DNA of 64,000 nucleotides from Micavibrio sp. UBA2137. GTDB lineage: Bacteria; Pseudomonadota; Alphaproteobacteria; Micavibrionales; Micavibrionaceae. Both the position numbers and the translations under genes were made by a program. How positions within the stretch are numbered: position 1 is the first letter of the stretch; the number at the start of each line of letters is the position of its first letter. The notes beneath the pieces are model-generated. The model saw nothing but the letters and a program-made list of their open reading frames with translations. It did no database searches and was not told the origin of the DNA. The stretch is taken from contig DCXL01000004.1 in the NCBI GenBank assembly GCA_002328415.1, positions 32,311 to 96,310 on the forward strand, read 5' to 3'. Below, piece after piece: positions 1 to 64,000 of the stretch.

Positions 1-290
1 TTCAAAGCTGTTTGCCCACCCATGGTTGGCAGGATGGCGTCTGGTTTTTCACGCTCCAAAATTTTGGCAACGACGTCAGGCGTAATCGGCTCAATATAGG
101 TCGCATCCGCCAGTTCCGGGTCTGTCATAATGGTCGCAGGATTGGAGTTGACTAGGATGATACGGTAGCCTTCCTCCTTCAGTGCCTTACAGGCCTGTGC
201 CCCCGAATAGTCAAATTCGCACGCCTGCCCTATAATGATGGGGCCTGCGCCAATAATACAAATGGATTTGATGTCGGTTCTTTTAGGCAT
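1..290 (-). CDS. carB: Carbamoyl-phosphate synthase large subunit, N-terminal fragment (continues past the window edge)
   Basis: Minus-strand ATG at 288-290 preceded by GAGGA. Translation [68 protein letters not shown]... is the conserved CarB N-terminus. It is absent from the ORF track because it is truncated by the window edge. Confidence 0.9.
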
Positions 291-308
291 GTTTTTCCTC
301 TTACTACC

Positions 309-923
309 TTACGCGTTTGCTTTCTCAAATGTGTCAGTTTGGTCGTTATATTCAAGGATGGCGCCTGCCTCCATATCAAAGAGCCACCCTTTAATCTCTA
401 TCTCGCGCTCCGCAGATGCCTTTGCGACAGAGGGGTATTTTTTCAAGTTTTGAATGCTCTCAAGCACGATTTGTTGTTCGGCAACGCGGTGAAACTCAAG
501 GTCGGTTTCGCCATGCGTGCAAATCTCGCGTGCGTGTGTCACACCTTCCTTGGCAACATTGATGAAGCTGGCAATTTCATCATCATCGATATTATTGATG
601 AGTGCATTGACCGCACCGCAATGCGTGTGCCCCATCACAATAATTTTTTTGACGTTCTGGTAATGCAGTGCAAATTGAAGTGCAGCCGCCAAGGCCGTTC
701 CCTGTTGGTAAGGACGGACAATCGCACCCATCGCCTTATGGGCAAAAAAAGTCCCCGGTTTGGGGTCAAAAATTGTGCCGGGGTTTGCGCGTGAATCAAT
801 ACAGCTAATGATAAAATAATCAGGATCCTGCCCATCCTCGAGCAGTTGTGCCATAAGTTCCGGCTGGTCGCGATAGACGCGGTTGCGGAAGCGGTCAAAC
901 CCTTTCAGCAAATCCTTTGGCAT
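309..923 (-). CDS. Beta-class carbonic anhydrase
   Basis: 204 aa with the zinc-ligand motifs CIDSR and HTHCG typical of beta-CA. AAGGAG RBS lies 9 nt after the carA stop, and the gene ends 18 nt before the carB start. Confidence 0.85.
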   Translation of the reverse strand: MPKDLLKGFDRFRNRVYRDQPELMAQLLEDGQDPDYFIISCIDSRANPGTIFDPKPGTFFAHKAMGAIVRPYQQGTALAAALQFALHYQNVKKIIVMGHTHCGAVNALINNIDDDEIASFINVAKEGVTHAREICTHGETDLEFHRVAEQQIVLESIQNLKKYPSVAKASAEREIEIKGWLFDMEAGAILEYNDQTDTFEKANA

Positions 924-932
924 GATTTCTCC

Positions 933-2129
933 TTATGCACTTTTCTTTGTTTTCGTTGTTGTATCTTGGGTCTCACGTATCATTTCGATGAAGCGGTCAA
1001 ACAGATAATGACTGTCCTGTGGTCCGGGGGAGGCCTCGGGATGGTGTTGCACAGAAAAGGCGGGCTTGTCCTTAACCCGAATACCCTCGTTACTCTCATC
1101 AAAAAGAGACACATGTGTAATTTCTACATTATCAGGAAGTGTGTCCTCAATAACTTCAAAGCCATGATTTTGAGATGTAATTTCAACTTTGCCAGTTTGC
1201 AAATCCTTGACAGGGTGGTTGGCACCGCGGTGACCAAGTCCCATTTTGCGTGTTTTGCCACCAAGGGCAAGTGTGAGCATCTGATGCCCCAAACATATCC
1301 CAAACAAAGGCATATCGGCTTCTAGCAATTCTTTAATCACTGGCACAGCGTATGCACCAGTGGCCGCAGGATCGCCCGGACCGTTAGAGAGAAAGACACC
1401 ATCGGGCTTGAGCTTCATAATATCTTGAGTGGACGTTTTACCAGAGACAACGGTGACTTTTGCCCCCGTATTAGCCAGACAACGCAGGATGTTACGCTTG
1501 GCGCCATAATCAATGGCAACTATATGCAGGTCGCGAGCCTCGCTCTTACCATATCCTGTGCCAAGCGCCCAAACCGTCTCATCCCAGTTATAGTCATTGT
1601 TGCACATAACCTCTTGTGCCAAATCAGCGCCTTCAAGTCCGCTCCATTTTTGAAGCTGGGCGAAGAGTTTATCCAGATCAAATTTGCCTTTGTAATTGAC
1701 ACAAAGCAGCCCGTTTGGCGCGCCACCATCACGAATTTTCTGGGTGAGTGCGCGCGTATCAACGCCTGTGATACCAGGCAAATCATGGTCCTTCAGCCAC
1801 GCATCCAAATGTTTTGTCGAACGCCAGTTGGAGGGGTCGGTGATACGCTCGCGCAGGACAAGGCCGCAACAAGCGGGATCGAGCGTTTCAATGTCTTCGG
1901 CATTTGTGCCGACATTGCCAATATGGGGAAAGGTAAATGTAATAATCTGGCGGGCATATGAGGGGTCGGTCAGGATTTCCTGATACCCTGTCATAGAGGT
2001 GTTAAAACAGACCTCGCCAATTTTGGTGGTTTCAGCGCCAATGCCGTATCCCCAGATGAGTGTGCCATCGTTTAACAATAAACAGGCTGTCGCATTTTTA
2101 GGCTTTTGTGAGGAAGAAAAATCAGGCAT
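933..2129 (-). CDS. carA: Carbamoyl-phosphate synthase small (glutamine amidotransferase) subunit
   Basis: 398 aa. CPSase small-chain N-domain (EVCFNTSMTGYQEILTDPSY) plus a class I GATase with GICLGHQ and the HHPE catalytic region. Confidence 0.95.
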   Translation of the reverse strand: MPDFSSSQKPKNATACLLLNDGTLIWGYGIGAETTKIGEVCFNTSMTGYQEILTDPSYARQIITFTFPHIGNVGTNAEDIETLDPACCGLVLRERITDPSNWRSTKHLDAWLKDHDLPGITGVDTRALTQKIRDGGAPNGLLCVNYKGKFDLDKLFAQLQKWSGLEGADLAQEVMCNNDYNWDETVWALGTGYGKSEARDLHIVAIDYGAKRNILRCLANTGAKVTVVSGKTSTQDIMKLKPDGVFLSNGPGDPAATGAYAVPVIKELLEADMPLFGICLGHQMLTLALGGKTRKMGLGHRGANHPVKDLQTGKVEITSQNHGFEVIEDTLPDNVEITHVSLFDESNEGIRVKDKPAFSVQHHPEASPGPQDSHYLFDRFIEMIRETQDTTTKTKKSA

Positions 2130-2215
2130 ATTCCAGTCGCTTTTTTAAATCGTGTTTACTTTGAGCACTGGAAGCCTATTTTAATAGTGAAAAATACAAA
2201 GAAAGAAAAGGAAAA

Positions 2216-2677
2216 ATGTCAGAAAAACGCACAGAAATTAACACTGCAATGAAGCAAGCCTTGAAAGATAAGGATAATTTGCGTTTGTCCACAATCCGCC
2301 TAATTAATGCGGCGATTAAAGATCGTGATATTGCGGCCCGTTCCAACGGAAATGCAGAGGGGATTTCAGATGATGAGATTCTTGCGCTTCTTCAATTCAT
2401 GATTAAACAGCGTAACGAATCGATAAAGATGTATCAGGATGCCAATCGCGCCGAACTGGCTGCGCAGGAGCAAAATGAGATTGAAGTGATTCAGACATTT
2501 CTGCCAGCCCAACTTTCTGATGAAGAAACATCAAAGGCCGTGGAAGAGGCGATTACCGAAACGGGCGCAGAGAGCATTAAAGATATGGGTAAAGTCATGG
2601 GTGTTCTCAAATCCAAATATGCAGGACAGCTGGACATGGCAAAGGTCGGCCCCGCCGTTAAAGCAAAATTGGGCTAA
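2216..2677 (+). CDS. GatB/YqeY domain protein
   Basis: 153 aa; the pattern AMKQALKDKD..LRLSTIRLINAAIKD...EIEVIQTFLP...MGKVMG is typical of the YqeY family. Confidence 0.8.
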   Translation: MSEKRTEINTAMKQALKDKDNLRLSTIRLINAAIKDRDIAARSNGNAEGISDDEILALLQFMIKQRNESIKMYQDANRAELAAQEQNEIEVIQTFLPAQLSDEETSKAVEEAITETGAESIKDMGKVMGVLKSKYAGQLDMAKVGPAVKAKLG

Positions 2678-2745
2678 ATAGTCTTGACCTCAGCGCTATA
2701 AGTGATTGCTCTTTGAACCTTATATTTGCTATGACTTAAACCATA

Positions 2746-4590
2746 ATGAGTTTATCTCCGCGTTTTTTAGATGAATTGCGCTCACGCGTGACATTGTCCG
2801 ATATTGTCGGACAATCCGTGCGCCTGACCCGTGCGGGTCGCGAATATAAGGGGTGTTGCCCCTTTCATAAGGAAAAAACGCCAAGTTTCACCGTTAATAA
2901 TGACAAGCAATTCTATCACTGCTTTGGGTGTGGCGCGCATGGAGATGCCATTGGCTTCCTGATGCAGGATAAGGGGCAGTCCTTTATCGAGGCCGTTGAA
3001 AATTTGGCCGCACGTGCGGGCATGGAAGTACCCAAGGCCACGCCGCAAGAACGACAGAAAGAAGAAAAGCGTAAGGGCTTGCACCAGCTGATGGATGCGG
3101 CAACCGTTTTTATGCAAGACCAGCTTGAAAGTCCCGAGAACAGGGATGTCATGACCTACATGACAGGACGTGGCTTTAGCGCAGATATTTTAAGCGCCTT
3201 CCGTGTTGGATATGCGCCAGCCGATGGTCAGGCCATCCGTAAATATCTTAAGGCGGAGGGGTTTGATGATGCGCAAATGATTGAGGCAGGTGTTTTGCGT
3301 ACCTCGCAAAAAGGTGGTGAGCCTTATGCCTTTTTCCGTGACCGCGTTATGTTTCCAGTGACAGATAAGCGCGGACGCGTGGTGGCCTTTGGCGGGCGTA
3401 TTCTGCCCGAAAATATTCGCCCACCTGCACAAGGTGATTTTACACCGCCCAAATATATCAACTCGTCTGATACAGCGCTCTTTCATAAGGGGCGTATGTT
3501 GTACGGAGAGGCACTAGCGCGGCAAGCCGCATATGAGGGGCACACAATTCTTGTCGTTGAAGGGTATCTGGATGTGATGGCCTGTTATCAGGCAGGCATT
3601 CGCGGTGCGGTTGCGCCGCTGGGTACAGCGCTCACCGAGGACCAGATCGCAAGCCTATGGACGATGGGGCATCTGGATGAAGAGAAAAATCCTGTTCTGT
3701 GTTTTGATGGTGATAATGCAGGACGTCGTGCCGCGGCGCGCGCTGTTGAACGTATCTTGCCGTTACTAAAACCTGGTAAATCTGTGCGACTAGCGTTTCT
3801 GCCAGAGGGCGAAGACCCTGATACCTATATCAAGAATAAAGGGCGCGATGGCTTCGTCCAGATTTTGAAAACGGCCATTCCCTTACACCGCTTTATCTGG
3901 GAAGAACAAACAGAAGGGCGTGATTTCTCAACCCCTGAATCGCGTGCCGGACTTGCGGAAACACTCGAAAAAATTGCGACACAAATTGGTGACCGCGCTG
4001 TTCAGAATTATTACAGACAAGCCTTCCGTGACAAGCTTTGGGAGGCGTTTCGCTACAGTACGAAGCAAAAATCAGGTGGGCGTGGCGGTGCGAGCCAACC
4101 AAATATCGCGCTTAAGAAGCCCGTGGCGGGCCAACATAAAAACGCCGTACGACTGGAGCGCATCCTTGCAACGCTTATCAACCACCCCGCACAGATTTTA
4201 GAGTTTGAAGAGCAGCTCTCTGTCTTGAACGAAGGAGCCGAAAATTATCTAGAGCTACTTCATGAGATGATGGAGTTCGCGGGCGAGGTTTCAGAAAAAG
4301 ACCTTGACACGAGGAACCTAAAAGACCATTTAAATGCAAATGGTTACGGGCAGCTTCTTGAAGCGTTGTCTAAAGAAACTATGTATATTCATGCGCCTTA
4401 TGCACGACCAAAATGCGAGGCACATGATGTGGCAGAGGGATTACAGGATTTATTTGATCGGATGGCAGAAGAAAGACTTCTGGCCGAGGTCGGACAGGCA
4501 GGGCGCAAGATGAGCGCCGAGTTTGGAGAAGATGCGCAGGAAAGATTGCTTGAAATGCGCAAATTGCTTGGCGGTGGGTCGTCAAGCTAA
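2746..4590 (+). CDS. dnaG: DNA primase
   Basis: 614 aa. Zinc-ribbon CPFHKEKTPSFTV...YHCFGCGAHGD, Toprim region EGYLDV...FDGDNAGRRAA, and the classic dnaG-rpoD arrangement. Confidence 0.95.
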   Translation: MSLSPRFLDELRSRVTLSDIVGQSVRLTRAGREYKGCCPFHKEKTPSFTVNNDKQFYHCFGCGAHGDAIGFLMQDKGQSFIEAVENLAARAGMEVPKATPQERQKEEKRKGLHQLMDAATVFMQDQLESPENRDVMTYMTGRGFSADILSAFRVGYAPADGQAIRKYLKAEGFDDAQMIEAGVLRTSQKGGEPYAFFRDRVMFPVTDKRGRVVAFGGRILPENIRPPAQGDFTPPKYINSSDTALFHKGRMLYGEALARQAAYEGHTILVVEGYLDVMACYQAGIRGAVAPLGTALTEDQIASLWTMGHLDEEKNPVLCFDGDNAGRRAAARAVERILPLLKPGKSVRLAFLPEGEDPDTYIKNKGRDGFVQILKTAIPLHRFIWEEQTEGRDFSTPESRAGLAETLEKIATQIGDRAVQNYYRQAFRDKLWEAFRYSTKQKSGGRGGASQPNIALKKPVAGQHKNAVRLERILATLINHPAQILEFEEQLSVLNEGAENYLELLHEMMEFAGEVSEKDLDTRNLKDHLNANGYGQLLEALSKETMYIHAPYARPKCEAHDVAEGLQDLFDRMAEERLLAEVGQAGRKMSAEFGEDAQERLLEMRKLLGGGSSS

Positions 4591-4779
4591 GTTCGAGATA
4601 TCTCTCTGACAAAACAGCATAAATATTAGCAACGATAAGGCGCGATATTATATGCGTGTGGGGTTTCCTTTTATGGTGATTCGCCATACATTTATGGGTG
4701 ATTCTTTGCCAAAGTGATTCGTTTGAGACGGATAGCAAGGCGAGGTTGTGAAGATTTAGCAGGACAGATAAGACGATTT

Positions 4780-6810
4780 ATGGCAAAAAAAGACGATAAA
4801 ACAAACAAAGATAAAGATGATGATGCTAAGGTAAAAAAGCCTACGGGTTCGTTTAAAGCTGTCATCAAGAAATTGCTTTCGGAAGGCAAAAAGCGCGGCT
4901 ACATCACCTATGATGAAGTGAACGAGGCTTTGCCAACGGATGACTTCTCCTCTGAACAGATTGAGGATGCGATGTCTGCTATCTCTGATATGGGAATCCA
5001 AATGGTGGAATCTCAAGATGATTATGATGAAGATGAAGGCAATGATGGCGACGATGGTGAGAAATACGAAAAAAGCGGAAATATAAAATCTGACGATACA
5101 GGTCGTACAGATGACCCTGTGCGCATGTATTTGCGCGAAATGGGAACGGTTGAATTGCTCTCACGTGAGGGCGAGGTCGCCATTGCCAAACGTATTGAGG
5201 CTGGCCGTGAGATGATGATTGGTGGGATTTGTGAATCTCCACTGGCCATTGAATCGATGATTGCCTGGTACGAAGCGCTTGAAAAAGAAGATATCTTGCT
5301 ACGTGATGTTATTGACTTGGATGCCACTTTTGCTGAAACCCATGGCGTGACCTATGCCACAAAGGCAGATGATGAGAAAAAAGAGGCCGAGGCAAAGGAA
5401 AAAGAAAAGCAGAAAGAAAAGGCCGCTAAGGAGGCTTCTAAAAAGACTGCTAAATCCGCCAAGAACGATGATGATGAAGATGAGGACCAAACAGAAGGTA
5501 GTGGTGAGGATGAGGATGATGATGAGGACGAGGATGATGTCCAGCTCTCTTTGACTGCCAAAGAATCTGAACTGTTCCCGATTGTCATGGAATTGTTCAA
5601 GGACATTCAGAAAACTTATAAGAAAATGCAGAAGGTCCAGCAAACGCGTCTGGATGCTATCCAGCACGGGAAAGACCCTGATAAAAAGACCAATGAGAAA
5701 TATCTCGCCCTGAAAAAGGAAATGGTTGATCACATGAATTCAGTTCATTTGAACAATTCACGTATTGAACAGTTGGTCGAGCGTCTTTACACAATGAACC
5801 GTGACTTGGTTGCCATTGAAGGACGTATCATGCGCCTTGCCCTTAATCACAAGGTTAAGCGCGATGAATTTCTTGAAACATATCACGGTTCTGAACTTGA
5901 CCCGAACTGGATTAAGGATGTTGCCAAGCTGAAAGGTAAGGGCTGGAAAGAGTTTGCCGAGGCCGAGGGTGAGAGCGTTAATCAGTTGAAGGACCAGATT
6001 GCTGCTATTGCCGATGAAGCCATGCTACCGATTAGAGAGTTTCGCCGTATTGTTCATACTGTACAAAAGGGTGAGCGCGAGGCCGCACGTGCGAAGAAGG
6101 AGATGGTTGAGGCCAACTTGCGCCTTGTAATTTCGATTGCCAAGAAATACACCAACCGTGGACTACAATTCCTTGACCTTATTCAGGAGGGAAATATTGG
6201 CCTGATGAAGGCGGTTGATAAATTTGAATATCGCCGAGGATACAAATTCTCAACCTATGCCACATGGTGGATCAGACAGGCCATTACACGTTCTATTGCC
6301 GACCAGGCGCGCACCATTCGTATCCCTGTGCACATGATTGAGACAATTAACAAGATTGTCCGCACAAGTCGCCAAATGATCCACGAGATCGGTCGCGAGC
6401 CAACACCAGAGGAATTGGCCGAACGCCTGCATATGCCACTTGAGAAGGTGCGTAAGGTGCTCAAAATTGCCAAAGAGCCTGTTTCCCTTGAAACACCAGT
6501 GGGTGATGAGGAGGATTCAAATCTGGGTGATTTCATTGAGGATGCAAATGCTATCCTGCCGATTGAATCAGCCGTGCATTCAAACTTGCGTGAGACAACA
6601 ACGCGTGTTCTTGCCTCCCTTACACCGCGTGAGGAACGCGTGCTTCGCATGCGCTTTGGTATCGGTATGAATACAGACCATACGTTGGAAGAGGTCGGGC
6701 AACAATTTAACGTGACGCGCGAGCGTATTCGTCAGATTGAAGCCAAGGCTTTGCGCAAGCTGAAGCATCCAACGCGTTCTAAAAAATTGCGCAGTTTCCT
6801 TGATACTTAA
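4780..6810 (+). CDS. rpoD: RNA polymerase primary sigma factor (sigma-70), with a long acidic non-conserved insert
   Basis: Region 2 ([35 protein letters not shown]), region 3 and region 4 ([18 protein letters not shown]) are all present. The ATG at 4780 (MAKKDDK...) is preferred over the GTG at 4714 used by the ORF track. Confidence 0.95.
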
Positions 6811-6849
6811 GGATCGATACTTAGGATAAGGCTTAAATAGGACAAACAA

Positions 6850-6880
6850 AAAACCCGCGCTCAAATTGAGGCGGGTTTTT
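6850..6880. terminator. Rho-independent terminator between convergent genes (rpoD and 6910-7377)
   Basis: GC-rich hairpin aaaacccgc...gcgggtttt followed by a T-run. The A-run on the left gives a T-run on the opposite strand. Confidence 0.6.
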
Positions 6881-6909
6881 GCTTGCGGCTTGTGCCGTAA
6901 TTTCTGAGT

Positions 6910-7377
6910 TTATTCTGCGTCAATCTCATATTCCATCTCGCCCTGACGCACACTTGGAATAATTTGACCGTTATCGTCTGTCCCAAGCTCGTCTTGAACC
7001 TGCATTTCCTTGGCCACTGGTGCGTCATCGCTAACAATGACATCCGTATCCGCTTCGACTGCATTTTCAAGCTGGCTTATGGCATCAGCACTCTCAGGTT
7101 GAGCGCTCATAGGCATGTTATTATTTTCTTGTTCTGCCTGAGCAAGAATATCCGAAAGCTGTGTGTAAGAGCCATCGCCTGCAGAAGGCCTCAATTCAGA
7201 CATTATAACTTTATTTTTCATGATGATATCATTGTTTGCACTTTGACGTTCGATGGTAGTGACATTTGTTTGCGGGTTTGTTTCAACTCTTGTTTCCATG
7301 GCTTGTGCACCGTGAAAAGTTAAGAGCGATAATGTGGCAACTGTTCCAAGAGCGAGCATTTTCTTAGTGTAAGACAT
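6910..7377 (-). CDS. Hypothetical secreted acidic protein
   Basis: 155 aa. Signal peptide MSYTKKMLALGTVATLSLLTFHGAQA, AAGGAG RBS, acidic mature part, no recognisable domain. Confidence 0.5.
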   Translation of the reverse strand: MSYTKKMLALGTVATLSLLTFHGAQAMETRVETNPQTNVTTIERQSANNDIIMKNKVIMSELRPSAGDGSYTQLSDILAQAEQENNNMPMSAQPESADAISQLENAVEADTDVIVSDDAPVAKEMQVQDELGTDDNGQIIPSVRQGEMEYEIDAE

Positions 7378-7389
7378 AGTAAATTCTCC

Positions 7390-7542
7390 TTAATGTGATG
7401 TCGTAAAGGGTATAGAGCAGACTTTCGTGCAGCTGCTTGAAGCTTTGTCTGCAGAAGTTGCTACTGATGATGGCGCAAAGAAAATAAGCGCTGCAAGCAT
7501 CAGTGCAAAAAAGATATAAAATTTTTGATTTAGTATATTCAT
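7390..7542 (-). CDS. Possible small secreted peptide (50 aa)
   Basis: Hand-translated: MNILNQKFYIFFALMLAALIFFAPSSVATSADKASSSCTKVCSIPFTTSH. Signal-like N-terminus, and it ends 12 nt before the next gene. No clear RBS, and it is below the ORF-track size cut-off. Confidence 0.2.
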   Translation of the reverse strand: MNILNQKFYIFFALMLAALIFFAPSSVATSADKASSSCTKVCSIPFTTSH

Positions 7543-7680
7543 AATTTACAAACGCAAATTTTGAATTTTGGTTCGCACCGTTTTGAAACAGTTTTGTAAA
7601 ATTTTTGTTACGGACGAGGACTTTACGACTTAACAGGCGTTCGACGACCTGATATAGATGTGAATGAAACGACGTTTCAA

Positions 7681-7757
7681 GGGCCTGTAGCTCAGCTGGT
7701 TAGAGCAGTCCGCTCATAACGGATTGGTCGGGGGTTCGAATCCCTCCGGGCCCACCA
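7681..7757 (+). tRNA. tRNA with CAT anticodon (elongator Met or lysidine-modified Ile2)
   Basis: 77 nt cloverleaf: acceptor GGGCCTG/CGGGCCC, D-arm GCTC-AGCTGGTTA-GAGC, anticodon stem GTCCG/CGGAT with loop CTCATAA, T-arm GGGGG-TTCGAAT-CCCTC, encoded CCA. C4-G69 and C5-G68 resemble tRNA-Ile2. Not initiator-like: position 1-72 is paired and there is no GGG/CCC anticodon stem. Confidence 0.9.
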
Positions 7758-7779
7758 TTACCATTTAAATCATTGAATC

Positions 7780-8646
7780 TTAAGACGGGCCGCCCATAAC
7801 GGGAGCAGCTGGAGCTGCTTGGGGTGCGTTTGCGCCAAGTGTGTCGTTAATGCGGTCAAATATTTGGGCGTAGCCCGTGCCAGAAGGGTGTAGTCCGTCA
7901 GATGAGCGTGCAACGCCGTCTGTGGAGACAAATGTGATGCCGCGTTCGCCCAGTTCGCGCTCCAAGGCCCCTTCAAGAGCGTCTTGTGCACGGTTGTAGC
8001 TTCGTGCCATTTGCGGGCCAAAGGCCGCATTGCCATTATAACCACCTGCGTCCACTTCATTTGGTCCAAGAACAACAGGGACCCCACCATTGGCAACAAC
8101 TCGCTCTGCTATGTCTGCCAAGCGATCTGCATAGCGTTCGATAGCTTGTGAATTAGCGCCAGCCAAAGTAACCAGATCATTTGTGCCCATACTGATAATA
8201 ACAACATCGCCTTGAGACACATTTGGAATGTCAGGTGTATTTGATCCAATGCCTATACCGCGACCATTCACACCCTGATTGTCAATTGAGGCAGCACCAT
8301 TTAGATGTGCCCCAGCACCCTTTGCTATGGAGTCACCCCATAGAATAACATTCTGACCTTGCAGGCTAGGGATAGAAGAAGTTGCTGAGCTTGCGGTTGA
8401 TGATGAAGCAGATGCCACAGGGCCATTTTGAGTGCCTGCAGATAAGCCTGCTTGCTCAGGTGTGCCTTCGGCATGGAAGTTAAATAAATTTCCAAGTCCC
8501 AAACTTTGTAAAATGCTCTGAAGGGCAGATATAAGCGGCTGTGCAAGATCACCTAATTCGAAATTTTGTGACGCGCTAGAAAAGGCACTGCCAAGTTGTA
8601 CGGAAGTTTGAATGCTACCTCTATCTCTATTTCTCGTCTCAACCAT
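7780..8646 (-). CDS. SGNH/GDSL-family hydrolase (esterase/lipase), with a low-complexity N-terminal region
   Basis: 288 aa. Block I ILWGDSIAKG, block III MGTNDL, block V SDGLHPS (DxxH). The N-terminal ~95 aa are Ser/Ala/Gln-rich with no obvious signal peptide. Confidence 0.7.
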   Translation of the reverse strand: MVETRNRDRGSIQTSVQLGSAFSSASQNFELGDLAQPLISALQSILQSLGLGNLFNFHAEGTPEQAGLSAGTQNGPVASASSSTASSATSSIPSLQGQNVILWGDSIAKGAGAHLNGAASIDNQGVNGRGIGIGSNTPDIPNVSQGDVVIISMGTNDLVTLAGANSQAIERYADRLADIAERVVANGGVPVVLGPNEVDAGGYNGNAAFGPQMARSYNRAQDALEGALERELGERGITFVSTDGVARSSDGLHPSGTGYAQIFDRINDTLGANAPQAAPAAPVMGGPS

Positions 8647-8661
8647 GATTTATTTCTTTGA

Positions 8662-10491
8662 TTACATTCCTGCTGGTGTTGCGGGTGCGGCAGGGGCAAC
8701 TTGCTCTTCTTCCGCTGGTGAGGGCTCCTCAACAGGTGCGGCCTCTGCGGCGACATCTGCGGCAGCATCAGGTGCGTCGGCCACTTCATCTGCGGCGGCA
8801 ACTGTGAAGTCTCCACGGCTTGAGATCTCTTGACCTTCTGCATTACGTTCAACGCGAAGCTGGCCTTTTTCTGCCTCCGTAGAGTAAGCGCTCTCAGAGC
8901 GTTGCATCTGTGCATCAATTTGTGTCCAGATTTCGGTTGGAACACGAACAAGTTGTCCACCTAAGCTGATTTCAACGCTATTTTCAGGTGTAAGTTCGTA
9001 TCTGTCCCATGTGGGCATTTCACCAATGGGGCGTCCGCCACGCACATCTTCAGCAGCCTCGCGCAGTTGCTTTGTAAAATCTTGGTAGGCACGCGGATCA
9101 TCGGTATGTGACCAGTCTGAATGGCTATCCTGTTTGTCTGCAGCATCGTGCAAATCATCAACCGAGAAGCGAATGGTTTGTCCATCAGGCAACCCTGCTG
9201 TGGTCGTAAGGATGCTATCATGCGTTCCTTCTGTGAAACGTGTTGGGTTTTCCGCAAAAACTTGACGAAAATCTGCATCATCCCTGTATGGCATATCACC
9301 GCCATTACGTCTTTGTAATGTGTTATAGATGTCTTCGTTAGCTGACCTGTCAAACAAGATACTGCCATCAGAAACGGCTGGCATAATAAGTGCCACATTG
9401 TCATCAGAGATTTGATAGATATTAGACACGCCATTAACGCTGCGTGCAATCAGAACATATGAGTTTACTTCGTTTGAGTAGGCGAGTACATGCTCAGCTG
9501 ACTCAGGGTTGTTTTCCTGACGTGCAATAATGTCTGACATTTCTGTTAATACATCATTGCGAGAAATTTCAAAGCTGTCATTAATGCCAAATGGTGGAAG
9601 AGAGGCTTCGACAACAATCTCTGTGCCTTCGACTTCAGCAGCAGCTTCTGCGGCTGGCTCGCCCGCAACAGTGCGAATGCGAGCTTCTGTTTGCGAATTT
9701 TCCATTGTGATCGCGCCATCTATAAAACGGCCATCAATTGCCGTTAAATTACCACCTCTTGAAACGAAAACTTGCGCACTTTCTGTATTTAGGTCAGGTG
9801 CGCTTGGGTCGTCATCATTGGCTTGTACAGCAAGAAGTGCAACTTGGAGCGCGGCGACTTGACCTTCAGATTCAAGATGTGTCGTAATTGTTTCAAAATT
9901 GGCCTGATCATCACCTTCAACAAGTTCAAGCTCATTGGCCTCGGCATAACGCTGCATAGCTTGACGTGTGCTATCGCCAATTAAACCGTCAATTTCAAGA
10001 TTTGCCTCTGGATCAAGCAAGTTCAGGGAGGCCTGCATGCCAGACACGCCTGTTGTTTTGATTGTGTTGCGCACAGCGCGGTCAGTCATTTCACCGGCTT
10101 GGCCGTCCATCGCAACGGCTTGTGCCTCGGAGATGCGGTCGCCGAGATGTTCATTTGCCCAGCCTCCAACAGCATTAACTGCTCCTTGGCGGACAAGCGC
10201 GTTCTCTTCACCTGTTAATCCTCTAACAAAGGCCTGTGAGAAAGTACTGTTATCGTCCAAAAGCGTTTCAGCAGCCTCAAGGATTTGTGGAATTTCGGCT
10301 TCATCAAGTGTCTCACCGATATCAGGTAAGGATGCATATTGTTCACGGAGTGCGTTATAGGCGGCCATGCTAGCCTCACCAAAATTACCATCAATTCCAT
10401 TTGTGTCACCACCCATCACTGTAATCAGTGACTGGATCGACATCACAGCCTGTTCACCTGTTGGCATTAACTCAGTTGGTCTTGTACTCAT
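8662..10491 (-). CDS. Large hypothetical protein with two peptidoglycan-binding-like repeats and an Ala/Pro/Glu-rich C-terminus
   Basis: 609 aa. Motifs GIDGNFGEASMAAYNAL and EIDGLIGDSTRQAMQRYA resemble PG_binding_1 (DGxxGxxTxxA). No signal peptide. It ends 15 nt upstream of the SGNH hydrolase gene. Confidence 0.55.
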   Translation of the reverse strand: MSTRPTELMPTGEQAVMSIQSLITVMGGDTNGIDGNFGEASMAAYNALREQYASLPDIGETLDEAEIPQILEAAETLLDDNSTFSQAFVRGLTGEENALVRQGAVNAVGGWANEHLGDRISEAQAVAMDGQAGEMTDRAVRNTIKTTGVSGMQASLNLLDPEANLEIDGLIGDSTRQAMQRYAEANELELVEGDDQANFETITTHLESEGQVAALQVALLAVQANDDDPSAPDLNTESAQVFVSRGGNLTAIDGRFIDGAITMENSQTEARIRTVAGEPAAEAAAEVEGTEIVVEASLPPFGINDSFEISRNDVLTEMSDIIARQENNPESAEHVLAYSNEVNSYVLIARSVNGVSNIYQISDDNVALIMPAVSDGSILFDRSANEDIYNTLQRRNGGDMPYRDDADFRQVFAENPTRFTEGTHDSILTTTAGLPDGQTIRFSVDDLHDAADKQDSHSDWSHTDDPRAYQDFTKQLREAAEDVRGGRPIGEMPTWDRYELTPENSVEISLGGQLVRVPTEIWTQIDAQMQRSESAYSTEAEKGQLRVERNAEGQEISSRGDFTVAAADEVADAPDAAADVAAEAAPVEEPSPAEEEQVAPAAPATPAGM

Positions 10492-10622
10492 AACTCACCC
10501 CAAAATCCATATTCGGTTATGAGCAAATTATGCCGTCAAACAGTTAACATAATCTAAAAAAATTAAATTATGATTATATCTCAATAGGTTAAAGGTATTA
10601 AAAATTTAGGTTTCCCAGCTTT

Positions 10623-12317
10623 TTAGGCTGCGAGTTTCTTTTGAAGGTAGTGTTCCAGCTTTTGCTTTAATTGAACGCGATCAACAGGCTTTGAAATATG
10701 ATCGTTCATACCTGCTTCCTTGAACTTCTTAAGTTCCGTGCCATAGATGTGTGCTGATAAAGCAATAATAGGTAAGTCTTTATATTTTTCTTGCGCGCGC
10801 AGTGCTTGTGTGGCTTCAATCCCATTCATGTCAGGCATATTAACGTCCATAAGAATAAGGTCGTAGTCAGTCTTTTTTACTGCATCAAGGACTTCTTGTC
10901 CTGTGGAGACAAATGTCGCCTTATGCCCAAGCTCGCTTAAGAGATGTTCCATAACAATGAGATTGGGCTGATAGTCTTCGGCAACCAAAATGCGTGATGT
11001 TTCCCAAAACTTCTGGTTTTGAGGCGGGCGTCCACCTAGCATTTCAACTGCAGATCCTTCATTGGAATTGGTGTTTACTATACGATTAGGAAGCGTGACG
11101 AAGAATTTTGTACCGAAACCAAGGCGACTTTCGACGTTAATTTTTCCATCCATTTCATTTAGAAAATTCTTCACAATGGATAGGCCGAGACCTGTGCCCT
11201 CATAATGAGTTGTTTGGTGTGCTTTCTCAAAGCTTTTGAAAATGCGCGTCACATCCTCTTCGGCAATGCCCATGCCTGTATCAATAATTTGAAATTCGAT
11301 ATCAGCCAGGCCATTTGTGTTTGTTTGTCTGCTGTAGCCAGCCTTGAGTGTAACCGCGCCCTCTTTTGTAAATTTAATGGCGTTGTTCAAAATATTGATA
11401 AGGATTTGCTTGATGCGAACTTTATCACCCATATAAGTGGTGCCACGTAAATCGGCATAATCAATATTAAAGGCAATGCGCTTCTCGCGTGCGCGCGGTG
11501 TCATGATGCTAATAATTTCCTGGAATAGCATTTCAAAAGAAAACGGCTCATCCGAAAGTGAGAACGATTTTGCTTCAAGAGAAGAGAGATCAAGCACAGA
11601 ATTTACAATCTCGAGGAGAGCCTCTGATGATGTACGAAGTGACTTTATAAGCTCTTGCGTATCGGCAGACAGGCTTGATTTCTTTTCGGCTAATATTTGG
11701 GACGTGCCAACGACAACATTCAAGGGTGTACGCAGCTCATGGCTCATATGGGCAACAAAGGCCGATTTTGCGTCATGGGCCTCTTGAATCTGCATATTTG
11801 TTCGGCGTGTTTTTAATAAACTCTCTACTAGTTCTGCATATTGGGTAAGGGAAGTAAGGTCATCTTTATTAAATTTTTTCCTTGGCTTCGTATCTACTAT
11901 ACAAAATGTACCAAGGTTATAACCGTCTTCAGATTTGAGAGGCACACCCGCATAAAAGCGAATATAGGGTTCACCAGTTACAAGTGGATTATTTTTAAAG
12001 CGGTCATCTTTGTGCGTATCATAAACGATTAGTGGGGTGTCCTCTAATATCGCATGCGCACAGAAGGCCACATCACGGCTTGTTTCTGAGATATCAACGC
12101 CGGTACAGGATTTAAACCACTGACGGTCTTTATCAACAAAAGAAATGAGTGCAATCGGGACGTCGAAATGCTTTTTGGCTAATTGAATAAGAAGGTCAAA
12201 ATCCTTTTCAGCTTCTGTATCAAGGATATTCTCGTCTAAAAGCGCGTTGAGGCGCTCAGATTCATTGTCTGGGAGGGGTGGGCGCGGAGCATTCATGTGC
12301 GTTTTACGCTGAGTCAC
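10623..12317 (-). CDS. Cytoplasmic hybrid sensor histidine kinase (GAF-HisKA-HATPase-REC)
   Basis: GAF region (ERLNAL...RFYAGVPL), H-box HMSHELRTPLN, N/G boxes (NNAIKFT, DTGMGI, GTGLGLSI), receiver LILMDVNMPDMNGIE...SKP. No TM segment. GTG start at 12317, or ATG at 12296. Confidence 0.85.
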   Translation of the reverse strand: MTQRKTHMNAPRPPLPDNESERLNALLDENILDTEAEKDFDLLIQLAKKHFDVPIALISFVDKDRQWFKSCTGVDISETSRDVAFCAHAILEDTPLIVYDTHKDDRFKNNPLVTGEPYIRFYAGVPLKSEDGYNLGTFCIVDTKPRKKFNKDDLTSLTQYAELVESLLKTRRTNMQIQEAHDAKSAFVAHMSHELRTPLNVVVGTSQILAEKKSSLSADTQELIKSLRTSSEALLEIVNSVLDLSSLEAKSFSLSDEPFSFEMLFQEIISIMTPRAREKRIAFNIDYADLRGTTYMGDKVRIKQILINILNNAIKFTKEGAVTLKAGYSRQTNTNGLADIEFQIIDTGMGIAEEDVTRIFKSFEKAHQTTHYEGTGLGLSIVKNFLNEMDGKINVESRLGFGTKFFVTLPNRIVNTNSNEGSAVEMLGGRPPQNQKFWETSRILVAEDYQPNLIVMEHLLSELGHKATFVSTGQEVLDAVKKTDYDLILMDVNMPDMNGIEATQALRAQEKYKDLPIIALSAHIYGTELKKFKEAGMNDHISKPVDRVQLKQKLEHYLQKKLAA

Positions 12318-12510
12318 ATGAAAACCTTTCCAAGCAAGAGTTGTGATAAGACACTTTATTACCGATAAAGCCGTTCCCTGTCAATTTTATTCGGTTTGAA
12401 TATAACTTTATGTCGTTTTTGTATTTATTTGAGAAATCAGGAACTTCATGACCATTCAGTCCATTTGTAAGGCGTAGTTCAAATGAATGACTAATAAAGG
12501 AGAATAATAA

Positions 12511-13077
12511 ATGTCACAATTAAATGGTAAAAAAATCGCATTTCTAGCGACAAATGGGTTCGAATATAGCGAATTGGAACAACCATGGCAGGCCTGTAAA
12601 GACGCAGGTGCGGATGTCGAACTGATTTCATTGGAAATGGGTGAAATTTCAGGCAAAACTAGTGGTAAGGAAGGCACATTCACAGTCGATAAAATCATTA
12701 GTGAAGTTTCGGCCTTAGATTATAATGGGCTTGTATTACCAGGCGGTCTGCAAAATCCAGATACGCTTCGCACAAATGAACAAGCCGTTCAATTTGTCCG
12801 CGATTTCTTTAAACAAGGTAAACCAGTTGGCGCAATCTGTCACGGTCCATGGATGTTGGTCGAAGCCGATGTTGTCAAAAACCGCAAGGTCACATCATAT
12901 AAAAGTATCAAAACAGATTTGATTAATGCAGGTGCAAATTGGGTTGATCAAGAATGTGTATGCGATGAAGGATTGGTCACAAGTCGTACACCAAAAGACC
13001 TTCCAGCATTTTGCGCTAAAATCATTGAGGAATTCAATGAGGGCAAACACGACGACCAAGTCGCCGAAGCCGCATAA
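12511..13077 (+). CDS. DJ-1/PfpI family protein (type 1 glutamine amidotransferase-like)
   Basis: 188 aa with the nucleophile elbow AICHGPW and family-typical LVLPGG. Confidence 0.85.
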   Translation: MSQLNGKKIAFLATNGFEYSELEQPWQACKDAGADVELISLEMGEISGKTSGKEGTFTVDKIISEVSALDYNGLVLPGGLQNPDTLRTNEQAVQFVRDFFKQGKPVGAICHGPWMLVEADVVKNRKVTSYKSIKTDLINAGANWVDQECVCDEGLVTSRTPKDLPAFCAKIIEEFNEGKHDDQVAEAA

Positions 13078-13097
13078 CATAAAAATATAGACAAAAT

Positions 13098-13124
13098 AAA
13101 AAGCCCCATCACGGGGCTTTTTTT
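13098..13124. terminator. Bidirectional rho-independent terminator
   Basis: aaaagcccc-atcac-ggggctttt hairpin flanked by an A-run and a T-run, between convergent genes. Confidence 0.7.
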
Positions 13125-13129
13125 ATGAC

Positions 13130-13954
13130 TTACTTCAAAAACCTTGTCAGGCTCTCATTCAGCTCTTTGGTGTGTGTGAAGTTCAACCCGTGCGGGGCGC
13201 CTTTAATGACATCAAGCTGACTGCCTGCAATCATTTCATGGGCGCGCTGCCCGCTTTTCTCCAGAGGCACAGTTTGGTCATCATCCCCATGAATAATGAG
13301 TGTTGGAATGTTAAAGGCGGCCATGTCTTTGCGGAAATCGGTCCGTCCAAAAGAATCGACGCAATCGAGAACGGCCTTTTTCGAGGCAGAGGCGGCCACC
13401 ATTTGATTGAAGTGTAATTGATCCTTGCTGATGCGGTCTTTGTTATTCTCGTAAGTGACAAAATATTCCCCAAAGCCTGCAAAGAAACCAACAAAATCAT
13501 CTTGAATGCCGTCCTTCATACCATCAAAGACCTCACCCTCGACACCCTCTGGGTTATCATCTGTTTTGAGCATGAACGGGGTAACTGATCCAATAAGAAC
13601 CGCCTTGGCAATTTTGTCAGTGCCATAGTTCCCGATATAGCGTGCAACCTCGCCACCGCCCATGGAAAAGCCAACTAGGCTTACATTGTCTAGCTTAAGC
13701 TGGTCAATCAAGCGCTTCAGATCCGCTGCAAGTGTGTCATAATTATACCCATTCCATGGTTTATCCGACTGTCCAAAGCCGCGGCGATCATAGGCAATGA
13801 CGCGGTGTCCTGCCGCAACAAGCGCACTGATTTGGTCGTCCCACATGCGATGGGAGAGCGGCCAACCATGGATAAGAATAACGGGGTCACCTGTCCCATA
13901 ATCTCCATAATAAAGGGCAATGTCATCTTTGGCTGTGCATGATGTGTAGGGCAT
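13130..13954 (-). CDS. Alpha/beta hydrolase (non-heme haloperoxidase/arylesterase-like)
   Basis: 274 aa. HGWP oxyanion region, nucleophile elbow GFSMGG, C-terminal IHGDDD...APHG. Confidence 0.85.
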   Translation of the reverse strand: MPYTSCTAKDDIALYYGDYGTGDPVILIHGWPLSHRMWDDQISALVAAGHRVIAYDRRGFGQSDKPWNGYNYDTLAADLKRLIDQLKLDNVSLVGFSMGGGEVARYIGNYGTDKIAKAVLIGSVTPFMLKTDDNPEGVEGEVFDGMKDGIQDDFVGFFAGFGEYFVTYENNKDRISKDQLHFNQMVAASASKKAVLDCVDSFGRTDFRKDMAAFNIPTLIIHGDDDQTVPLEKSGQRAHEMIAGSQLDVIKGAPHGLNFTHTKELNESLTRFLK

Positions 13955-14039
13955 GGGCTTTCTCCGTTTTTTGAAAATCTTGCTTTATAACCTAAACAGA
14001 TGGCTTTTCTTTTCAAGGTGAAAGACTATTTCATTATTC

Positions 14040-14633
14040 ATGAAACAATTACGCATATTCCTCTTAGGAACATTTATAGTGGCTTTGACAGCGCTGACAA
14101 GCGGTGTTGCAAATGCTGAAACGAAACAAGCTGTCCTTGCGGGCGGATGCTTCTGGTGCATCGAACATGATTTAGAAGTTTTGGGTGGTGTCGAGGATGT
14201 AAAATCTGGTTACGCAGGCGGGGAAGTCGAAAATCCGACTTATGAACAAGTCTCCTCTGGCACAACAGGGCATTACGAGGTTGTGCAGGTGACGTATGAC
14301 TCCGATAAAATATCCTATGCACAGTTGCTGGATGCGTTTGTTGAAAATGTAGACCCCTTTGATAGTGCGGGGCAATTTTGTGACAAAGGGCAACAATATA
14401 AGGCTGCTATTTTCACAAGTGATCCTGCTGAGCGTGCCTTGGCAAAAGAAAAGCTTGATGCAATCAGACAGAAATTTGGAAAAGAACCCACAATCTTGCT
14501 TTTGGACAGTGCAACTTTCTATCCCGCAGAGGATTACCATCAGGATTATTCTGAGAAAAACCCTATGCGCTATAAATTTTATCGTTGGAATTGTGGTCGT
14601 GATCAGCGTTTAGAGCAGGTCTGGGACAAATAA
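14040..14633 (+). CDS. msrA: Peptide-methionine (S)-S-oxide reductase, exported form
   Basis: 197 aa. Signal peptide, then the catalytic GGCFWC motif and YHQDY. Confidence 0.9.
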   Translation: MKQLRIFLLGTFIVALTALTSGVANAETKQAVLAGGCFWCIEHDLEVLGGVEDVKSGYAGGEVENPTYEQVSSGTTGHYEVVQVTYDSDKISYAQLLDAFVENVDPFDSAGQFCDKGQQYKAAIFTSDPAERALAKEKLDAIRQKFGKEPTILLLDSATFYPAEDYHQDYSEKNPMRYKFYRWNCGRDQRLEQVWDK

Positions 14634-14742
14634 GTCACTATTTACAAAATAAATTTTTCAATTTGTTAATTGTACTTACCATTATTCTAAGTTGAATGTA
14701 TTCTTTGTAAGACTTTTGATAAAACTAACAAAGGACTCTCTT

Positions 14743-15330
14743 ATGAAAACGACTTTATTTGCCACGGTTGCAGCAGTTGCAATCGCTTTTTCTGCGCCTT
14801 CAATGGCCCAAGATATGGGATCATCACCATTAACAGGTGCTTATATTGGACTTCTTGGGGGTTATACTAATACCGAGCTAGAAGCTGGTGGTGCTAGTGA
14901 AGACCTAACTGGTGGCGATTACGGAATATTCGCAGGTTTTAAGCTTGATAAATATTTAGAAAACTCAATCGGTATTACAGGCGCCATTGAAGCGCATTAT
15001 GCATGGTCTACTGCGGATGAGGAGATTGGCGGTATTACTTTGGAAAAAGATAGCGAATTTGGAATTAGTTTTCGTCCAGGTATCTCAATTTCAGAGAGAT
15101 TTAACCCTTACGGTATTATCGGATATAAGCGCACAGAATTTGACGCATCTGGTTTTGGTTTGAGCGCATCTGAGGATTACAATGGTTTAGAGCTTGGTTT
15201 AGGTGCAGAAGTTCTTTCTTACGGAAATATAGGTTTCAGACTGGAATATGCTCACACATGGTATGATGAAGATGATGGCCTGGATGTAGACGAAGATACA
15301 ATCCGTGCTGGTGTCTCATACAACTTCTAA
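14743..15330 (+). CDS. Small outer-membrane beta-barrel protein (Omp25/OmpA-beta-barrel-like)
   Basis: Signal peptide MKTTLFATVAAVAIAFSAPSMA from the ATG at 14743. Alternating amphipathic strands and a C-terminal GVSYNF aromatic terminus. Confidence 0.65.
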   Translation: MKTTLFATVAAVAIAFSAPSMAQDMGSSPLTGAYIGLLGGYTNTELEAGGASEDLTGGDYGIFAGFKLDKYLENSIGITGAIEAHYAWSTADEEIGGITLEKDSEFGISFRPGISISERFNPYGIIGYKRTEFDASGFGLSASEDYNGLELGLGAEVLSYGNIGFRLEYAHTWYDEDDGLDVDEDTIRAGVSYNF

Positions 15331-15349
15331 ATCAAAGTATTATCATGCA

Positions 15350-15380
15350 AAGAGCCTGTCCTTCGCGACAGGCTTTTTTT
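15350..15380 (+). terminator. Rho-independent terminator
   Basis: agcctgtc-cttcgc-gacaggct hairpin followed by TTTTTTT. Confidence 0.7.
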
Positions 15381-15529
15381 ATGCGCGAAAAAGTTGACAA
15401 GGCACATAAAATCCTTATAACTGCGACTATTCCTGCGAAAGAGGGTTTTTAACCCCGTTGAAATAAGGAAATGGTTCTTTATCTCAAATCTAATGTGATC
15501 GGGCAGGACAATTAAAAAAGGAAGTAAAA

Positions 15530-16150
15530 ATGAGCGGAAAAAGACTAGAATCCAAACATAAAATTGACAGACGCTTGGGTGTAAACCTTTGGGGTCGTCC
15601 AAAATCACCATTTAACCTGCGCCAAACAGGCCCAGGTATGCATGGTGCAAACCGTCGTAGCAAGCCAACAGACTATGGTATCCAGTTGGCGGCTAAACAG
15701 AAATTAAAAGGTTACTACGGTAATATTGGCGAGAAGCAATTCCGCCGTTACTTTGCCGAAGCCGAGCGCCTTCGCGGTGATGCAGGTCAAAACCTTGTTG
15801 GTCTACTTGAGCGTCGTTTGGATGCTGTTGTATACCGCGCGAAATTCGTTCCAACAGTTTTCGCGGCACGTCAATTCGTTAACCACGGTCATGTTCTTGT
15901 TAATGGCAAGCGCGTTAATATCCCATCTTACATGGTTCAAGAAGGAGATGTGATCGAAGTGAAGGAAAAATCACGCACAATGGCACTTGTTATGAGTGCG
16001 ATTGAATCACCAGAACGCGATGTTGCAGAATATCTTGATGTCGATCACAAGAAATTCAAGGCCACTTTCTTGCGTGTACCTCAGTTGGAAGAAATTCCAT
16101 ACCCGGTTCACATGGAACCAAATCTGGTTGTCGAGTTTTACTCTCGATAA
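15530..16150 (+). CDS. rpsD: 30S ribosomal protein S4
   Basis: 206 aa. Conserved S4 N-terminus and S4 RNA-binding domain ([14 protein letters not shown]...[22 protein letters not shown]). Confidence 0.95.
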
Positions 16151-16182
16151 GAGAGCGAACCACACCCCTAGAGATTTTAAAG

Positions 16183-16209
16183 ACCGCCTCATTAAACAGG
16201 CGGTTTTTT
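16183..16209 (+). terminator. Rho-independent terminator after rpsD
   Basis: accgcct-cattaaac-aggcggt hairpin followed by a T-run. Confidence 0.7.
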
Positions 16210-16257
16210 ATTGGAGTTTTTAAGTGCTCAACGTTCCTAAAGTCCGTTGATGTGGTT

Positions 16258-16992
16258 TTAATTATTTTTCTTTCCGATGAGGGCGGAAATAATGCCGTGG
16301 AAGGTGCGGACTTCCTGTTCGCTTAAGTTTGCGCGGGTCAGCATGGTGCGAATATTATTGACCATGGTTGGTTTTAAATTCTCTTCGCGGAAGAAATGAT
16401 TTGCCTCAAGCTCGGTTTCAAGGCGATTGCACAGATTAACAATCTCGTCCATGGGGGCGGGCGGTGTTTCTTCCGAAATGTTTGAGCTATCTGTGACGCG
16501 AAACTTATCCCATAAGGCATGACAGACTAAAAGAACAGCTTGTGCCAGATTAAGCGAGGTAAAGCCATCATTGAGCGGAATGGTGACCAAATGATGCATA
16601 AGGCTGAGTTCTTGATTATCTAACCCCGTGCGCTCGCACCCAAAGGCAAAAGCAATTTGTGCACCTTGAGTCGTTTCTTTGCTGGCCTTGGTAACAGCCG
16701 TGTTTAGATCTGAATGTGGCTTATTCAGCTCGCGCGCGCGTGCGGTGGTCGCAAAAACGGTGTGGCAATCAGCAATGGCCTTTTCCACAGTGTCAAAAAT
16801 CGCGATTTCATTCATCAGTTCATAAGCGCCTGAAGCTGCACGTTCGGCCGAAGCGCTAGGCCAGCCATCCCTTGGCGCAACAAGGCGCAGGCGTGTCATG
16901 CCACAATTTATCATGGCGCGCATGCACATACCGATATTTTCCCCCAATTGCGGGCGAACTAAAATGATGATTGGTGCGTTAGAGGTACTCAT
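16258..16992 (-). CDS. SpoU/TrmH-family RNA 2'-O-methyltransferase (TrmJ-like)
   Basis: 244 aa. LVRPQLGENIGMCMRAM, FGCERTGL and SLNLAQAV are SPOUT class motifs. Confidence 0.8.
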   Translation of the reverse strand: MSTSNAPIIILVRPQLGENIGMCMRAMINCGMTRLRLVAPRDGWPSASAERAASGAYELMNEIAIFDTVEKAIADCHTVFATTARARELNKPHSDLNTAVTKASKETTQGAQIAFAFGCERTGLDNQELSLMHHLVTIPLNDGFTSLNLAQAVLLVCHALWDKFRVTDSSNISEETPPAPMDEIVNLCNRLETELEANHFFREENLKPTMVNNIRTMLTRANLSEQEVRTFHGIISALIGKKNN

Positions 16993-17057
16993 GAGATAAA
17001 GTGGTATTTGATTTTACCGCACTTTGCTAGATTAAAGACACGATTAAAGGATATAAA

Positions 17058-17687
17058 ATGTTTAGAGCTTTTTACCAAGAACACGCCCCCATCACACATG
17101 TTGCCGCCTTTTTCGCAACCTTTAGCGTGATTGCACTGTCAACAACAGCAGCACAAGCGGGACATCATGAAGATATGCAACATGATATGACGCCGACAGT
17201 CGAAGTTAGTGCAATGAAATCGACAACAGCGCCCCTTGTAAATGTCGAAGGTGAGGAAGCTGGCATGGTTACAATGATGGAAGGCACAAAAGGCGTTGTC
17301 TTCAAAATTGAAGGGACTGGATTTGCAGAAGGCTGGCACGGGGCGCATCTGCACCAGGTAGGTGACTGCAGTGATAATGAGGCAGGTTTTAAGGCGTCTG
17401 GTTCACATGTGAAGGCAGATGAGTCATCTAAGCATGGATATCAAAACCCTGAAGGGCCAGAAGCGGGCGACTTGCCAAATGTATTCGTACATCACAGTAC
17501 GCTCAATGCCGAGTTTTATTCAGGCATGGTCAGCTATGATATGAATGTTGAAGGACGTGCAAAGCTTTTGGACGAAGATGGCTTTGCACTTGTCCTGCAT
17601 GAGAATCCAGATGATATGGTAAGCCAGCCAATTGGTGGAGCAGGATCAAGAATCGCCTGTGCTGCCTTTAAATCTGTGAGTGAATAG
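17058..17687 (+). CDS. sodC: Periplasmic Cu,Zn superoxide dismutase
   Basis: Signal peptide. Metal-ligand regions GWHGAHLHQVGDC, GDLPN and LVLHENPDD...GGAGSRIACA. Confidence 0.9.
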   Translation: MFRAFYQEHAPITHVAAFFATFSVIALSTTAAQAGHHEDMQHDMTPTVEVSAMKSTTAPLVNVEGEEAGMVTMMEGTKGVVFKIEGTGFAEGWHGAHLHQVGDCSDNEAGFKASGSHVKADESSKHGYQNPEGPEAGDLPNVFVHHSTLNAEFYSGMVSYDMNVEGRAKLLDEDGFALVLHENPDDMVSQPIGGAGSRIACAAFKSVSE

Positions 17688-17818
17688 GTATAGGTTTAGC
17701 ACGCGATTGTAGGGTTATTCACACCCTAAAACATTGAAATTCTTAATGTTTGACATAATAACCTTTACAAATGGTTAAGAATGTGAGATAAACAAGAACA
17801 GAAAAAAGGAGTGGGACA

Positions 17819-18055
17819 ATGTCATTAATGCAAAAACGTGAAGCGCTGAGATCGCGCCTTTATAACAAAACACAATTTGATATTTTGAACGAGTTTGAAA
17901 CGCTCGACCCACAACGTAAAATGGTGCTTTGTGACCAGCTTCTTCACAGTGGTGTGACAACGTACAAAAATACAGTGAAGCTTCTTTGGCCTGTTGCAAA
18001 TAGCAACGATGCTGTTCGCCTTGAAAAGTTTCTACGTTCACGCATGAAGCGTTAA
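17819..18055 (+). CDS. Hypothetical small protein (78 aa)
   Basis: Good AAGGAG RBS and followed by a terminator hairpin. No recognisable domain. Confidence 0.4.
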   Translation: MSLMQKREALRSRLYNKTQFDILNEFETLDPQRKMVLCDQLLHSGVTTYKNTVKLLWPVANSNDAVRLEKFLRSRMKR

Positions 18056-18080
18056 GTTTAATCTAGGTTTACCCTCAGCT

Positions 18081-18113
18081 AACGGCTCTATCTATGATTG
18101 GAGCCGTTTTTTT
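18081..18113 (+). terminator. Rho-independent terminator (overlaps the 3' end of convergent gltX)
   Basis: aacggctc...gagccgtt hairpin followed by TTTTTTT. Confidence 0.5.
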
Positions 18114-19426
18114 GTGTTCTCAAAGCCGATAAGCGGAAGAAGCACACCCATTTCAGGTCCATGATCCATGCCTGTGACAGCCTGGCGCAAGGGCATAAAG
18201 AGGTCGCGGCCTTTACGACCTGTTTTTTCTTTGAGTGTTGACGTCCATGTGCTCCATGTATTTTCATCCCACGGGGCAGGGGGCAAATTATCATTGGCCG
18301 TTGCAATATAGTCCGCATCCTCAATTTTTGGTGTCACAGGGCCATTTGTCACTTGCCACCATTCTTCAATATCCTTGAAACGCGACAGATTTGGGCGGAC
18401 AGCATTCCAGTAAGAGGCGTCAATATCACCCAGACCCATCTCAGATAGTCTGTCTTTGACGGCATCATAAGGTTTATCATGCAGGATTTTCGCATTTAAG
18501 CGGTTCAACTCTTCAACGTCAAATTTCGGTGTCCCGCGCGAAAACTTAGAGAAATCAAAGCTTTCAATAAGCGGTTTAAGTTCCGAAAACGGTTCAATCG
18601 GGTCAGAGGATCCTAAACGCGCCAAAAGTGAGGCAATTGCCATTGGCTCAAGCCCCTCGATATCGCGCAAATCCTTAATAGACATAGACCCAAGGCGTTT
18701 TGAGAGCTTGCCGCCCTCTGCATCAGAAATGAGCGGTAAATGAGCAAATTCAGGGACCTTTGCATCTAAAGCCTCAAACATTTGAATATGAAAGGCCGTA
18801 TTGGATACATGGTCCTCACCGCGTACAACGTGGGTTATTCCAAAATCGATATCATCAATGACCGAACATATATGGTAAAGCGGGCTGCCATCCTCGCGGA
18901 TAAGCACGGGGTCGGATAAAAGTGCGCCATCAAAGCTGACCTCGCCACGAATATTGTCAGTCCAGGTAATAGGTGTATGATTTAATTTAAAGCGCCAATG
19001 TGGTTGGCGGCCCTCGGCCTCATACTTCTTGATTTGTTCATCTGTCAAAGAAAGTGCAGCACGGTCGTAAATTGGTGGCTTTCCGCGCGCTAGTAAAGAT
19101 TTACGCTTAAGATTAAGCTCCTCGGAGGTTTCATAGCAGGGATAGAGCCTGTCTGCGGCCTTTAACTGGTCAATAACGGCGCTATAACGGTCCATACGGT
19201 CGCTTTGTCGTTTCTTATCGTCCCAGTCCATGCCCAGCCATGTGAGGGCATCCTCAATAGCGTCCTCATATTCTTTCTTGGATCGCTCCTGATCTGTGTC
19301 ATCCACGCGGAAGAGAAAATGTCCGCCTTCAGAGCGTGCAAAAAGCCACGTAATAAGCGCAGTGCGCAAATTACCAATATGAATCATACCAGTGGGTGAG
19401 GGGGCAAAACGTACGTGAACAGTCAT
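18092..19426 (-). CDS. gltX: Glutamate--tRNA ligase
   Basis: 444 aa. Class I signatures HIGNLRTAL (HIGH) and KLSKR (KMSKS). Confidence 0.95.
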   Translation of the reverse strand: MTVHVRFAPSPTGMIHIGNLRTALITWLFARSEGGHFLFRVDDTDQERSKKEYEDAIEDALTWLGMDWDDKKRQSDRMDRYSAVIDQLKAADRLYPCYETSEELNLKRKSLLARGKPPIYDRAALSLTDEQIKKYEAEGRQPHWRFKLNHTPITWTDNIRGEVSFDGALLSDPVLIREDGSPLYHICSVIDDIDFGITHVVRGEDHVSNTAFHIQMFEALDAKVPEFAHLPLISDAEGGKLSKRLGSMSIKDLRDIEGLEPMAIASLLARLGSSDPIEPFSELKPLIESFDFSKFSRGTPKFDVEELNRLNAKILHDKPYDAVKDRLSEMGLGDIDASYWNAVRPNLSRFKDIEEWWQVTNGPVTPKIEDADYIATANDNLPPAPWDENTWSTWTSTLKEKTGRKGRDLFMPLRQAVTGMDHGPEMGVLLPLIGFENTKKRLQS

Positions 19427-19516
19427 AATAATGTCTTTTTTTCTTTAAATTTTAGACGCTAAACGTCTCATAGAGTTACGCGCTTTCGGAGGTGTTTTCA
19501 ACGATAAACTCATGGA

Positions 19517-21121
19517 TTAGCCTGTAAATCTGTTTGTGAGGGGCATGCGCCAATCACGTCCAAAGGACATCGCAGTAAGCTTAGGCCCAGGGGCTGCCTG
19601 CCTACGCTTATATTCAGAGCGTTGGAGCAGCTTATAGATACGCGTAATTTCATCCTTGCTTAGAGTGCTCTCCTCAATTTCAGCAGGCGTTTTGCGCTCC
19701 TCGATAAATGCCTTGAGAAGCATGTCGAGTACATTATAGGACGGCAGGCTGTCTGTATCCTTTTGGTTGTCACGCAGTTCGGCCGTTGGTGGCTTGGTAA
19801 TGATGGTCGCGGGAATAGCTGGGCCTTGTGTATTACGCCAATGTGAGAGCGCGACAACATCTGTCTTATACAAATCCTTAAGTGGAGCAAAAGCACCAGA
19901 CATGTCCCCGTAAAGCGTTGTGTAACCCACGGCAATTTCGGATTTATTGCTTGTGGAGAGCAGTAATGCGCCGCTGTGGTTTGATTGCGCCATCAAGAGG
20001 AGCGCACGTAGGCGTGCCTGCATATTCTCATGTGGAAGACCCTCCATATTTGGAAACATGTCCTCAAAGGCACTCGTATATGCGGCAAGGGGCAGATTTT
20101 CACATGGAATCCCAAGCGCATTAGCGCAGTCTTGCGCATCTTTAAGGGATTGCTCCGATGAAAAGCGCGAGGGTAGGAAGAAGGCCTTTACATGTTCTGC
20201 CCCCAATGCGTCAACGGCAACTACGGCGGTCAGCGCACTATCTATCCCGCCAGAAAGCCCAAGAAGAACAGATGAAAAGCCGTTCTTAACAACATAATCA
20301 CGCAAACCCATTTTAATGGCGCTGTAGAGACTTTCCTCGCGGCTGGTTTTATCCACAAGCAGATTCGGTGCATTACCATTCTCTAAATTATCCGTTGAGA
20401 GTGAAAGGGTTTGCGCTGTAAAGGCAGGAATAAGGTTAGTAAAATTGCCGTTTCTATCGATCATGTGTGCGCCACCATCAAAGATGAGTTCGTCCTGTCC
20501 GCCAAGCAGATTCAGCGCAAGGTGCGGCAGTTTAGTCTCGGTGAAACGATTCTGCATAATGACTTCACGTTGTACGGCTTTTGTTTCTGTGTAAGGGCTG
20601 GCGCTTACAGTTATCAAAAATTCTGCGCCATCCTGTTTGAGTTTTTCTGCAACATCGGATAGCCACATATCCTCGCATATCATGAACCCAATGCGATGGC
20701 CTTTAAAAGTGGCGCATTGTGGCGTGTTTCCTGTCTTAAAGTAGCGCTTTTCATCAAAAACACCGTAATTGGGCAATTCCACTTTACGATGTGTATGAAT
20801 GATCTTTCCGCCCTCACACAGATGCACACTGTTATAAAGGGTGTCTCCTTCGCGTTCAGGCACAGGTAGTAGAAAGGCAGGGAGCTCGCGTGTGCTTTCA
20901 AGAAGTGTTTCAATCTGGCCTTCTATCTGCATTATAAAGCCAGGTACATTGAGCAAATCTTCTGGTGGGTAGCCGCATAAGAATAACTCAGGAAAAATAA
21001 CTAAGTCAGTTTTTCCATCATGTTCTTCTAAACAGGAGAGCATCTGCGAGGCATTGCCTTTAATGTCGCCAACAACGGGGTTGAGGCAGGCAAGGGTTAC
21101 AGTGAGGGGTTTTGCGCTCAT
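19517..21121 (-). CDS. nadE: Glutamine-dependent NAD+ synthetase
   Basis: N-terminal CN-hydrolase domain (FPELFLCGYPPEDL, MICEDMW) plus C-terminal NAD synthase (GLSGGIDSAL). Start set at the ATG at 21121 (MSAKPLTV...), because the longer track ORF to 21313 overlaps gor. Confidence 0.9.
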   Translation of the reverse strand: MSAKPLTVTLACLNPVVGDIKGNASQMLSCLEEHDGKTDLVIFPELFLCGYPPEDLLNVPGFIMQIEGQIETLLESTRELPAFLLPVPEREGDTLYNSVHLCEGGKIIHTHRKVELPNYGVFDEKRYFKTGNTPQCATFKGHRIGFMICEDMWLSDVAEKLKQDGAEFLITVSASPYTETKAVQREVIMQNRFTETKLPHLALNLLGGQDELIFDGGAHMIDRNGNFTNLIPAFTAQTLSLSTDNLENGNAPNLLVDKTSREESLYSAIKMGLRDYVVKNGFSSVLLGLSGGIDSALTAVVAVDALGAEHVKAFFLPSRFSSEQSLKDAQDCANALGIPCENLPLAAYTSAFEDMFPNMEGLPHENMQARLRALLLMAQSNHSGALLLSTSNKSEIAVGYTTLYGDMSGAFAPLKDLYKTDVVALSHWRNTQGPAIPATIITKPPTAELRDNQKDTDSLPSYNVLDMLLKAFIEERKTPAEIEESTLSKDEITRIYKLLQRSEYKRRQAAPGPKLTAMSFGRDWRMPLTNRFTG

Positions 21122-21128
21122 AGGGTTG

Positions 21129-22508
21129 TCAACCTGAGGGGATACTTTCTTGATACATCGTGACCAGTTCCTCGGCAGAAGTTGGGTGAATGGCCATAGT
21201 TGCATCAAAATCAGCCTTTGTCGCGCCCGCCTGCAAGGCTGTTGCAAAGCCCTGAATGATTTCAGGTGTGTCGCGTCCAAGTAAATGAATGCCAAGTACC
21301 TTGTCTGTGTCACGACAAACTATCAATTTCATCATTGTCTTTTCCTCACGCTTGGAAATCGTATGGATCATTGGCGTGAAAGTTGTTCTAAAGATTTTAA
21401 CATCGTAGCCTTTTTTAACGGCATCTTCCTCGGATAGGCCGACCGTGCCGATCGGTGGTTGGGAGAATATGGCCGTTGCAATATGGTCATAATTGACAGT
21501 TCTGTTTTTAACATGGTCACTGCCAAACAGGCGGTCGGCCAGTACATGACCCTCAACAATAGCTACAGGAGTTAGCTTGATCGTGCTGGTGACGTCACCC
21601 ACCGCAAAGATGTTATCGATATTTGTCTGGAAATGTTGATCGACAATGATTTCACCATTCTTGGAGGTTGTAACACCGGCCTTATCAAGTCCAAGTTTTT
21701 CTGTGTGAGGGATACGCCCGACAGCGGCAAAAAAAGTATCACATTTAAGCGTTTTCCCATTATCCAAATGAACAATCGTTTTGTTGTCGTCTTTTGAGAG
21801 TTTCTCAACGGCAGTTTCAAAATGAAGCGTCACATTTTGTTTTTTCATTTCTTGGGCAAGTCCAAGGCGTAAGTCATCGTCAAAGCCTCTTAAAAACATA
21901 GGTCCATGATAGATTATCTCCACATCACAGCCCATGCCCTGCAAGATATGCGCAAATTCAACAGCGACGTAGCCGCCGCCATAGATGATGGTTTTGCCAG
22001 GATGTGAAGGCAGGTGAAAGACATCATCTGACACAATCGCATGTTCATGGCCAGGTATTGCAAGGCAGCGCGGTTTTCCGCCAACAGCAATCAAAATTTT
22101 ATCAGCTGTAATGGTTTCCTTACCGTCAATTTCGAGAGTGTGTGCGTCAACAAAACGAGCATATCCTTCGAAAATATCGACATTATTCTGTTTGAGTATT
22201 TTCTCATAAATTGCATTTAGTCTATTGATTTCCTTGTCTTTATTATCGATTAAAGTGCACCAGTCGAATGTTTTTTTATCTGTGGTCCATCCGTAATTAA
22301 CGGCGTCTTCTATGGCATGGCCTAGGTCGGCAGCATAGGACATAAGCTTTTTAGGCACACAACCCAAATTTACACATGTTCCACCCCATTGAGAGGATTC
22401 CGCTATACCAACTTTTGCGCCGTGCTGGGCCGCTATACGTGCGGAACGCACACCACCTGAACCGCCACCAATCACAAAATAATCATAATCGTATCGTCTT
22501 TGGGTCAT
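21129..22508 (-). CDS. gor: Glutathione-disulfide reductase
   Basis: 459 aa. FAD motif GGGSGG, redox-active GGTCVNLGCVPKK, C-terminal HPTSAEELVTM. Confidence 0.9.
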   Translation of the reverse strand: MTQRRYDYDYFVIGGGSGGVRSARIAAQHGAKVGIAESSQWGGTCVNLGCVPKKLMSYAADLGHAIEDAVNYGWTTDKKTFDWCTLIDNKDKEINRLNAIYEKILKQNNVDIFEGYARFVDAHTLEIDGKETITADKILIAVGGKPRCLAIPGHEHAIVSDDVFHLPSHPGKTIIYGGGYVAVEFAHILQGMGCDVEIIYHGPMFLRGFDDDLRLGLAQEMKKQNVTLHFETAVEKLSKDDNKTIVHLDNGKTLKCDTFFAAVGRIPHTEKLGLDKAGVTTSKNGEIIVDQHFQTNIDNIFAVGDVTSTIKLTPVAIVEGHVLADRLFGSDHVKNRTVNYDHIATAIFSQPPIGTVGLSEEDAVKKGYDVKIFRTTFTPMIHTISKREEKTMMKLIVCRDTDKVLGIHLLGRDTPEIIQGFATALQAGATKADFDATMAIHPTSAEELVTMYQESIPSG

Positions 22509-23512
22509 TGGGTCGAATCTGCCTTTTCTTTTAGTGTCTTTTTGATAAATGTGCCAAGTGCCTTCTCATCAGAAAATCCTATTTTAACGGGCAAAACATC
22601 TATATGTTCTAAGGTAGTACGATGGGACAGTCTGACAAAGTCTTTTTCGGTTGTAATAAGGCGCGCGCCTTTCTCAGTGGCCTGTTTTTCAAGTGTAGCA
22701 ATGTCGGAGGCTGTAAAGCTGTGATGGTCGGCAAAATCCACAAAATCAATGATGTTCAAGCCACATTCCTTGAGCGTGCTAAGGAAACGCTCTGGGCGTG
22801 CAATGCCTGCAAAGGCGATATAGGGCGTTTCTTTGTTAATGGTTTGAGTTATATCGGCCTCAAGTTGTGCGTGGAAGAGGGGTTTATCCTGAGGAAGTGT
22901 CTCTTTTATATTATGCTTGTCATCACCCACGATGATGAAGGCATTGCTCATCTCAAATCCGCGTTCAAGCGATGTACGCAGTGGCCCAGCGGGCAGTAAT
23001 TTACCATTACCAAAGCCATCTTGGCCATTTATCACCGTAAAGATAATGTTTTTATGCAGACTAGGGTTTTGTACACCATCATCCATGATAATGAGGTCAT
23101 GATTATGCTTTTCAGCTAGTTTTGCGCCTTGCGCACGGTCACTTGATTTAATGGCCATGCCGTGTCGTGCCAGGAGAAGCGCCTCGTCCCCCCAAGAAGA
23201 CGCTGCACCATCAGACTTGACCAGCTCAGGGCCAGTGACAGAGCCACCATAGCCACGTGTGAGAAAGGCAGGATCAAGTGCAATAGCGTTTTCGATAATG
23301 AGCTTGCGCAACGCAATAGCTGTTGGTGTTTTACCAGCCCCACCACTTGTCAGGTTACCAATACAGATGACAGGAAGTTTGGAGCGTATCGTTGCGCGGG
23401 CCTTTGTTGCGCGCACGCAGGCATCAGCCGCGGCGTAAACATACGATAAAGGCGACAACAAAGTTGCCGTAAGAGATTTTTCTTTGTACCAGAAGGCGGG
23501 GGTTTTTAGCAT
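22505..23512 (-). CDS. lpxK: Tetraacyldisaccharide 4'-kinase
   Basis: 335 aa. P-loop GNLTSGGAGKTP, family-typical RGYGG and DDG motifs. ATGA overlap with the gor start. Confidence 0.9.
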   Translation of the reverse strand: MLKTPAFWYKEKSLTATLLSPLSYVYAAADACVRATKARATIRSKLPVICIGNLTSGGAGKTPTAIALRKLIIENAIALDPAFLTRGYGGSVTGPELVKSDGAASSWGDEALLLARHGMAIKSSDRAQGAKLAEKHNHDLIIMDDGVQNPSLHKNIIFTVINGQDGFGNGKLLPAGPLRTSLERGFEMSNAFIIVGDDKHNIKETLPQDKPLFHAQLEADITQTINKETPYIAFAGIARPERFLSTLKECGLNIIDFVDFADHHSFTASDIATLEKQATEKGARLITTEKDFVRLSHRTTLEHIDVLPVKIGFSDEKALGTFIKKTLKEKADSTQ

Positions 23513-23531
23513 GCTTTTATCCCTGCGCTTT

Positions 23532-24839
23532 CTATCGCTTTACAGGCAGTCGATAGACATGATTTATTTTTAAGAATAACGGCTCAAGTTCAAAAAGCAC
23601 ATCCTTAATGACGTTGGCCTTCTTATCGGCAAAGTGCCCGCCGTTATCACGCAAGGTCTCGCGCGCGACCGTGTCCTCGAAATAACGCTCTAGCGTTGGT
23701 GCCACTTGAGCCTTATCGGGCACAATTTCAAGGGCATCATGAGCCACCATCTGTTCGACAAGGTTTGTTTGGTTTTGATAGTTCGGTCCAATAAAGGTTG
23801 CACAATCAAGAAGCGCGGCCTCAATAGGGTTGTGCCCACCGCCACCATCATCACTGAAAGTGCGTCCAATAAAGGCAATCGCGCTTAATTTATAAAATAA
23901 GCCCAGTTCCCCAAGTGTGTCAGCGATGTAAACCTGCGTTTTCTTTGTAATATCAGGTTTTTGCGTGCGTAATTGCATATTTAATGATGTGCCCTCAAGA
24001 TTTTTGAGGATGTCGTCTCTGCGCTCTGGATGGCGCGGCACAATGATTGTGAGAAGGTCTGGGTAGGCTTTTAGTAAGCTTTCATGCGTTTCAACACATA
24101 GTTCTTCCTCACCCTTGTGCGAGCTGGCAAAAACCCAAGTGGGGCGTTTTCCAATTTGTTTTTTAAGATCTGCTAGCTCCTTCTCATCATATGTGAGCGG
24201 GTCAGAGCTAAACTTCAAATTGTCTGTAACAACGCAGCGATGTGCGCCCAAATCATCAAACCAGTCCTTATGTTCCTGTGTTTGAGCCAGAATAACATCA
24301 AACACGCCCAACATCTGCGCCGCATCAGAGCCAATTTTTTTCCAGCGTTTATAAGAGCGCGGTGACATGCGCGCATTCACAAGGGCGCAGGGAATGTGGT
24401 GACGCTTTAAAAGGCGCAGCATATTGGGCCAAAGTTCGGATTCCATCCAGAAGGCCGCATTGGGCTTCCAATGGTCAAAAAAGGCACGTACCCAGTCTGG
24501 ATGATCAATAGGGGCATATTGATGCACGGCATTGTCAGGCAAACGCTTCATCATAAGAGTTGCCGATGTGACCGTGACAGTTGTGACCACAAAGGATATA
24601 CGTGATTTATCAAGGTAAGTGTTAAGCGCATCAATAAGGGTGAGCGCTGATTGTGCCTCGCCAACGCTTGCCGCATGGACCCAGAAGACGTCTCGATTAG
24701 GACGCGCAACACTGCTTATGCCACGGCGTTCGGAAAGACGATCAGGGTCTTCTTTACCTTTAGCAACACGATGCTGCAGATAATAATTTAAAAACGGCTT
24801 CGAATGTCGGATAGCCTTGCGATAGATGCGTAAATACAT
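23532..24839 (-). CDS. waaA: 3-deoxy-D-manno-octulosonic acid (Kdo) transferase
   Basis: 435 aa. WVHAASVGEA motif and a GT-B C-terminal region (GGHNPIEAA). Confidence 0.9.
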   Translation of the reverse strand: MYLRIYRKAIRHSKPFLNYYLQHRVAKGKEDPDRLSERRGISSVARPNRDVFWVHAASVGEAQSALTLIDALNTYLDKSRISFVVTTVTVTSATLMMKRLPDNAVHQYAPIDHPDWVRAFFDHWKPNAAFWMESELWPNMLRLLKRHHIPCALVNARMSPRSYKRWKKIGSDAAQMLGVFDVILAQTQEHKDWFDDLGAHRCVVTDNLKFSSDPLTYDEKELADLKKQIGKRPTWVFASSHKGEEELCVETHESLLKAYPDLLTIIVPRHPERRDDILKNLEGTSLNMQLRTQKPDITKKTQVYIADTLGELGLFYKLSAIAFIGRTFSDDGGGGHNPIEAALLDCATFIGPNYQNQTNLVEQMVAHDALEIVPDKAQVAPTLERYFEDTVARETLRDNGGHFADKKANVIKDVLFELEPLFLKINHVYRLPVKR

Positions 24840-24904
24840 GCGCGCACTATACTATTGCCAAGTTCAAATGGCGAGTAGTGTGGCGATATTTTTATAATTT
24901 ATTT

Positions 24905-25711
24905 TTAATTGGCAATAGGTGCACAGTCATTAGATGAATCACATGCAGTGCCAGGGCGCGAGACACAGTAATAACTATCACCTGTGGTCTCTACTTTCAT
25001 ACACTCACCCTCGGGAGGTAACTTGGATTGAACAGGCTCTGATACGCGCTCCACTGAGCGATATTCAGGGGCATCGTAGTCAAATACGTTCCCTAATATG
25101 CCCTGTAAACCGCCGCCAATACCGCCAGCAGCACCGCCAATAGCTCCTGCAACTGCGCCACCACCTGCGACAACCTCAAACGGAATATTCTGTCCAAGAG
25201 TGTTTTTGTAGAGGTTCTCGATTCCATTACATTCTGAGAACCCGCCAAATCCTGCAAGGTTACCAATCAAACCAACAACAGAGCTAGGGTCACTCATTGG
25301 GTTACTGGACAAAAAGGTTGCAAGTGTTGCAAGTGTTCCTTCGGACAAAACCGCATCCATTGTCTGGTCGCATTTAATGTCGTTACAAAAATCTTCAACG
25401 TTATCACTGAAGCTTTCGCCGGCTGTTTTACCACCAGAAAGGAGTTGTTCACCTAAACATGTTGTATCGGCCGCACTTTGATGTGGCTGGTAGACCCCTC
25501 GAATAACTTCATGATCGCGCGAAGCCTTGTTATATTTAGTATTTTCCAAATTTTCACGGACTTCTGGAATGCATGTCTCAGAAGATGTTCCTCCGCCAGA
25601 AGCAGCGCCGCCTCCAGAAGGGGGTGGGTTGCTTGTTGCAAAGGCATTTGAAATACAGAAGAGTGTCGCAAAGAGACAAATCGTCAAACCATGAAAGATG
25701 CTTTTAGTCAT
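24905..25711 (-). CDS. Hypothetical secreted Cys-rich protein with a glycine-zipper segment
   Basis: 268 aa. Signal peptide ...CISNAFA, nine Cys in the mature part, and GGGAVAGAIGGAAGGIGGGLQGILG. No family recognised. Confidence 0.5.
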   Translation of the reverse strand: MTKSIFHGLTICLFATLFCISNAFATSNPPPSGGGAASGGGTSSETCIPEVRENLENTKYNKASRDHEVIRGVYQPHQSAADTTCLGEQLLSGGKTAGESFSDNVEDFCNDIKCDQTMDAVLSEGTLATLATFLSSNPMSDPSSVVGLIGNLAGFGGFSECNGIENLYKNTLGQNIPFEVVAGGGAVAGAIGGAAGGIGGGLQGILGNVFDYDAPEYRSVERVSEPVQSKLPPEGECMKVETTGDSYYCVSRPGTACDSSNDCAPIAN

Positions 25712-25822
25712 ACTGTGATATTCCCCACTTCAAACTCAATTTCCCCACTAGACTATCTTCTATTGTAATAAAAGACGAGGCGTTTTTGCAAACTTTTGTG
25801 ATAAAAGGCCTATATTCGATTG

Positions 25823-26593
25823 TTATAAAACACGCTTTTGCCCAAAAACATTATGAACTGCTTGCTCTGCCTTGAGTGCAACACTTTTGCGATCATCCTC
25901 TGACGTGGGCAAAAAGGGCGCGTGAAATGTAAGTTTTACAGTCGCTCCCTTTGATTTTGCAAAGCTCCAGAGGTGGGGTGCTAAATCCATATCCCCATAC
26001 CACGCATAGAGATCGCGCTGCTTTTGTGTTGTAATCCCCATGTTTTCAATAGCCACAAGCGATAGGGATACAGGCTGAATAGGAATTTTTTCCTTACCTG
26101 CACATATTTCAAAGAAATTCGAGCGGAAAGCAATGGCGTGGTCTCCCTCTGTTGATGTGCCCTCAGGAAATAAAATTAAGCGCCTTTTGTGGTCTGTGTA
26201 CCCCTGAAGCCCTTGCATTTCGGCCTTTGCAGCGGTTAGGCGGCGATCAATAAAGGCTGTGTTTTGTAGTTTGGAGAGGAATCCAAAGACGGGCCAGCCT
26301 GCCACTTCCTTTTTGGCAATAAAGCACGCGACAAGCCGTGAGCCTAAAACGGGGATATCAAGATAAGAGAAATGGTTGACGGCATAAAGGAGCGGGCGGG
26401 CCGTATCAATGTTACCTTCAACCTGAACCTTAATTCGAAAAATAAAACAAATGCCCTTGTGCCACAAATAGGGCAGGGCATGGACAACCTGATTTCTGAA
26501 AATGAGTTTAACAAGTAATTGTGGCGGAACACAGAGTAAGCACCACAGAAGAAAGGCGCAGATTTTTAGGAAAGCGATGCTCGAGCGTATCAT
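25823..26593 (-). CDS. Lysophospholipid/lyso-ornithine-lipid acyltransferase (PlsC family, OlsA-like)
   Basis: 256 aa. NHFSYLD (HX4D) and FPEGTS motifs. ATGA overlap with the upstream OlsB-like gene. Confidence 0.75.
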   Translation of the reverse strand: MIRSSIAFLKICAFLLWCLLCVPPQLLVKLIFRNQVVHALPYLWHKGICFIFRIKVQVEGNIDTARPLLYAVNHFSYLDIPVLGSRLVACFIAKKEVAGWPVFGFLSKLQNTAFIDRRLTAAKAEMQGLQGYTDHKRRLILFPEGTSTEGDHAIAFRSNFFEICAGKEKIPIQPVSLSLVAIENMGITTQKQRDLYAWYGDMDLAPHLWSFAKSKGATVKLTFHAPFLPTSEDDRKSVALKAEQAVHNVFGQKRVL

Positions 26594-27444
26594 GCTTGCG
26601 CAGAAACCTTCTCAAGTGGTGGGATGCTAGTAAAGATATGTTCAGCAACGGTTTTCTGCGTCGTGCGCTCGTAATGCTTTAGATACTTATCACGGACATA
26701 GCTGGTGGGAAGCGTAATAAAGACATCGACTGTATTAAAATCATAATCAATAACCGCGCCATCCCCAATTTTTGCGCCAATACGCAAATAACCCTTAATG
26801 AGAGGCGGTAATTTTTGAAACACTTCAGCCTCGTTAATCTGGTCTTTTGGCATCAAATTCATGTCTGTGTAGCGCTCAGGTAGAGCTTTCACACACAAAT
26901 CTGCAGGAGCCTTGTGGAAGTGGTGCAAGTAAGAAAGTTCTTCTTTTAGCTTGTTAGGGTCAGTCCCATGAAGACTGGCGCATCCAAAGGTAAGTCCAAT
27001 TTCATTGTCAAAGACATAATAGGCAATGCCCTTCCAAAGCAATTGAAGCACGGCACGTGTACGATACTCCTCAAGAACACAGGAACGCCCTAGTTCAAGC
27101 ATACTAACGCTTTTGCCTTTTAAAAGGCTAATGTCATATTCATCAGAGGAGTAAAATTGACCAACCTGATCAGCGGCCTCCTGATTAATCATGCGGTAGG
27201 TGCCGACAATCTGGGTTTCAGCTGTTTTACCGCGATTAGGATCAACAACAATCAAATGCTTAGCGGCTGCGTCGTATTTATCAAAATCGCGTTTTTGGTT
27301 TGCAACATCTGGGCTTGGTTTGGCCTGATGTTCCTCGTAAAAAACCTTGTATCGCAGACGTTGGGCAGCAATGACCTCGTCTTCAGTTTCGGCAAGTCTG
27401 ACGTGGATATCGTTTTGATCACCTGATAATGCTTCTATACTCAT
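26590..27444 (-). CDS. GNAT-family N-acyltransferase (OlsB-like, ornithine lipid synthesis)
   Basis: 284 aa. RLRYKVFYEE..., ELGRSCV and the overall hemolysin-like GNAT pattern. Operon pairing with a PlsC-family gene matches olsBA. Confidence 0.7.
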   Translation of the reverse strand: MSIEALSGDQNDIHVRLAETEDEVIAAQRLRYKVFYEEHQAKPSPDVANQKRDFDKYDAAAKHLIVVDPNRGKTAETQIVGTYRMINQEAADQVGQFYSSDEYDISLLKGKSVSMLELGRSCVLEEYRTRAVLQLLWKGIAYYVFDNEIGLTFGCASLHGTDPNKLKEELSYLHHFHKAPADLCVKALPERYTDMNLMPKDQINEAEVFQKLPPLIKGYLRIGAKIGDGAVIDYDFNTVDVFITLPTSYVRDKYLKHYERTTQKTVAEHIFTSIPPLEKVSAQA

Positions 27445-27510
27445 GGGGAAACCTTAATCATATCAGGGCAGGCTTTTCTAGTAATAAGTTCAAAATATCA
27501 AAGTTCTGCG

Positions 27511-28662
27511 TTAGCGGATGTAAATATGCACTTCGCTAGTCTTGGCTGATGGGCTTTTGCTTGTCGCCAGATCGATTCTGTTCTGGTCGATACCCTGCTG
27601 TGTCAGTGTTCTGAAAACTTTCTCGGCATTGCGTCTGGCACGTGTGCTTTCAATCGCTAGCTGTGCGGCATTCCCAACAGTTGGTTCAACGGCCACCAAA
27701 TCAAACTGTGCGTTTGGATATTGTGCGATCGCCTCGCTCACGGCTGTGTAAACAGGTTCTTCAAAATTAACATTGGCCTTATCAAAACGAATTTTAACCA
27801 ATGGCTTTGGATTGCCAACAGAGGGTGCAGCAGCTGGTGAAGAACTGGCCACTTGCTGAACCAGTTGTGTTTCAGGTGCGCGTGAGAATGGGCGGCTGGA
27901 TAAAGCCTTGCCATAGAAATCCCCGTTAGCCACTGCTAGTGACAATGTACGCAAATTATTTTGTTCAGCGGCAAGATAAGCGGCTGTTCTTGAAATATCA
28001 TCGTTTACGTTGTTTTGCAGACGGTCAATGACAATGGTGATGTTGTTAATCGAATCTTCAATCGCGGCCAGTGTTGCATGGTCCTCTTCAAGTGCACCTG
28101 TCAGAGAATAAGCTGCGCGTGCCTCATTAATAAGGTAGGAAGCTGTTGAAGCAACTTCTGATGTATCAACGGCCAGACCGTTGTAATCGACCAAATTGCG
28201 AGAGAGTGTTTCTAAGTTGGCTTGTGCCTGATCCAGCTGTTGCAACAGACGTGGGTTACCGGGTGTTGTCCCTGTTTGAAGCTGAGTGCTGATTGTTCCA
28301 ATATTGGCATAGTAGGCAGCCGCTGTTTGCTGACCACTGCCTTGCAAAGTCGCCAAACGCCCTGAAATAGCAGAAACACGTGATTGCAAAGATGACAATT
28401 CATTACGCAACTGTGCAATTTCCTGATTAACGAGAGAATCATAGCGCGCATCTTGGGGCAACAAAAGTTGTTGCGGCGAAATAATCGGCGCGACAGGACG
28501 TGGTTGATAAATATCTCGTTGCAGATTTTCAGGCAACGGGCGGTTGGTAATAACGAGCGATTTTGCACTTACAGGAAGTGCGCCAAAGCCAAGGGATAAG
28601 CCAGTGATGGCTAGTAATGCAGCCTTGAGCGTTGTTTTTTTGGAAAGATGAAATGATACCAT
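27511..28662 (-). CDS. Exported coiled-coil protein with a degenerate OmpA-C-like terminus
   Basis: Start set at the ATG at 28662 (MVSFHLSKKTTLKAALLAITGLSLGFGALPVSA signal). Gln/Leu-rich heptad-like middle. The C-terminus ...RARRNAEKVFRTLTQQGIDQNRIDL...EVHIYIR resembles an OmpA_C fold. Confidence 0.5.
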   Translation of the reverse strand: MVSFHLSKKTTLKAALLAITGLSLGFGALPVSAKSLVITNRPLPENLQRDIYQPRPVAPIISPQQLLLPQDARYDSLVNQEIAQLRNELSSLQSRVSAISGRLATLQGSGQQTAAAYYANIGTISTQLQTGTTPGNPRLLQQLDQAQANLETLSRNLVDYNGLAVDTSEVASTASYLINEARAAYSLTGALEEDHATLAAIEDSINNITIVIDRLQNNVNDDISRTAAYLAAEQNNLRTLSLAVANGDFYGKALSSRPFSRAPETQLVQQVASSSPAAAPSVGNPKPLVKIRFDKANVNFEEPVYTAVSEAIAQYPNAQFDLVAVEPTVGNAAQLAIESTRARRNAEKVFRTLTQQGIDQNRIDLATSKSPSAKTSEVHIYIR

Positions 28663-28883
28663 TTTAAACTTATAACTTCTTGCAATTCGAATTTGTAAGA
28701 CACATGCCTGAACAAAGAGATTTATGTGATGATAGGTGGCAACTGTCAAGTAAAACAGTAAAATCTCGTTATTACCCACAAAACTTCTGGAAAACTTTTG
28801 AAAACACACCTTTTTTTCCAAAAATTAGTCTTGCAATCTCGGAATCACTGTCGTATGACTTTGCATCGTCTGCACACAGGCAC

Positions 28884-28960
28884 GCGCCCGTAGCTCAACT
28901 GGATAGAGTACTTGACTACGAATCAAGCGGTTGGAGGTTCGAATCCTCCCGGGCGCGCCA
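28884..28960 (+). tRNA. tRNA-Arg (ACG)
   Basis: 77 nt: acceptor GCGCCCG/CGGGCGC, D-arm GCTC-AACTGGATA-GAGT, anticodon stem CTTGA/TCAAG with loop CTACGAA, T-arm GGAGG-TTCGAAT-CCTCC, encoded CCA. Confidence 0.9.
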
Positions 28961-29079
28961 TTTTTCCAAAATCAAAAGATCTGTCTTTCTTAATTGTAGA
29001 TATTGAGAAATCTGCAACTTTATGTTAGTTTCAATTAGTTAAAGGCGAAGGTCTTCCCTCCTAATTGAAGCTGATTTAC

Positions 29080-30885
29080 ATGAAAAATCTTTTTGTTGGA
29101 ACGGCGGTATGTGTTTTCTTATTTGCCTCGCCATCGCTGGCGCAAACACTTGGGCATATTCCTGAAGAAGGAGAGTATTCTAAACAAGTAAGTAAATCCA
29201 AAAACGGTAATATACTTGCAGATACATACTTTATTGCTCCACTTAGCAAAAATGAACCTCTGGCTCCTAAGTGGGAAGGCCATATTGAGCTTGAAGGAAA
29301 ACTGGGTACAGATAGAGACTTAGGCGAGGCCGCTGTTTTTATTCCAGTTCTTCAAAATGAAGACTCAATGTTGTTTACGGATTTGCGTTTCCGTATGGAT
29401 GATAACGACAGCAAAGAATTTAATATTGGCCTAGGTTACAGGAAAATTGTAGGTAGTGACCTTGTTGTTGGAGGTTATGCTTTTTATGACCGGAGGCGCA
29501 CTCCTAACGATAATAGTTTTAATCAAGCCACGATTGGGGTTGAGGCGCTGAAAACTGATTATGAGGCTCGTATAAATGCCTATATTCCTGAAAGTACTGA
29601 AGAGGACATAGGCGGGGTAGGTGTTACGCGTGCGGTCGCAACGGGCGGAAACATACAGCTGCAAACCTTTGGTAATGGTACAGAACGTGCCTTGCCGGGA
29701 TTTGATGCAGAGTTAGGTTTTAAGCTCGATCTTACGTCTAATCTTGATCTGTGGACTTATGGTGGTGGGTATTATTTTGATGCTGATGATTTTGAGAAGG
29801 TCTCTGGGCCACGTGTGAGAATGGAGCTGCAATATAATGGAGTGCCCTTTTTAGGCGAAGGGTCACAATTTACGGTGGGTCTTGAGGGGCAAACAGATGA
29901 TGTTCGAGGTGATCAAGCCTTTGCCTTGGGTAGGCTTCGTGTGCCATTTTCGACATTTAAGATGAGGACAGACAATGGACACCGTCCAAAACTCTCACCC
30001 ATTGAAGAGCGTATGACGTCACGTATATACAGAGATGTTGATATAGTCGCTGTAGAAGCTGAGGCGAGTGATGAACCGATTTTAACAGAAACAGCGTCTG
30101 TGACTTTGGAAAATGGGGCGCAGGTGTCAACCTTTACGGCTATTGATGCGGGGGATGATCCAGCGGTTGAGATTGCAGGGGCTGGTGTAAACGCATTGGT
30201 TGTTCTGGATGGCTCATTAGGTAGTCTAACGCCCTCAGGTCAAATCCTTGTCCAGGACGGTCAAACTATTATAGGTGGCGGAACATCTCTAATGGCTACG
30301 GGCACCAATAGTGGAGCGCGCGTCCCTGTAACATTCGCAGGGGTTCGCCCAACCATAGATGGCGGTGGGGCCAACAGGGATATTGTTATAGACGGCGTCA
30401 ATGATATTTTAATTCAGAATATAAATTTAACTAATACTGGTTCAAGGAGTCTCCTGATAATTAATGGCTCTGGTAATGTAAATTTGCGCAATATAAATGC
30501 GAGCAATAACACAGCGGTTGGCTTGGTAGCTTCTGGCGTTGGAACAGTTGTTGCAGCGAGTAACGTAAATTTGACTAATAACAATATTGGTGCAGGGGTG
30601 CTTAGTGCTGCGAACTTAAACTTGTCTAATTCAATAATTTCTAATTCGTTAACTGGCATTGATACCAATGATTTTGGGCCAGGAAATCCAACTTTAAATC
30701 TTAGTAACACAACAATTGAAAATATAGGAAACAATGTTCTGCAATTGAGTGATGTCAATGTCTCAGGAAGTGGAAATATTGTGAATGGTCCTGTCGGTGG
30801 CGTTGTGTGCAGCAATAGTGGCGGTAATACTGGCTCAATATCTTTTGATAATATCCTCGGTGGTGGGGCGGGTACGTGTCCTTAA
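29080..30885 (+). CDS. Inverse-autotransporter-like outer membrane adhesin with a parallel beta-helix passenger
   Basis: Signal peptide MKNLFVGTAVCVFLFASPSLAQ. The N-terminal region matches the intimin/invasin beta-domain pattern (NIGLGYRK...GGYAFYDRR...IGVEALKTDYEARINAYIP...ERALPGFDAELGFKL...GGGYYFD). The C-terminal ~200 aa are Asn/Gly-rich ~22-aa beta-helix-type repeats (NINLTN.., NVNLRN.., NLNLSN..). Confidence 0.6.
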   Translation: MKNLFVGTAVCVFLFASPSLAQTLGHIPEEGEYSKQVSKSKNGNILADTYFIAPLSKNEPLAPKWEGHIELEGKLGTDRDLGEAAVFIPVLQNEDSMLFTDLRFRMDDNDSKEFNIGLGYRKIVGSDLVVGGYAFYDRRRTPNDNSFNQATIGVEALKTDYEARINAYIPESTEEDIGGVGVTRAVATGGNIQLQTFGNGTERALPGFDAELGFKLDLTSNLDLWTYGGGYYFDADDFEKVSGPRVRMELQYNGVPFLGEGSQFTVGLEGQTDDVRGDQAFALGRLRVPFSTFKMRTDNGHRPKLSPIEERMTSRIYRDVDIVAVEAEASDEPILTETASVTLENGAQVSTFTAIDAGDDPAVEIAGAGVNALVVLDGSLGSLTPSGQILVQDGQTIIGGGTSLMATGTNSGARVPVTFAGVRPTIDGGGANRDIVIDGVNDILIQNINLTNTGSRSLLIINGSGNVNLRNINASNNTAVGLVASGVGTVVAASNVNLTNNNIGAGVLSAANLNLSNSIISNSLTGIDTNDFGPGNPTLNLSNTTIENIGNNVLQLSDVNVSGSGNIVNGPVGGVVCSNSGGNTGSISFDNILGGGAGTCP

Positions 30886-30893
30886 AGTTTCTG

Positions 30894-30919
30894 TGCCTCG
30901 CAAAGGAGGCAAGCTTTTT
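30894..30919 (+). terminator. Possible rho-independent terminator
   Basis: tgcctc-gcaaag-gaggca hairpin followed by agcttttt. Confidence 0.4.
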
Positions 30920-31063
30920 AGGTTACTCAGAGCGCATTTTTTGTAGTTTTACCTTTGGTACGCCATTTACCAGACGGTAAATTTACTGTGTTACGTCAAA
31001 TAAGAAATCCTTAAATCTTTTTGCCTATAATAAGTATTGATGAGTTAACATCGGTCTGGGGCT

Positions 31064-31088
31064 GTGATATAAATATTTGATATATCAC
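31064..31088. promoter_or_regulatory. Inverted repeat (candidate operator) upstream of the pilus cluster
   Basis: GTGATATA-N9-TATATCAC, located 58-82 nt upstream of the pilB-like ATG in an AT-rich intergenic region. Confidence 0.25.
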
Positions 31089-31145
31089 TCATTACGCAAT
31101 GTAATGATGTCAATTGCGCCCAGTCTGGGCAAAAAGAAGTGACCT

Positions 31146-33251
31146 ATGCAGGATTTTGATCCAAAAGAACAGAAACGCAAGATAGAAGCGGATGCCAATC
31201 GCAAAGTGAATGATGCGCATGCTGATGATATTGTGCAGCCAGACGCACGCCTTGAGGACGATGCTGACGATATAGATTTTGATTTTGTTGATATGACCGT
31301 TGATGAAGAAGAGCTGAAACGTGAGATGGCGCAAAATCAACGCGCGCAAAATATGCATGATGCACAACACTCTTCAGCGCAGCGCTCTATAGAAGAGCGA
31401 AACGATGATGGCCCTTTGGAAATGGATATGGAGTATGTTGCTGATGATGCGGTGACACCCCCACAGGCCGATAATTCTTCGTCAGAGACACAGGTGCCTG
31501 TAACACAAACAACGCAGGTGCAAATGTCGCAAGGAACGGATGTTGCTACTTCAGGCGCTGATGGTGATCTAGTGGATGGCCAGAAAATGCGCCTTGGTGA
31601 ACGCCTCATCAAAATGGGGCTTATTACAAATGAGCAACTGAATGTTGCACTACAAGAGAAAAAGCTGAGCGGTAAAATGCTTGGCGAGGCTATTGTTGAG
31701 CTGGGCTTTATTGACGAAGAGCAGTTAACAATTGCATTGGCTGAATCAGCGGGTTTTGAAGTGTTTGATCCGAAATCAACCATCGTTGATGGGGAGGCGC
31801 TTCGTCTTTTGTCAAAACAAGATGCGCAACGCATGCGCGTGTTGCCACTTTTTATGCATGACCAAAGTGTTTATGTCGCTTTGATTGACCCGTACGATAT
31901 CGTGGCGATGGACGCCTTGCGCCGAAAGATGCCACGCGGTTTTTCCGTCAAACCTTTAATGACAACGCCCTCTGTCCTTAATGAGGCAATTGATGCGGCT
32001 TATGGTTACGCGAGTGCGATTGAGGATATTCTTAAAGAGCTTGAAACGCTTGATACAGAAGCAATTAACAAAATCGATGAACATGAAAACTACACGCACC
32101 CGATTGTGCGTCTTGTAAACGCGATGCTGTTTGAGGCGGTAAAATCAGGTGTGTCTGACTTGCACTTTGAGCCAGAAGAAAATTTCGTAAGGTTGCGTTA
32201 TCGTTTAGACGGTGTTCTCTTCACTGCGCAAATTATTCATAAGAAATATTGGAGCGGGATTTCACAGCGTATTAAAATTATGTCTGATTTAAATATCGCT
32301 GATAAATTAAGCCCGCAAGATGGTCGTTTTAACCTAAACATTGGCGGTCGAGATGCTGATTTTCGTGTCTCGTCCTTGCCAACGGTACATGGTGAAAACA
32401 TTGTCTTGCGTGTGCTTGATAAAAAGGCATCTATTTTGCCGCTTGATGCCCTTGGTTTTTCTGATGAAAATATGGCGTTAATTGAAAAGTCTCAAACGCG
32501 GCCCGAGGGGATTATTATTGTAACGGGACCAACGGGATCTGGTAAATCAACCTCGCTTTACTCCATGTTGAATAAAATCAATGATGTTGAGCGTAATATC
32601 CAGACGCTCGAAGACCCGGTTGAATATTCCCTTCCCATGATCAGGCAAACAAATGTACGCGAGGGCGTGTTGGATTTTGCAGATGGTATCCGTGCAATGT
32701 TGCGTCAGGACCCTGATATTATCTTTATTGGGGAGATTCGTGACGCGACAACAGCTGAAATGGCGCTGAAAGCGGCCATGACAGGGCATCAGGTTTACAC
32801 AACACTTCACACAAATGATTCCTTTGGGGCTATTCCACGTTTGCTGGATTTGGGATTGAAGCCAAATATGCTTGCAGGATCAATTATTTCCATTTTTGCG
32901 CAGCGTTTGGGTCGTCGTTTGTGTCAAGATTGTCGTGTCGCTTACACAGCTAGCCCAGAAGAGTGTGAATTGCTGAAGATTGATCCTAGTAATGCGCCTG
33001 AAATTTATAAGGCGAGCCCGGATGGGTGCACAAGCTGTTCTGGTATGGGGTATAAAGGGCGTACAGGTATTATCGAGATCCTCATGTTTGATGAAGGTAT
33101 GAATGATGCGCTTGCGCGCGGTGAGTCCAAGGCTGAGTTGAAGGCCTTGGCTAAGGAAAAAGGGTTCAAGAGCTTGGCAGATGATGCCATTCTGAAAATA
33201 TTGGATGGTGTAACAAGTATTGACGCTGTTACCAAGGTTGTTAGTCTATAG
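31146..33251 (+). CDS. pilB: Type IV pilus assembly (extension) ATPase, PilB/MshE family, with an N-terminal acidic extension
   Basis: 701 aa. T2SSE_N-like region, Walker A GPTGSGKST, Asp/His boxes, Walker B IIFIGEIRD, tetracysteine CQDC...CTSC. The first ~145 aa are acidic with no similarity I recognise. Confidence 0.9.
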   Translation: MQDFDPKEQKRKIEADANRKVNDAHADDIVQPDARLEDDADDIDFDFVDMTVDEEELKREMAQNQRAQNMHDAQHSSAQRSIEERNDDGPLEMDMEYVADDAVTPPQADNSSSETQVPVTQTTQVQMSQGTDVATSGADGDLVDGQKMRLGERLIKMGLITNEQLNVALQEKKLSGKMLGEAIVELGFIDEEQLTIALAESAGFEVFDPKSTIVDGEALRLLSKQDAQRMRVLPLFMHDQSVYVALIDPYDIVAMDALRRKMPRGFSVKPLMTTPSVLNEAIDAAYGYASAIEDILKELETLDTEAINKIDEHENYTHPIVRLVNAMLFEAVKSGVSDLHFEPEENFVRLRYRLDGVLFTAQIIHKKYWSGISQRIKIMSDLNIADKLSPQDGRFNLNIGGRDADFRVSSLPTVHGENIVLRVLDKKASILPLDALGFSDENMALIEKSQTRPEGIIIVTGPTGSGKSTSLYSMLNKINDVERNIQTLEDPVEYSLPMIRQTNVREGVLDFADGIRAMLRQDPDIIFIGEIRDATTAEMALKAAMTGHQVYTTLHTNDSFGAIPRLLDLGLKPNMLAGSIISIFAQRLGRRLCQDCRVAYTASPEECELLKIDPSNAPEIYKASPDGCTSCSGMGYKGRTGIIEILMFDEGMNDALARGESKAELKALAKEKGFKSLADDAILKILDGVTSIDAVTKVVSL

Positions 33252-33261
33252 AATCATGTGA

Positions 33262-34488
33262 TTGAGGAGAAACCACATCGCACAGTATCGTTATAAAGCA
33301 TTGAATAAGAAAAACCGCGTTGTAAAAGGCGTGGTTGGCGCAGTGAATGAGGCTGATCTCTACACGCAACTGCAGTCGGCAGGGCTTGAGCTTGTCCAAT
33401 GTTCTGAAATTAAAAAAAGTGGTGGTATTACCATCATGCGTGCGCCCAGTGTTAAGACACGTGATTTGCTAACCCTATTTATTAATTTAGAGCAAATGCA
33501 AGGGGCTGGTGTTCCTTTGCTTGATGCGCTTTCAGATATTCGTGATGCCACAGATAATGACCGTTTGCGTGATATTTTGTCCGAAACATATAGAAGTGTC
33601 TCCGAGGGTGCGTCCATGTCAGAAGGTTTTGCGGCGCAACCAAAAGTTTTTTCCAATATCGTTGTCTCTCTTATTAAAGCGGGTGAGGAAACTGGGGATT
33701 TGACCTTCTCTTACCGCGAGATTTTGAAATATCTTAAATGGCAGGATGCACTTCAAAGTAAAATGAAGAAGGCAACCCGTTACCCCATAATTTTGTTGGC
33801 TGTCGTTGTTCTTACAGTCGTCATCATGCTTGGTGTGGTTGTGCCTCAAATTATTGGCTTCATTTCAAATTTGGGGCAGGAGCTACCCTTTTATACAAAA
33901 GCGCTGATGGCAACATCTGAATTTTTTCAAAATTACGGTGTATATGTCGGGATTGCTCCCTTTGCCCTGTTTGCTCTTTATAAAATATTGCGTGGTGTAT
34001 CACGTGAGTTTGCTTATCGCGCCGACAGGGTGTTCTTGTCGCTTCCTATCATGGGTCCGCTTATTCGAAAAATTACAATTGCGCGTTACGCGCAAACATT
34101 TGCGGCGCTCTATGCCAGCGGAATCAGTGTTTTGGGTTGCTTGAAGTCCGGCCGTAATACTGTAGGAAATCTGGCGCTTTATGAGGCGTTTGAAAATGTT
34201 GAAGAGCAGGTTAAAACAGGAAGTTCTTTATCCGAAGCTTTTAATTTTACAGGTGAATTTCCGTCCATGGTCGTGCGCATGGTGCGTATTGGTGAGGAAT
34301 CAGGTAATTTGACGCCAGTGCTTGCGCAGGTTTCTGAGTTTTACTCTAAGGATGTTGAGGAATCGGTTGATGGCATGATCGCTATGATTGAGCCTATGTT
34401 AACTGCCTTCTTGGGTGGAATGATCCTTTGGATTGCGGCCTCAGTGTTTGGTCCTATTTATTCCAGCTTTGGGGAAATGGACTTCTAA
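33262..34488 (+). CDS. pilC: Type IV pilus platform protein, PilC/GspF family
   Basis: 408 aa. Two GspF repeats, three TM segments, family-typical N-terminus (YRYKALNKKNRVVKG). TTG start, 10 nt after pilB. Confidence 0.9.
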   Translation: MRRNHIAQYRYKALNKKNRVVKGVVGAVNEADLYTQLQSAGLELVQCSEIKKSGGITIMRAPSVKTRDLLTLFINLEQMQGAGVPLLDALSDIRDATDNDRLRDILSETYRSVSEGASMSEGFAAQPKVFSNIVVSLIKAGEETGDLTFSYREILKYLKWQDALQSKMKKATRYPIILLAVVVLTVVIMLGVVVPQIIGFISNLGQELPFYTKALMATSEFFQNYGVYVGIAPFALFALYKILRGVSREFAYRADRVFLSLPIMGPLIRKITIARYAQTFAALYASGISVLGCLKSGRNTVGNLALYEAFENVEEQVKTGSSLSEAFNFTGEFPSMVVRMVRIGEESGNLTPVLAQVSEFYSKDVEESVDGMIAMIEPMLTAFLGGMILWIAASVFGPIYSSFGEMDF

Positions 34489-34491
34489 AAT

Positions 34492-36192
34492 ATGAGCATT
34501 TTTTCACTTCCAAAAACGATTTTAAATGTAACGGACGAGGCCGTCTTCGTCTACAAAGTCTCTGGCAAAAATGTGGATTTACTGGGTGCTTATGCATGGC
34601 AGGATGAGGACTTTGAAGCAAGTTTGTTTTCAGCCATCGTAAATGACGCAAATATGGCGCCAGTTATCCTTCTTAACGATACGGTTGACCAACACTATCG
34701 TAAGGAGCGTGTTCCAAGTGTTGGTGTGTTTGAATCGGGTACAGTTGTAAAACGCAAGCTAGCCATTGCCTTCCCGAAATATCCTTTTAGGGCTTATAAA
34801 AAACTCTCTGAAGTTACACCAAGCAAGAAAACAGCTAGCGGCGACCGCACCGTAAAGACAGCGACTTATCTTTTTGCTGCCTGCCCCGAGACACAGAATA
34901 TTCAAAAGGTTATGAATGTTCTTAAAGATACAGATGTTTCGATTGCTGGTTTTGGTCTTCTTCCAACAGAATCCGTTAACTTTGTCGAGGCACTTTCACG
35001 AAAAATATTTGGTGGCGGTGAAGGCGATAAGAAGTCCACCCTTTCTTTCTTGTCTAAGAAAAAGGCGCCTCCTCCCAAAAGTAATGTTTGGACAATTTTT
35101 ATAGGCCAAAACCGCTCTGGCGGGTTGCGTCAAATTGTGACTAAGGGCGGTGAGCTTGCATTAACGCGTATCACGCCTATCGTTGAGACAAACGAGGATA
35201 TCGAGTTATGGACAGGTGATATTTTTAGAGAATATCAAGCGACGATGACGTATCTGTCGCGCTTTGGTTATACATCTAATGACACGCTCAATATCATTGC
35301 TGTTTCTTCTGAACATTGTAAACAAAGCCTAGAGAAGGTGCTGACGCCAGAAAATGGTGCTTTTCGGGCGCTCACATTATCGGAAATGTCAAAGTTTATG
35401 GGGTATAATCCAGATTTGGAAACTCCACAAAATGTAGCTGATGATGCACATGTTTTATGGGCGGCTAATCAAACCCGTCTTTCTATGCCTCTTAGCGCGC
35501 CCCAACTTGATGCAGTGGCCAATCCGCGCCGTTATGCGACATTTGCGAGTATTGCTCTTATCTTTTTGTTGGGTGCTTCCGTATATTATGCTTCAAACGC
35601 ATTTATCAATCTTTACAAGTTGAACCAAAATATTTCTCAGGCTGAAAAAGAGCTTATTCAAGTCACGAATATTTACGAAGACGAAGTGACGCGCAAAGAA
35701 GATATGGGCGTAAGCATTCAGCTCGTGCAGGCGAGCTTTCAAATAAATGAAGAGTTACAAAAAGAAAAAATAGAACTTTATGATGTTTTGAGCGCTATAA
35801 GCGAAGGTTTGAATGATACTTTTAGTTTAAAGACTATAGATTATGAGGTTAACGAGGTTGAGGTAGTATCAGATGAAACACTTGGTTTTGTGCCGCCTGG
35901 AACAACAAGACTAGAAAAAAAGATGGTTCTTACAATGGAATTTCCTGGTGACTTCGATATTGCGGAAGGTAATGCCATTGTAAAAAGCTTTAGTGATCGC
36001 CTTGGTTATTTGCTTCCTGAGAGTAGCGTATCTGTTACGCAAGTGCTGAAAGACGTTTCATATCGCGGTGCAATTACGAGCGAAAGCGGCGTAAATACAT
36101 CGCCGCAAAATACAACGCCTTTAGAAGGGAAAGTTCAGATCCTTATTGATGATAAGATTATAGAGTCAAATAGTGCGGGGGTTCAGGGATGA
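34492..36192 (+). CDS. Pilus alignment protein, fused PilM-like/PilN-like (MshI-like architecture)
   Basis: 566 aa. Cytoplasmic N-domain of ~350 aa, one TM (YATFASIALIFLLGASVYYA), then a coiled coil plus a small periplasmic domain. The call rests on position and topology, not on strong motifs. Confidence 0.45.
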   Translation: MSIFSLPKTILNVTDEAVFVYKVSGKNVDLLGAYAWQDEDFEASLFSAIVNDANMAPVILLNDTVDQHYRKERVPSVGVFESGTVVKRKLAIAFPKYPFRAYKKLSEVTPSKKTASGDRTVKTATYLFAACPETQNIQKVMNVLKDTDVSIAGFGLLPTESVNFVEALSRKIFGGGEGDKKSTLSFLSKKKAPPPKSNVWTIFIGQNRSGGLRQIVTKGGELALTRITPIVETNEDIELWTGDIFREYQATMTYLSRFGYTSNDTLNIIAVSSEHCKQSLEKVLTPENGAFRALTLSEMSKFMGYNPDLETPQNVADDAHVLWAANQTRLSMPLSAPQLDAVANPRRYATFASIALIFLLGASVYYASNAFINLYKLNQNISQAEKELIQVTNIYEDEVTRKEDMGVSIQLVQASFQINEELQKEKIELYDVLSAISEGLNDTFSLKTIDYEVNEVEVVSDETLGFVPPGTTRLEKKMVLTMEFPGDFDIAEGNAIVKSFSDRLGYLLPESSVSVTQVLKDVSYRGAITSESGVNTSPQNTTPLEGKVQILIDDKIIESNSAGVQG

Positions 36193-36818
36193 TTAAGATT
36201 ATTGGACGCGAACGCATAATTTTCTTGTTGTCACTTCTTGGGCTTATCGCATTGATTTCGGGTGTGGCCTATTTTGTTATAGCACCCAAAATGGTTGCTG
36301 CAGAGCGAACGTTGGCAACAAAGAAAATTCAGGTCTCTGCAAAAAAGAACGATACTATGATGTTGCGAGATGAGTTCAGGACATTCCAAGAACGCGCTGA
36401 AAAATTCAAAGAGTTAGAGGTTTCAGGCCTTTTTGAAACGCAGAACAGACTTGAGGCCATCGATAAGGTGGAAGGATTTCGCGAAGAGATTGGCTTGTTA
36501 AAAGCGAGTATTAAAGTTGATGCGGGCGAAATTGTTGAAGATCAAAGAATGGACCGACTTGATAATGTTTATTTGGAAAGCCCTGTTTCTTTTACGCTTG
36601 AGGCGCTTGATGATATCGAGGTGTATACTTTCTTAAAGCTTGTGGAGGACCGCTTTCCTGGACGGTTGGTTGTTCAAAACCTCAAAATTGAGAAGGTTGC
36701 TGATATTACGACTGAAACATTGGCGAGTATTGTAAATGGTATTCCGACACCGATGGTTAAAGCAACAGCAGATTATAACTGGGTTACTCTGCCAGCAGAA
36801 AATGAATTGGAGCAATAA
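36189..36818 (+). CDS. PilO/MshJ-like bitopic pilus alignment protein
   Basis: 209 aa. N-terminal TM (IIFLLSLLGLIALISGVAYFVIA), coiled coil, small C-domain. ATGA overlap with the upstream gene. Confidence 0.4.
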   Translation: MIKIIGRERIIFLLSLLGLIALISGVAYFVIAPKMVAAERTLATKKIQVSAKKNDTMMLRDEFRTFQERAEKFKELEVSGLFETQNRLEAIDKVEGFREEIGLLKASIKVDAGEIVEDQRMDRLDNVYLESPVSFTLEALDDIEVYTFLKLVEDRFPGRLVVQNLKIEKVADITTETLASIVNGIPTPMVKATADYNWVTLPAENELEQ

Positions 36819-36819
36819 G

Positions 36820-37587
36820 ATGGCATACTCCAAAATCGTGATTTCAATTTCTGCATGTATTCTTTTTCTAGGAAGCACTTTCCATGCTTATGCTCAAAAT
36901 GCGCCTGATCCCGAAGGGGTTCCTATTGTGGATGTATTAGAGACTTTTGCCGATATTCAGGAGCCGCAGGGTGTTGAAAACGAAAATGCAAACACAGAAA
37001 CTGATTCAGTAACCGTGGAGGAAAACGCACAAGAAGGTAGTCTTGCTGTCGGTGTATCTGTTCCCGATTATAACGTTGATGAAATTGTACCCACCGAAAT
37101 GATTGTAATGCGCCTCGTTGAAGATGAAGTGCGGGAATATTACAAGGAAGATATTGTTGAAGCACCTGACTTTCCATCATTGATGTTTTTGCCAGAAAAC
37201 TATGCTCTATTGCGTGCTGCAATTTCACGTTTCCCACGAAAGAAAACGGCAGAAGAAATAGCTGATGAGGGCCCACAGTTGCCTGATGAGCAAACTGATG
37301 ACCCGACAGCCACTGGTGACGACGGTATTAATGTTGAAGTTATTGAGTACGAGCGCAATGTCTCTTTAGGTGGCATATTATTTTACAACGAGAGTAACTG
37401 GATTATCTGGTTGAACGAAAAGCGCGTTACGCCAAAGGCGTTGCCAGAGGAAATAACAGATATCAGTGTTGAAAAAGGCGCTGTCAAATTGAAGTGGTTA
37501 GATAAGAAAACAAACACAGTTTATCCGATAAGGCTTAAGCCAAATCAAACGTTTAATCTGGATGCGCGCGTCTTTTTGCCGGGGTAG
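36820..37587 (+). CDS. Exported PilP/MshK-like protein
   Basis: Signal peptide MAYSKIVISISACILFLGSTFHAYA from the ATG at 36820. Acidic linker, then a C-terminal beta-rich segment (VSLGGILFYNESNWIIWLNEKRV...ISVEKGAVKLKW). Confidence 0.35.
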   Translation: MAYSKIVISISACILFLGSTFHAYAQNAPDPEGVPIVDVLETFADIQEPQGVENENANTETDSVTVEENAQEGSLAVGVSVPDYNVDEIVPTEMIVMRLVEDEVREYYKEDIVEAPDFPSLMFLPENYALLRAAISRFPRKKTAEEIADEGPQLPDEQTDDPTATGDDGINVEVIEYERNVSLGGILFYNESNWIIWLNEKRVTPKALPEEITDISVEKGAVKLKWLDKKTNTVYPIRLKPNQTFNLDARVFLPG

Positions 37588-37592
37588 ATTCT

Positions 37593-38342
37593 ATGAGCGC
37601 AGTCAAAAAAACCCTTCCAGCAGAGCAAGTTAGTCCTCTCTCATTTGAAAATATAAGTGTTGGCTATGGGGCGTTTCGGGTTGCTTCTGATGTAAATATC
37701 ACCTTGAAATCAGGCCATATCCACGGACTTATCGGTTTAAACGGTGTTGGAAAAACGACGTTGATTAAAACGCTTCTGGGGCTACGCGATCCACAAGAGG
37801 GGCATATAAGCATTTTTGGCGAAACGTGCGGGACGTTAAAAGCAAAGAAAAAAATTTCCTATTTGCCAGAGCGTTTTGATCCGCCTTGGTTTTTGACGGG
37901 GCTAGAATTTGTTCGCTTTTCAGCAAAGCTTTATAACGCAACAATTTCGGATAAAGATATTTTTGAGATGGCCGAAAAGCTGTCTCTTGATACACATTTT
38001 TTAAGTCAAAAAGCGCAAAGCTATTCCAAGGGTATGCGGCAAAAGTTGGGGTTGATAGCAACTGTGTTGATGCCAGCTAAGCTTCTTATTTTGGATGAGC
38101 CCATGTCAGGTCTTGACCCGCTTGCACGTGTACAGGTGAAGGATGTGTTGGAGGCCTGCCGTGATGCAGGAAAGACAATATTTCTTTCAAGTCATATTTT
38201 GGCTGACCTTGATGAGATGTGTGAAGACATATCAATTCTGCATGGGGGCGCGATTGTTTATTCTGGTTCTCCAGAAGCACTTCGCAAGAAAACAAAAGAA
38301 AAGTCTCTGGAAAGAGCATTTCTGAAGTCGATTGCATCATAG
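37593..38342 (+). CDS. ABC transporter ATP-binding protein embedded in the pilus cluster
   Basis: 249 aa. Walker A GLNGVGKTT, signature YSKGMRQKLGL, Walker B LLILDEPMSGLD, H-loop SSH. Confidence 0.9.
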   Translation: MSAVKKTLPAEQVSPLSFENISVGYGAFRVASDVNITLKSGHIHGLIGLNGVGKTTLIKTLLGLRDPQEGHISIFGETCGTLKAKKKISYLPERFDPPWFLTGLEFVRFSAKLYNATISDKDIFEMAEKLSLDTHFLSQKAQSYSKGMRQKLGLIATVLMPAKLLILDEPMSGLDPLARVQVKDVLEACRDAGKTIFLSSHILADLDEMCEDISILHGGAIVYSGSPEALRKKTKEKSLERAFLKSIAS

Positions 38343-38367
38343 AAGATAAACAGGATAAGATAAAAAT

Positions 38368-39945
38368 ATGAGCGATAACCAAGATAATACGCAAAAACCA
38401 ATCATAGAGGGTGGGGTTCCCGAAAATGACTCGCCTGAGATGTCTTATGATAGTGATATGGAATTAAATGCCATTGATGCAAACGACATAGAGGACGTCT
38501 ATGAAGATACACAAGATTTCGATGGGCAAGATATTGGTGACTACGACAGGCCCCCACCGCAATATGGCTTTGATGAACATCGCAGTAATTCAAAACTCAT
38601 ACTGATTGTAGTTCTGGTGCTGGCAGTTCTCGGGTTTGGTGGCTTTTATTTCATGACAACGAGCTCTGATACAGAAATCATGGCGAGTATGCCAGTTCAA
38701 GGGCCAACACCTGATGCGCAAGCCTCTGTTGAGGAACAAGAGCAAGCCCCTCAAATTATCGAGGCGCAAGCTTTGCCAACAGATGATATGATTATCCCTG
38801 CGAGTGAAACGACAGAGGCCGATGAGGCGCTGGCTGTTGTAACTGAGGGGCAGGATATTGTTCTGGTAGAACAGGCAGATGTAAATGATGAAGGTGCATC
38901 AATTATTGACAGCATGCCAGATGAAGTTGGCCTTCCAGATATTGCGTCTGATGCACCTGAAAATGATGAAGTTCTTGAAGATGATATGACATTGGAAGCA
39001 CTTGTTGAAAGTTATGACGAGGCTGAAATTGATGCTGAAGCACCTGAAGTGGTTGCTAACACAGTCCTAGATGATAATGATGTTCCATCCGAGACAAGTC
39101 TTGCTGAGCCTGTTACTGAAACGGAAGATGAAACAACTGAAGCAGTTGTCGAAAGTGCAGAAACGCCAGTACAAGATGACCAGGTGGCTGAAACGATTGC
39201 CACTCGTGAGCCAGAAAACCTTGCGAGCGAGACGTATTTCGATGCGGACACGGATGTAACATATAACAGTGCCTCTGGCGTTGGTGATAAGGGTGACTAT
39301 GAGATTAAAGACCCCAAACGTGACTATTACGCACAATTCATCACGGTTAGTCAGCCAGCAAGTAATGTGATTACAACGGATAATCATTCTGATGATCTGG
39401 CGCGTGCGCAACGCGCTTTGGCGCTTAATAGGCCAGATGCAGCCATAGAGTTTTATGATCGTCTGTATGCGAAAAACAAACGTGACATGCGTATATTGAT
39501 GGGACGCGCCAATACGCTTCAAGTCTTGGGACGAAATGTTGAGGCGATTGAGGCCTACGAGGAAATTCTTGATCTTGACCCAAATAATACTGGAGCAGTT
39601 GTAAATCTGATGAGCCTTGTGCAGTCACAAAACCCACAAGGGGCGGTTCAAAGGTTGATGGCACTGCAGGAGCGCTATCCAACTAATGCAGGGGTGGCGG
39701 CGCAGCTGGGTCTAGCTTTTGCACAGATTAACCGTTACGATGATGCACTCAAATATTTAAGTAGGGCGCAATCGCTTTCTCCTGATAACGCATTGTTTTC
39801 GTTTAATAAAGCGGTCATCTATGACCGAATGGGTAACACGTCACAGGCCATTTTGATGTATGAGAAGGCTCTTGAACAAGATGCGGTCTATGGGGGTAAT
39901 ATTTCACGTGAGGCAATTTACGACAGGTTAGCAATCTTGCGCTAA
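38368..39945 (+). CDS. Bitopic membrane protein with a long acidic linker and C-terminal TPR repeats (MshN/FimV-like role possible)
   Basis: 525 aa. TM LILIVVLVLAVLGFGGFYF, ~200 aa D/E/T/V-rich low complexity, then several TPR-like repeats (AIEFYDRLY..., AIEAYEEILDLDPNN, ALKYLSRAQSLSPDN, AILMYEKALEQD). Confidence 0.7.
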   Translation: MSDNQDNTQKPIIEGGVPENDSPEMSYDSDMELNAIDANDIEDVYEDTQDFDGQDIGDYDRPPPQYGFDEHRSNSKLILIVVLVLAVLGFGGFYFMTTSSDTEIMASMPVQGPTPDAQASVEEQEQAPQIIEAQALPTDDMIIPASETTEADEALAVVTEGQDIVLVEQADVNDEGASIIDSMPDEVGLPDIASDAPENDEVLEDDMTLEALVESYDEAEIDAEAPEVVANTVLDDNDVPSETSLAEPVTETEDETTEAVVESAETPVQDDQVAETIATREPENLASETYFDADTDVTYNSASGVGDKGDYEIKDPKRDYYAQFITVSQPASNVITTDNHSDDLARAQRALALNRPDAAIEFYDRLYAKNKRDMRILMGRANTLQVLGRNVEAIEAYEEILDLDPNNTGAVVNLMSLVQSQNPQGAVQRLMALQERYPTNAGVAAQLGLAFAQINRYDDALKYLSRAQSLSPDNALFSFNKAVIYDRMGNTSQAILMYEKALEQDAVYGGNISREAIYDRLAILR

Positions 39946-39957
39946 AGAAAGTTTCCC

Positions 39958-40740
39958 ATGAGTACATATATGGGCGTTTCTCTCATATTTTTCTTTTACG
40001 GGCTATTAGGTCTATTTACTGGCGCTGTACTTGGCAGTTTTTCTGCGGCCTTTGTTTACAGGCAAGCGCATCAGATATCCATTTTTAAAGATAAAAATAA
40101 AAAATTTTCACGCTCGAAGTGTGCCTCTTGCAAACATGTTCTGGCATTAAAGGACCTTGTCCCAGTCTTGTCATGGATAAACTTGCGCGGAAAATGTCGC
40201 TATTGTCAGGCACGGATTTCCAGTCTTTATCCTATAATTGAAGCTGTAAGTATGTTTTATGCTGTTTTTATCCTCTTTGCTTGGGATATTAGCGTTTTAT
40301 CACTCATCTATTTGGTTGCATTGCCTCTTTGTTGGGTGCTTATCATCAATGGGGCTCGTAATGCGACATACTCATTGGGTGTTATTGCCTGTTTTGTAAT
40401 TTTAGCTTTGGTTTACGCAGTTTTGAAGCCACTCTTGATAACAACTGTGCTGTGGGCCTTTGGATTATCGCTTTGTGTAGCGTTATTGCTTAAGGTATTT
40501 ACGCGGCACTGGGCCTTGAAAGAAAGTGCCTTTTTTGCGGCATTGATTGTAATGACTGGCGCAACGCTTTTGCCGCTTGCACTTCTTGTCTTGGCGCTGT
40601 TTATGCTGGGAGTGCGTAAGGTCAGGCCAGATGTTTTGCTGGAAGGGTGTTTTATTTCAGCAACCGCCTCCAGTTTTATTTTCATAACTTTGGTGCAAGG
40701 CGCTATGAATATTTATGACTTATTATCAAGTATTTATTAA
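39958..40740 (+). CDS. Prepilin peptidase homolog (A24 family) lacking recognisable catalytic aspartates
   Basis: 260 aa. The N-terminal domain aligns with PilD (GAVLGSFSAAFVYR, CASCKHVL...DLVPVLSW...GKCRYCQARISSLYPIIE). The polytopic C-domain has no (I/L)D...LPD motif and no GxGD(F/V)KL motif. Confidence 0.65.
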   Translation: MSTYMGVSLIFFFYGLLGLFTGAVLGSFSAAFVYRQAHQISIFKDKNKKFSRSKCASCKHVLALKDLVPVLSWINLRGKCRYCQARISSLYPIIEAVSMFYAVFILFAWDISVLSLIYLVALPLCWVLIINGARNATYSLGVIACFVILALVYAVLKPLLITTVLWAFGLSLCVALLLKVFTRHWALKESAFFAALIVMTGATLLPLALLVLALFMLGVRKVRPDVLLEGCFISATASSFIFITLVQGAMNIYDLLSSIY

Positions 40741-40821
40741 CACTTGAGCACTAAACTAACCTCTATAAATTCCGTTTCGGAATTGCTACACTGAAAAGAG
40801 AGACAAAGGAGGGACTTTTCC

Positions 40822-41979
40822 GTGGATATTACTCAATTACTTGCATTTGTGATGCAAAATGATGCGTCTGATTTGCATCTTAGCCCCGAAAACCCTCCGA
40901 TTGTGCGTGTTCATGGGAAATTGAAGCGCGTGAAATCCGATATATTGGAATCAGATCAGATTAGAAAAATGCTCTATTCCATTATGACGGAGGATCAGCG
41001 TGCGGCCTATGAAAACGATATGGAGCTTGATTTTGCGATTTCCTTTGGTGAAAAGGCGCGTTTCCGTGTGAATGCCTTTACTACCCGTAAAGGGGTGACG
41101 GCCGTTTTACGTACAATTCCCTCCGAAATTCCAACAATGGATGAAATTGATCTGCCAATGGTTATTCGCCGTTTTGCAGATTTGGAGCAGGGAATTGTTC
41201 TTGTAACAGGCGCAACAGGATCGGGTAAATCGACAACGCTTGCGTCCTTGATTAACCATATCAATAAAACACAGCAGAAACATATCCTAACTATTGAAGA
41301 CCCAGTCGAATTTTTCCATCACTCTGACAAAAGTTTGATTAACCACCGTGAATTGAATGTTGATACTAAATCCTATGCTAAAGCTTTGAAAAGCGCTCTT
41401 CGTGAAGACCCTGATGTTATTCTTATCGGGGAGATGCGGGACCACGAAACAATTTCACTTGCGCTGACTGCCGCAGAAACGGGGCACTTGGTGTTTGGAA
41501 CATTGCACGCTAATTCGGCCTCGAAAACAATTGACCGTATTATTGACGTGTTCCCAGGGAGTGAGAAGGACATGGTTCGCGCCATGCTTGCAGGATCACT
41601 TCAGGGCGTTGTCGCGCAAAAGCTTCTACGCCGTAAAGAGGGTGGGCGTGTTGGTGTGCATGAGGTGCTGGTTGGAACTGGTGCGGTGCGTAACCTTATT
41701 CGCGAAAACCAACTGCCACAGCTTTATTCTATGATGCAAACAGGCTCGCGTTATGGGATGACGACAATGGAAGATTCGGCACAAAGCCTATATGAAGATG
41801 GGATTATTTCGAAGGAAGAAGCTAATCGTGTATTGCGAAAAGCCGCTGATGAAGATGATGCAGGAATCACGCGTGAAGAGGGTGAGGTTGCAGCTTCTCT
41901 TGGTGGTCGCGCACTTGAAGATACGTCTCAGAAGTTCGGCGGTAAAGAACAAGATAGTGAGGATGATTACAGCTTTTGA
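40822..41979 (+). CDS. pilT: Twitching-motility (retraction) ATPase PilT, with a ~40-aa acidic C-terminal tail
   Basis: 385 aa. ASDLHL, Walker A GATGSGKST, TIEDPVEF, GEMRD, AAETGHLVFGTLH. GTG start with an AAAGGAGGG RBS. Confidence 0.9.
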   Translation: MDITQLLAFVMQNDASDLHLSPENPPIVRVHGKLKRVKSDILESDQIRKMLYSIMTEDQRAAYENDMELDFAISFGEKARFRVNAFTTRKGVTAVLRTIPSEIPTMDEIDLPMVIRRFADLEQGIVLVTGATGSGKSTTLASLINHINKTQQKHILTIEDPVEFFHHSDKSLINHRELNVDTKSYAKALKSALREDPDVILIGEMRDHETISLALTAAETGHLVFGTLHANSASKTIDRIIDVFPGSEKDMVRAMLAGSLQGVVAQKLLRRKEGGRVGVHEVLVGTGAVRNLIRENQLPQLYSMMQTGSRYGMTTMEDSAQSLYEDGIISKEEANRVLRKAADEDDAGITREEGEVAASLGGRALEDTSQKFGGKEQDSEDDYSF

Positions 41980-43106
41980 TACAGGACATCCTCACATATT
42001 TTGATGCAATGATTGACACAGAAGCCTCGGATCTTTATCTCACGGCGGGGTCGCGTCCGACCATGCGTGTGGATGATGCACTTCAAACGATAGGCGAAAC
42101 AAGCCTTGCTGAAAAAGATATTCAAAATATTATTTCATCTCTTCTGTCTCTTCGTCAGGTGCGAGAGTTTGAGATGAATAAGGAGTTGAATACAGCCGTC
42201 GATGCAGGAGAGAAGGGGCGCTATCGTATTAATGTGATGCAACAGCGTCAAAAGCCAGCACTGGTTATTCGCCGTATTGTAACAAAAATTCCTGATTTTG
42301 AAGCGTTGCGTTTACCAGCCATTTCGGAAAAGCTAGCCTTGATGAAGCAAGGTTTAGTTTTGTTCACAGGGATGACAGGTTCTGGTAAATCAACATCTCT
42401 TGCCTCTATTCTGGATTATAGAAACACACATCGTGCAGGGCATATCATTACTATCGAAGATCCAATTGAGTTCTTTCATGAACATAAGCAATCAGTCATT
42501 ACGCAGCGCGAAGTAGGCGTGGATACCGAAAGTTATGAGGCAGCACTTAAGAATGTACTGAGGCAACGCCCTGATGTCATTATGATTGGTGAAATTCGCT
42601 CACGTGAAGTTATGGAGCAAGCTTTGACAGCTGCGGAGACTGGGCACTTATGCTTTGCAACATTGCACACGAATAACACTTATCAGGCCATTGACCGCAT
42701 CGTAAATTTCTTTCCAGAAGAACTACAAAGTCAGATTTGCCTGAACCTGTCTCTTAATTTACGCGCCATCGTATCGCAGCGTCTTATTCCATCCCTTCAA
42801 GGTGGTTTAGCGCTTGCCTCGGAGGTTCTTCTGAATGAGGGGTATATCAAAACACTTATTCATGAAGGCAAGATCAAAGAAATCCTGGGTGTCATGTCGA
42901 AGAACAGTGTGCAAGGCATGCAAACTTTTGACGGTTCGCTGCTCGAGCTTTACCGAGAAGGCGTTATTTCTGAAGAAAGCGCGCTAACTTTTGCCGATAT
43001 ACCAGGCGACCTGAAGGTTAAACTTAAAGAATCAGGCATGAAAAGTACGGATGAAGGCTCTGGCTTGGGTGCAATTGATACAACATTGCTTTCTATTTCT
43101 GAATAA
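41976..43106 (+). CDS. pilU: PilT-family ATPase paralog (PilU-like)
   Basis: 376 aa. ASDLYL, GMTGSGKST, TIEDPIEF, GEIRS, AAETGHLCFATLH. TTG start overlapping the pilT stop (TTGA). Confidence 0.85.
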   Translation: MIQDILTYFDAMIDTEASDLYLTAGSRPTMRVDDALQTIGETSLAEKDIQNIISSLLSLRQVREFEMNKELNTAVDAGEKGRYRINVMQQRQKPALVIRRIVTKIPDFEALRLPAISEKLALMKQGLVLFTGMTGSGKSTSLASILDYRNTHRAGHIITIEDPIEFFHEHKQSVITQREVGVDTESYEAALKNVLRQRPDVIMIGEIRSREVMEQALTAAETGHLCFATLHTNNTYQAIDRIVNFFPEELQSQICLNLSLNLRAIVSQRLIPSLQGGLALASEVLLNEGYIKTLIHEGKIKEILGVMSKNSVQGMQTFDGSLLELYREGVISEESALTFADIPGDLKVKLKESGMKSTDEGSGLGAIDTTLLSISE

Positions 43107-43203
43107 GCCCATGATAGAGACCCTCAACCCCTTGCACTCATATCTGTAAACAGGCATTATATTGGAGTGATTCACTGCGAGTCATGCCTTATATTCGTCT
43201 TTC

Positions 43204-45180
43204 ATGAAAGGTCTTGCGTCCGCAATGTTGTTTTCTAAAGCTTTCAAAAAATCTGTTCCTTTGGCAGTCGCTGTTGCGTTGTTGAGCACATCGGCCTTTT
43301 CACTAACTGGCTGTGACTTGACGCAAAACCATCTGAAAATTGATCGTGAAAAAAACATGGACAGACAGGATTACCGTGATGCGCTTGCGTCACGTGATCC
43401 GAATTTAGAAGAGTTTGTCGAATTTGATGACTCCATTCCTGCGCTTCAGCCTTACGTTGAAGAAGTCAGCATGAACGCGCGTCCGATCCCGCTTGTCTCT
43501 GTTTCTGTTAATCAGACAATCCCTCTACGTGATGTCTTATTTGAGTTGGCTGATCAGGCAGGCTATGACCTTGAACTGGATCCACGCATTTCGGGGTCAA
43601 TTATTTTCTCTGCGCGCAACAAACCTTTTGATGTTGTGATTGACAGGATCTCTGATATAGCAGGTTTACGCTATAAATTTGATGATGACAGCCTGCGCGT
43701 TGAATTGGATACACCGTACAGCAAAAGTTATAAAATTGATTATCTAACTGTTATTCGTACAACTGCGAGCACAATGTCGAATAATATTTCTGTTGTAACG
43801 GGTGAGGGCGCCGACACTGGATCTGCCTTTAATATTACAAGTAACTCCGAAGCGGACTTCTGGGGCGAGCTTGAAACAAACCTGACACAGATATTGGAAT
43901 CAAATGCGAGCCGTGGTTTCTTAAGAACTGGATCCGACCCAATTATTGAGGTTGTGGAGAGTAATGCTCCCGGTGGCCCCGCAACAGTTGATATTCCAGT
44001 CGAGCAGTTGACGGATGCACAGGTTAATGACGAGCCGTCTATCGTAGAAGAAGGTACAGAGCCACAGCTTGATGAAAACGGTGTCCCACTTCCAACACCG
44101 GGTCAGGATACATCGACACCACCTGTTGTTCAGCCGAGAAACACAATTTTACAGGTTACGTCATCGCCCGCTGCGACACCAACTGGTGCAGATGGTGAAG
44201 CAAATGAGGTTAATTTCACACCCTCTTTTTCAATTAACAGACAGGCTGGCCTCGTATCTGTTTACGCTAATGAACGCATCCACAAGGAAGTCGCTGATTA
44301 TCTTGGTGAATTGAAGAAATCGCTCACTTCGCAAGTCCTTATTGAGGCGAAAGTTCTCGAAGTGTCTTTAAGTGATGAATTTTCGACTGGTATTGATTGG
44401 GCAAAATTAGGGGATTTCATTAGTCCTGAACTGTCTCTTGCGTTTGGTACAACAGGAGCGGGTTCTCGCCCCGCGCTAACACCTGTTGCAGGCAGTGATT
44501 TTGTTGCTGGTTATGTCGGTAGCGACTTAGGCGCGGTTGTTCAGGCCATCTCGCGTTTTGGAACGGTCTCAGCCTTGGCTAGTCCACGTATGACGGTACT
44601 TAATAATCAGGCTGCAGCCTTGAATGTGGCTCAAAATTCAGTTTATTTCGAAATTGAAATTGATGTGACGACTGAAGAGGGCGTTACACAGACAGATATT
44701 GATAGTGATATTCGTAACGTACCAGAAGGTGTTTTGATTAACGTGCTTCCAACAATTAATCCTGATACGGGCTCGATTACCATGCAGGTGCGCCCGACGG
44801 TCACGCGCATTGTTAACCGTGTCGAGGATCCCGCAGTTGCCTTTGTAGCGGCGCAGGCTGATATTGAGGGTATTTCATCACAGGTGCCTGAATTGAATGT
44901 GCAGGAAATTGACTCTATCCTTTCTATGCAATCAGGCGAGGTTGCTGTTCTTGGTGGTCTTATCCAGGACCGCGTTGAAAGTCAGCAAGAAAGCATTCCT
45001 GTATTAGGTGAGGTTCCTGTTATCGGTGCTGCTTTCCGCAATCAAGCAGATAATATTCAAAAAACAGAATTGGTTATTTTCTTGAAGGCAACAATAGTGG
45101 ATGCGCCAAGTACAGTAAGTCAAACTGATAAAGAGCTGTACAGAACGTTTTCACAAGACAGACGCCCCTTGAAATTCTAA
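43204..45180 (+). CDS. Lipoprotein secretin (PilQ/MshL-like)
   Basis: 658 aa. Lipobox SLTG-C, N-domains, and a C-terminal secretin domain (LASPRMTVLNNQAAALNV...IPVLGEVPVIGAAFRNQ...ELVIFLKATIV). Confidence 0.85.
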   Translation: MKGLASAMLFSKAFKKSVPLAVAVALLSTSAFSLTGCDLTQNHLKIDREKNMDRQDYRDALASRDPNLEEFVEFDDSIPALQPYVEEVSMNARPIPLVSVSVNQTIPLRDVLFELADQAGYDLELDPRISGSIIFSARNKPFDVVIDRISDIAGLRYKFDDDSLRVELDTPYSKSYKIDYLTVIRTTASTMSNNISVVTGEGADTGSAFNITSNSEADFWGELETNLTQILESNASRGFLRTGSDPIIEVVESNAPGGPATVDIPVEQLTDAQVNDEPSIVEEGTEPQLDENGVPLPTPGQDTSTPPVVQPRNTILQVTSSPAATPTGADGEANEVNFTPSFSINRQAGLVSVYANERIHKEVADYLGELKKSLTSQVLIEAKVLEVSLSDEFSTGIDWAKLGDFISPELSLAFGTTGAGSRPALTPVAGSDFVAGYVGSDLGAVVQAISRFGTVSALASPRMTVLNNQAAALNVAQNSVYFEIEIDVTTEEGVTQTDIDSDIRNVPEGVLINVLPTINPDTGSITMQVRPTVTRIVNRVEDPAVAFVAAQADIEGISSQVPELNVQEIDSILSMQSGEVAVLGGLIQDRVESQQESIPVLGEVPVIGAAFRNQADNIQKTELVIFLKATIVDAPSTVSQTDKELYRTFSQDRRPLKF

Positions 45181-45941
45181 TGACACTTCTTGTCCGATAT
45201 GTCTTAACAGCTTGCATACGTGACAAGGTTTTTCTGTCTATGATTGTGGCTTCGGCCGTAGCTGTTTCATTATCTGTTTTTCTGGGATCGACAGCAATCG
45301 TGGAACAAGATCAATTTGTGATTGTTTTCGCCGCATCTAGCCTGCGCTTTCTTCTCATTATGGGAATTACACTGTTTATTGTGTTTTATACCCGTCGAAC
45401 GGTCGAACAGCGTGATTTGGATTATTTGATTACACGCCCTATTACGCGACGAGACTATATCGTGGCACATACCGCAAGCTTTGCAATAATTAGTCTGCTT
45501 TTGTCTTCTGTGATTTTTACTGTGATAGGCTTGATAGGAAAAGGCTATTTTAACGCGGGGTATATCCTATGGGGCATAAGCCTTTTCTTCGAAATGGTGA
45601 TTGTTGCGAGTGCGGCCTTCTTCTTTTCCATGGTTTTGCGCTCAGCTGTTTCGGCGGTTTTATCTACTTTTGCATTATACGCTTTGGCGCGTCTTATCGG
45701 GCAAATTATTGGGATAGCCGTTAGTCCTGACATTGCGGCACAATATCCATTTTTTGCAAATACCATGACAACAGTCTCTCTCTTCGTGCCACGTTTAGAT
45801 TTATTTGCACAATCGTCATGGCTTCTCTATGGAACGGACAAATTCGGATTTTTATCTATTCTTGTATTTGTGCAGGGTGTTATTTTTACAGCGCTCCTTA
45901 CAGTTATGACGCTTATCGATCTGCATAAAAAAGAATTTTAG
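45180..45941 (+). CDS. Polytopic membrane protein, ABC-2-type permease-like
   Basis: 253 aa with ~6 predicted TM helices. The start overlaps the secretin stop (TAATG). Probable partner of the ABC ATPase at 37593-38342. Confidence 0.5.
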   Translation: MTLLVRYVLTACIRDKVFLSMIVASAVAVSLSVFLGSTAIVEQDQFVIVFAASSLRFLLIMGITLFIVFYTRRTVEQRDLDYLITRPITRRDYIVAHTASFAIISLLLSSVIFTVIGLIGKGYFNAGYILWGISLFFEMVIVASAAFFFSMVLRSAVSAVLSTFALYALARLIGQIIGIAVSPDIAAQYPFFANTMTTVSLFVPRLDLFAQSSWLLYGTDKFGFLSILVFVQGVIFTALLTVMTLIDLHKKEF

Positions 45942-45950
45942 AGGAGAAAC

Positions 45951-46676
45951 ATGCAAATTAATGCACGCTCGCTTCGCAATTTATCTCTTGCTTTGGGGGT
46001 TTTTGTTACACTCCAGATTGTTTTCTCGCTTGGCATTCGTCCAGAACGTGCCCAATGGGGGAATGTACCAGATGCCCCGAACATAAATGCCTACCAATCA
46101 TCCTTTCTAGGAGACACCTCATTGGCACATCGTATGGTGGGCATGTTGCTCCAGAATTTTGGCGGTTCTGGAGGGCGTGTTGAGTCAATCCATGAGTATG
46201 ATATGCATAAAGTCGCGCAATGGCTTGCGCTTGGTTTTGAATTGGAAGAGCGCTCTAATTATCTTCCCTTTCTGGCGGCCTATTATTTTGGAGCAACAGA
46301 AACGAAATCCGAGCTAGAGCCCCTTATAGATTTTTTGGCAGAAGTTGGCCGTTATGATGATGACGATAATTGGCGGTGGCTTTCCAATGCTGTTTATTTA
46401 GCGCGCTTTCGTGCAGAAAATTTTGAAAAGGCTGTTGTTCTGGCAGACGAATTAGCGACTATGTACAGGCCAGGACGGCCAGCATTAATTGCGCAAATGC
46501 CAGCTTTTATACAATTGCAGATAGGGGATAAGGATGCTGCTTACGCTATTATGCTTGAGCTTATAAAAGAATCATCTGAGACAATGCATCCAAATGAAGT
46601 TAATTTTATGGTTGATTATATCTGCACACGCACACTTTCGCCCAAAAAAGCACTTGAAAATCCACTTTGCCAATGA
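45951..46676 (+). CDS. Membrane-anchored helical-repeat protein, unknown function
   Basis: 241 aa. GAGGAG RBS, N-terminal TM (LSLALGVFVTLQIVFSLGI), TPR-like helical remainder. Starts 9 nt after the permease gene. Confidence 0.4.
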   Translation: MQINARSLRNLSLALGVFVTLQIVFSLGIRPERAQWGNVPDAPNINAYQSSFLGDTSLAHRMVGMLLQNFGGSGGRVESIHEYDMHKVAQWLALGFELEERSNYLPFLAAYYFGATETKSELEPLIDFLAEVGRYDDDDNWRWLSNAVYLARFRAENFEKAVVLADELATMYRPGRPALIAQMPAFIQLQIGDKDAAYAIMLELIKESSETMHPNEVNFMVDYICTRTLSPKKALENPLCQ

Positions 46677-46901
46677 TCGTGATGTAATTAGAACAAATAT
46701 GTCAAAAATGTGGCAAGCTATTGTAGCTAAAGGCCTGTAAATAAATTTATTTTTTCTAATATAGTCCGTTTTTTTATGTTTTATTAAGACATGCCATGTG
46801 AAAATAAAAAGATAAGGGATAATCCCTTGTATGGCATAGAAAATGAAATATACTGTATGTGTCAAAACATTATGCAATTGTGCAACTTCAAGGGGAATAA
46901 A

Positions 46902-47675
46902 ATGACGGAATTTATAAATATTGATCGCAATAAGGACGATGGTTTTACACTGGTTGAACTCGCGATTGTTATGATCATTATCGGTCTTTTGATCGGTGGT
47001 GTTCTTAAGGGACAAGAATTAATTGCCAATGCGGAGGTGACTGCATCCGTGTCTCAGGTAAAGGCGACGGAATCTGCGATGTCAACTTTCCAAGATGCTT
47101 ACGCGAATTTGCCAGGCGATATGACTAACCCTGCCGCGCGTATTCCAAACTGTACAGGCGAATGTGCGCGTGTTGGTAATGCAAACGGCTTGATTGAGCC
47201 ACTTCCAGGGGCTGCACAAACTCTTGCTATGGAGGCGCAAACATTCTGGTCACAGCTTGCTGCTGCTGACATTTTGGGTGGTGTGATAGCAGATTCTCCT
47301 GCGGTTGTTCCTACACCGGGTCAAACACACCCTGAATTTCCATCAGGTGGAGCTCTACGTGTTGGATATCACGTTGGAGGTGTCATTACTGGACAAACAG
47401 CTGCTGCAGGGCAAAGTGCAGGCCACTATGTGAATTCAACTTTAGCATTAGCCAATATTGCCACGAACACACAAGCAGACTCAGCTCTTTCGCCGGGTCA
47501 GGCTTCACGCATTGACTCAAAAATTGACGATGGTCAGCCCAACACAGGAAGTGTTCTTGGTAATGGACAGGCTGCTGCTGGTACAACATCTTGTGCACTT
47601 GGTACAGGTGTGACAGATGTTTATAATACAGCGCAGACAAGTCTTAACTGTAATACGTACATTCGTATAAGATAA
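46902..47675 (+). CDS. pilA: Type IV pilin (major pilin candidate)
   Basis: Class III signal MTEFINIDRNKDDG|FTLVELAIVMIIIGLLIGG with Gly-1, Phe+1, Glu+5. AAGGGGA RBS at the ATG at 46902. 243-aa mature protein with Cys pairs CTGEC and C...C near the C-terminus. Confidence 0.85.
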   Translation: MTEFINIDRNKDDGFTLVELAIVMIIIGLLIGGVLKGQELIANAEVTASVSQVKATESAMSTFQDAYANLPGDMTNPAARIPNCTGECARVGNANGLIEPLPGAAQTLAMEAQTFWSQLAAADILGGVIADSPAVVPTPGQTHPEFPSGGALRVGYHVGGVITGQTAAAGQSAGHYVNSTLALANIATNTQADSALSPGQASRIDSKIDDGQPNTGSVLGNGQAAAGTTSCALGTGVTDVYNTAQTSLNCNTYIRIR

Positions 47676-47696
47676 TATCTTGCGTTATCTGAATTT

Positions 47697-47727
47697 AAAG
47701 AGAGGCTCATTTCAGCCTCTTTTTTTT
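47697..47727 (+). terminator. Rho-independent terminator after the pilin gene
   Basis: agaggct-catttc-agcctct hairpin followed by TTTTTTT. Confidence 0.7.
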
Positions 47728-47729
47728 GT

Positions 47730-48476
47730 TTATTTCTTAACGCCTTTCATCATGGGCGTAATAAGGTCCATCGGAATGGGGAGAACCATTGTATTACCCT
47801 TGGCGTTTGTGAATTCGCCCATTGTGCCTAGATAGCGTAGTTGCATTGTCTCTGGGCGTTTGGCAAGAATTTCAGCGGCGTTATCAAGCTGCTTAGCTGC
47901 TTGAAACTCACCCTCGGCGTTAATGACCTTGGCGCGACGCTCACGCTCGGCCTCAGCCTGCTTGGCAATCGCACGCACCATTGTTGGATCAAGGTCGATA
48001 TGCTTAATCTCGACATTAGTGACTTTGATGCCCCAACCATCAGTTTGTGTATCCAGAATGGTTTGAATATCAGTATTCAACTGCTCACGTTTTGAAAGCA
48101 TATCGTCTAGATCGTGTTTACCGAGCACAGAGCGCAATGTCGTTTGTGCCAGTTGTGAGGTTGCATTATAGAAGTTTTCAACGCGGTTGATCGCATCACC
48201 TGGCTCAACAACGCGATAATACACAACGGCATTCACGCGCACGGAGACGTTATCGCGTGAAATTACATCCTGTGAAGGGATATCCTCGGTTCTAATACGC
48301 ATATCCACGCGCACAAGCTCTTGAATGATAGGTAGGATTAGTTGTAATCCTGGCGCACGTGAACCGCTATATTTACCAAGTGTGTAAACAACGCCACGTT
48401 CATATTCCTTTATGATACGTATTGAAGTGGCCATGAGAATGAATAATCCCAAAAGCACAATGCCTAAGAATGTCAT
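47730..48476 (-). CDS. SPFH/band-7 (stomatin-like) protein
   Basis: 248 aa. N-terminal TM plus a PHB domain (IIKEYERGVVYTLGKY...DVISRDNVSVRVNAVVYYRV). Confidence 0.9.
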   Translation of the reverse strand: MTFLGIVLLGLFILMATSIRIIKEYERGVVYTLGKYSGSRAPGLQLILPIIQELVRVDMRIRTEDIPSQDVISRDNVSVRVNAVVYYRVVEPGDAINRVENFYNATSQLAQTTLRSVLGKHDLDDMLSKREQLNTDIQTILDTQTDGWGIKVTNVEIKHIDLDPTMVRAIAKQAEAERERRAKVINAEGEFQAAKQLDNAAEILAKRPETMQLRYLGTMGEFTNAKGNTMVLPIPMDLITPMMKGVKK

Positions 48477-48498
48477 GGTTTAAGTCCTTTCTATATAA

Positions 48499-48945
48499 CT
48501 ATTTGATTATGAGTGTTAGTCCGTCCGCACGGATAATTTCGACTGTGTCACCTTTAGTGAATGTCGTACTTTTCTCTTGAGGTTCGGCACACCAGATTTC
48601 ACCCTGTACGACAACGGTTTTGTCAGTTTTTGTCCATTGCGCAATTATAGCATCTTTGCCAACAAGGCTCTCTTGCCCTGTCGTAATAGGCTTTTTATAG
48701 GCTTTGCGCACAAACCATGCAGAGACAAGCGTGAAAATTACGGCAACGGCCGCTATGCCCCAGATGGTTGCGGGGTTTATCAAAGCTGTATGGAGGTCAG
48801 GGTTCTCATACATGAGCGATGTGCCAAAACCAAAGGTAATAACGCCGATAAGAGCTAGTGCGCCAAAGGCTGGGATAAAGGCCTCTACAATGACTAAGAG
48901 CACACCAAAGGCGATGAGTAGCTCAATCTGTAATTCTAATGACAT
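48499..48945 (-). CDS. NfeD-family membrane protein
   Basis: 148 aa. Three TM segments plus a C-terminal OB-like domain (VVVQGEIWCAEP...GDTVEIIRADGLTLII). Canonical pairing with the downstream SPFH gene. Confidence 0.8.
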   Translation of the reverse strand: MSLELQIELLIAFGVLLVIVEAFIPAFGALALIGVITFGFGTSLMYENPDLHTALINPATIWGIAAVAVIFTLVSAWFVRKAYKKPITTGQESLVGKDAIIAQWTKTDKTVVVQGEIWCAEPQEKSTTFTKGDTVEIIRADGLTLIIK

Positions 48946-48972
48946 GAAAATAACTTAGAAGTTATATAGTTT

Positions 48973-49686
48973 TTATTCAACCGATAACTTAAAGCGGCGA
49001 TATTCTTGCAAAAGGTCCTTATCAAAAGCGCCTGCATACTTACTGTCTTCACCAATAGCTGCCATACGGTCCAAAGTTTCCTCTGGCGTACGGCGTTCAG
49101 GTTGATGAGGTCGTTGGATGCGGTCACCATCATAGGCGTCCACAATGCAAGCAACTTGCATGATCGTACCCATTTGCTTTCCATCGCATCCCAAAGGTCC
49201 ATTACCATCGAGTCTTTCATGATGATATAGCGCGAGCGCAGGAATAATATTTTGAACGTGAGGATGGCCAAGCAGCAGTGTTTCGTCATCTCTAATGTAG
49301 GTTGCAATAACGTCTAAGGCCCAATCTGTGTGCTTACGCTTAAGTGCACGTTCTTCCTCTGTAGGTCGATGCGGTAGTGACCAAATTTGTGGATCATAAC
49401 GTTTGTCGATTTTACCGATGTCGCTTAGGCGATAAGCATCTTCGAAATTAGTCGCAACATCCTCTGTATAACCTAGAAATTTAAGGAAATTGGCGCCATC
49501 CTTGGAAATGCGTGAAAGGTGAGGTGCAAGTTGATGAGCGCCATATTGTGCCCCATCCGCATCATAGGTTGAAATGTCCCGCCACATTGCCTTTGAAATA
49601 GGTGTCCATGCTTGCCCAAAGGCACTGTCATCGCGCACGGAATAGCTTTTAATAATGGCATCAATATTTAAAGGGGGTCGTGTCAT
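48973..49686 (-). CDS. HD-GYP-like domain protein with degenerate signature residues
   Basis: Start set at the ATG at 49686 (MTRPPLNIDA...). The region LSDIGKI...HHERLDGNGPLG...IVDAYDGD parallels the HD-GYP consensus LHDIGK...HHERxDGxGYP...DxxDA, but with Ser in place of the HD His and GPL in place of GYP. Confidence 0.6.
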   Translation of the reverse strand: MTRPPLNIDAIIKSYSVRDDSAFGQAWTPISKAMWRDISTYDADGAQYGAHQLAPHLSRISKDGANFLKFLGYTEDVATNFEDAYRLSDIGKIDKRYDPQIWSLPHRPTEEERALKRKHTDWALDVIATYIRDDETLLLGHPHVQNIIPALALYHHERLDGNGPLGCDGKQMGTIMQVACIVDAYDGDRIQRPHQPERRTPEETLDRMAAIGEDSKYAGAFDKDLLQEYRRFKLSVE

Positions 49687-49812
49687 AAAACGCTCGATTT
49701 TCCTTTTGTTATAGCCTATTACAAAGCGTCTTATGATAAAAGCAAATAAAAGTTGCATTTTCGATAAGTGTTTGTCATAATCCTGTAAATTTTTTTGATG
49801 TAGGAGAGCATT

Positions 49813-50217
49813 ATGGGTTTAAAAACCACAGGGATTTTTGGTCTAGCAGCAGGCGCGTCATTGTTGGCAGGTTGCGGCGCTTTGGAAGATATTAACATTG
49901 GTGACGCCTGTTATCGCGATGGTGATGGCGTTGTTCACGTTATGAGAGAAGATGAAAATGGTAATCTTCAAGAGTCGCCTTTGTATATGGCTTTTGAGGA
50001 GGGCGCGCCAGAAAATCGCGTTTATTCAGATGGTCGTGAAGAGGGGCCTATGAAAAACAGTGAACTGGACTCAGAAGAACAGCGCACAGGATGGCATCTT
50101 ATGTTTCGGGGTAAGACAACCGACGATGAAGGATATTGCCAGGCTGCTTCGCTTTCTACAGGTGAACTGGATGTCATGCCGGTTGTTAACAGAGCTGACC
50201 TAAGAAGTCCTTCATAA
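49813..50217 (+). CDS. Hypothetical lipoprotein
   Basis: 134 aa with lipobox LLAG-C. No domain recognised. Confidence 0.5.
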   Translation: MGLKTTGIFGLAAGASLLAGCGALEDINIGDACYRDGDGVVHVMREDENGNLQESPLYMAFEEGAPENRVYSDGREEGPMKNSELDSEEQRTGWHLMFRGKTTDDEGYCQAASLSTGELDVMPVVNRADLRSPS

Positions 50218-50759
50218 TGTCTTTGGAAGAAAATAAACCATACGCAGAAGATTATGATGGGATGCACGGCTTACTGATTGATACGCATCAGGCTGATGGC
50301 GCGCCTGAATCTTTTTCATTAAGAGCGGTTGTTGCCTCAACTGTGGCTATTGGAGCCTCTTTAGGTGTTGGTGCGGTTGCCCTTTTACATGGGCCTTCAG
50401 TCTTGGCACGTGAATTTCCAACAATGTACACAGAAGAGGGTATGGCTTGTCTTGTTGATGTCCGTAAGAATATCCAAATAATAGATATGAGTGGCGAAGA
50501 AGATGTGATTATTGGTCGCACCTATGGCGGTGCATTAACATCACAGTCAGGGGCATTCATGCGTGGTGAACTTCTTGACCCTAGAGCGGTTTCAGCTTCG
50601 GAAGTCTTTAGACAAATGGAGGGAGATTTGCCACAACAGCTTTCAGAGGCTTTTGCACTTACAATGAGCTTGGGGCCCGTTGTTGTTGATTTGGAAAAGG
50701 GTGTGTGTCATGCACCAGCAGTCTCGGAACAGCCATTTGAACGTCTCACAGTTCGTTAA
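50217..50759 (+). CDS. Hypothetical membrane-anchored protein
   Basis: 180 aa. TAATG overlap with the upstream lipoprotein gene and one hydrophobic segment (VVASTVAIGASLGVGAVALL). Confidence 0.4.
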   Translation: MSLEENKPYAEDYDGMHGLLIDTHQADGAPESFSLRAVVASTVAIGASLGVGAVALLHGPSVLAREFPTMYTEEGMACLVDVRKNIQIIDMSGEEDVIIGRTYGGALTSQSGAFMRGELLDPRAVSASEVFRQMEGDLPQQLSEAFALTMSLGPVVVDLEKGVCHAPAVSEQPFERLTVR

Positions 50760-50780
50760 TATAAAATGCCCAAGGAAAAC

Positions 50781-50811
50781 AAAACCCCGTTCAAATCTGA
50801 CGGGGTTTTTT
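50781..50811. terminator. Bidirectional rho-independent terminator
   Basis: aaaaccccgt...acggggtttttt between convergent genes (50217-50759 and rplS). Confidence 0.7.
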
Positions 50812-50831
50812 ATTATTCTGGAAAGCTAGAT

Positions 50832-51233
50832 TTAAGCTTTTTTCTTAGGAGCGCGCTGCTCGATACCGTGACCTGTTGTACGCTCACGAATACGGGCTGA
50901 TTTACCGCTAAGGTCGCGCAAGTAGTATAGTTTTGCGCGGCGTACAGAACCACGACGGATAAGCTCGATGCTGTCAATACGTGGTGAGTAAAGTGGGAAT
51001 GTACGCTCAACACCTTCACCGAAGCTGATTTTACGCACTGTAAAGCTTGCCTGCATGCCTGTTCCCTTTCTAGAGATACAAACACCTTCATAAGCCTGAA
51101 CACGTTCACGTGACCCTTCACGGATTTTCACGTTTACTTTAAGTGTATCACCAGGGCTGAAATCTGGAACATTTTTACCTTCGGAAAGGCTGGCTAGTTG
51201 CTTTTCTTCAACTTTTTGAACTGAAATATTCAT
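50832..51233 (-). CDS. rplS: 50S ribosomal protein L19
   Basis: 133 aa. Conserved [31 protein letters not shown]. Confidence 0.95.
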
Positions 51234-51380
51234 AACTTTAATCCTTTATAACCGTTTATTTATCAGAACCCGAAATCAGCTTTAATCCTTTAAAAACCGG
51301 CGGTTCATTTATCTTTTTTGAAAACAAGTCTTCAATCAAGCGTCTATATACAGTGATACGTGTTGGAATTGCAAGCCTTT

Positions 51381-52085
51381 TTACGTCTTTTTATCATTCT
51401 TTTTAAGCAGATCTGGTCGTCTTTTGCGCGTTAATTCCAATGATTTTTCCTGACGCCACGCGTTGATATTTTTATGATGCCCACTTTTGAGTGTTTCAGG
51501 TACGGCATGTGTATTTCCATGGGCATCCACCCATGGGTCAGGCTTGGTGTAATGTGGGTACTCTAGCAAGCCATTTGAAAAGCTTTCTTCGTTCACAGTC
51601 TCATTATTGCCCATCACGCCGTCAAGCAGGCGGATACAGGCATCCATGAGGATGATTGCGGCGGGCTCCCCCCCTGAAAGGACGTAATCACCAATACTAA
51701 TTTCCTCAAAATTATGTACATCAAGGACACGCTGATCAACACCCTCATAGCGCCCGCAAAGAAGGGTGAGAGCATCTTCTTGTGCTAATTCTTCCGCCAG
51801 AGATTGGGTGAGAGGTGTGCCGCGTGGGCTTAAGTAAATGTTCCGACCTGGTTTTTTACAGGAGAGGAGGGCGTTTTCAATCACATCAGGGCGCATTACC
51901 ATTCCAGCGCCGCCCCCAAAGGGTGTGTCATCGACCGTGTTATGTTTGTCTGTTGCAAAGTCGCGAATTTGGATGGCCTCGTGCGACCATAAGCCATTTT
52001 CAAGCGCGCGTCCGCTAATGGAGTGTCCAAGTGTGCCTGGAAACATATCGGGAAAAAGGGTGAGTAGATTGACGTGCCAACCCAT
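51381..52085 (-). CDS. trmD: tRNA (guanine37-N1)-methyltransferase
   Basis: 234 aa. LTLFPDMFP, DDTPFGGGAGMVM, GRYEGVDQRV, SIGDYVLSGGE. Confidence 0.95.
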   Translation of the reverse strand: MGWHVNLLTLFPDMFPGTLGHSISGRALENGLWSHEAIQIRDFATDKHNTVDDTPFGGGAGMVMRPDVIENALLSCKKPGRNIYLSPRGTPLTQSLAEELAQEDALTLLCGRYEGVDQRVLDVHNFEEISIGDYVLSGGEPAAIILMDACIRLLDGVMGNNETVNEESFSNGLLEYPHYTKPDPWVDAHGNTHAVPETLKSGHHKNINAWRQEKSLELTRKRRPDLLKKNDKKT

Positions 52086-52087
52086 GA

Positions 52088-52642
52088 TTAAAACCTGTAA
52101 TCTTCAAAATTGGTAACGACAATCGTTTTTGCCTTTAAATCAATGTTACCAGAAAATTCGTCCTTAAAGGGCAGATAGAAGGACTCCCCATCCATGGGTT
52201 TGATCTCCAGCAAATCGCCTGAGCCGAAATTATCGACATTAATGACCTTACCGACAGTTTCGCCCTTATCATCGTAAGCCGTTAAGCCAATGAGGTCTTT
52301 GTAATAAAAGGCGCCATCTTCGGCCTCGGGTAGGGCATCGGCATTGATATAGAGGTCGAGGTTGCGGAGTTTTTCGGCCTCTGTACGGTCAGAAACGCCC
52401 CCAATTTCAACAAGCCACTGATTTTTAATCGGGTTTTTAAGTGTGACATGCAGCGTTTCTGCACCTGTCTCGCTCGTGAAGAGAGGGTTGTAATCTTCAA
52501 TATCATGTGGGTTTTCCATGAAGATTTTGGCACGGACATAGCCTTTTATGCCGTGAGCTGTTGCAATGCGGGCAACGCAGAGGCGTTTTTCAGAAGAAAA
52601 CTCTCCCCCTTGTGAGGAGGAGAGTGTGTCAGATTTAGCCAC
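52088..52642 (-). CDS. rimM: 16S rRNA processing protein RimM
   Basis: 184 aa. HGIKGYVRAKIF, a PRC-barrel C-terminus, and its position in the ffh-rpsP-rimM-trmD-rplS operon. Confidence 0.9.
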   Translation of the reverse strand: MAKSDTLSSSQGGEFSSEKRLCVARIATAHGIKGYVRAKIFMENPHDIEDYNPLFTSETGAETLHVTLKNPIKNQWLVEIGGVSDRTEAEKLRNLDLYINADALPEAEDGAFYYKDLIGLTAYDDKGETVGKVINVDNFGSGDLLEIKPMDGESFYLPFKDEFSGNIDLKAKTIVVTNFEDYRF

Positions 52643-52648
52643 GAGGGA

Positions 52649-53176
52649 TTAAGACGCTTTTTCAGCGTCTTCAGCTGGAGCTTCCTCAGCAGGGGCGTCT
52701 TCGGCCTTTGCTTCCTCAGCAGGCGCTTCATCAGCTGTTTCTTCAGCAGAAGTTTCCTCAGCTGGTGCTTCCTCAGCAGGTGCTTCAGCGGCGGCTTTTG
52801 CCTCTTCTTCGGCTTGCTTAGCTGCTTCTTGAGCTGCTTTTGCCTTTTCTTCTTTTTCTTTAATACGCTCTTGCGCCTTTGCTTTAGGCTGTGATTTTTG
52901 TGGGCGGTTACGCTGTTCAGGCATGTCTGCAAGACCTGCTTGACCTAGGAAACGTGCGACACGCTCAGATGGTTTTGCACCTTGTGAAAGCCAGTATGTG
53001 ATGCGTTCGCCGTTCAATTTAACGCGCTGATCATTATCGCTTTTTAGAAGTGGGTTGTATGTTCCCAATTTCTCAATGAAGCGTCCATCACGTGGTTTAC
53101 GTGAATCTGCCACAACGATTGAGTAATGCGGTCTGTTTTTACGTCCTCCGCGAGACAGTCTGATTGCAAGTGCCAT
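52649..53176 (-). CDS. rpsP: 30S ribosomal protein S16 with an Ala/Glu/Pro/Lys-rich C-terminal extension
   Basis: N-terminus [42 protein letters not shown]. The C-terminal ~85 aa are low complexity. Confidence 0.95.
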
Positions 53177-53261
53177 AGTTTTTCTCCTTTTATAAACTCT
53201 CTAATTAACTCATCAGATTATCCGATGACCCTGTATTCAAGGCCATCAGGGAATATGATGT

Positions 53262-54845
53262 TTATTTCTTTTTCTTCCTGTTCTTCTTTGTGCCTCCACG
53301 TGTGGGCAAGCCTGGCAATCCACCCATGCCGCTACCTATGCCGCCACCAAGTCCAGGAAACCCTCCACCTGTGGGCATGCCACCACCAGCAAACGGGTTA
53401 GGCCCAAGTCCTGAGCCGCCTCCTTGTTGTTCCTGAAGCGCCTGCATGGCCTCTTCCTCGCTCATGCCTTCGAGTTCATCGAGCATGGCGGCATCCTTGC
53501 CACCCATGAGCCCCTTCATTTGTTTCATCATGCCGCCCATGCCCATTTTTTTGATGCGTTTCATCATCTTTTCCATCTGGGCATGCTGTTTAATCAGCTT
53601 GTTAAGCTCTTGTACGGTCGATCCTGAGCCTTCGGCAATACGACGCTTACGTGAAGCGTTTAAAAGAGCAGGCTTGGCGCGCTCCTCCATTGTCATCGAC
53701 AGGATCATCGCCTCTTGTTTTTTGATAATTGTGTCATCGACATTGGCCTTTTCAATTTGGTCTGCAAATTTACCGAGACCAGGTAACATTTTCATGAGCG
53801 AGCCCATGCCGCCCATTTTGCTCATTTGTTTATATTGGGCGAGCATGTCGTTAAAGTCGAACTTGCCCTTCTTGAATTTTTCCGCCATTTGGGCGGCTTC
53901 TTCTTGGTCAACTGTTTCAACAGCCTTTTCAACCAAGGAGACAACATCACCCATCCCCAAAATGCGTCCTGCAATACGGTCAGGGTAGAAGGCCTCAATC
54001 TCACTCCATTTCTCACCCACACCGATAAGCTTAATGGGTTTGCCTGTGATAGAGCGCATGGACATCGCCGCACCGCCGCGTGCATCCCCATCAACACGTG
54101 TCAGCATAATGCCTGTAATGCCGATTTTCTCGTCAAAGGCCTTGGCAACATTCACGGCGTCTTGCCCAGTCATGGCATCAGCAACAAGGAGCGTTTCAAC
54201 AGGGTTTGTTGCTTTTGATACGGCCTTCACCTCATTCATCAAAGGCTCATCAATAGCCAGACGACCTGCCGTATCAAGGATAACAATGTCGTATCCTTCT
54301 TTGCGGCCTGTCTCCATCGCACGAAGAGCGATTTTCTCTGGTGTCTGACCGTCAATGATCGGAAGTGTTGTAACCTCTGTTTGCTCACCCAACTGACGTA
54401 ACTGCTCCTGCGCGGCGGGGCGCTGCACGTCAAGGGAGGCCATCAACACCTTTTTTCTATGCTTTTCCTGCAAGAAACGCCCAATTTTGGCAGAGGATGT
54501 TGTTTTACCAGCACCTTGTAGACCCACCATCAAAATGGCTGCAGGCGCAGGCGCGGATAGGGCACGCAGTTCTGTTTCATCCGCACCCAGAAGCTCAACC
54601 ATTTCATCATGGACGATTTTAACAACTTGTTGGGCAGGATTAACGCCCTTGATAACGTCTTGGCCAATGGCCTTTTCTTTAACGGTTTCGATGAAGTCCT
54701 TAACAACAGGCAGGGCAACGTCGGCCTCAAGTAAGGCAACGCGGATTTCGCGCATCGCAGTATTGACGTCTTCCTCGCGCAAGGCACCCTTGCCACGAAG
54801 ACCGTCGAAAATTCCACCTAATCTGTCACTGAGTGACTGAAACAT
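53262..54845 (-). CDS. ffh: Signal recognition particle protein Ffh
   Basis: 527 aa. N/G domain (GLQGAGKTT, DTAGR, TRVDGD), Met-rich M domain, Gly-rich C-tail ending KKNRKKKK. Confidence 0.95.
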   Translation of the reverse strand: MFQSLSDRLGGIFDGLRGKGALREEDVNTAMREIRVALLEADVALPVVKDFIETVKEKAIGQDVIKGVNPAQQVVKIVHDEMVELLGADETELRALSAPAPAAILMVGLQGAGKTTSSAKIGRFLQEKHRKKVLMASLDVQRPAAQEQLRQLGEQTEVTTLPIIDGQTPEKIALRAMETGRKEGYDIVILDTAGRLAIDEPLMNEVKAVSKATNPVETLLVADAMTGQDAVNVAKAFDEKIGITGIMLTRVDGDARGGAAMSMRSITGKPIKLIGVGEKWSEIEAFYPDRIAGRILGMGDVVSLVEKAVETVDQEEAAQMAEKFKKGKFDFNDMLAQYKQMSKMGGMGSLMKMLPGLGKFADQIEKANVDDTIIKKQEAMILSMTMEERAKPALLNASRKRRIAEGSGSTVQELNKLIKQHAQMEKMMKRIKKMGMGGMMKQMKGLMGGKDAAMLDELEGMSEEEAMQALQEQQGGGSGLGPNPFAGGGMPTGGGFPGLGGGIGSGMGGLPGLPTRGGTKKNRKKKK

Positions 54846-55101
54846 GAATAACCGTTCCCATTTATCTTTCTACTGCGTTACTTCCTCGTTTGCGTAATTA
54901 ATTACGCATCACTCCTCGTGCCTTGTATAAAGAAAAAGCGAAACGCTTATCGCTTCAAATCTATACAACAAAATTTGCCCCAGTGAGCGTAAATTCGCCG
55001 ACTGAGGGGTATCCCTAAAACATAGTGGACACGGGGTTTAAAACGCCGATGTCGCTTAATTTCGACGTTTTATAACATTAGTTTTTAAAGGAAAGCAAGT
55101 C

Positions 55102-55806
55102 TTAATTGGCTTCCATTGCGCCAATAAGTGCAGAGGATGGACCTTGTTCTGTTGTAACAACGTCGCCCTTAGTAATACTTCTGAAGTTTTCAGATATATC
55201 TGCAATCTCGGCAATCTTCGCTCGGAGTGTTGGGTTACGCTCAATTTCAAGAAGGTTACGACGGAAGGCTATAAACTCTTCAGGTTTGAGATAGCTCTGT
55301 ATCATCTCCATATCACGTGTACGCAGAGTGGGGCGCTCCGAGGTGCGCAATTGATCCTGATGCTCAGGCTCATCTGAGTTTTCATGTTGGTATTTGACCT
55401 TAGGTTGCATCGGGTTAAGGGCATCCGAACCAGTCACCGTTTCAAAACGCTGTGAATTAGGGGCGTAACTCATTAATTGAGAGGTAATTCTTAATGTTCT
55501 GAAAAGAGGAAGCCCATTAGATGTTACATTGAGTTCTGCACGTCCGCTCTGGTATTTGGAAAACCCCTCCATGCGGTCAACCATGTCAGTTTCTGTTAGT
55601 GGTTTAATATGCAATTCGATTTTAGCGCCTTTTGCATGGCTGTCGCGCTTATCGAGTTGTTGTTCATATGTCATGCGTAAAGCGAGCCCAATATGAGCCA
55701 ATTCCTCTACGTAAGGAGCAAGGAAGTCATGATTATAGCGATGAACCTCTTGTTCAAGAACGGTGTCTTCAGTGGCGGCCTGACCCATTAAATCTCTCAA
55801 TGACAT
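55102..55806 (-). CDS. Hypothetical cytoplasmic protein
   Basis: 234 aa. Long uninterrupted ORF with no signal peptide, TM segment or recognisable motif. Confidence 0.45.
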   Translation of the reverse strand: MSLRDLMGQAATEDTVLEQEVHRYNHDFLAPYVEELAHIGLALRMTYEQQLDKRDSHAKGAKIELHIKPLTETDMVDRMEGFSKYQSGRAELNVTSNGLPLFRTLRITSQLMSYAPNSQRFETVTGSDALNPMQPKVKYQHENSDEPEHQDQLRTSERPTLRTRDMEMIQSYLKPEEFIAFRRNLLEIERNPTLRAKIAEIADISENFRSITKGDVVTTEQGPSSALIGAMEAN

Positions 55807-55939
55807 ATCTCATACTCCTGTAGTGAATAATGCCCAAAATTTACCATAATGATACAGGGCGTGCCAATTATAGACAAATTTTACAGTCATTTCAGAAAGA
55901 TAGATTGCTTTTCCTGTAAATTAAAACTAGAAAAAAACT

Positions 55940-56785
55940 ATGATTAAATTTCGCAAAATGCATGGGCTTGGCAATGATTTTGTCATTCTGGATGCGCGTA
56001 AAGAGCGTGCGTTATTGAACATATCTTCCGAAAGCACCCAAAAAATATGCGACCGTAATAAGGGTATTGGCTGTGACCAATTGATAGTTTTAGAGAATCC
56101 CAAGTCTGATAAAGCAGATATTTTCATGCGTATTTATAATCCTGATGGAGGTGAGGCGGGGGCATGTGGAAACGCAACGCGCTGTGTGGCTGATATTATC
56201 GGAAAAGAACAGGATAAAGAGACGCTTGTTGTTGAGACAATATCTGGATTGCTGGGTTGCATTAGAAACAAAGATGCCACAGTGACTGTTGATATGGGCA
56301 CGCCTATTCTTGATTGGGAAAATATTCCTCTCTCGCAAGAGTGTGATATTGACAATTTGCCCCTCGATTGTGTCGATGCCAGTGCCGTTGGGATGGGAAA
56401 TCCACATTGTATTATTTTCGTTGAAAATGCAGATAAGGCAGATGTTAAAAACTGTGGCAGTTGTCTGGAAACACATCCACTATTTCCTGAGCGGACAAAT
56501 GTCGAATTTGTGAGCTTTTCCAGTCGGGCGCACATGCGCATGCGTGTCTGGGAGCGTGGGGCAGGTATTACGCTTGCTTGTGGTTCAGGCGCCTGTGCTG
56601 CAGCCGTTGCAGCTATGCGCCGCAATTTATGCGCACGCAAAATTACAATTACGCTTGATGGTGGCACGCTTGATATTGAATGGCGTGAAAGTGACAACCA
56701 TGTCCTGATGACAGGTGGCTTTACTTATGTGTTTGACGGCGTTTATAGAAATGATGTAAAAAACGCGCCTTATGACACAGAATAA
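55940..56785 (+). CDS. dapF: Diaminopimelate epimerase
   Basis: 281 aa. MHGLGNDFVILD plus the two catalytic Cys regions (GNATRC, ACGSGACA). Confidence 0.9.
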   Translation: MIKFRKMHGLGNDFVILDARKERALLNISSESTQKICDRNKGIGCDQLIVLENPKSDKADIFMRIYNPDGGEAGACGNATRCVADIIGKEQDKETLVVETISGLLGCIRNKDATVTVDMGTPILDWENIPLSQECDIDNLPLDCVDASAVGMGNPHCIIFVENADKADVKNCGSCLETHPLFPERTNVEFVSFSSRAHMRMRVWERGAGITLACGSGACAAAVAAMRRNLCARKITITLDGGTLDIEWRESDNHVLMTGGFTYVFDGVYRNDVKNAPYDTE

Positions 56786-58028
56786 TGAGCCAGAGCTAAT
56801 CACATTTGGATGTCGCCTCAATACCTATGAGAGCGAGGTTATGCGCGACCATGCCAAAAACGCAGGGCTTGAGAACGCCATTATCGTCAATACGTGCGCG
56901 GTCACCAAAGAGGCCGAGCGTCAGGCACGGCAAGCCATCCGTCGCGCGCACAAGAAAAATCCCGATGCCAAAATTATTGTGACAGGATGCTCGGCGCAAA
57001 TTAACCCTGATGTTTATGCAGGTATCAAGGGCGTTTCAAATGTTGTCGGGAATGATGCGAAGTTAGAGGGCGCGACATGGCAGGGCCTGGGTGGCGCCAA
57101 AGTACTTGTGAACGACATTATGAGCGTAAAGGAAACGGCCTCCCACCTTGTTGAGGGCTTTGAGGGCAGGGCGCGTGCCTTTATTCAGGTGCAAAATGGA
57201 TGCGACCATCGCTGTACCTTTTGTATTATTCCCTATGGTCGTGGTAATTCGCGCTCTGTGCCTATTGGTGCGATTGTTGATCAAGTGCGCACACTTGTGG
57301 CGCAGGGTTATCATGAAATTGTACTGACGGGTGTGGATGTCACCTCATATGGCCCTGATTTGCCGGGCAAACCCACATTTGGACAGATGATCCGCCGCGT
57401 GCTTGCGCTTGTGCCAGAATTACCGCGTCTGCGTCTCTCATCACTTGATCCTGTAGAGATAGACGAAGATTTATGGACGCTTATTGCGGAAGAGCCAAGA
57501 CTGATGCCACACCTGCATCTCTCGGCACAAGCAGGAGACGACATGGTGCTTAAACGCATGAAGCGTCGTCATTTGCGTCAGGATATTCTGGATGTTGTGA
57601 ATCGTGCACGCGATTTGCGCCCAGATATCGCCTTTGGTGCAGATATTATTGCTGGTTTTCCAACCGAAACTGACGAGATGTTTGAAAACACACGCGCACT
57701 TATAGAAGAGGCTGACTTGGTCTATGCTCATATTTTCCCCTATTCCGAGCGTGAGGGAACGCCCGCAGCGCGCATGCCTCAAGTCGACCATCAGGTGCGA
57801 AAGGAACGTGCGGCAATCTTGCGTGAAACAGCCGAAAGACAACATGAAAAATACTTGAAAAAATACATGAATAAATCTTTTCAAATTATTGTTGAAAAAG
57901 AAAATTTTGGTCATACAGAAAACTTTATTCCTGTGCATTTTAATGGGCATGCACCAGTAGGGGCATTGGTCCATTTTCAGGCAGAAAGCCTACAGGATAA
58001 TCATCTCTACGGAACAATTTCTGCATAA
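56772..58028 (+). CDS. mtaB: Radical-SAM methylthiotransferase, MtaB-like (MiaB family)
   Basis: 418 aa. UPF0004 N-domain (FGCRLNTYESE), radical SAM CDHRCTFCIIP, TRAM-like C-terminus. Confidence 0.85.
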   Translation: MTQNNEPELITFGCRLNTYESEVMRDHAKNAGLENAIIVNTCAVTKEAERQARQAIRRAHKKNPDAKIIVTGCSAQINPDVYAGIKGVSNVVGNDAKLEGATWQGLGGAKVLVNDIMSVKETASHLVEGFEGRARAFIQVQNGCDHRCTFCIIPYGRGNSRSVPIGAIVDQVRTLVAQGYHEIVLTGVDVTSYGPDLPGKPTFGQMIRRVLALVPELPRLRLSSLDPVEIDEDLWTLIAEEPRLMPHLHLSAQAGDDMVLKRMKRRHLRQDILDVVNRARDLRPDIAFGADIIAGFPTETDEMFENTRALIEEADLVYAHIFPYSEREGTPAARMPQVDHQVRKERAAILRETAERQHEKYLKKYMNKSFQIIVEKENFGHTENFIPVHFNGHAPVGALVHFQAESLQDNHLYGTISA

Positions 58029-58117
58029 GCGGTTATTTCAAGCGAACTTCACCCTCGATTTTTGCGTTGATGAGGTTATAGTGACTCTTGAAACAAATAT
58101 CAGAAAGAGGTGGCGTC

Positions 58118-59299
58118 ATGGTTTTTTGGCGTAAAAAGAAAAATCAAAAAGAGCAAGAACAGGATGAACAGGATGATAAAATATTGCATCACCCTGGCGA
58201 ACCTGAAATAGAGCCACCAGTTGAATATGACGCTGATATCTCTCCCGAGTTGGAACAGCAGTTAAAAGAAAAGCCCTCCGACATTATAGACGATATCAAG
58301 GAAACACCCTTACCCAAGTCCCAAAAGGACAGTCAGGAAGATAGCAAGCGCGTGTCAGATAAAAAGGATGAGGGTGGATGGCTCTCACGCCTTAATCTTG
58401 GGCTATCCAAGTCATCGGGCAAGCTTGAGAAGGGGTTAGCAAGCTTCCTCACAGGCAAAAAACTGGATGCCGAGGCGCTAGAGAAGTTAGAAGAAATTTT
58501 GATTGCCGCAGACCTTGGTCCGAAAACGGCCATGATGCTAGCTAAAGAAATTGGCGATAGTCGTTTCGGCAAGGAAACTTCCGAGGAAGAGATTAAACAA
58601 ACACTTGCTGAGCGTATCGAGGAATTGCTGGGTGATGTGGCTATTCCTATGGAAATCAAGACACCTGAGGAAGGCCCGCGTGTTGTGCTGGTATGTGGCG
58701 TAAACGGTGTTGGGAAAACAACAACAATTGGAAAGCTTGCACATCAACTGCATTACAAAATGGGTAAAAAGGTGATGCTAGCGGCAGGTGATACCTTCCG
58801 TGCCGCAGCCATAGAGCAGTTGCAGATTTGGGCTGACCGTGTCGGGTGCAAGCTCATTTCCAAGGATCTGGGATCAGATGCGGCCGCGCTCGCCTATGAG
58901 GCTTATGAGCAAGCCAAAGCCGATAATGTTGATATCCTGCTGATTGATACAGCGGGACGTTTGCAGAATAAATCCAATTTGATGGACGAGCTGGGTAAAA
59001 TCAGACGTGTCTTGCAGAAACATGGCGAGGCGCTCCCACATGCAACCTTGCTTGTTCTGGATGCAACCACGGGACAAAACGCCCATTCACAAGTTGAAAC
59101 CTTTCAGGAAACCGTTGATGTGACAGGGCTTATTGTCACAAAGCTTGACGGATCAGCCAAGGGTGGTGTTGTGGTGTCGCTCGCAGATAAGTTCAAAATG
59201 CCCATTCATGCCATTGGAGTGGGAGAGCAGATTGACGATTTACAGCCTTTTCGTGCAAAAGCCTTTGCAAACTCACTTGTCGGATTGACTGAATCGTAA
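58118..59299 (+). CDS. ftsY: Signal recognition particle receptor FtsY
   Basis: Acidic A-domain, then NG domain (GVNGVGKTTT, DTAGR, TKLDGSAKGG). The ATG at 58118 with an AAGAGGTGG RBS is preferred over the TTG at 58088. Confidence 0.9.
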   Translation: MVFWRKKKNQKEQEQDEQDDKILHHPGEPEIEPPVEYDADISPELEQQLKEKPSDIIDDIKETPLPKSQKDSQEDSKRVSDKKDEGGWLSRLNLGLSKSSGKLEKGLASFLTGKKLDAEALEKLEEILIAADLGPKTAMMLAKEIGDSRFGKETSEEEIKQTLAERIEELLGDVAIPMEIKTPEEGPRVVLVCGVNGVGKTTTIGKLAHQLHYKMGKKVMLAAGDTFRAAAIEQLQIWADRVGCKLISKDLGSDAAALAYEAYEQAKADNVDILLIDTAGRLQNKSNLMDELGKIRRVLQKHGEALPHATLLVLDATTGQNAHSQVETFQETVDVTGLIVTKLDGSAKGGVVVSLADKFKMPIHAIGVGEQIDDLQPFRAKAFANSLVGLTES

Positions 59300-59320
59300 A
59301 TCTGTTTACGATTGGTTTTC

Positions 59321-60802
59321 ATGAAAAATAAGACATTTAAAGACGCAGATAAAGCGCTCGACTACATCAAAAAACTCTATTCAGATAACGTTGATTACCT
59401 GACCTCTGCCTTTGACAGCTTTGCGAATGGCAAAATCCCCGACAAGCGTGTCACAGCCTGTTACCCCTATATGCGGATTGCCACAGAAAAGGCCACGCGC
59501 AATGATATTCGTCTCTCCTATGGCTTTGTACCGCGTCCAGGCACTTATGAAACAACGCTGACCCGTCCTGATATTTTCGACCATTACTACAAGAATCAAA
59601 TTGATTTGCTTCTCAAAAATCACGGACAGCCCATTGAGATTGGGGTTAGCAAAACGCCCATTCCAATTCACTTTGCGCTGGGTGAGGATTTCTATCTTGA
59701 GCAGGATTTGGATGAAGAACAAATTAAGGCAATGCCAAGTTTGTTTGATCAGCCTGATTTAGAAGATATGGATGATCAGATTGCCAATAATACACATATC
59801 GTTAAGACAGGCGAGCCATCGCCTTTGGCATTGTTCACTGCCCCGCGTGTTGATTTGAGCATCATGCGCTTGCGTCATTACACGGCGACAAATGCGGAGC
59901 ATTTCCAAAACTATGTCATTTTTACGAACTATCAGTTTTATATTGACCAGTTTACGCGTCTTGCCCAAGACATGATGGCGCCTACAGATGATGCGAATGA
60001 AAAGAAGGAGCGCAGCGAGTATTGCGCCTTTGTCGAGCCAGGTAATAAGGTTACTTACAATAAAAACCTATCCAATAAGGCGGATGAACCAGGGTATCAG
60101 CTTGGTCGTATGCCGCAGATGCCAGCCTATCACCTTAAACGCGAGGATGGCTCTGGAATTACAATTGTGAATATTGGGGTTGGCCCATCAAATGCTAAAA
60201 CAATAACCGACCATATTGCCGTTTTGCGCCCGCATGCGTGGATGATGTTGGGGCATTGTGCGGGGTTAAGAAACTCGCAGAGCTTAGGGGATTATGTTCT
60301 GGCACATGCTTATGTGCGTGAGGACAATGTGCTTTATAAGGACTTGCATCCTGCCATTCCTATTCCTGCACTGTCCGAAATACAGTTAAGCCTTGAACAG
60401 GCTGTGAGTGAAGTGACGGGCTATCAGGGGTATGATTTGAAAAAAATTATGCGGACAGGAACAGTTGCAACCGTTGATGACCGAAACTGGGAATTGCGTC
60501 CTGCAACCTATCATAACCGTCGTTTGAGCCAGTCTCGTGCGATTGCGCTGGATATGGAATCGGGAACGATTGCGGCAAATGGCTTCCGCTTCCGCGTACC
60601 ATACGGAACGCTACTTTGCGTTTCTGATAAACCTCTCCACGGACAATTAAAGTTGCCAGGGATGGCCGATAGCTTCTATCGCCAACGTGTTGAACAGCAT
60701 TTGCATATCGGGATGCGTACCATGTCGCTTCTGCGTGAAATTGGTAGCGAAAGACTGCATAGCCGTAAATTACGTGCCTTTAACGAGGTTGCATTCCAGT
60801 AA
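59321..60802 (+). CDS. amn: AMP nucleosidase
   Basis: Near-colinear with E. coli Amn as I recall it (RLRHYT...FTNYQ...MPAYHL...ITIVNIGVGPSNAKTITDH...GDYVLAHAY...TVDDRNWELR...RVPYGTLLCVSDKPLHG...LHSRKLR). Confidence 0.9.
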   Translation: MKNKTFKDADKALDYIKKLYSDNVDYLTSAFDSFANGKIPDKRVTACYPYMRIATEKATRNDIRLSYGFVPRPGTYETTLTRPDIFDHYYKNQIDLLLKNHGQPIEIGVSKTPIPIHFALGEDFYLEQDLDEEQIKAMPSLFDQPDLEDMDDQIANNTHIVKTGEPSPLALFTAPRVDLSIMRLRHYTATNAEHFQNYVIFTNYQFYIDQFTRLAQDMMAPTDDANEKKERSEYCAFVEPGNKVTYNKNLSNKADEPGYQLGRMPQMPAYHLKREDGSGITIVNIGVGPSNAKTITDHIAVLRPHAWMMLGHCAGLRNSQSLGDYVLAHAYVREDNVLYKDLHPAIPIPALSEIQLSLEQAVSEVTGYQGYDLKKIMRTGTVATVDDRNWELRPATYHNRRLSQSRAIALDMESGTIAANGFRFRVPYGTLLCVSDKPLHGQLKLPGMADSFYRQRVEQHLHIGMRTMSLLREIGSERLHSRKLRAFNEVAFQ

Positions 60803-60814
60803 GGTGATCCTTCC

Positions 60815-61678
60815 ATGAAACTGAATGACAACGCCACACTCTATTTCCCTGAAGGTCGCACGGAAGAAGAGGCATTTGAAGTGTCGCAGAGCGGTCCTTT
60901 GGCTATTGGTGCGCATCAGGATGATCTGGAAATCTTTGCTATGCATGGGATAGGCAATGCCTATTTAGGCAATACACCTAAATTTGTTGGTGTAACTGTG
61001 ACCAATGGGGATGGTAGTCCGCGCAAAGGGGAATTTGCCAATTATACGAATGAAGAGATGATGGCTGCGCGCTTGCAGGAACAAAATGAAGCTGCCGAAA
61101 TAGGGCGCTATGGCGCGCAAATTCAGCTAGGGTATAAAAGTGGTGATATTAAAGGCGAAAACCCCGCTAAGGGCATTGCGCTTCTTGCAGATATTATCGA
61201 GATTTTGCTAGAGCTTAAGCCAGACACGCTTTATGTGCATAATCCCTTTGATAAGCATGACACCCATCTGGCTATCACACGTGCAACGATAAAAGCTTTA
61301 CGAGCCTTGCCAGAGCAGGAGCGTCCAAAGCATGTCTATGGATGTGAGGTCTGGCGCGGGTTAGATTGGGTACTGAGTGACCAGAAAATTGCTCTTGATG
61401 TATCGCCTTTTCTTGAGCTACAGGAAAAGCTGATTGATTGTCACAAATCCCAAATTGCGGGTAGCAAGAATTACACGCAGGCCACCATTGGACGGCAGTT
61501 AGCCAATGCTACTTATTTGGGTTCTCATGATTTAGAGGAGGCGACGGCTATGACTTATGCTGTTGATCTTATGCCGTTACTTAAAGATAAGAACCTTACT
61601 ATGACTGAGTTTGCGCGCAGTCACGTTAATCCCTTTGCGGATAAATTGATCGGTAAAGCCAAAGAGTATGATGTTTAA
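60815..61678 (+). CDS. PIG-L/LmbE-family deacetylase
   Basis: 287 aa. AHQDD motif near the N-terminus and downstream HxxH-type region (HDTHLA). Confidence 0.7.
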   Translation: MKLNDNATLYFPEGRTEEEAFEVSQSGPLAIGAHQDDLEIFAMHGIGNAYLGNTPKFVGVTVTNGDGSPRKGEFANYTNEEMMAARLQEQNEAAEIGRYGAQIQLGYKSGDIKGENPAKGIALLADIIEILLELKPDTLYVHNPFDKHDTHLAITRATIKALRALPEQERPKHVYGCEVWRGLDWVLSDQKIALDVSPFLELQEKLIDCHKSQIAGSKNYTQATIGRQLANATYLGSHDLEEATAMTYAVDLMPLLKDKNLTMTEFARSHVNPFADKLIGKAKEYDV

Positions 61679-61847
61679 GGCGCTTATTGTTTAATAATTA
61701 CAATAAGATAGGCGCATCAATTTTTACATAAAGATATGGTGTTGTATAGTAAAGCTACATAAGAAATTTAGCCCGCGCATCCCCTGCATTTATCAATGGC
61801 GCACTAGGTTTCTATAGATGAGCTAAATGTCTGCTAGCGACATTTAC

Positions 61848-62123
61848 TCAGACAATTATATTGATATTAGAGCCGCGGGCACTGCCATTTGGAAGAGGGG
61901 CAGGTGCTGCATCAGCACTGTAAGCGGTTTGAAATGGTGAGTAAGGATTGCGTGTTTCGTTATCTTGCGCCTCTGCAGTCTCAGTTCCTTGAGGCTTTGT
62001 TTCCTTCAAACGATCGGATTGTTGCTTGTTCTGTTCACGGCCAACAGCAAATTGTTCACCTTTCGGTACATTTGAAAGGCTTGACGCAACTTGTGAATTT
62101 AAACTGGTGAGAGGACCCAGCAT
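61848..62123 (-). CDS. Hypothetical small low-complexity protein (91 aa)
   Basis: GGGGAG RBS 5 nt upstream of the ATG. Polar, disordered-looking sequence. A CtrA-type box lies 68-83 nt upstream. Confidence 0.3.
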   Translation of the reverse strand: MLGPLTSLNSQVASSLSNVPKGEQFAVGREQNKQQSDRLKETKPQGTETAEAQDNETRNPYSPFQTAYSADAAPAPLPNGSARGSNINIIV

Positions 62124-62190
62124 TAAATCTCCCCGACTAGTGATTACTCTTATAAATGGAACTCTATAAGAAAGAATATAATATACAGTA

Positions 62191-62206
62191 TTAAGAAACT
62201 CTTAAC
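62191..62206. promoter_or_regulatory. CtrA-type binding motif TTAA-N7-TTAAC
   Basis: Exact match TTAAGAAACTCTTAAC in an AT-rich divergent intergenic region. A single 9-bp-specified match is expected by chance about once in a window this size, so the support is positional only. Confidence 0.3.
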
Positions 62207-62438
62207 GTCTGACAACCCTTTTCAAAAAATTGTCCAAAGCCAATTCTGGTAGTATTTCATAAAATTTACATAAAATTTTAGATAAATTTGATGTTGTTAA
62301 TTATCTGGTAAGATTCGTTAGCTATATTAAAAGGTGCAGGGAGAGAAACATCAACGAATGTTATTACTTGGAATCACCTCTAAGTCTCTCATAATAAAGA
62401 ATATACGGATATTGGGATAGGTTTTTGCAGGGGACATT

Positions 62439-63563
62439 ATGCTGGATTGGACAACTTTAAACAGATCAGAGACGCTCGCGCCGCTCTTAATTGAGCTGTA
62501 CGACTCACACAAGATTTATTCACTTGCTAAAGATAAAAGTCCTGATGCCCGTTTCAAGTTAAGCGAGCAGGTCAGTGCTTTGCTTGCGAATCAGTTAAGC
62601 CCACGTGAAGAGGATTTGGTTTGCGACATTTTGCTAACACTTATCCGTCAGGCAGAAACAGAGCTTAAAATCGCATTGGCTGAAAAGCTTTCCAGTCTGA
62701 ACAGCGTGCCATCACCAGTCTTACTTCAACTTGCTTATGATGAAATTTCGGTTTCTGAAATCGTGCTCAAAAACAGCATGTGTCTTGAGACACTTGATTT
62801 GATGTATATCATTCAGTCACATGAGGCGCCTTACTGGCGCGCAATTGCCCAAAGAAAAGCGCTTCCCGATACAGTCATTGATGTTTTGAGCGAAGTCGAA
62901 GATGAAGACACGCATGTCAAGCTTGCTGCCAATGCCGATATCACGCTCACAGAGCACGCAGCGCAGCGTTTAAGCGAACACGCCCTTGAAAGCGAAGAAA
63001 TTCGTGCCGTTTTAATTGAGCGTGAGGATCTATGTCAGGAGCTAGCTGAAAAACTACATCAGGCTGTGGGTGATGCAATGCGTGACTTTGTGGTTAATAG
63101 TCACGATACAACATCCAATAATTTAGCTGTACTTGATTCAGCCATTGAAAGTGTGATTGAAACAACGCCGCGCAAAACAGAGGACATTGACTTTAACCTT
63201 CTTATTCCACGCGAGTTGACATTGTTTCAAGCGCGAAAGCTAGGCGAGCAGGGGATTTTAAGTGCGCACACCATGATTGAGAGCCTGCGCCTGAAAAATT
63301 ACAAATTCTTTGTCGCACAATTTGCAACACTTGCTGGTCTTTACCCAGATCAGGCGATCGAAATTTTAAAACAAACATATGGGCATGGACTGGCTGTTAT
63401 TTGTAAGGCGCATAATATCGAGAAAAGCGATTTTATTAATATGTTCCTGATGACAGAGATTTTCAGAACACAGGAGAAGGCCACAAAGGCAAAGGTTCTG
63501 CATCGTGCTATTAGTTATTACGAACGCCTGACAACAGAGTCAGCGCGTAAACTTCTTTCATAA
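62439..63563 (+). CDS. DUF2336-like helical-repeat protein
   Basis: 374 aa. The pattern ...ALAEKLSSLNSVPSPVLLQLAYDEISVSEIVLKNS..L...DLMYI......WRAIAQRKALPDTVIDVL resembles the alphaproteobacterial DUF2336 family as I recall it. Confidence 0.5.
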   Translation: MLDWTTLNRSETLAPLLIELYDSHKIYSLAKDKSPDARFKLSEQVSALLANQLSPREEDLVCDILLTLIRQAETELKIALAEKLSSLNSVPSPVLLQLAYDEISVSEIVLKNSMCLETLDLMYIIQSHEAPYWRAIAQRKALPDTVIDVLSEVEDEDTHVKLAANADITLTEHAAQRLSEHALESEEIRAVLIEREDLCQELAEKLHQAVGDAMRDFVVNSHDTTSNNLAVLDSAIESVIETTPRKTEDIDFNLLIPRELTLFQARKLGEQGILSAHTMIESLRLKNYKFFVAQFATLAGLYPDQAIEILKQTYGHGLAVICKAHNIEKSDFINMFLMTEIFRTQEKATKAKVLHRAISYYERLTTESARKLLS

Positions 63564-63584
63564 AGTCCTTTTAGGTAAAACTTC

Positions 63585-63611
63585 AAAGCCGCTTTCTTAA
63601 GCGGCTTTTTT
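63585..63611. terminator. Rho-independent terminator shared by convergent genes
   Basis: aaagccgctt-tctt-aagcggcttt hairpin followed by a T-run. It overlaps the pgk stop codon. Confidence 0.6.
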
Positions 63612-64000
63612 ATTGTTTGTCTTAAGCGCGGCAACGCCCGGCAGGTCTTTACCTTCCAGCCATTCGAGAAACGCTCCACCTGCTGTTGAGATATAGCTGA
63701 ATTGGTCAAGTACTTTGGCCATTTTAAGTGCTGAAACGGTATCGCCTCCACCAGCAACAGAGCACAATTTGCCAGCCTGTGTGCGTTTGCCTGCATAAGA
63801 AGCAAGCGCCACTGTGCCCTTCTCAAACGGTTCAATCTCAAAGGCACCCATTGGGCCATTCCAAACAAGGGTTTTGCTGTTATCAACGGCTTGCTTACAA
63901 ATTTCAATTGTTTGTGGGCCTGCATCCAAAACCATCATGTCGGCAGAGATTTTATCTATGGTCACGGTTTCATGAACGCAATTTGCTTCAAATTTTTCTG
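63597..64000 (-). CDS. pgk: Phosphoglycerate kinase, C-terminal fragment (continues past the window edge)
   Basis: Conserved C-terminus ...LDAGPQT...LVWNGPMGAFE...SVAGGGDTV...SYISTAGGAFLEWLEGK.LPGV. The frame stays open to position 64000. Confidence 0.9.
   Translation of the reverse strand, partial: EKFEANCVHETVTIDKISADMMVLDAGPQTIEICKQAVDNSKTLVWNGPMGAFEIEPFEKGTVALASYAGKRTQAGKLCSVAGGGDTVSALKMAKVLDQFSYISTAGGAFLEWLEGKDLPGVAALKTNNKKAA

Follow-up and report, generated by a model that had tools for sequence, protein, structure and literature searches.

What kind of machine is encoded between positions 31146 and 47675 of this DNA, and is it an oddity of one genome or a normal possession of its lineage? 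The window, which is the whole 64-kb stretch (64,000 nucleotides) that we analyzed, comes from a marine Tara Oceans MAG labeled "Micavibrio sp." at NCBI, where the cluster proteins are deposited as MAF67775-MAF67798 under the same label. The interval contains 14 tightly packed co-directional genes for a type IV pilus machine, arranged as an operon-like cluster. A preliminary description had regarded its composition as mixed and its presence in an alphaproteobacterium as uncommon. Our preferred reading, to which we assign a probability of about 0.72, is that the cluster encodes a complete envelope-spanning retractile type IV pilus machine, vertically inherited and representing a subtype characteristic of Micavibrio-like alphaproteobacteria.

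Layout and core components of the cluster

All 14 open reading frames (ORFs) previously listed were found, on the forward strand like every other feature given here, and the recomputed junctions again ranged from -4 to +97 nt. Two starts were corrected, those of gene 5 (36820) and the pilin gene (46902). The parts list proved essentially right by Pfam and NCBIfam domain calls and a structure model of gene 3. A terminator-like hairpin after the upstream gene (30894..30911) marks the 5' boundary and is followed, ahead of gene 1, by a 260-nt region of 37.7% GC. The 3' boundary is a strong hairpin terminator (47697..47724) with an 11-bp stem and T-runs on both strands, common to the pilin end and a convergent SPFH gene. 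The pilin gene has its own AT-rich upstream region, as described before: the 225-nt gap at 46677..46901 has 28.9% GC, compared with 43.8% for the cluster, and presumably carries the pilin gene's own promoter. Inspection of 46677-46901 by eye showed nothing resembling a sigma-54 -24/-12 element, and a promoter scan returned 31 sites against 34 expected by chance.

Gene 1 (31146..33251) encodes a PilB/MshE-like extension ATPase (Pfam T2SSE 388 bits, MshEN 47.5 bits). An acidic N-terminal extension of ~145 aa precedes the MshEN module, which is followed by the T2SSE core with its CxxC..CxxC zinc motif. The NCBIfam c-di-GMP motif NF053729 scored 62.1 against a cut-off of 38, and PilF/PilB were the top PDB matches. 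Gene 2 (33262..34488) encodes an inner-membrane platform protein of the PilC/GspF/MshG family (Pfam T2SSF 167 bits), with BLAST scores for MshG (172) and GspF (170) about equal and above that for HofC (112).

Two retraction ATPase genes overlap by 4 nt. Gene 9 (40822..41979) encodes PilT, scoring 465 with TIGR01420 (cut-off 319), and the AVRNLIRE motif was present in it and in all 66 homologues. The product of gene 10 (41976..43106) is a PilU-like accessory retraction ATPase (418 with the same model and cut-off), and the AIRNLIRE motif was absent from it and from 63 of 65 homologues. Gene 11 (43204..45180) encodes an MshL-like outer-membrane secretin (Pfam Secretin 112.8 bits) in which no AMIN domains were detected. 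Its designation as a lipoprotein was borne out by the lipobox LTGC at Cys37, the signal-peptide Cys being present in essentially all full-length homologues. In BLAST, Legionella MshL scored 129, E. coli GspD 82 and HofQ 56.

Gene 14 (46902..47675) encodes the major prepilin (Pfam N_methyl 29.6 bits, TIGR02532, motif scan), with an AAGGGG ribosome-binding site upstream of the start. Its class III signal peptide comprises the 14-aa leader MTEFINIDRNKDDG, followed by FTLVE, with Gly-1, Phe+1 and Glu+5. The mature pilin of ~243 aa has a C-terminal Cys pair and shares 37% identity with its counterparts in the distant clusters L093 and L097. This was the only prepilin given by the motif scan, so that no minor pilins were found in the 64-kb window, and no PilS/PilR-sized regulator was seen among the large window ORFs scanned; both absences agree with the preliminary description.

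That description had also noted no obviously active prepilin peptidase, and gene 8 (39958..40740) shows why. It encodes a degenerate prepilin peptidase that matched Pfam A24_N_bact (82.6 bits), with no Pfam match to the Peptidase_A24 domain. The N-terminal CxxC..CxxC domain and polytopic build are retained, but an alignment that included E. coli GspO and 43 homologues showed both catalytic Asp motifs to be missing. Both motifs were present in 47 of 68 homologues and neither in 17, among them the nearest relatives of the window. The dN/dS was 0.11 in the N-terminal half and 0.44 in the C-terminal half. With the catalytic aspartates gone from the gene 8 product, this lineage is expected to encode its active prepilin peptidase elsewhere; no second A24-type motif was found in the 64-kb window. 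With both an active peptidase and minor pilins absent from the window, the machine as seen here is not self-sufficient.

Alignment-type proteins and the ABC module

Genes 3, 4, 5 and 13 had no Pfam or NCBIfam match, so the first three, the alignment-type proteins, were rightly called too diverged for recognition by motif. For gene 3 (34492..36192), an AF2 model (pLDDT 83.3) displayed a PilM-like actin-fold domain at aa 1-330 and, beyond a predicted TM helix (aa ~349-367), a long coiled helix and a PilN-like ferredoxin-type periplasmic domain. Its best Foldseek match was P. aeruginosa PilM (5eou, E 3.7e-10), and other top matches were T. thermophilus PilM (2ych), FtsA and the GspL cytoplasmic domain. 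The family is consistent in size, with nearly all of 1168 representatives at 520-570 aa. The model thus confirmed the earlier call of a fused PilM-PilN protein, with the predicted architecture that of GspL/MshI.

The labels PilO-like and PilP-like for the next two genes were overstated in the preliminary description, as position and topology are their sole basis. Gene 4 (36189..36818) overlaps gene 3 by 4 nt and encodes a bitopic membrane protein whose N-terminal TM helix (aa 10-28) is followed by a coiled coil and then by a C-terminal domain. It was kept in 78 loci, and comparisons by Pfam, PDB profile and HHalign did not connect its sequence with PilO, GspM or MshJ. Gene 5 (36820..37587) encodes a secreted protein in which a signal peptide and an acidic linker precede a conserved C-terminal domain of ~90 aa. 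Its start is most likely 36820, not 36736, because the Met at that position is invariant in 34 homologues. The gene was kept in 78 loci and in distant clusters, with the C-terminus conserved in the alignment, and the same three methods detected nothing in common with PilP, MshK or GspC. Gene 4 may be PilO/GspM/MshJ-like and gene 5 PilP/MshK/GspC-HR-like.

Conservation within the cluster extends to an ABC ATPase, an ABC-2-like permease and a TPR-like protein anchored in the membrane. Gene 6 (37593..38342) encodes a DrrA/GldA/NatA-type ABC transporter ATPase (Pfam ABC_tran 86 bits; top NCBIfam matches RbbA, DrrA and GldA). It was kept in 76 loci, always directly 3' of genes 3-5, a placement shared by L092, L093 and L097, which are distant loci. 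Gene 12 (45180..45941), kept in 58 loci and also in L093 and L097, is probably the ABC-2-type permease partner of gene 6. The main support is the prediction of six hydrophobic TM segments; ABC2_membrane_2 scored 20.2 bits, below the 27.2 cut-off, and sub-threshold ABC2_membrane_2/_3/_4 matches occurred in 4 of 11 members.

Gene 13 (45951..46676), always directly after gene 12, encodes a membrane-anchored TPR-like alpha-solenoid that is probably periplasmic. The AF2 model (pLDDT 92.5) was all-helical, a C-terminal Cys pair is conserved, and Foldseek gave weak TPR-type matches at E >= 1.6e-2 (AspH TPR domain, YfgM and SNAP). Gene 7 (38368..39945) encodes another membrane-anchored TPR protein (Pfam TPR_1/2/16), in which a long acidic linker separates the single TM helix (aa 77-95) from TPR repeats at the C-terminal end. 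Its C-terminus was conserved in 71 loci. The protein gave weak matches to PilW, Tgl and GltE and may be a secretin-assembly factor of the MshN/PilF type. The likeness of the ABC module to Myxococcus PilG/H/I is by analogy only.

Conservation in Micavibrio-like genomes

The gene order was kept in nearly all informative loci of 80 species-level Micavibrionales-type genomes, labeled Micavibrio, Alphaproteobacteria or Pseudobdellovibrionaceae; only loci long enough were informative for order. Such recurrence places the arrangement far beyond chance. The labels of these relatives, the NCBI "Micavibrio sp." proteins and phylogenomics, which places Micavibrio in the Alphaproteobacteria, all support the alphaproteobacterial, Micavibrio-like host proposed earlier.

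The same order exists in the cultured predator Micavibrio aeruginosavorus ARL-13 (published 2011), as GMV_1530-1544. The preliminary description had allowed that the order might already be annotated in characterized relatives. It is indeed present in ARL-13, but under generic names and unremarked, and no earlier account treats the cluster as one unit or classifies it. The 2011 genome paper implicitly took a type II secretion system (T2SS) view, listing an incomplete T2SS without GspC, G, H and K. Downstream of the ARL-13 cluster are L19, TrmD, RimM, S16 and Ffh, and L19, TrmD and Ffh occupy matching positions in the window. The pilin counterpart by position, GMV_1530, had expression values of 34.5 in the attack phase and 196.5 in the attachment phase.

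Since it occurs in ~80 related genomes and ARL-13, the cluster is not unique; it is the norm of its order and a lineage-typical pilus variant rather than a one-off oddity. Nor did the evidence bear out a mixed or chimeric make-up. Unremarkable GC, core housekeeping genes on the flanks and purifying selection on all cluster genes (dN/dS 0.01-0.30 against a sister strain) mark a coherent, vertically inherited chromosomal unit. Distant alphaproteobacterial relatives keep two modules, E-G-MN-O-P-ABC and secretin-permease-TPRlike-pilin. In the rearranged relatives L093 and L097 (Rhodospirillales-like MAGs), the secretin has as its neighbor an AAA protein that shares 38-44% identity with Legionella MshM.

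Classification and proposed role

By profile and tree criteria, the locus cannot be classified as a standard T4aP, MSHA or T2SS, because all equivalog models except PilT/PilU scored below cut-off, neither the window nor any of the 80 Micavibrionales loci contains MshM, and the gene 1-type ATPases formed their own clade. The non-standard nature suggested at the outset was therefore upheld.

The cluster might instead be a plain member of the MSHA (MSH) family of Vibrio, Aeromonas and Shewanella, with diverged alignment proteins and PilT/PilU linked by chance. We consider this unlikely. The MshL model led the secretin models by far (219.8, compared with 112.5 for GspD and 76.7 for PilQ), and Legionella MshL was the top secretin match in a plasmid collection, yet the score stayed below the curated cut-off of 250.2. 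The c-di-GMP MshEN motif of gene 1 fits MSHA, as does its best Aeromonas caviae match, the MshE of the canonical msh cluster. However, in the NJ tree the gene 1-type ATPases formed a 100%-supported clade apart from the MshE, GspE and PilB references, the MshE sequences forming a separate 100%-supported clade, with deep nodes not resolved. Gene 7 stands where MshN would be expected, and V. cholerae MSHA pili use PilT/PilU (PMC9815625), but no sequence similarity to MshI, MshJ or MshK was detected. The MshM-like protein beside the secretin in L093 and L097 also favors MSHA, whereas the published MSH model (PMC6668835) requires MshM, which is missing here. Prepilin peptidases reportedly never occur in MSH loci (PMC6668835), unlike this cluster, and the ABC module and gene 13 had no counterpart in the inspected Aeromonas and Legionella msh clusters.

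It is improbable that the locus encodes a T2SS or T2SS-like exporter, using a short pseudopilus to drive hydrolytic enzymes out by way of the secretin. The incomplete T2SS listed for M. aeruginosavorus is in keeping with such a system. The platform scored best against GspF (305 bits, above the PilC models), and the ATPase scored nearly the same with GspE (502) as with PilB (512), both under cut-off, its core being 44-48% identical to E. coli GspE. The closest PDB secretins to gene 11 are GspD, the fused gene 3 architecture equals GspL, and the pilin N-terminus weakly favors GspG. Against this, PilT and PilU lie in the cluster in 60+ species, above the curated threshold, and retraction ATPases are not known from T2SSs. 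The window yielded neither GspC nor the minor pseudopilins GspH-K. GspG is much smaller than the mature pilin, whose M. aeruginosavorus counterpart is very highly expressed. The MshEN module and the ranking of MshL well above GspD also speak against secretion.

A DNA-uptake (competence) pilus in place of an adhesion or predation pilus is very unlikely: many bacteria take up DNA by means of retractile T4aP-like pili that have PilT, but the window ORFs scanned included no genes of the ComEA, ComEC or DprA types and the M. aeruginosavorus pilin orthologue peaks in the prey-attachment phase, although competence would be compatible with our main explanation.

For the retractile pilus that we favor, family knowledge suggests the following mechanism. 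The large pilin (gene 14), presumably expressed from its own promoter, would be inserted in the inner membrane and lose its 14-residue leader to a prepilin peptidase encoded elsewhere. A hexameric ATPase (gene 1) would work through the platform protein (gene 2), and its MshEN module probably makes extension c-di-GMP-dependent. The fused PilM-PilN protein (gene 3) and the products of genes 4 and 5, putatively PilO- and PilP-like, would provide the alignment scaffold, and the polymerized filament would exit through the lipoprotein secretin (gene 11). Depolymerization of the filament by PilT and PilU (genes 9 and 10) would then pull the cell to whatever the tip holds. The products of genes 6, 12, 7 and 13 most likely assemble or stabilize the secretin or pilus, or export a pilus-associated factor.

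Photoheterotrophy has been proposed for at least one Micavibrionales MAG (PMC9933672), and a predatory lifestyle of the marine MAG is putative. By analogy with M. aeruginosavorus, the likely role of this lineage-typical pilus is attachment to prey cells or surfaces.

Layout and chromosomal setting of the cluster

Fourteen ORFs, all running in one direction, occupied positions 31146-47675 on the forward strand and are numbered here in that order. After two start corrections, their junctions ranged from a 4-nt overlap to a 97-nt gap. The start of gene 5 was moved to 36820, where the Met was invariant in an alignment of 34 homologues, and that of the pilin (gene 14) to 46902, behind an AAGGGG ribosome-binding site. 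The spacer before the pilin measured 225 nt and had a GC content of 28.9%, against 43.8% for the cluster. Terminator-like hairpins were found at 30894-30911 and 47697-47724. A sigma-70 promoter scan gave no enrichment relative to shuffled sequences, and no sigma-54 promoter was seen by eye upstream of the pilin. The preliminary description of these 14 genes proved accurate.

The flanks of the cluster consist of core genes (DnaG, RpoD, GltX, NadE, LpxK, KdtA, L19, TrmD, Ffh, FtsY and DapF), and the GC content is flat along the whole window. The pilus locus is part of the chromosomal backbone and not an island. Recent arrival by horizontal transfer, or a chimeric origin of the locus as an island, was rejected in view of the flat GC content, the core neighbours and the synteny with the cultured predator Micavibrio aeruginosavorus ARL-13, which reaches past the cluster. 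In comparison with the sister strain, every cluster gene was under purifying selection (dN/dS 0.01-0.30), which argues that the pilus system is in use. The divergence between the window (31146-45941) and L098, the locus of a closely related Tara strain (ENA ERZ28654183), formed a mosaic along the cluster. Genes 1-3 showed 88-92% nucleotide identity with dS of 0.38-0.69, and genes 9-12 showed 98-99% identity with dS of 0.03-0.07. This pattern suggests recombination inside the cluster.

Several neighbouring genes were also noted. Directly upstream of the cluster, 29065-30885 (+) encodes a 606-aa protein with an inverse-autotransporter (intimin/invasin) β-domain and a repetitive, Gly/Asn-rich C-terminal part, possibly an adhesin. 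It was placed outside the conserved cluster because tblastn against 80 related loci gave no match, and its position next to a tRNA-Arg gene (28884-28960) hints at a small insertion. On the other side, an SPFH/Band-7 and NfeD gene pair (47730-48945, reverse strand) converges with the pilin gene and shares a bidirectional terminator with it. A GNAT-type (Acetyltransf_5) gene and an acyltransferase gene lie side by side at 25823-27444 (-), adjoining KdtA and LpxK; we take this pair to resemble OlsB/OlsA of ornithine-lipid synthesis. Two large ORFs had no Pfam match, at 8662-10491 (-, 609 aa) and 27511-28821 (-, 436 aa).

Motors, scaffold and envelope components

The extension ATPase encoded by gene 1 matched the Pfam domains T2SSE and MshEN and scored 62.1 with NF053729, the c-di-GMP motif model, whose cut-off is 38. 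Its score with the PilB model TIGR02538 was 512 bits (cut-off 675.65), nearly equalled by that with the GspE model (502 bits, cut-off 630), and its best PDB matches were PilF/PilB. The MshEN module is preceded by a highly acidic, low-complexity extension (residues 1-145, 31146-31580). Homologues measured 555-786 aa, and 833 aa in the rearranged cluster L093, so the N-terminal extension is very variable. The platform protein (gene 2) matched T2SSF; its best family model was GspF (305 bits, cut-off 424), and in BLAST it scored about equally with MshG (172) and GspF (170), followed by HofC (112). Genes 9 and 10 both passed TIGR01420 (465 and 418 bits, cut-off 319), placing them in the PilT/PilU family, and gene 9 carries the AIRNLIRE-type motif. 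No other equivalog model was passed by any protein of the cluster. From established knowledge of these families, the cluster pilus would be expected to go through a cycle of extension and retraction.

A neighbour-joining tree of the extension ATPases was built from 431 columns with 100 bootstraps and few references, which were annotated or mis-filed records that included a canonical Aeromonas msh cluster and comprised two MshE sequences. The ATPases of the Micavibrio-type loci and of the rearranged (type 2) clusters formed one clade with 100% support, apart from an MshE clade (100%) and a gammaproteobacterial GspE clade (100%). The deeper nodes lack resolution, and the tree thus supports a distinct clade only, not its placement. 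In two type 2 clusters, L093 (13580-16545) and L097 (13366-16087), the pilus genes have a GGDEF diguanylate cyclase and a DUF2336 protein as immediate neighbours, an arrangement consistent with control of the MshEN-bearing ATPase by c-di-GMP. In the window, a DUF2336 gene lies at 62439-63563, about 15 kb downstream of the cluster, and no adjacent GGDEF gene was seen.

The scaffold proteins were far harder to recognise. Genes 3, 4, 5 and 13 of the window had no significant match in Pfam or NCBIfam, and nothing significant was returned by searches of scaffold family members (34 and 32 sequences) against Pfam, by searches of the family profiles of these four genes against all PDB sequences, or by hmmsearch and HHalign comparisons with the Gsp/Hof proteins of E. 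coli, the Msh proteins of Legionella and Aeromonas and the Gsp proteins of Skermanella. An HHalign comparison of the gene 4 and gene 3 families for PilN/PilO paralogy gave only a transmembrane/coiled-coil match of 16% probability.

Structure prediction was more informative for gene 3. In an AlphaFold2 model based on a 33-sequence alignment (pLDDT 83.3), residues 1-330 adopted an actin-like ATPase fold, followed by a transmembrane helix, a long helix and an α/β domain. The best PDB matches of this model were PilM of P. aeruginosa and T. thermophilus (E values of 4e-10 to 7e-9), then FtsA, then the cytoplasmic domain of GspL. The predicted structure thus identifies gene 3 as a PilM-PilN fusion of the GspL/MshI type. 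A search of 1.84 billion proteins with the gene 3 family profile gave 1168 representatives; nearly all of the best 150 were 520-570 aa long, a uniformity implying that the fusion is the stable state of the family. Genes 4 and 5 are putatively PilO-like and PilP-like, as judged only from their position, translational coupling and topology.

The secretin (gene 11) matched Pfam Secretin and, weakly, Secretin_N_2; no AMIN domain was detected by Pfam. The best secretin model was MshL (TIGR02519), at 219.8 bits below its cut-off of 250.2, followed by GspD (112.5 bits, cut-off 351) and PilQ (TIGR02515, 76.7 bits, cut-off 284.35), so the protein is not of the PilQ type. BLAST ranked MshL first, GspD second and HofQ third, and the best-scoring secretin match in the plasmid collection was Legionella MshL. 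In essentially all members the secretin is a lipoprotein. Taken from these scores, the envelope parts lean toward MSH or T2SS, as seen in the MshL affinity, the lipoprotein secretin and the platform scores, while the motor side appears T4a-like, with PilB/PilF as the best PDB matches and both PilT and PilU present.

The remaining components include a TPR protein (gene 7) and an ABC module. Gene 6 is a generic ABC ATPase by Pfam and NCBIfam. Gene 12 has six hydrophobic segments, with sub-threshold ABC-2 matches in 4 of 11 members, and tblastn of this permease against plasmids gave no match. The model of gene 13 (pLDDT 92.5) consists of an N-terminal transmembrane helix and a TPR-like solenoid, for which the structure search returned weak, generic TPR matches only. 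In both cluster types the scaffold genes are always followed by the gene 6 ATPase, and the secretin by genes 12 and 13. That these three genes stay with the machine argues that they are functional parts. The pil clusters of M. xanthus and related Deltaproteobacteria also embed ABC-like genes, pilGHI (PMC6060248). A cluster on a Geoalkalibacter plasmid was considered as a source of PilGHI and rejected, as it has no ABC genes.

The pilin and a degenerate prepilin peptidase

The pilin has a class III signal peptide (G-1, F+1, E+5), matches to N_methyl and TIGR02532, and a C-terminal Cys pair of the disulfide type. A motif scan revealed no second prepilin in the 64-kb window, and in 80 relatives no prepilin other than the major pilin was found within 10 kb on either side of gene 3. 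In ARL-13, prepilin operons lie elsewhere in the genome (PMC3189940).

Gene 8, a PilD-type peptidase, matched only the N-terminal domain PF06750 (82.6 bits, cut-off 23), with the zinc-ribbon CxxC..CxxC conserved, and had no match to PF01478. Both catalytic Asp motifs, D....[ILVM]LP and GxGD[V]K, are missing, as they are in 16 other lineages. When 43 homologues were aligned with E. coli GspO, most showed both catalytic motifs and the FPFGPAL motif. Across 68 homologues, both catalytic motifs were present in 47 and neither in 17, the latter including the nearest relatives of the window. Several of these 17 are truncated to about 160 aa, and all motif-less homologues kept the N-terminal CxxC..CxxC domain. 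Relative to the sister strain, the N-terminal half had a dN/dS of 0.11; the value for the C-terminal half, 0.44, comes from small counts (8 synonymous and 11 non-synonymous changes). The loss of the motifs together with the N-terminal constraint implies that, in this lineage, the PilD of the cluster is a pseudo-enzyme in which selection still acts on the N-terminal domain. Prepilin cleavage must therefore rely on another enzyme; no second A24-type motif was found in the 64-kb window. The repeated loss of the catalytic half with retention of the N-terminal domain constitutes a small natural experiment on the role of that domain.

Distribution, classification and significance

Tara Oceans contigs as long as 1.76 Mb carry proteins identical to those studied here, which are deposited at NCBI as MAF67775-MAF67798 with the label 'MAG: ... 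[Micavibrio sp.]'. The alphaproteobacterial, Micavibrio-like host guessed from the DNA was right. NCBI taxonomy files Micavibrio under Bdellovibrionota / Pseudobdellovibrionaceae, whereas the 31-gene phylogeny of the ARL-13 genome paper places it deep within the Alphaproteobacteria (PMC3189940). Labels of the 'Bdellovibrionales bacterium' type on related MAGs are therefore misleading. The gene 3 family was found in 195 species-level genomes. With few exceptions, the best 80 of these are labelled Micavibrio, Alphaproteobacteria or Pseudobdellovibrionaceae; a few bear the labels Rhodospirillales, Rhodospirillaceae or Pseudomonadota, and one is a probable mis-bin. Locus L032, which carries the label Alcanivorax, probably lies on a mis-binned contig. 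Among these best 80, genes 1-13 kept a constant order in nearly every sufficiently long locus.

The same series is present in ARL-13, where the supplementary gene table lists it as GMV_1530-1544 (Wang et al. 2011, PMC3189940). Gene set and order are identical to those of the window, in the opposite reading direction, with annotations running from pilin, hypothetical, membrane protein, secretin, PilU-like, PilT and leader peptidase to TPR, ABC, three hypotheticals, T2SS-F and T2SS-E. In this series GMV_1544 corresponds to PilB, GMV_1536 to PilT, and GMV_1539 and GMV_1533 to the ABC components. Downstream, L19, TrmD, RimM, S16 and Ffh are annotated in ARL-13, and L19, TrmD and Ffh occupy the corresponding positions in the window. 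ARL-13 differs in having an AraC-family gene inserted between the pilin and the remaining cluster. The pilin gene GMV_1530 rose from 34.5 in attack phase to 196.5 in attachment phase (PMC3189940), and is among the four pili genes highlighted by the authors (PMC3189940). They described 'dispersed pil genes' and an incomplete T2SS, and never treated the genes as one system (PMC3189940). Our literature search found no later paper describing the cluster as one system; the supplements of Denise et al. include at least an entry 'MIAE002 ... Tad_1' whose organism is uncertain. Throughout the order this is the standard pilus locus, and it has been in a published genome since 2011. The preliminary description had regarded such a retraction-capable machine as uncommon in Alphaproteobacteria, and this claim of rarity has to be recast, the cluster being standard in one whole order. 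That description had also named, as grounds against it, a classification as a standard system together with wide annotation of the same order in characterised relatives. The order is indeed that of ARL-13, but the models did not classify the locus as a standard system.

Contigs of distant gene 3 family members led to the type 2 clusters, in genomes of 51-62% GC. Their order begins with an MshM-like AAA protein, a full peptidase or PilT, the secretin, gene-12-like and gene-13-like proteins and pilin(s), and continues with PilB/MshE, PilC, gene-3/-4/-5-like proteins, the ABC ATPase, GGDEF and DUF2336. The AAA protein and Legionella MshM share 38-44% identity. Other named members at a comparable distance are Rhodospirillales or Alphaproteobacteria MAGs. 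The gene 1 matches on the megaplasmids of Skermanella and other Alphaproteobacteria were rejected as relatives because they belong to ordinary T2SS clusters without PilT.

That the cluster is a plain MSH pilus has points of agreement with the MSHA systems of Vibrio cholerae, Aeromonas and Legionella, which have an MshL-like secretin, an MshE-like ATPase with the c-di-GMP module MshEN, a TPR accessory protein and PilT/PilU retraction. In V. cholerae, MshE is under c-di-GMP control and MSHA pili use PilT/PilU (PMC9815625). The PilM-like protein of MSHA adjoins the PilN-like one, whereas in the cluster the two are fused; against MshI/J/K of Legionella and Aeromonas, the architecture of gene 3 was compatible, and BLAST and HMM comparisons of genes 3-5 were not significant. 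However, the AAA+ ATPase MshM, mandatory in the MSH model of Denise et al. 2019 (PMC6668835), is missing: tblastn with Legionella MshM and the MshM-like proteins of L093 and L097 found none in the window or the 80 loci. The cluster also differs in having no linked minor pilin operon, in carrying PilT/PilU and the degenerate peptidase inside it, in the additional ABC transporter and gene 13, in alignment proteins that cannot be recognised by sequence, and in an ATPase that stands outside the MshE clade of our small tree. With these differences, a plain MSH pilus is unlikely.

A type II secretion system would account for the GspL-like fused scaffold, the GspF-like platform, and the GspE-like and GspD-like cores of the ATPase and secretin. 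In contrast to T2SS, the cluster has PilT/PilU embedded in it, a large and highly expressed pilin and a c-di-GMP module on its ATPase; GspC and GspH-K were not found by domain and prepilin scans, and the GspD, GspE and GspF models all remained below cut-off (112.5/351, 502/630 and 305/424 bits). We consider this explanation quite improbable. A competence pilus, for which nothing positive was found, is very improbable. Classical T4aP of P. aeruginosa and M. xanthus share with it the PilB-type motor, the PilC platform, PilT/PilU, the PilM fold and a short-leader pilin with a C-terminal Cys pair. Unlike them, it has a secretin that is not PilQ-like, fused PilM and PilN, and PilM/N/O/P proteins that family models do not recognise as separate proteins, and the window contains no PilS/PilR, minor pilins or PilY1.

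We concluded that, within the T4aP/MSH/T2SS radiation, the cluster represents an alphaproteobacterial lineage whose affinities are MSH-like, and that membership in MSH, T4aP or T2SS under their current definitions cannot be demonstrated for it. A more specific reading, which we put forward tentatively with a probability of about 0.3 for all its parts together, is that Micavibrionales share with some Rhodospirillales-like Alphaproteobacteria a branch of this radiation that stands apart and has so far not been classified. The ABC-2 transporter would be an obligatory part of the pilus machine, its ATPase genetically tied to the PilMN-O-P scaffold, and its permease and the TPR-like protein to the secretin and pilin. 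For the Micavibrio type, the ABC module could assume part of what MshM or pilotins do in other systems, or export a pilus-associated factor required for attachment to prey. The catalytically dead PilD would be kept as a scaffold in one sublineage, which includes the genome studied here.

What is new here is the recognition that these genes form a single conserved system, with cryptic scaffold proteins and an integral ABC module, that this system belongs to a wider family in the Alphaproteobacteria in which a sister architecture bears MshM, and that the decay of the peptidase is lineage-specific. The biology of type IV filaments thereby gains a lineage in which no current family model recognises the scaffold proteins, so that automated classifiers are likely to call the cluster 'generic' or to split it between T2SS and T4P. 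It also provides a second phylogenetic context, besides deltaproteobacterial PilGHI, that ties an ABC transporter to a pilus machine. Few epibiotic bacterial predators are in culture; Micavibrio is one of them, and its use as a 'living antibiotic' has been proposed. A single conserved locus of 13-14 pilus genes, with a pilin strongly expressed at attachment in M. aeruginosavorus, offers a concrete target for tests of prey capture.

What the first reader, a model, noticed from the sequence alone, without database searches (positions are those of the whole stretch)
39958..40740. Prepilin peptidase homolog that appears to have lost both catalytic aspartates
The N-terminal ~100 aa align convincingly with PilD: the first TM GAVLGSFSAAFVYR and the four-Cys cytoplasmic domain CASC...CRYC, which in PilD is linked to N-methyltransferase activity. 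In the membrane domain, I expect the first Asp motif (LID..xxLLPD in P. aeruginosa PilD) where the sequence reads VLIINGARNATYS. I expect GxGD(F/V)KLL where it reads SAFFAALIVMTGATLL. The cluster's pilin still has a canonical G|FTLVE cleavage site. So either another peptidase elsewhere processes it, or this protein is a non-catalytic scaffold or methyltransferase-only paralog.
Basis: partly seen in the sequence, partly recalled or inferred. Interest (0 to 1): 0.6.

Follow-up and report, generated by a model that had tools for sequence, protein, structure and literature searches.

The report
Peptidase-dead PilD keeping its methylase half
The pilus cluster of this small marine bacterium encodes a relative of the pilin-processing enzyme PilD that keeps the zinc-finger half linked to pilin methylation, has lost both protease aspartates, and is still under selection, so cutting is probably done by a separate protease gene elsewhere in the genome.

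Summary
ORF 39958-40740 (260 aa) sits between a TPR gene and pilT in an intact type IV pilus cluster. It scores 82.6 bits on the A24 N-terminal domain (PF06750) and keeps the CxxC-x21-CxxC zinc motif and Gly78-Lys79. It gives no hit to Peptidase_A24 (PF01478). Profile alignments still show its C-terminal half to be a diverged A24 domain (HHalign 91.8%). Gly132, with Asn131 before it, lies on the first catalytic Asp column and Glu189 on the second. The GxGD glycines and PFGP are gone.

It is not a pseudogene. The whole genus keeps a full-length open frame, C-terminal dN/dS is 0.2-0.3, and neutral drift would rarely leave the frame open.

The genome has two intact short A24 peptidases elsewhere. 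One is an orphan (GFGDVKLL motif) and one is a Tad-locus CpaA. It also has four canonical class III prepilins.

Across the order the PilD slot holds an intact PilD, a dead full-length form, or a 100-207 aa N-domain-only gene. Every family genome with a dead or cut form has the orphan peptidase.

Best reading (about 55%): a methylase-only PilD, with cleavage done by the orphan A24. This is a new variant of a known kind and is moderately interesting.

The parts
39958..40740 (+). PilD-derived gene, 260 aa. The AlphaFold2 model has eight long helices plus two short helices in the Zn-finger loop. The peptidase is dead and the methylase half is intact.
   Evidence: ORF. PF06750 hit only. AF2 model pLDDT 94.8; the eight long helices are H2-37, 90-109, 113-133, 140-156, 161-182, 187-200, 205-222 and 228-259. 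Close homologs P0001 (94% identity) and P0002 (56%) also carry PF06750 only.
40018..40278 (+). N-terminal A24_N_bact / IPR010627 'methylase' domain, residues 21-107: the end of TM1, the cytoplasmic Zn-finger loop and TM2.
   Evidence: PF06750 at 82.6 bits against a cut-off of 23. 25 columns are invariant across degenerate and canonical family members. N-domain identity is 47.6% among degenerate forms and 44.5% among canonical forms.
40120..40206 (+). CxxC-x21-CxxC zinc motif (C55, C58, C80, C83), with G78-K79 directly before the third Cys.
   Evidence: Positions. All are invariant. The same spacing and the Gly plus basic residue are the methylation determinants reported for P. aeruginosa PilD (PMC3584216).
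40279..40737 (+). Degenerate A24 peptidase domain, residues 108-260. It is still homologous to canonical C-terminal domains but lacks the active site.
   Evidence: HHalign of the degenerate profile against the canonical C-terminal profile: probability 91.8%, E 9.5e-8, 144 columns. No PF01478 hit. dN/dS is 0.22 against L051 and 0.31 against L049.
40348..40353 (+). N131-G132, at the column of the first catalytic Asp.
   Evidence: The HMM, the 94-sequence alignment and HHalign place the Asp column on G132; the 16-sequence MAFFT alignment places it on N131. N131 is conserved in 5 of 7 genus members.
40522..40524 (+). E189, at the column of the GxGD catalytic Asp. Both Gly residues of that motif are lost (ALKE).
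   Evidence: Glu in 5 of 7 genus members, Thr in L005 and L008.
46902..47675 (+). Major pilin gene with a class III signal, MTEFINIDRNKDDG|FTLVELAIV. This is a substrate that needs cleavage and can be N-methylated at Phe1.
   Evidence: Translation. PF07963 (N_methyl) hit.
31146..34488 (+). PilB-type extension ATPase (with an MshEN domain) and PilC platform protein.
   Evidence: PF00437 at 4e-116, PF05157 and PF00482.
38368..39945 (+). TPR protein directly upstream. It is the conserved left neighbour of the PilD slot.
   Evidence: TPR families. TPR-PilD-PilT synteny holds in all 11 relatives' loci.
40822..43106 (+). PilT and PilU retraction ATPases directly downstream.
   Evidence: PF00437. PilT is 66-82% identical across relatives, where the PilD-like gene is 30-45% identical.
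43204..45180 (+). Secretin (PilQ-like).
   Evidence: PF00263.

Best explanation
The gene encodes the ortholog of the bifunctional prepilin peptidase/N-methyltransferase PilD. The peptidase half has been inactivated and the methylase half is maintained.

Shown here:
- The C-terminal domain is still an A24-type helical bundle, but it has Gly132 (Asn131 before it) and Glu189 on the two catalytic Asp columns. It has lost the GxGD glycines and the PFGP motif.
- The N-terminal domain keeps the four zinc-binding cysteines in the PilD spacing and the Gly-Lys before the third Cys.
- The frame is kept open and under purifying selection throughout the genus.
- The genome holds canonical prepilins and two intact stand-alone A24 peptidases.

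Inferred mechanism:
1. A stand-alone peptidase cleaves the leader after Gly-1 of the pilins. The most likely candidate is the orphan 168-176 aa enzyme on contig C3, which carries YDLKHMRLPN and GFGDVKLL and is conserved across the order. The Tad-locus CpaA is less likely.
2. The PilD-derived protein then binds the new N-terminus at the cytoplasmic face of the inner membrane.
3. Its Zn-dependent N-terminal module transfers a methyl group from S-adenosyl-methionine to Phe1.

The dead C-terminal bundle probably survives as a membrane anchor or substrate-docking surface. This would explain the polar Asn/Glu pair kept at or next to the former active site in most of the genus.

In evolutionary terms this is paralogous displacement, not gene fission. 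The orphan peptidase predates the loss and made PilD's own protease dispensable.
For: Loss of the active site:
- No PF01478 hit.
- The catalytic columns read G132 and E189 in the HMM, the 94-sequence alignment and HHalign; MAFFT places N131 or G132 on the first.
- L006 and L007 have no Asp at all in the C-terminal domain.
- D79N abolishes catalysis in the homologous FlaK/ArlK (PMC10117864).

The domain is still homologous: HHalign 91.8%, E 9.5e-8. The AF2 model has eight long helices at pLDDT 94.8.

Methylase determinants are kept:
- PF06750 at 82.6 bits.
- C55, C58, C80, C83, G78 and K79 are invariant or nearly so.
- Zinc and these residues are needed for methylation but not for cleavage in PilD (PMC3584216).
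- IPR010627 is regarded as the methylase domain (PMC10191384, PMC4471445).

Selection:
- C-terminal dN/dS is 0.22-0.31.
- Frames of 259-269 aa stay open in all genus members at about 20% C-terminal identity.
- In a neutral simulation the frame stays open in only 2.5% of runs at the divergence seen against P0002 and 0.4% at that seen against L006/L007.
- N-domain identity is the same among dead forms (47.6%) as among intact forms (44.5%).

Alternative peptidases:
- Two PF01478 genes lie elsewhere in the genome, with both Asp motifs.
- The orphan type forms its own clade across the order.
- It is present in all 10 family genomes whose PilD is dead or truncated. It is absent only from two genomes with an intact PilD.

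Substrates: four class III signal proteins are encoded, and T4aP and Tad are the only type IV filament systems.

The N-domain works as an autonomous module elsewhere. Clean N-domain-only genes of 100-207 aa sit in the same TPR-X-PilT slot in other genera with no C-terminal remnant. The 158-aa form is conserved at 58-96% identity.
Against: - No assay or read data were available. Methyltransferase activity of IPR010627 has itself never been formally shown for the isolated domain (PMC4471445).
- The SAM-binding site of PilD is unknown, so it could lie partly in the lost active-site region.
- The whole gene, N-domain included, evolves much faster than its neighbours: 56% aa identity where PilT is 96%.
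- Which peptidase cleaves the pilins is inferred only from presence. The orphan A24 also exists in most genomes with an intact PilD, so it has some role of its own. It lies next to pyrB and nagZ, not next to pilus genes.
- The AF2 confidence leans on an alignment dominated by canonical PilDs, and no solved structure could be matched.
Confidence: 0.55

Rival explanations
1. It is a non-catalytic pseudo-enzyme or scaffold. The protein neither cleaves nor methylates. It binds prepilins or mature pilins, or other machine parts, through the old substrate groove and the zinc finger. It would act as a chaperone, gatekeeper or docking factor that hands pilins to the stand-alone peptidase or to the PilC platform.
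For: - The C-terminal fold is retained under purifying selection without catalytic residues.
- The polar N131/E189 pair is kept in 5 of 7 genus members.
- Degenerate C-terminal domains remain 27% identical to each other, against 33% among canonical ones. That suggests a new constraint rather than free drift.
- The zinc finger may be structural or a substrate-binding element (discussion in PMC3584216).
Against: - Other genera discard the C-terminal domain entirely and keep only TM1, the Zn finger and TM2. The conserved function therefore sits in the N-domain, whose only known link is to methylation.
- The residues specifically tied to methylation (G78, K79 and the four Cys) are invariant.
Confidence: 0.25
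2. It is still an active prepilin peptidase that uses non-canonical catalytic residues, for example Glu189 together with another acidic or polar residue.
For: - Glu189 lies exactly on the second catalytic column and is conserved in 5 of 7 genus members.
- The gene sits in the pilus operon, where the peptidase normally is.
Against: - No acidic residue is present at or near the first catalytic column in any genus member.
- L005 and L008 have Thr at the second column, and L006 and L007 have no Asp in the whole domain.
- The GxGD glycines and PFGP are lost.
- A D-to-N change at the equivalent position inactivates FlaK (PMC10117864). The two Asp residues are described as universally conserved and critical (PMC10191384).
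- No PF01478 signal at all.
Confidence: 0.05
3. It is a decaying pseudogene, a relic of PilD on its way out, made redundant by the other A24 peptidases.
For: - It evolves very fast relative to its neighbours: 56% against 96-97% aa identity versus L049.
- Related genomes show truncations, and one (G014) has a damaged second CxxC.
Against: - Open frames of 259-269 aa are kept in every genus member despite about 80% C-terminal divergence.
- dN/dS is 0.2-0.3.
- Neutral simulation gives 0.4-2.5% chance of an open frame per lineage, before counting indels.
- The N-domain is as conserved as in intact PilDs.
- Truncated forms are clean, compact genes whose length is conserved.
Confidence: 0.03
4. The retained N-domain has a function unrelated to pilins, such as zinc or redox sensing or regulation of the neighbouring PilT/PilU ATPases. 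Its link to methylation in PilD would not carry over.
For: - The catalytic role of IPR010627 is not formally proven (PMC4471445).
- Redox regulation was floated for the four-Cys motif (PMC3584216).
- The gene always abuts pilT.
Against: - No evidence for such a role in any system.
- The domain is found essentially only in prepilin peptidases.
- The determinants conserved here are those mapped genetically to methylation.
Confidence: 0.1

Closest known systems
PilD / XcpA of Pseudomonas aeruginosa and its orthologs (GspO, PulO, ComC). These are bifunctional type IV prepilin peptidase / N-methyltransferases (MEROPS A24A; PF06750 + PF01478; IPR010627 + IPR000045).
   Same: - Same position in a T4aP cluster.
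- An eight-long-helix model, matching the eight-TM layout reported for PilD.
- Same N-terminal domain, with CxxC-x21-CxxC and a Gly plus basic residue before Cys3.
- The C-terminal domain is detectably homologous (HHalign 91.8%).
- Sister genera carry canonical PilD in the identical TPR-PilD-PilT slot.
   Different: - Both catalytic Asp residues are absent (G132/N131 and E189).
- The GxGD glycines and PFGP are lost, and there is no PF01478 hit.
- It therefore cannot be filed as a peptidase A24A member in the functional sense.
TadV / CpaA / FppA and other short A24 peptidases that lack the methylase domain.
   Same: They show that the two PilD modules can exist apart. This genome has two such peptidase-only enzymes: a CpaA next to cpaB, and an orphan next to pyrB.
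   Different: They are the mirror image of this protein: peptidase without methylase. This protein is methylase without peptidase, an arrangement the reviews I read do not list (PMC10191384, PMC4471445).
Pseudo-proteases derived from intramembrane proteases, such as iRhoms and Derlins from rhomboids (comparison from general knowledge).
   Same: A polytopic membrane protease fold kept under selection after the catalytic residues were lost.
   Different: A different fold and catalytic class. Here a second, probably still active, enzymatic module is attached.
N-domain-only PilD derivatives in the same order (L009, L011, L015, L145-L148; P0122-P0124) and degenerate forms in Micavibrio-like MAGs (L052, L055; P0003, P0006).
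   Same: Same slot, same conserved Zn-finger module, and the same co-occurrence with the orphan A24 peptidase.
   Different: Those have deleted the C-terminal domain outright, leaving 100-207 aa. The window's genus keeps a full-length but dead domain.

Membership tests
Peptidase A24A (PilD-type prepilin peptidase; PF01478 / IPR000045) | Significant match to the Peptidase_A24 profile | tested here: not met
   No PF01478 hit at E<=10. The own-genome six-frame search finds PF01478 only at two other loci.
Peptidase A24A (PilD-type prepilin peptidase; PF01478 / IPR000045) | First catalytic Asp (DxxxxxxP[DN] motif at the start of the peptidase domain) | tested here: not met
   The column is G132, preceded by N131, in the HMM, the 94-sequence alignment and HHalign. 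The 16-sequence MAFFT alignment puts N131 there. Canonical relatives have D.
Peptidase A24A (PilD-type prepilin peptidase; PF01478 / IPR000045) | Second catalytic Asp within GxGD | tested here: not met
   The motif reads ALKE: E189 is on the Asp column and both Gly residues are lost.
Peptidase A24A (PilD-type prepilin peptidase; PF01478 / IPR000045) | Homologous polytopic helical fold (eight TM in PilD) | tested here: met
   HHalign 91.8%, E 9.5e-8 over 144 columns. The AF2 model has eight long helices, pLDDT 94.8. No solved structure was matched.
Peptidase A24A (PilD-type prepilin peptidase; PF01478 / IPR000045) | Leader-peptide cleavage activity | not testable with these tools
   Needs a cell-free or E. 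coli co-expression assay.
Prepilin peptidase N-terminal 'methylase' domain (PF06750 / IPR010627) | Profile match above the curated cut-off | tested here: met
   82.6 bits against 23, residues 21-107. It is the only PF06750 match in the genome.
Prepilin peptidase N-terminal 'methylase' domain (PF06750 / IPR010627) | Four Cys in CxxC-x21-CxxC (zinc site required for methylation) | tested here: met
   C55, C58, C80 and C83, invariant in all alignments. The requirement is from PMC3584216.
Prepilin peptidase N-terminal 'methylase' domain (PF06750 / IPR010627) | Gly and a basic residue adjacent to the third Cys | tested here: met
   G78 and K79 before C80. G78 is invariant and K79 is at least 90% conserved. 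Their role is as cited in PMC3584216.
Prepilin peptidase N-terminal 'methylase' domain (PF06750 / IPR010627) | SAM-dependent N-methylation of Phe1 of mature pilin | not testable with these tools
   Needs mass spectrometry of the pilin, or an in vitro assay with SAM and Zn.
Pseudogene | Disrupted frame or neutral evolution | tested here: not met
   Open frames in all seven genus-level sequences. dN/dS is 0.09-0.31. Neutral drift keeps the frame open in 0.4-2.5% of simulations.

The most novel reading that the evidence does not exclude
Across a whole order of small-genome Alphaproteobacteria, pilin N-methylation has been naturally separated from leader cleavage. On this reading the PilD N-domain is an autonomous, zinc-dependent pilin N-methyltransferase. 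It occurs either as a minimal TM-Zn finger-TM protein of about 100 aa or, as here, carried on a dead protease scaffold. It is kept by selection after an unrelated stand-alone A24 peptidase took over cleavage. That would be the first genetic evidence that methylation itself matters for fitness. It would also offer a clean system for assigning the methylase activity to IPR010627.
Probability: 0.4. Interest if true: 0.72.

Novelty: new variant of a known kind. Interest (0 to 1): 0.58.

Why it matters
PilD is the textbook bifunctional enzyme of type IV pili and type II secretion. Reviews describe prepilin peptidases as either bimodular or peptidase-only, with two "universally conserved" aspartates (PMC10191384).

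Two points are still open after about 40 years:
- whether the N-terminal IPR010627 domain is really the methyltransferase ("remains to be formally demonstrated", PMC4471445);
- what pilin N-methylation is for ("enigmatic", "a mystery").

A lineage that keeps the N-domain under selection, while the protease half is dead or deleted and cleavage is done by another gene, gives a natural separation-of-function system. The methylase can be assayed without a protease background, and its retention argues that methylation has a selective value.

There is also a practical point for annotation. A gene called "prepilin peptidase" from its PF06750 hit is not a peptidase here. The true processing enzyme lies far from the pilus cluster.

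Tried and rejected
- Foldseek of the AF2 model against the PDB gave no significant match: the best E was 0.66, on ABC transporters, and neither FlaK nor any PilD structure was recovered. Superposition on a solved A24 structure was therefore impossible. Model coordinates are not exposed to scripts, so the N131-E189 distance could not be measured.
- A sequence search of the PDB gave only chance zinc-finger hits.
- NCBIfam gave nothing for this protein or for the two short peptidases.
- The first genome-contig scan, with the single protein, found nothing. The second, with an alignment, returned 80 diverse PilDs and served only as a background sample. The organism's name could not be obtained. It is inferred to be a marine alphaproteobacterium related to Micavibrio-like MAGs. 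The basis is TARA contigs and the orphan peptidases of such MAGs nesting inside the family.
- The LaPointe and Taylor 2000 paper is not held.
- A third PilT-like ATPase on contig C5 was checked as a possible third filament system. It is DotB of a Dot/Icm secretion system and was rejected.
- Gene fission as the origin of the orphan peptidase was rejected. It forms its own clade, separate from the PilD C-terminal domains, and coexists with intact PilD in most genomes.
- D110 (AWDIS), D225 and D254 were rejected as substitute catalytic residues because none is conserved in the genus.

Full report
**1. The observation**

The ORF at 39958..40740 (+) encodes 260 aa. Against Pfam it matches only the bacterial A24 N-terminal domain, PF06750: E 2.1e-23, 82.6 bits against a cut-off of 23, residues 21-107. 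There is no hit to Peptidase_A24 (PF01478) even at E<=10. NCBIfam gives nothing.

The protein carries C55, C58, C80 and C83 in CxxC-x21-CxxC spacing.

I built an HMM from 104 canonical PilD-type proteins that have both Pfam domains and ran it with all filters off. It aligns the window protein from residue 16 to 213. Almost all of the 125.8-bit score comes from the N-terminal half.

The catalytic columns read as follows:

| Column | Window residue | Local sequence |
|---|---|---|
| First catalytic Asp | G132 (N131 just before) | VLIINGARN |
| First catalytic Asp, MAFFT | N131 (16 sequences); G132 (11 sequences) | VLIINGARN |
| GxGD Asp | E189 | WALKESAFF |

The C-terminal PFGP motif is also gone.

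The D of AWDIS lies 22 residues upstream of the first catalytic column and is not conserved in the genus.

**2. It is a diverged A24 domain, not unrelated sequence**

A profile of the seven degenerate C-terminal domains aligns to a profile of canonical C-terminal domains with 91.8% probability (E 9.5e-8, 144 columns), giving the same residue assignments.

AlphaFold2, run on a 94-sequence alignment, gives a confident model with eight long helices (pLDDT 94.8, pTM 0.89). This matches the eight-TM topology described for PilD (PMC10191384). The alignment is dominated by canonical PilDs, so this is weak independent evidence. Foldseek found no solved structure to compare with.

**3. Context**

The gene lies in a co-directional type IV pilus cluster:

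| Gene | Coordinates |
|---|---|
| PilB (with MshEN domain) | 31146-33251 |
| PilC | 33262-34488 |
| Three unassigned ORFs | 34492-37587 |
| ABC ATPase | 37593-38342 |
| TPR protein | 38368-39945 |
| This gene | 39958-40740 |
| PilT | 40822-41979 |
| PilU | 41976-43106 |
| Secretin | 43204-45180 |
| ABC-2-like permease | 45180-45941 |
| Unknown | 45951-46676 |
| Pilin | 46902-47675 |

The pilin most likely starts at M38, giving MTEFINIDRNKDDG|FTLVELAIV.

Genome-wide (1.77 Mb, 5 contigs, 99.95% complete) I found three more proteins with canonical class III signals at C1:260.8-263 kb: G|FSFLE, G|VSLIE and G|FTLIE. One Tad system is also present. A third PilT-like ATPase turned out to be DotB of a Dot/Icm system. 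There are therefore at least four T4aP-type substrates that need cleavage.

**4. Other peptidases**

PF01478 hits two other loci in the genome. PF06750 hits only this gene.

- One is a 182-aa CpaA/TadV-type enzyme next to cpaB, with SDFKFLKIPN and GAGDSKM.
- The other is a 168-176 aa orphan between nagZ-like and pyrB genes, with YDLKHMRLPN and GFGDVKLL.

In a tree of A24 domains from 41 loci, PilD C-terminal domains (98/97 support) and CpaA-like enzymes (99/94) form supported clades. The orphan type is a third group, separated from the other two by a branch with 94/99 support. The orphan type spans the whole order, often beside pyrB. It is therefore an old paralog, not a piece split off PilD.

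**5. Distribution among relatives**

Of the 41 genomes searched (own plus 40 relatives in its genus, family and order), 36 have a homolog of this gene, always in the TPR-X-PilT slot where this could be checked. Three states occur.

- **(a) Intact PilD.** Both Asp motifs and PFGP are present, for example L010, L012, L013, L014 and many others whose PF01478 hit overlaps the homolog.
- **(b) Full-length but dead.** This covers the window, the TARA homologs P0001 and P0002, and the four same-genus species in which a homolog was found (L005-L008). One same-genus assembly, G001, gave no match. These sequences form one clade in a PilT tree (95/95). Five have N and E at or next to the old catalytic columns. 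L005 and L008 have V or A, and T. L006 and L007 have no Asp in the whole domain.
- **(c) N-domain only.** These are compact genes of 158-207 aa (L009, L011, L015), or about 100-115 aa comprising TM1, the Zn finger and TM2 (G021, G025, G028, G034, G040). In the loci where pilT could be located downstream they end about 70-110 bp before it with no C-terminal remnant. The 158-aa form is conserved at 58-96% identity at constant length.

All 10 family genomes in state b or c have the orphan A24. The only two family genomes that lack it, G019 and G024, have an intact PilD.

Among the 77 PF06750-bearing ORFs recovered from the 80 nearest GTDB species loci, 70 have Asp at both columns. A few full-length ones are dead. 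These include Micavibrio-like MAGs (L052, L055) that again carry the orphan-type peptidase. Those MAGs are probably relatives of this family rather than an independent case.

**6. Selection**

| Comparison | PilD-like | PilT | ABC ATPase | TPR |
|---|---|---|---|---|
| aa identity to L049 | 56% | 96% | 97% | 87% |

The gene evolves fast, but its C-terminal half has dN/dS of 0.22 against L051 and 0.31 against L049.

Random drift of the C-terminal domain to the observed divergences leaves an open frame in 2.5% of simulations (48% identity) and 0.4% (21% identity), before counting indels. Yet every lineage keeps the frame.

| Pairs compared | N-domain identity | C-terminal identity |
|---|---|---|
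| dead vs dead | 47.6% | 27.0% |
| intact vs intact | 44.5% | 33.2% |
| dead vs intact | 41.7% | 14.5% |

The N-domain is thus under unchanged constraint. The C-terminal domain has moved to a different but still constrained state. A pseudogene is excluded.

**7. Mechanism**

The following comes from the literature:
- PilD cleaves the leader and then methylates the new N-terminus with SAM.
- Zinc, the four cysteines and the Gly plus basic residue before Cys3 are needed for methylation, not for cleavage (PMC3584216).
- IPR010627 is taken to be the methylase domain, though this is "not formally demonstrated" (PMC4471445, PMC10191384).
- The two Asp residues are essential, and D79N kills the homologous FlaK (PMC10117864).

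Every methylation determinant is kept here and every protease determinant is lost. The best-supported reading is a methylase-only PilD that acts on pilins already cleaved by a stand-alone A24. The orphan is the more likely cleaver, because CpaA is dedicated to the Tad locus.

The dead C-terminal domain probably serves as an anchor or docking surface. Because other genera dispense with it, the core conserved function must sit in the N-domain. I put this at 0.55.

Rivals:

| Rival | Confidence |
|---|---|
| Non-catalytic scaffold or chaperone | 0.25 |
| Pilin-unrelated role of the Zn module | 0.10 |
| Residual peptidase activity via Glu189 | 0.05 |
| Pseudogene | 0.03 |

**8. Novelty**

The reviews I read list bimodular and peptidase-only prepilin peptidases, but not methylase-only ones. 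My paper searches found no description of a catalytically dead PilD.

Earlier notes of this scan report similar cases in other phyla. I treat these as leads. They suggest the phenomenon recurs, and they lower the uniqueness of this instance.

What is particular here is the order-wide series from intact, to dead, to deleted, all in one conserved slot and together with an ancient orphan peptidase. I class it as a new variant of a known kind, of moderate interest. It gives a natural separation-of-function system for an old open question.

Noticed in passing
G000:C5:218000-222500 (outside the window; locus L138:9380-11933): Genes for DotB (PF00437), DotC (PF16932, 8.8e-78) and DotD (PF16816) lie together. 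This small-genome marine bacterium therefore carries a Dot/Icm-type IVB secretion system, which suggests a host- or prey-associated lifestyle.
   Followed up: partly
G000:C1:260700-264000 (outside the window; locus L139:2264-5440): Three consecutive large proteins (399, 424 and 338 aa) have canonical class III signals (G|FSFLE, G|VSLIE, G|FTLIE) and no Pfam hit. They lie next to an AT3-SGNH acyltransferase. They are candidate giant minor pilins or pilus-tip proteins, encoded about 180 kb from the pilus cluster.
   Followed up: partly
G000:C3:36700-37300 (outside the window; locus L001:1369-1899): An orphan 168-176 aa A24 peptidase lies between nagZ-like and pyrB genes. It is conserved in this housekeeping context across the order and forms its own A24 clade, distinct from both the PilD C-terminal domains and CpaA. 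Its native substrate in genomes with an intact PilD is unknown.
   Followed up: partly
window 37593-38342 and 45180-45941: An ABC ATPase and an ABC-2-like permease are embedded in the pilus cluster, 7 kb apart. Both are conserved in the TARA homolog contig L051.
   Followed up: no
window 29065-30885: A 606-aa protein with an inverse-autotransporter beta domain (PF11924, 9.6e-15) lies just upstream of the pilus cluster.
   Followed up: no
window 34492-37587: Three ORFs (566, 209 and 283 aa) sit where PilM/N/O/P would be, with no Pfam match at E<=1 apart from chance hits.
   Followed up: no
L144 (G014:C1:229282-229887): In one family member the PilD-derived gene (202 aa) also has a damaged second zinc pair (RCACGK in place of CxxC). 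This may be a later stage of decay.
   Followed up: no

Follow-up and report, generated by a model that had tools for sequence, protein, structure and literature searches.

The window, that is, the whole stretch of 64,000 nucleotides analysed here, comes from Micavibrio sp. UBA2137 (assembly GCA_002328415.1, contig DCXL01000004.1, positions 32,311 to 96,310) and carries an MSH-like type IV pilus cluster (Table 1). The secretin, which has a lipoprotein-type signal with the lipobox LTGC as read from its translation, ends in a TAA codon at 45178-45180, and the last base of this stop codon is the first base of the ATG of a 253-aa permease. No Shine-Dalgarno-like motif precedes the permease ATG in the sequence; the start agrees with the conserved N-terminus in 43 homologues. 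The permease gene closes with TAG (45939-45941), and the last base of this codon is shared with the GAGGAG motif of the next open reading frame, a 241-aa protein (hereafter the helper) that begins 9 nt past the stop. The TAATG overlap and the helper frame 9 nt past the permease gene, behind a GAGGAG ribosome-binding site, had been reported in the first-pass annotation and are both correct.

The same annotation had placed a presumed cognate ABC ATPase 7 kb upstream, with TPR, peptidase-like, PilT, PilU and secretin genes in between, and this gene order was also found to be right: the interval holds a TPR protein, a PilD-like protein, two PilT/PilU-family ATPases (TIGR01420, E 1.5e-139 and 3.5e-125) and the MshL-like secretin. 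The ATPase gene itself follows a PilP-like gene at a spacing of 5 nt. At the other end of the cluster, the true start of the pilin is likely an internal ATG near 46902.

Table 1. Features of the pilus cluster discussed in the text, with positions in the window
Feature	Position	Strand	Basis or remark
PilP-like gene, directly 5' of the ATPase	36736..37587	+	synteny
ABC ATPase, 249 aa	37593..38342	+	PF00005 E 4.7e-24
Secretin, MshL-like, 658 aa	43204..45180	+	PF00263 1.7e-32; TIGR02519 pilus_MshL 3.6e-65
TAATG stop/start overlap, secretin/permease	45178..45182	+	sequence; 1 nt shared
ABC-2 (type V fold) permease, 253 aa	45180..45941	+	profiles, AF2, Foldseek
GAGGAG Shine-Dalgarno motif of the 241-aa ORF	45941..45946	+	sequence
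Bitopic helper, 241 aa	45951..46676	+	TM helix + periplasmic all-alpha TPR-like solenoid (predicted)
Type IV pilin gene, N_methyl motif	46791..47675	+	PF07963 4.5e-7
Strong terminator-like hairpin, 3' of the pilin gene, closes the cluster	47697..47724	+	11-bp stem, then T run

Permease, helper and ATPase

The 253-aa protein, a single-copy protein in this genome, is an ABC-2 (type V) permease. On its own it matches PF12679 with E 3.9e-4 and 20 bits, short of the gathering cut-off of 27.2. Among 43 members of its family, PF12679 is matched by 10 (best E 9.4e-6), PF12730 by 6, PF12698 by 4 and the NCBIfam model PmtD by 12, and the family profile finds PmtD in the PDB with E 1.6e-6. The AF2 model (pLDDT 91.5) contains the six TM helices claimed previously, with helical segments at residues 2-13, 16-37, 43-76, 80-85, 90-119, 126-152, 156-180, 183-188/190-202/213-217 and 222-250; both termini are cytoplasmic. 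The elements of the ABC-2 fold are seen in the model: an N-terminal amphipathic helix, the six TM helices, a short cytoplasmic coupling helix past TM2 (residues ~80-85) and, in the external loop between TM5 and TM6, several small helices. Foldseek returned PmtD and NosY as the best matches (TM 0.58-0.68), and the top matches are all ABC-2 transmembrane domains (PmtD, NosY, ABCG), with E-values of just 1e-3 to 1e-2. The ABC-2 relationship, on which the earlier proposal depended, is thus borne out by the family Pfam matches, the PmtD match and the fold together. Invariant positions include charged residues within TM helices (R56, E138, R171) and the periplasmic TM5-TM6 loop (P204-R205-x-D207...W214). 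A polysaccharide exporter of the Wzm/KpsM type was considered and rejected, since PF01061 matches none of the 43 family members and no conserved glycosyltransferase genes are linked.

The helper, likewise single copy, belongs to no named family: sequence searches of Pfam, NCBIfam and the PDB gave zero matches. The window protein and its homologue in a distant cluster are aligned by hhalign with probability 99.9 and E 2e-31, and a Cys225/Cys240 pair is nearly invariant in the Micavibrio lineage. The AF2 model (pLDDT 92.5) shows one TM helix and 11 further helices. The TM helix spans residues 5-29 at the N-terminus and is preceded by R6 and R9, in keeping with the positive-inside rule. Foldseek of the model gave generic TPR folds only (TM <= 0.46), and against the TPR Pfam models 1 of 45 family members matches TPR_12 (E 0.018), the window protein matching none. 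The model therefore describes an N-terminally anchored protein with a predicted periplasmic TPR-like solenoid domain, which upholds the former description of a membrane-anchored helical-repeat protein. A lipoprotein pilotin of the TPR type (PilF/PilW/Tgl) was rejected because the helper lacks a lipobox and has an N-terminal TM anchor instead.

The best NCBIfam matches of the 249-aa ATPase are all of the ABC-2 class (RbbA 2e-42, DrrA 1.9e-41, GldA 7.7e-36, PmtA 8.4e-33), and the PmtC model is matched as well. Its translation reads Walker A GLNGVGKT, signature YSKGM, Walker B LLILDEP and H-loop SSHIL, and the orthologue in a distant cluster is 45% identical. No transmembrane-domain gene lies beside it, and no other orphan ATPase is available for the permease. 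The nearest paralogues of the ATPase in this genome (E >= 5e-24) adjoin membrane-protein genes, and one orthologue of this orphan DrrA/RbbA/GldA-like protein is found per genome wherever the permease occurs, so that the two co-occur one to one. Since both are orphans, co-occur, and the ATPase paralogues have membrane partners of their own, the ATPase 7 kb upstream is the best candidate partner of the permease, as had been supposed; it would be the presumed energiser of the module, in a PilH-like role. In none of the genomes examined do ATPase and permease genes lie next to each other, which could be taken to mean that the ATPase serves the alignment complex alone, while the permease-helper pair works with another ATPase or without ATP hydrolysis. 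That reading is highly improbable, considering that the same genomes carry one orthologue of each, both among the relatives and across the class, that the ATPase is of the ABC-2 class with no transmembrane-domain gene next to it, and that the permease could draw on no second orphan ATPase.

Conservation of the gene order and of its junctions

Permease, helper and ATPase come and go as a set with the pilus cluster. Among 41 relatives, the permease is present in 29, the helper in 28 and the ATPase orthologue in 30, in one and the same set of genomes if assembly gaps are disregarded; the 10 relatives that have none of the three also lack the MSH-like secretin. Related loci were collected with the helper alignment as query. 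In essentially all of the 80 named Micavibrio-like loci with enough flanking sequence, including that of the cultured M. aeruginosavorus HCB189, the order is O-P-ATP-TPR-D-T-U-Q-PERM-X-A. In metagenome-assembled genomes labelled 'Rhodospirillaceae bacterium' the cluster is circularly permuted, and Q-PERM-X-pilin and P-ATPase are kept. In Alphaproteobacteria the ATPase gene comes straight after the PilP-like one, as also seen in loci L113 and L115, and the order permease-helper-(AraC)-pilin is conserved. In the 'Rhodospirillaceae' clusters an AAA_22 MshM-like gene coexists with the ABC ATPase, which rules out that the latter replaces MshM.

A class-wide sample gave 17 positive genomes out of 401, from about 13 alphaproteobacterial families. 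The 15 matches outside the window's own order all have the helper downstream of the permease and a non-adjacent ATPase orthologue (15/15 each), which adds to the case for this ATPase as the candidate partner, and 12 of them have the secretin upstream. In every genome examined with flanking sequence present, the helper lies directly 3' of the permease. The pair follows the secretin even where the ATPase has moved 11-121 kb away. At a threshold of E <= 1e-30 the family comprises 389 clusters at 50% identity in Alphaproteobacteria and other Pseudomonadota, and the best 150 matches listed in a profile search are all close family. Of 12 loci inspected from other Pseudomonadota classes, 7 have both permease and helper detected, adjacent in all 7; most of the 12 have pilin, PilB or PilC genes no more than 10 kb away. 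An ATPase orthologue is present as well in 5. The pair thus sits beside pilin, PilB or PilC genes outside Alphaproteobacteria, where no secretin gene is adjacent, and the pilin gene is its most widely conserved neighbour overall.

The assignment of the module to the pilus cluster is supported by this synteny, because it spans about 13 alphaproteobacterial families and recurs in other classes; the earlier tie to the pilus machine stands as far as cluster membership is concerned. As the whole cluster is gained and lost as a unit, phyletic co-occurrence cannot separate a part of the machine from a passenger in the operon.

The first-pass annotation had gone further and regarded translational coupling to the secretin, with stoichiometric co-production, as a design principle. 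This is not supported. The overlap occurs in none of 77 Micavibrio-like loci with a measurable junction and is private to this genome, so it was discarded as a conserved feature. The secretin-permease gap in these loci has a median of 21 nt and reaches 191 nt; in 11 of the 77 the spacer exceeds 50 nt, and some spacers contain hairpins or terminator-like elements. At the permease-helper junction, by comparison, the median is 4 nt and 24 of 79 loci overlap, while for the PilP-like-to-ATPase gap (63 loci) the median is 7 nt, 14 loci overlap and none exceeds 50 nt. It is these two junctions that are conserved as tight ones, not that between secretin and permease, and the coupling that is conserved joins permease and helper. 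What remains of the earlier view is the adjacency of secretin and permease, which holds in the 80 Micavibrio-like loci and at class level (12/15) and does not extend to other Pseudomonadota classes. The TAATG is a local compaction in this genome and stands outside the mechanism.

The adjacency may nonetheless indicate that the module acts on the secretin, not on the pilin. The ABC-driven helper would then help to release, pilot, multimerise or gate the lipoprotein-type MshL-like secretin, as an ATP-powered, inner-membrane-anchored analogue of the TPR pilotins PilF, PilW or Tgl. The position of the pair directly 3' of the secretin gene would be explained, as would its persistence when the ATPase is far away; the secretin does have a lipobox, and the helper is TPR-like. 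Moreover, NosY is a structural match of the permease, and NosDFY works by moving a periplasmic partner and not by transport. Still, we consider a secretin target unlikely: no secretin is adjacent to the pair in other Pseudomonadota classes, where it lies near pilin, PilB or PilC; the secretin-permease spacers are up to 191 nt long, with hairpins; and Myxococcus pilGHI sits after pilA, not pilQ (PMC3546991).

The cluster also bears on a simpler proposal, namely that the module simply exports some small cargo of hydrophobic or amphipathic nature, as ordinary ABC-2 transporters do. The cargo could be a peptide, lipid or glycolipid employed in predation or else on or together with the pilus, and the module would share the regulation of the pilus operon without being a mechanical part of the machine. 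No conserved biosynthetic or cargo gene, such as a glycosyltransferase or a peptide precursor, is found in the Micavibrio-like and 'Rhodospirillaceae' loci, and the Wzm/KpsM-type PF01061 signal is missing. The split layout, in which each half is tied to a different pilus gene and kept so across orders, would be unusual for a passenger transporter. The proposal is therefore very unlikely in our estimation, even though the nearest characterised relatives (PmtCD, DrrA-type ATPases) are true exporters and the invariant R56, E138 and R171 lie inside TM helices.

Proposed role of the module

As the best explanation, permease, helper and ATPase quite probably make up a single ABC-2 (type V) module of three parts, which the MSH-like type IV pilus machine has as a built-in accessory. 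Judging by gene content and context, such a pilus-dedicated module would be the counterpart of Myxococcus PilG-PilH-PilI. Two permeases and two ATPases would make up the transporter core, onto which the helper TM helix may dock, and ATP hydrolysis could be relayed through the periplasmic TM5-TM6 loop to the helper domain. The preferred target, which we put forward tentatively and with somewhat less than even confidence, is the inner-membrane pool of pilin, whose hydrophobic N-terminal helix would be extracted or handed over. A pilin target is favoured because no other gene is conserved as widely next to the pair as that of the pilin, because PmtCD, the closest characterised relative, exports amphipathic helical peptides, and because Myxococcus pilGHI mutants reportedly fail in pilin export.

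A bolder and, as a whole, rather doubtful reading is that the ABC-2 core with its anchored periplasmic solenoid constitutes an obligatory second ATP-driven device of many MSH-like type IV pili. As a mechanotransducer, it would either pull out or supply the N-terminal helices of pilins at the inner membrane, or else drive the secretin. A polytopic membrane AraC regulator would moreover be linked to it in most Micavibrio-like genomes and report the state of the device to pilin transcription. If true, this would explain the 25-year-old PilGHI puzzle and give the pilus machine a further functional subunit.

To our knowledge, type IV pilus models include no ABC transporter, and our literature search found no description of such a module in Micavibrio or in MSH-type clusters. 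The data suggest that a comparable three-part module is a fixed pilus-cluster component in many Pseudomonadota, among them an entire order of predatory Micavibrio-like bacteria. The conserved rules of gene order (permease and helper together, ATPase apart, pilin gene near) point to specific partners, with coupling to the secretin being a local peculiarity and not a principle. These independent systems, including the cultured M. aeruginosavorus, should be helpful for testing what an ABC engine gives to pilus assembly.

Comparison with known systems

In the Vibrio cholerae MSHA locus (mshI-mshQ), as in the window, there is an MshL-like lipoprotein secretin, a PilB with the MshEN c-di-GMP-binding domain (NF053729, 3e-17), a fused PilM/N-like gene and an MshN-like TPR protein. 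Unlike the MSHA locus, the window cluster also has PilT and PilU; an MshM-like gene of the AAA_22 type is absent from it and found in the related 'Rhodospirillaceae' clusters. We know of no ABC transporter genes in the Vibrio locus.

PmtCD, the phenol-soluble modulin exporter of Staphylococcus (PDB 6xjh, 9q1y), is the best sequence-profile and fold match of the permease. It is a type V ABC transporter handling amphipathic helical peptides, and the ATPase of the window matches the PmtA and PmtC models. However, PmtCD lacks both a bitopic periplasmic helper and any link to pili, its host is Gram-positive, and identity is only about 16%. The highest TM-scores of the permease (0.64-0.68) are with NosY of NosDFY, which acts in nitrous oxide reductase maturation (PDB 7o0y, 7o17, 7qba). 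This system resembles ours in joining an ABC-2 core to a dedicated periplasmic partner protein, but NosD is a beta-helix where the helper is a predicted TPR-like solenoid, the nos genes stand side by side, and copper-centre maturation is unrelated.

The nearest parallel by gene content and context is the ABC system of the pilA operon in Myxococcus xanthus, PilG-PilH-PilI (MXAN_5782-5780, TC 3.A.1.144.5). There too the neighbours of the pilin gene in a type IV pilus cluster code for an accessory factor, an ABC ATPase and an ABC-2-type permease of ~250 aa (cf. PMC3546991). The helper, which the first-pass annotation had proposed as a possible counterpart of PilG, may reasonably be one by role, as the putative accessory factor of a pilus ABC system. 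The Myxococcus genes are contiguous (pilA-pilG-pilH-pilI) and belong to a T4a cluster, whereas those of the window are split, the ATPase after a PilP-like gene and the permease and helper after the secretin, in an MSH-like cluster. In Myxococcus, PilGHI is required for piliation and S-motility by a mechanism that is unexplained (PMC3724824, PMC3546991, PMC3924187, PMC5544727).

Identity, architecture and topology of the module

Pfam, the NCBIfam model PmtD, a comparison of the family profile with PmtD and Foldseek all identify the 253-aa protein as a permease of the ABC-2 (type V) kind, in line with the ABC-2-like permease of the first-pass annotation. Taken alone, the permease of the window gives a sub-threshold match to PF12679 (E 3.9e-4). 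Among 43 permease homologues (alignment A1), PF12679 is matched by 10, PF12730 by 6, PF12698 by 4 and NCBIfam PmtD by 12, and the family profile matches the solved PmtD permease with an E of 1.6e-6. The AF2 model (pLDDT 91.5, pTM 0.88) reveals an amphipathic N-terminal helix, six long helices, a short one after TM2 and small ones in the TM5-TM6 loop. Foldseek ranks PmtD and NosY on top (TM 0.58-0.68), followed by ABCG transmembrane domains. Both termini are cytoplasmic, as determined by Lys/Arg counts. The most conserved motif of A1, P204-R205-x-D207-L208-x-x-Q211-x-x-W214-L215-x-Y217, maps to the periplasmic TM5-TM6 loop.

Among ABC-2-class subunits the ATPase is a standard one, with RbbA, DrrA, GldA and PmtA as top matches and the full set of catalytic motifs in its translation. 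Its nearest paralogues in the genome of Micavibrio sp. UBA2137 (E at least 5e-24) are adjoined by membrane-protein genes. The permease and the 241-aa helper are each single-copy in this genome (1.77 Mb, G+C 44.8%). The helper has no sequence matches in Pfam, NCBIfam or PDB. Its AF2 model (pLDDT 92.5) comprises a single N-terminal TM helix (residues 5-29) and then eleven helices, for which Foldseek returns only generic TPR-type solenoids (TM <= 0.46). R6 and R9, preceding the TM helix, together with a Cys225/Cys240 pair that is nearly invariant within the Micavibrio lineage, argue for a periplasmic location of the solenoid.

Gene layout and junctions

The listed ORFs and the nucleotide sequence itself bear out the geometry first described for the locus: the TAATG junction, the GAGGAG ahead of the helper and the position of the ATPase. 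The interval between ATPase and permease does hold genes for a TPR protein, a PilD-like protein, two PilT/PilU-family ATPases and the MshL-like secretin.

Features of the pilus cluster in the window
Feature	Position	Strand	Remark
PilB-type assembly ATPase	31146-33251		MshE-type c-di-GMP-binding N-terminal motif (NF053729, 3e-17), preceded by an acidic extension of ~145 residues
ABC ATPase	37593-38342	+	ORF listing
PilD-like protein	39958-40740		matches only N-terminal A24_N_bact (PF06750, 2.1e-23)
Secretin ORF	43204-45180	+	stop TAA at 45178-45180
Permease ORF, 253 aa	45180-45941	+	ATG 45180-45182, stop TAG 45939-45941; TAATG junction with secretin
GAGGAG	45941-45946	+	precedes helper ORF
Helper ORF, 241 aa	starts 45951	+	ORF listing, raw sequence
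Helper-to-pilin ORF gap	46677-46790		114 nt only
Terminator-like hairpin	47697-47724	+	3' of pilin gene; the only strong one in the area

The PilD-like protein shows no match to Peptidase_A24 (PF01478); it may no longer act as a peptidase, or this function may have diverged strongly. Both domains, PF06750 and PF01478, are present in the PilD genes of 'Rhodospirillaceae' clusters (L113-L115).

Since no Shine-Dalgarno-like motif is seen upstream of the permease ATG, translation of the permease in Micavibrio sp. UBA2137 plausibly relies on ribosomes terminating at the secretin stop. Junction gaps were measured over 80 Micavibrio-like loci, the best of 168 loci found by scanning a genome collection with the helper alignment (A2). 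The secretin-to-permease gap has a median of 21 nt (range 1-191 nt, 11 gaps >50 nt), and same-genus loci have 38, 38 and 6 nt. Because 0 of 77 related junctions overlap, the TAATG overlap is private to Micavibrio sp. UBA2137. Hairpins or a terminator-like element lie in several of the gaps >50 nt (e.g. L086, L104). The permease-to-helper gap turned out to be a median of 4 nt and 25 nt at most, with overlaps in 24 of 79 cases; from the PilP-like gene to the ATPase the median is 7 nt (14/63 overlaps, none >50 nt), and from PilU to the secretin 123 nt (0/68 overlaps, always >50 nt). By these gaps, the pairs coupled at the level of design are permease with helper and PilP-like gene with ATPase. 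The original interpretation stands in part, as to an ABC-2 permease in a pilus cluster, but not as to secretin-permease coupling as a design principle.

In M. aeruginosavorus-type genomes, a recurring REP-like palindrome of the TCCCGGC-N5-GCCGGGA type widens the secretin-permease spacer to 79-191 nt (L055, L069, L074, L095, L104; about 9050-9150 in locus coordinates).

Co-occurrence and gene order

Of 41 relatives, 29 carry the permease, 28 the helper and 30 the ATPase orthologue (E <= 1e-60), and save for contig-end losses the three sets of genomes coincide. The MSH-like secretin and all three module genes are missing together from 10 of the 41. Essentially all sufficiently flanked loci of the best 80, which include cultured M. 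aeruginosavorus HCB189, keep the order O-P-ATPase-TPR-PilD-PilT-PilU-secretin-permease-helper-pilin. The cluster is broken in a few lineages (L050, L051; G014, G026, G038, G177), where the secretin-permease-helper block is intact and the ATPase and alignment genes lie 11-121 kb off or on the other side. In 70 of the 80 loci an AraC gene directly follows the helper, abutting or overlapping it, before the pilin (e.g. L033:10697-11731; L104:10696-11772). It encodes a polytopic membrane protein of ~345-358 aa with a C-terminal AraC-type HTH (PF12833, about 1e-20), absent from Micavibrio sp. UBA2137 by whole-genome tblastn (best E 1.4).

Homologues of about 30-35% identity also turned up by profile search in 'Rhodospirillaceae bacterium' MAGs. 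Their order, TPR - AAA_22 (MshM-like) - PilD - secretin - permease - helper - pilin(s) - x - MshE/PilB - PilC - fused PilM/N-like gene - O - P - ABC ATPase, is a circular permutation of that of the window, with secretin-permease-helper-pilin and P-ATPase unbroken. The helpers are homologous (hhalign probability 99.9, E 2e-31) and the ATPases 45% identical. The AAA_22 gene between TPR and PilD (L113:5989-7005, L114:6025-7029, L115:5901-6953) is absent from the cluster of the window (compared 38342-39958). PilT and PilU lie inside the latter; the 'Rhodospirillaceae' clusters have a PilT-like gene at the edge, on the opposite strand.

In an even sample of the class, the permease family occurs in 17 of 401 Alphaproteobacteria (about 13 families). 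All 15 hits that fall outside the order to which the window belongs have the helper immediately 3' of the permease, and 12 have the secretin immediately 5' of it, the other three being fragmented assemblies; a single ATPase orthologue accompanies all 15, never beside the permease (6-113 kb off or on another contig). In an exhaustive profile search, clusters at 50% identity numbered 389 with E <= 1e-30 and rose to 908 with E <= 1e-10. A phylum-level sample yielded about 36 matching non-alphaproteobacterial genomes (E 1e-16 to 8e-45) and about a dozen weaker, partial matches. Of 12 inspected loci outside Alphaproteobacteria, seven yielded both permease and helper, side by side; five of the 12 had an ATPase orthologue and most had pilin, PilB or PilC genes <10 kb away, and in none did a secretin adjoin the permease. 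The adjacency of permease and secretin proposed at the outset therefore holds within Alphaproteobacteria but not in these 12 loci, and no neighbour of the permease-helper pair is conserved as widely as a pilin gene. One non-alphaproteobacterial locus (L131:11023-18681) carries permease, helper, an 889-aa TPR protein, GrpE-like and Hsp70/DnaK-like genes, then pilin and ABC ATPase; the GrpE-like and Hsp70/DnaK-like genes look like a dedicated chaperone pair within a pilus-ABC cluster.

Proposed function and comparison with PilGHI

The results establish what the proteins are, their architecture and topology, and how their genes co-occur and are ordered. Beyond this, we infer that a (permease)2(ATPase)2 core would bear the helper, docked through its TM helix, and that ATP-driven motion would be relayed via the invariant periplasmic loop of the permease to the helper solenoid. 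An action on the lipoprotein secretin would suit the order of the genes in Alphaproteobacteria and a NosDFY-like precedent of partner driving; it is at odds with the clusters outside this class and seems rather unlikely. A passenger exporter of unrelated cargo is quite improbable, no conserved cargo or biosynthesis gene being found. The inner-membrane pilin pool is tentatively favoured as the target, since no neighbour is better conserved than the pilin gene and since the closest characterised relative, PmtCD, is an exporter of amphipathic helices. A further reason is the pilin-export defect described for PilGHI mutants (PMC3724824, PMC3924187).

No description of the module was found in the Micavibrio genome paper or the searchable type IV filament literature. 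The closest system by gene content and context is M. xanthus PilGHI, which is described as an accessory factor, an ATPase and an ABC-2 permease and is needed for pili. The present module differs from it in its split genes, its MSH-like cluster and its alphaproteobacterial host. A neighbouring pilin gene is common to the permease-helper pair and to Myxococcus, where the order is pilA-pilG-pilH-pilI (PMC3546991).
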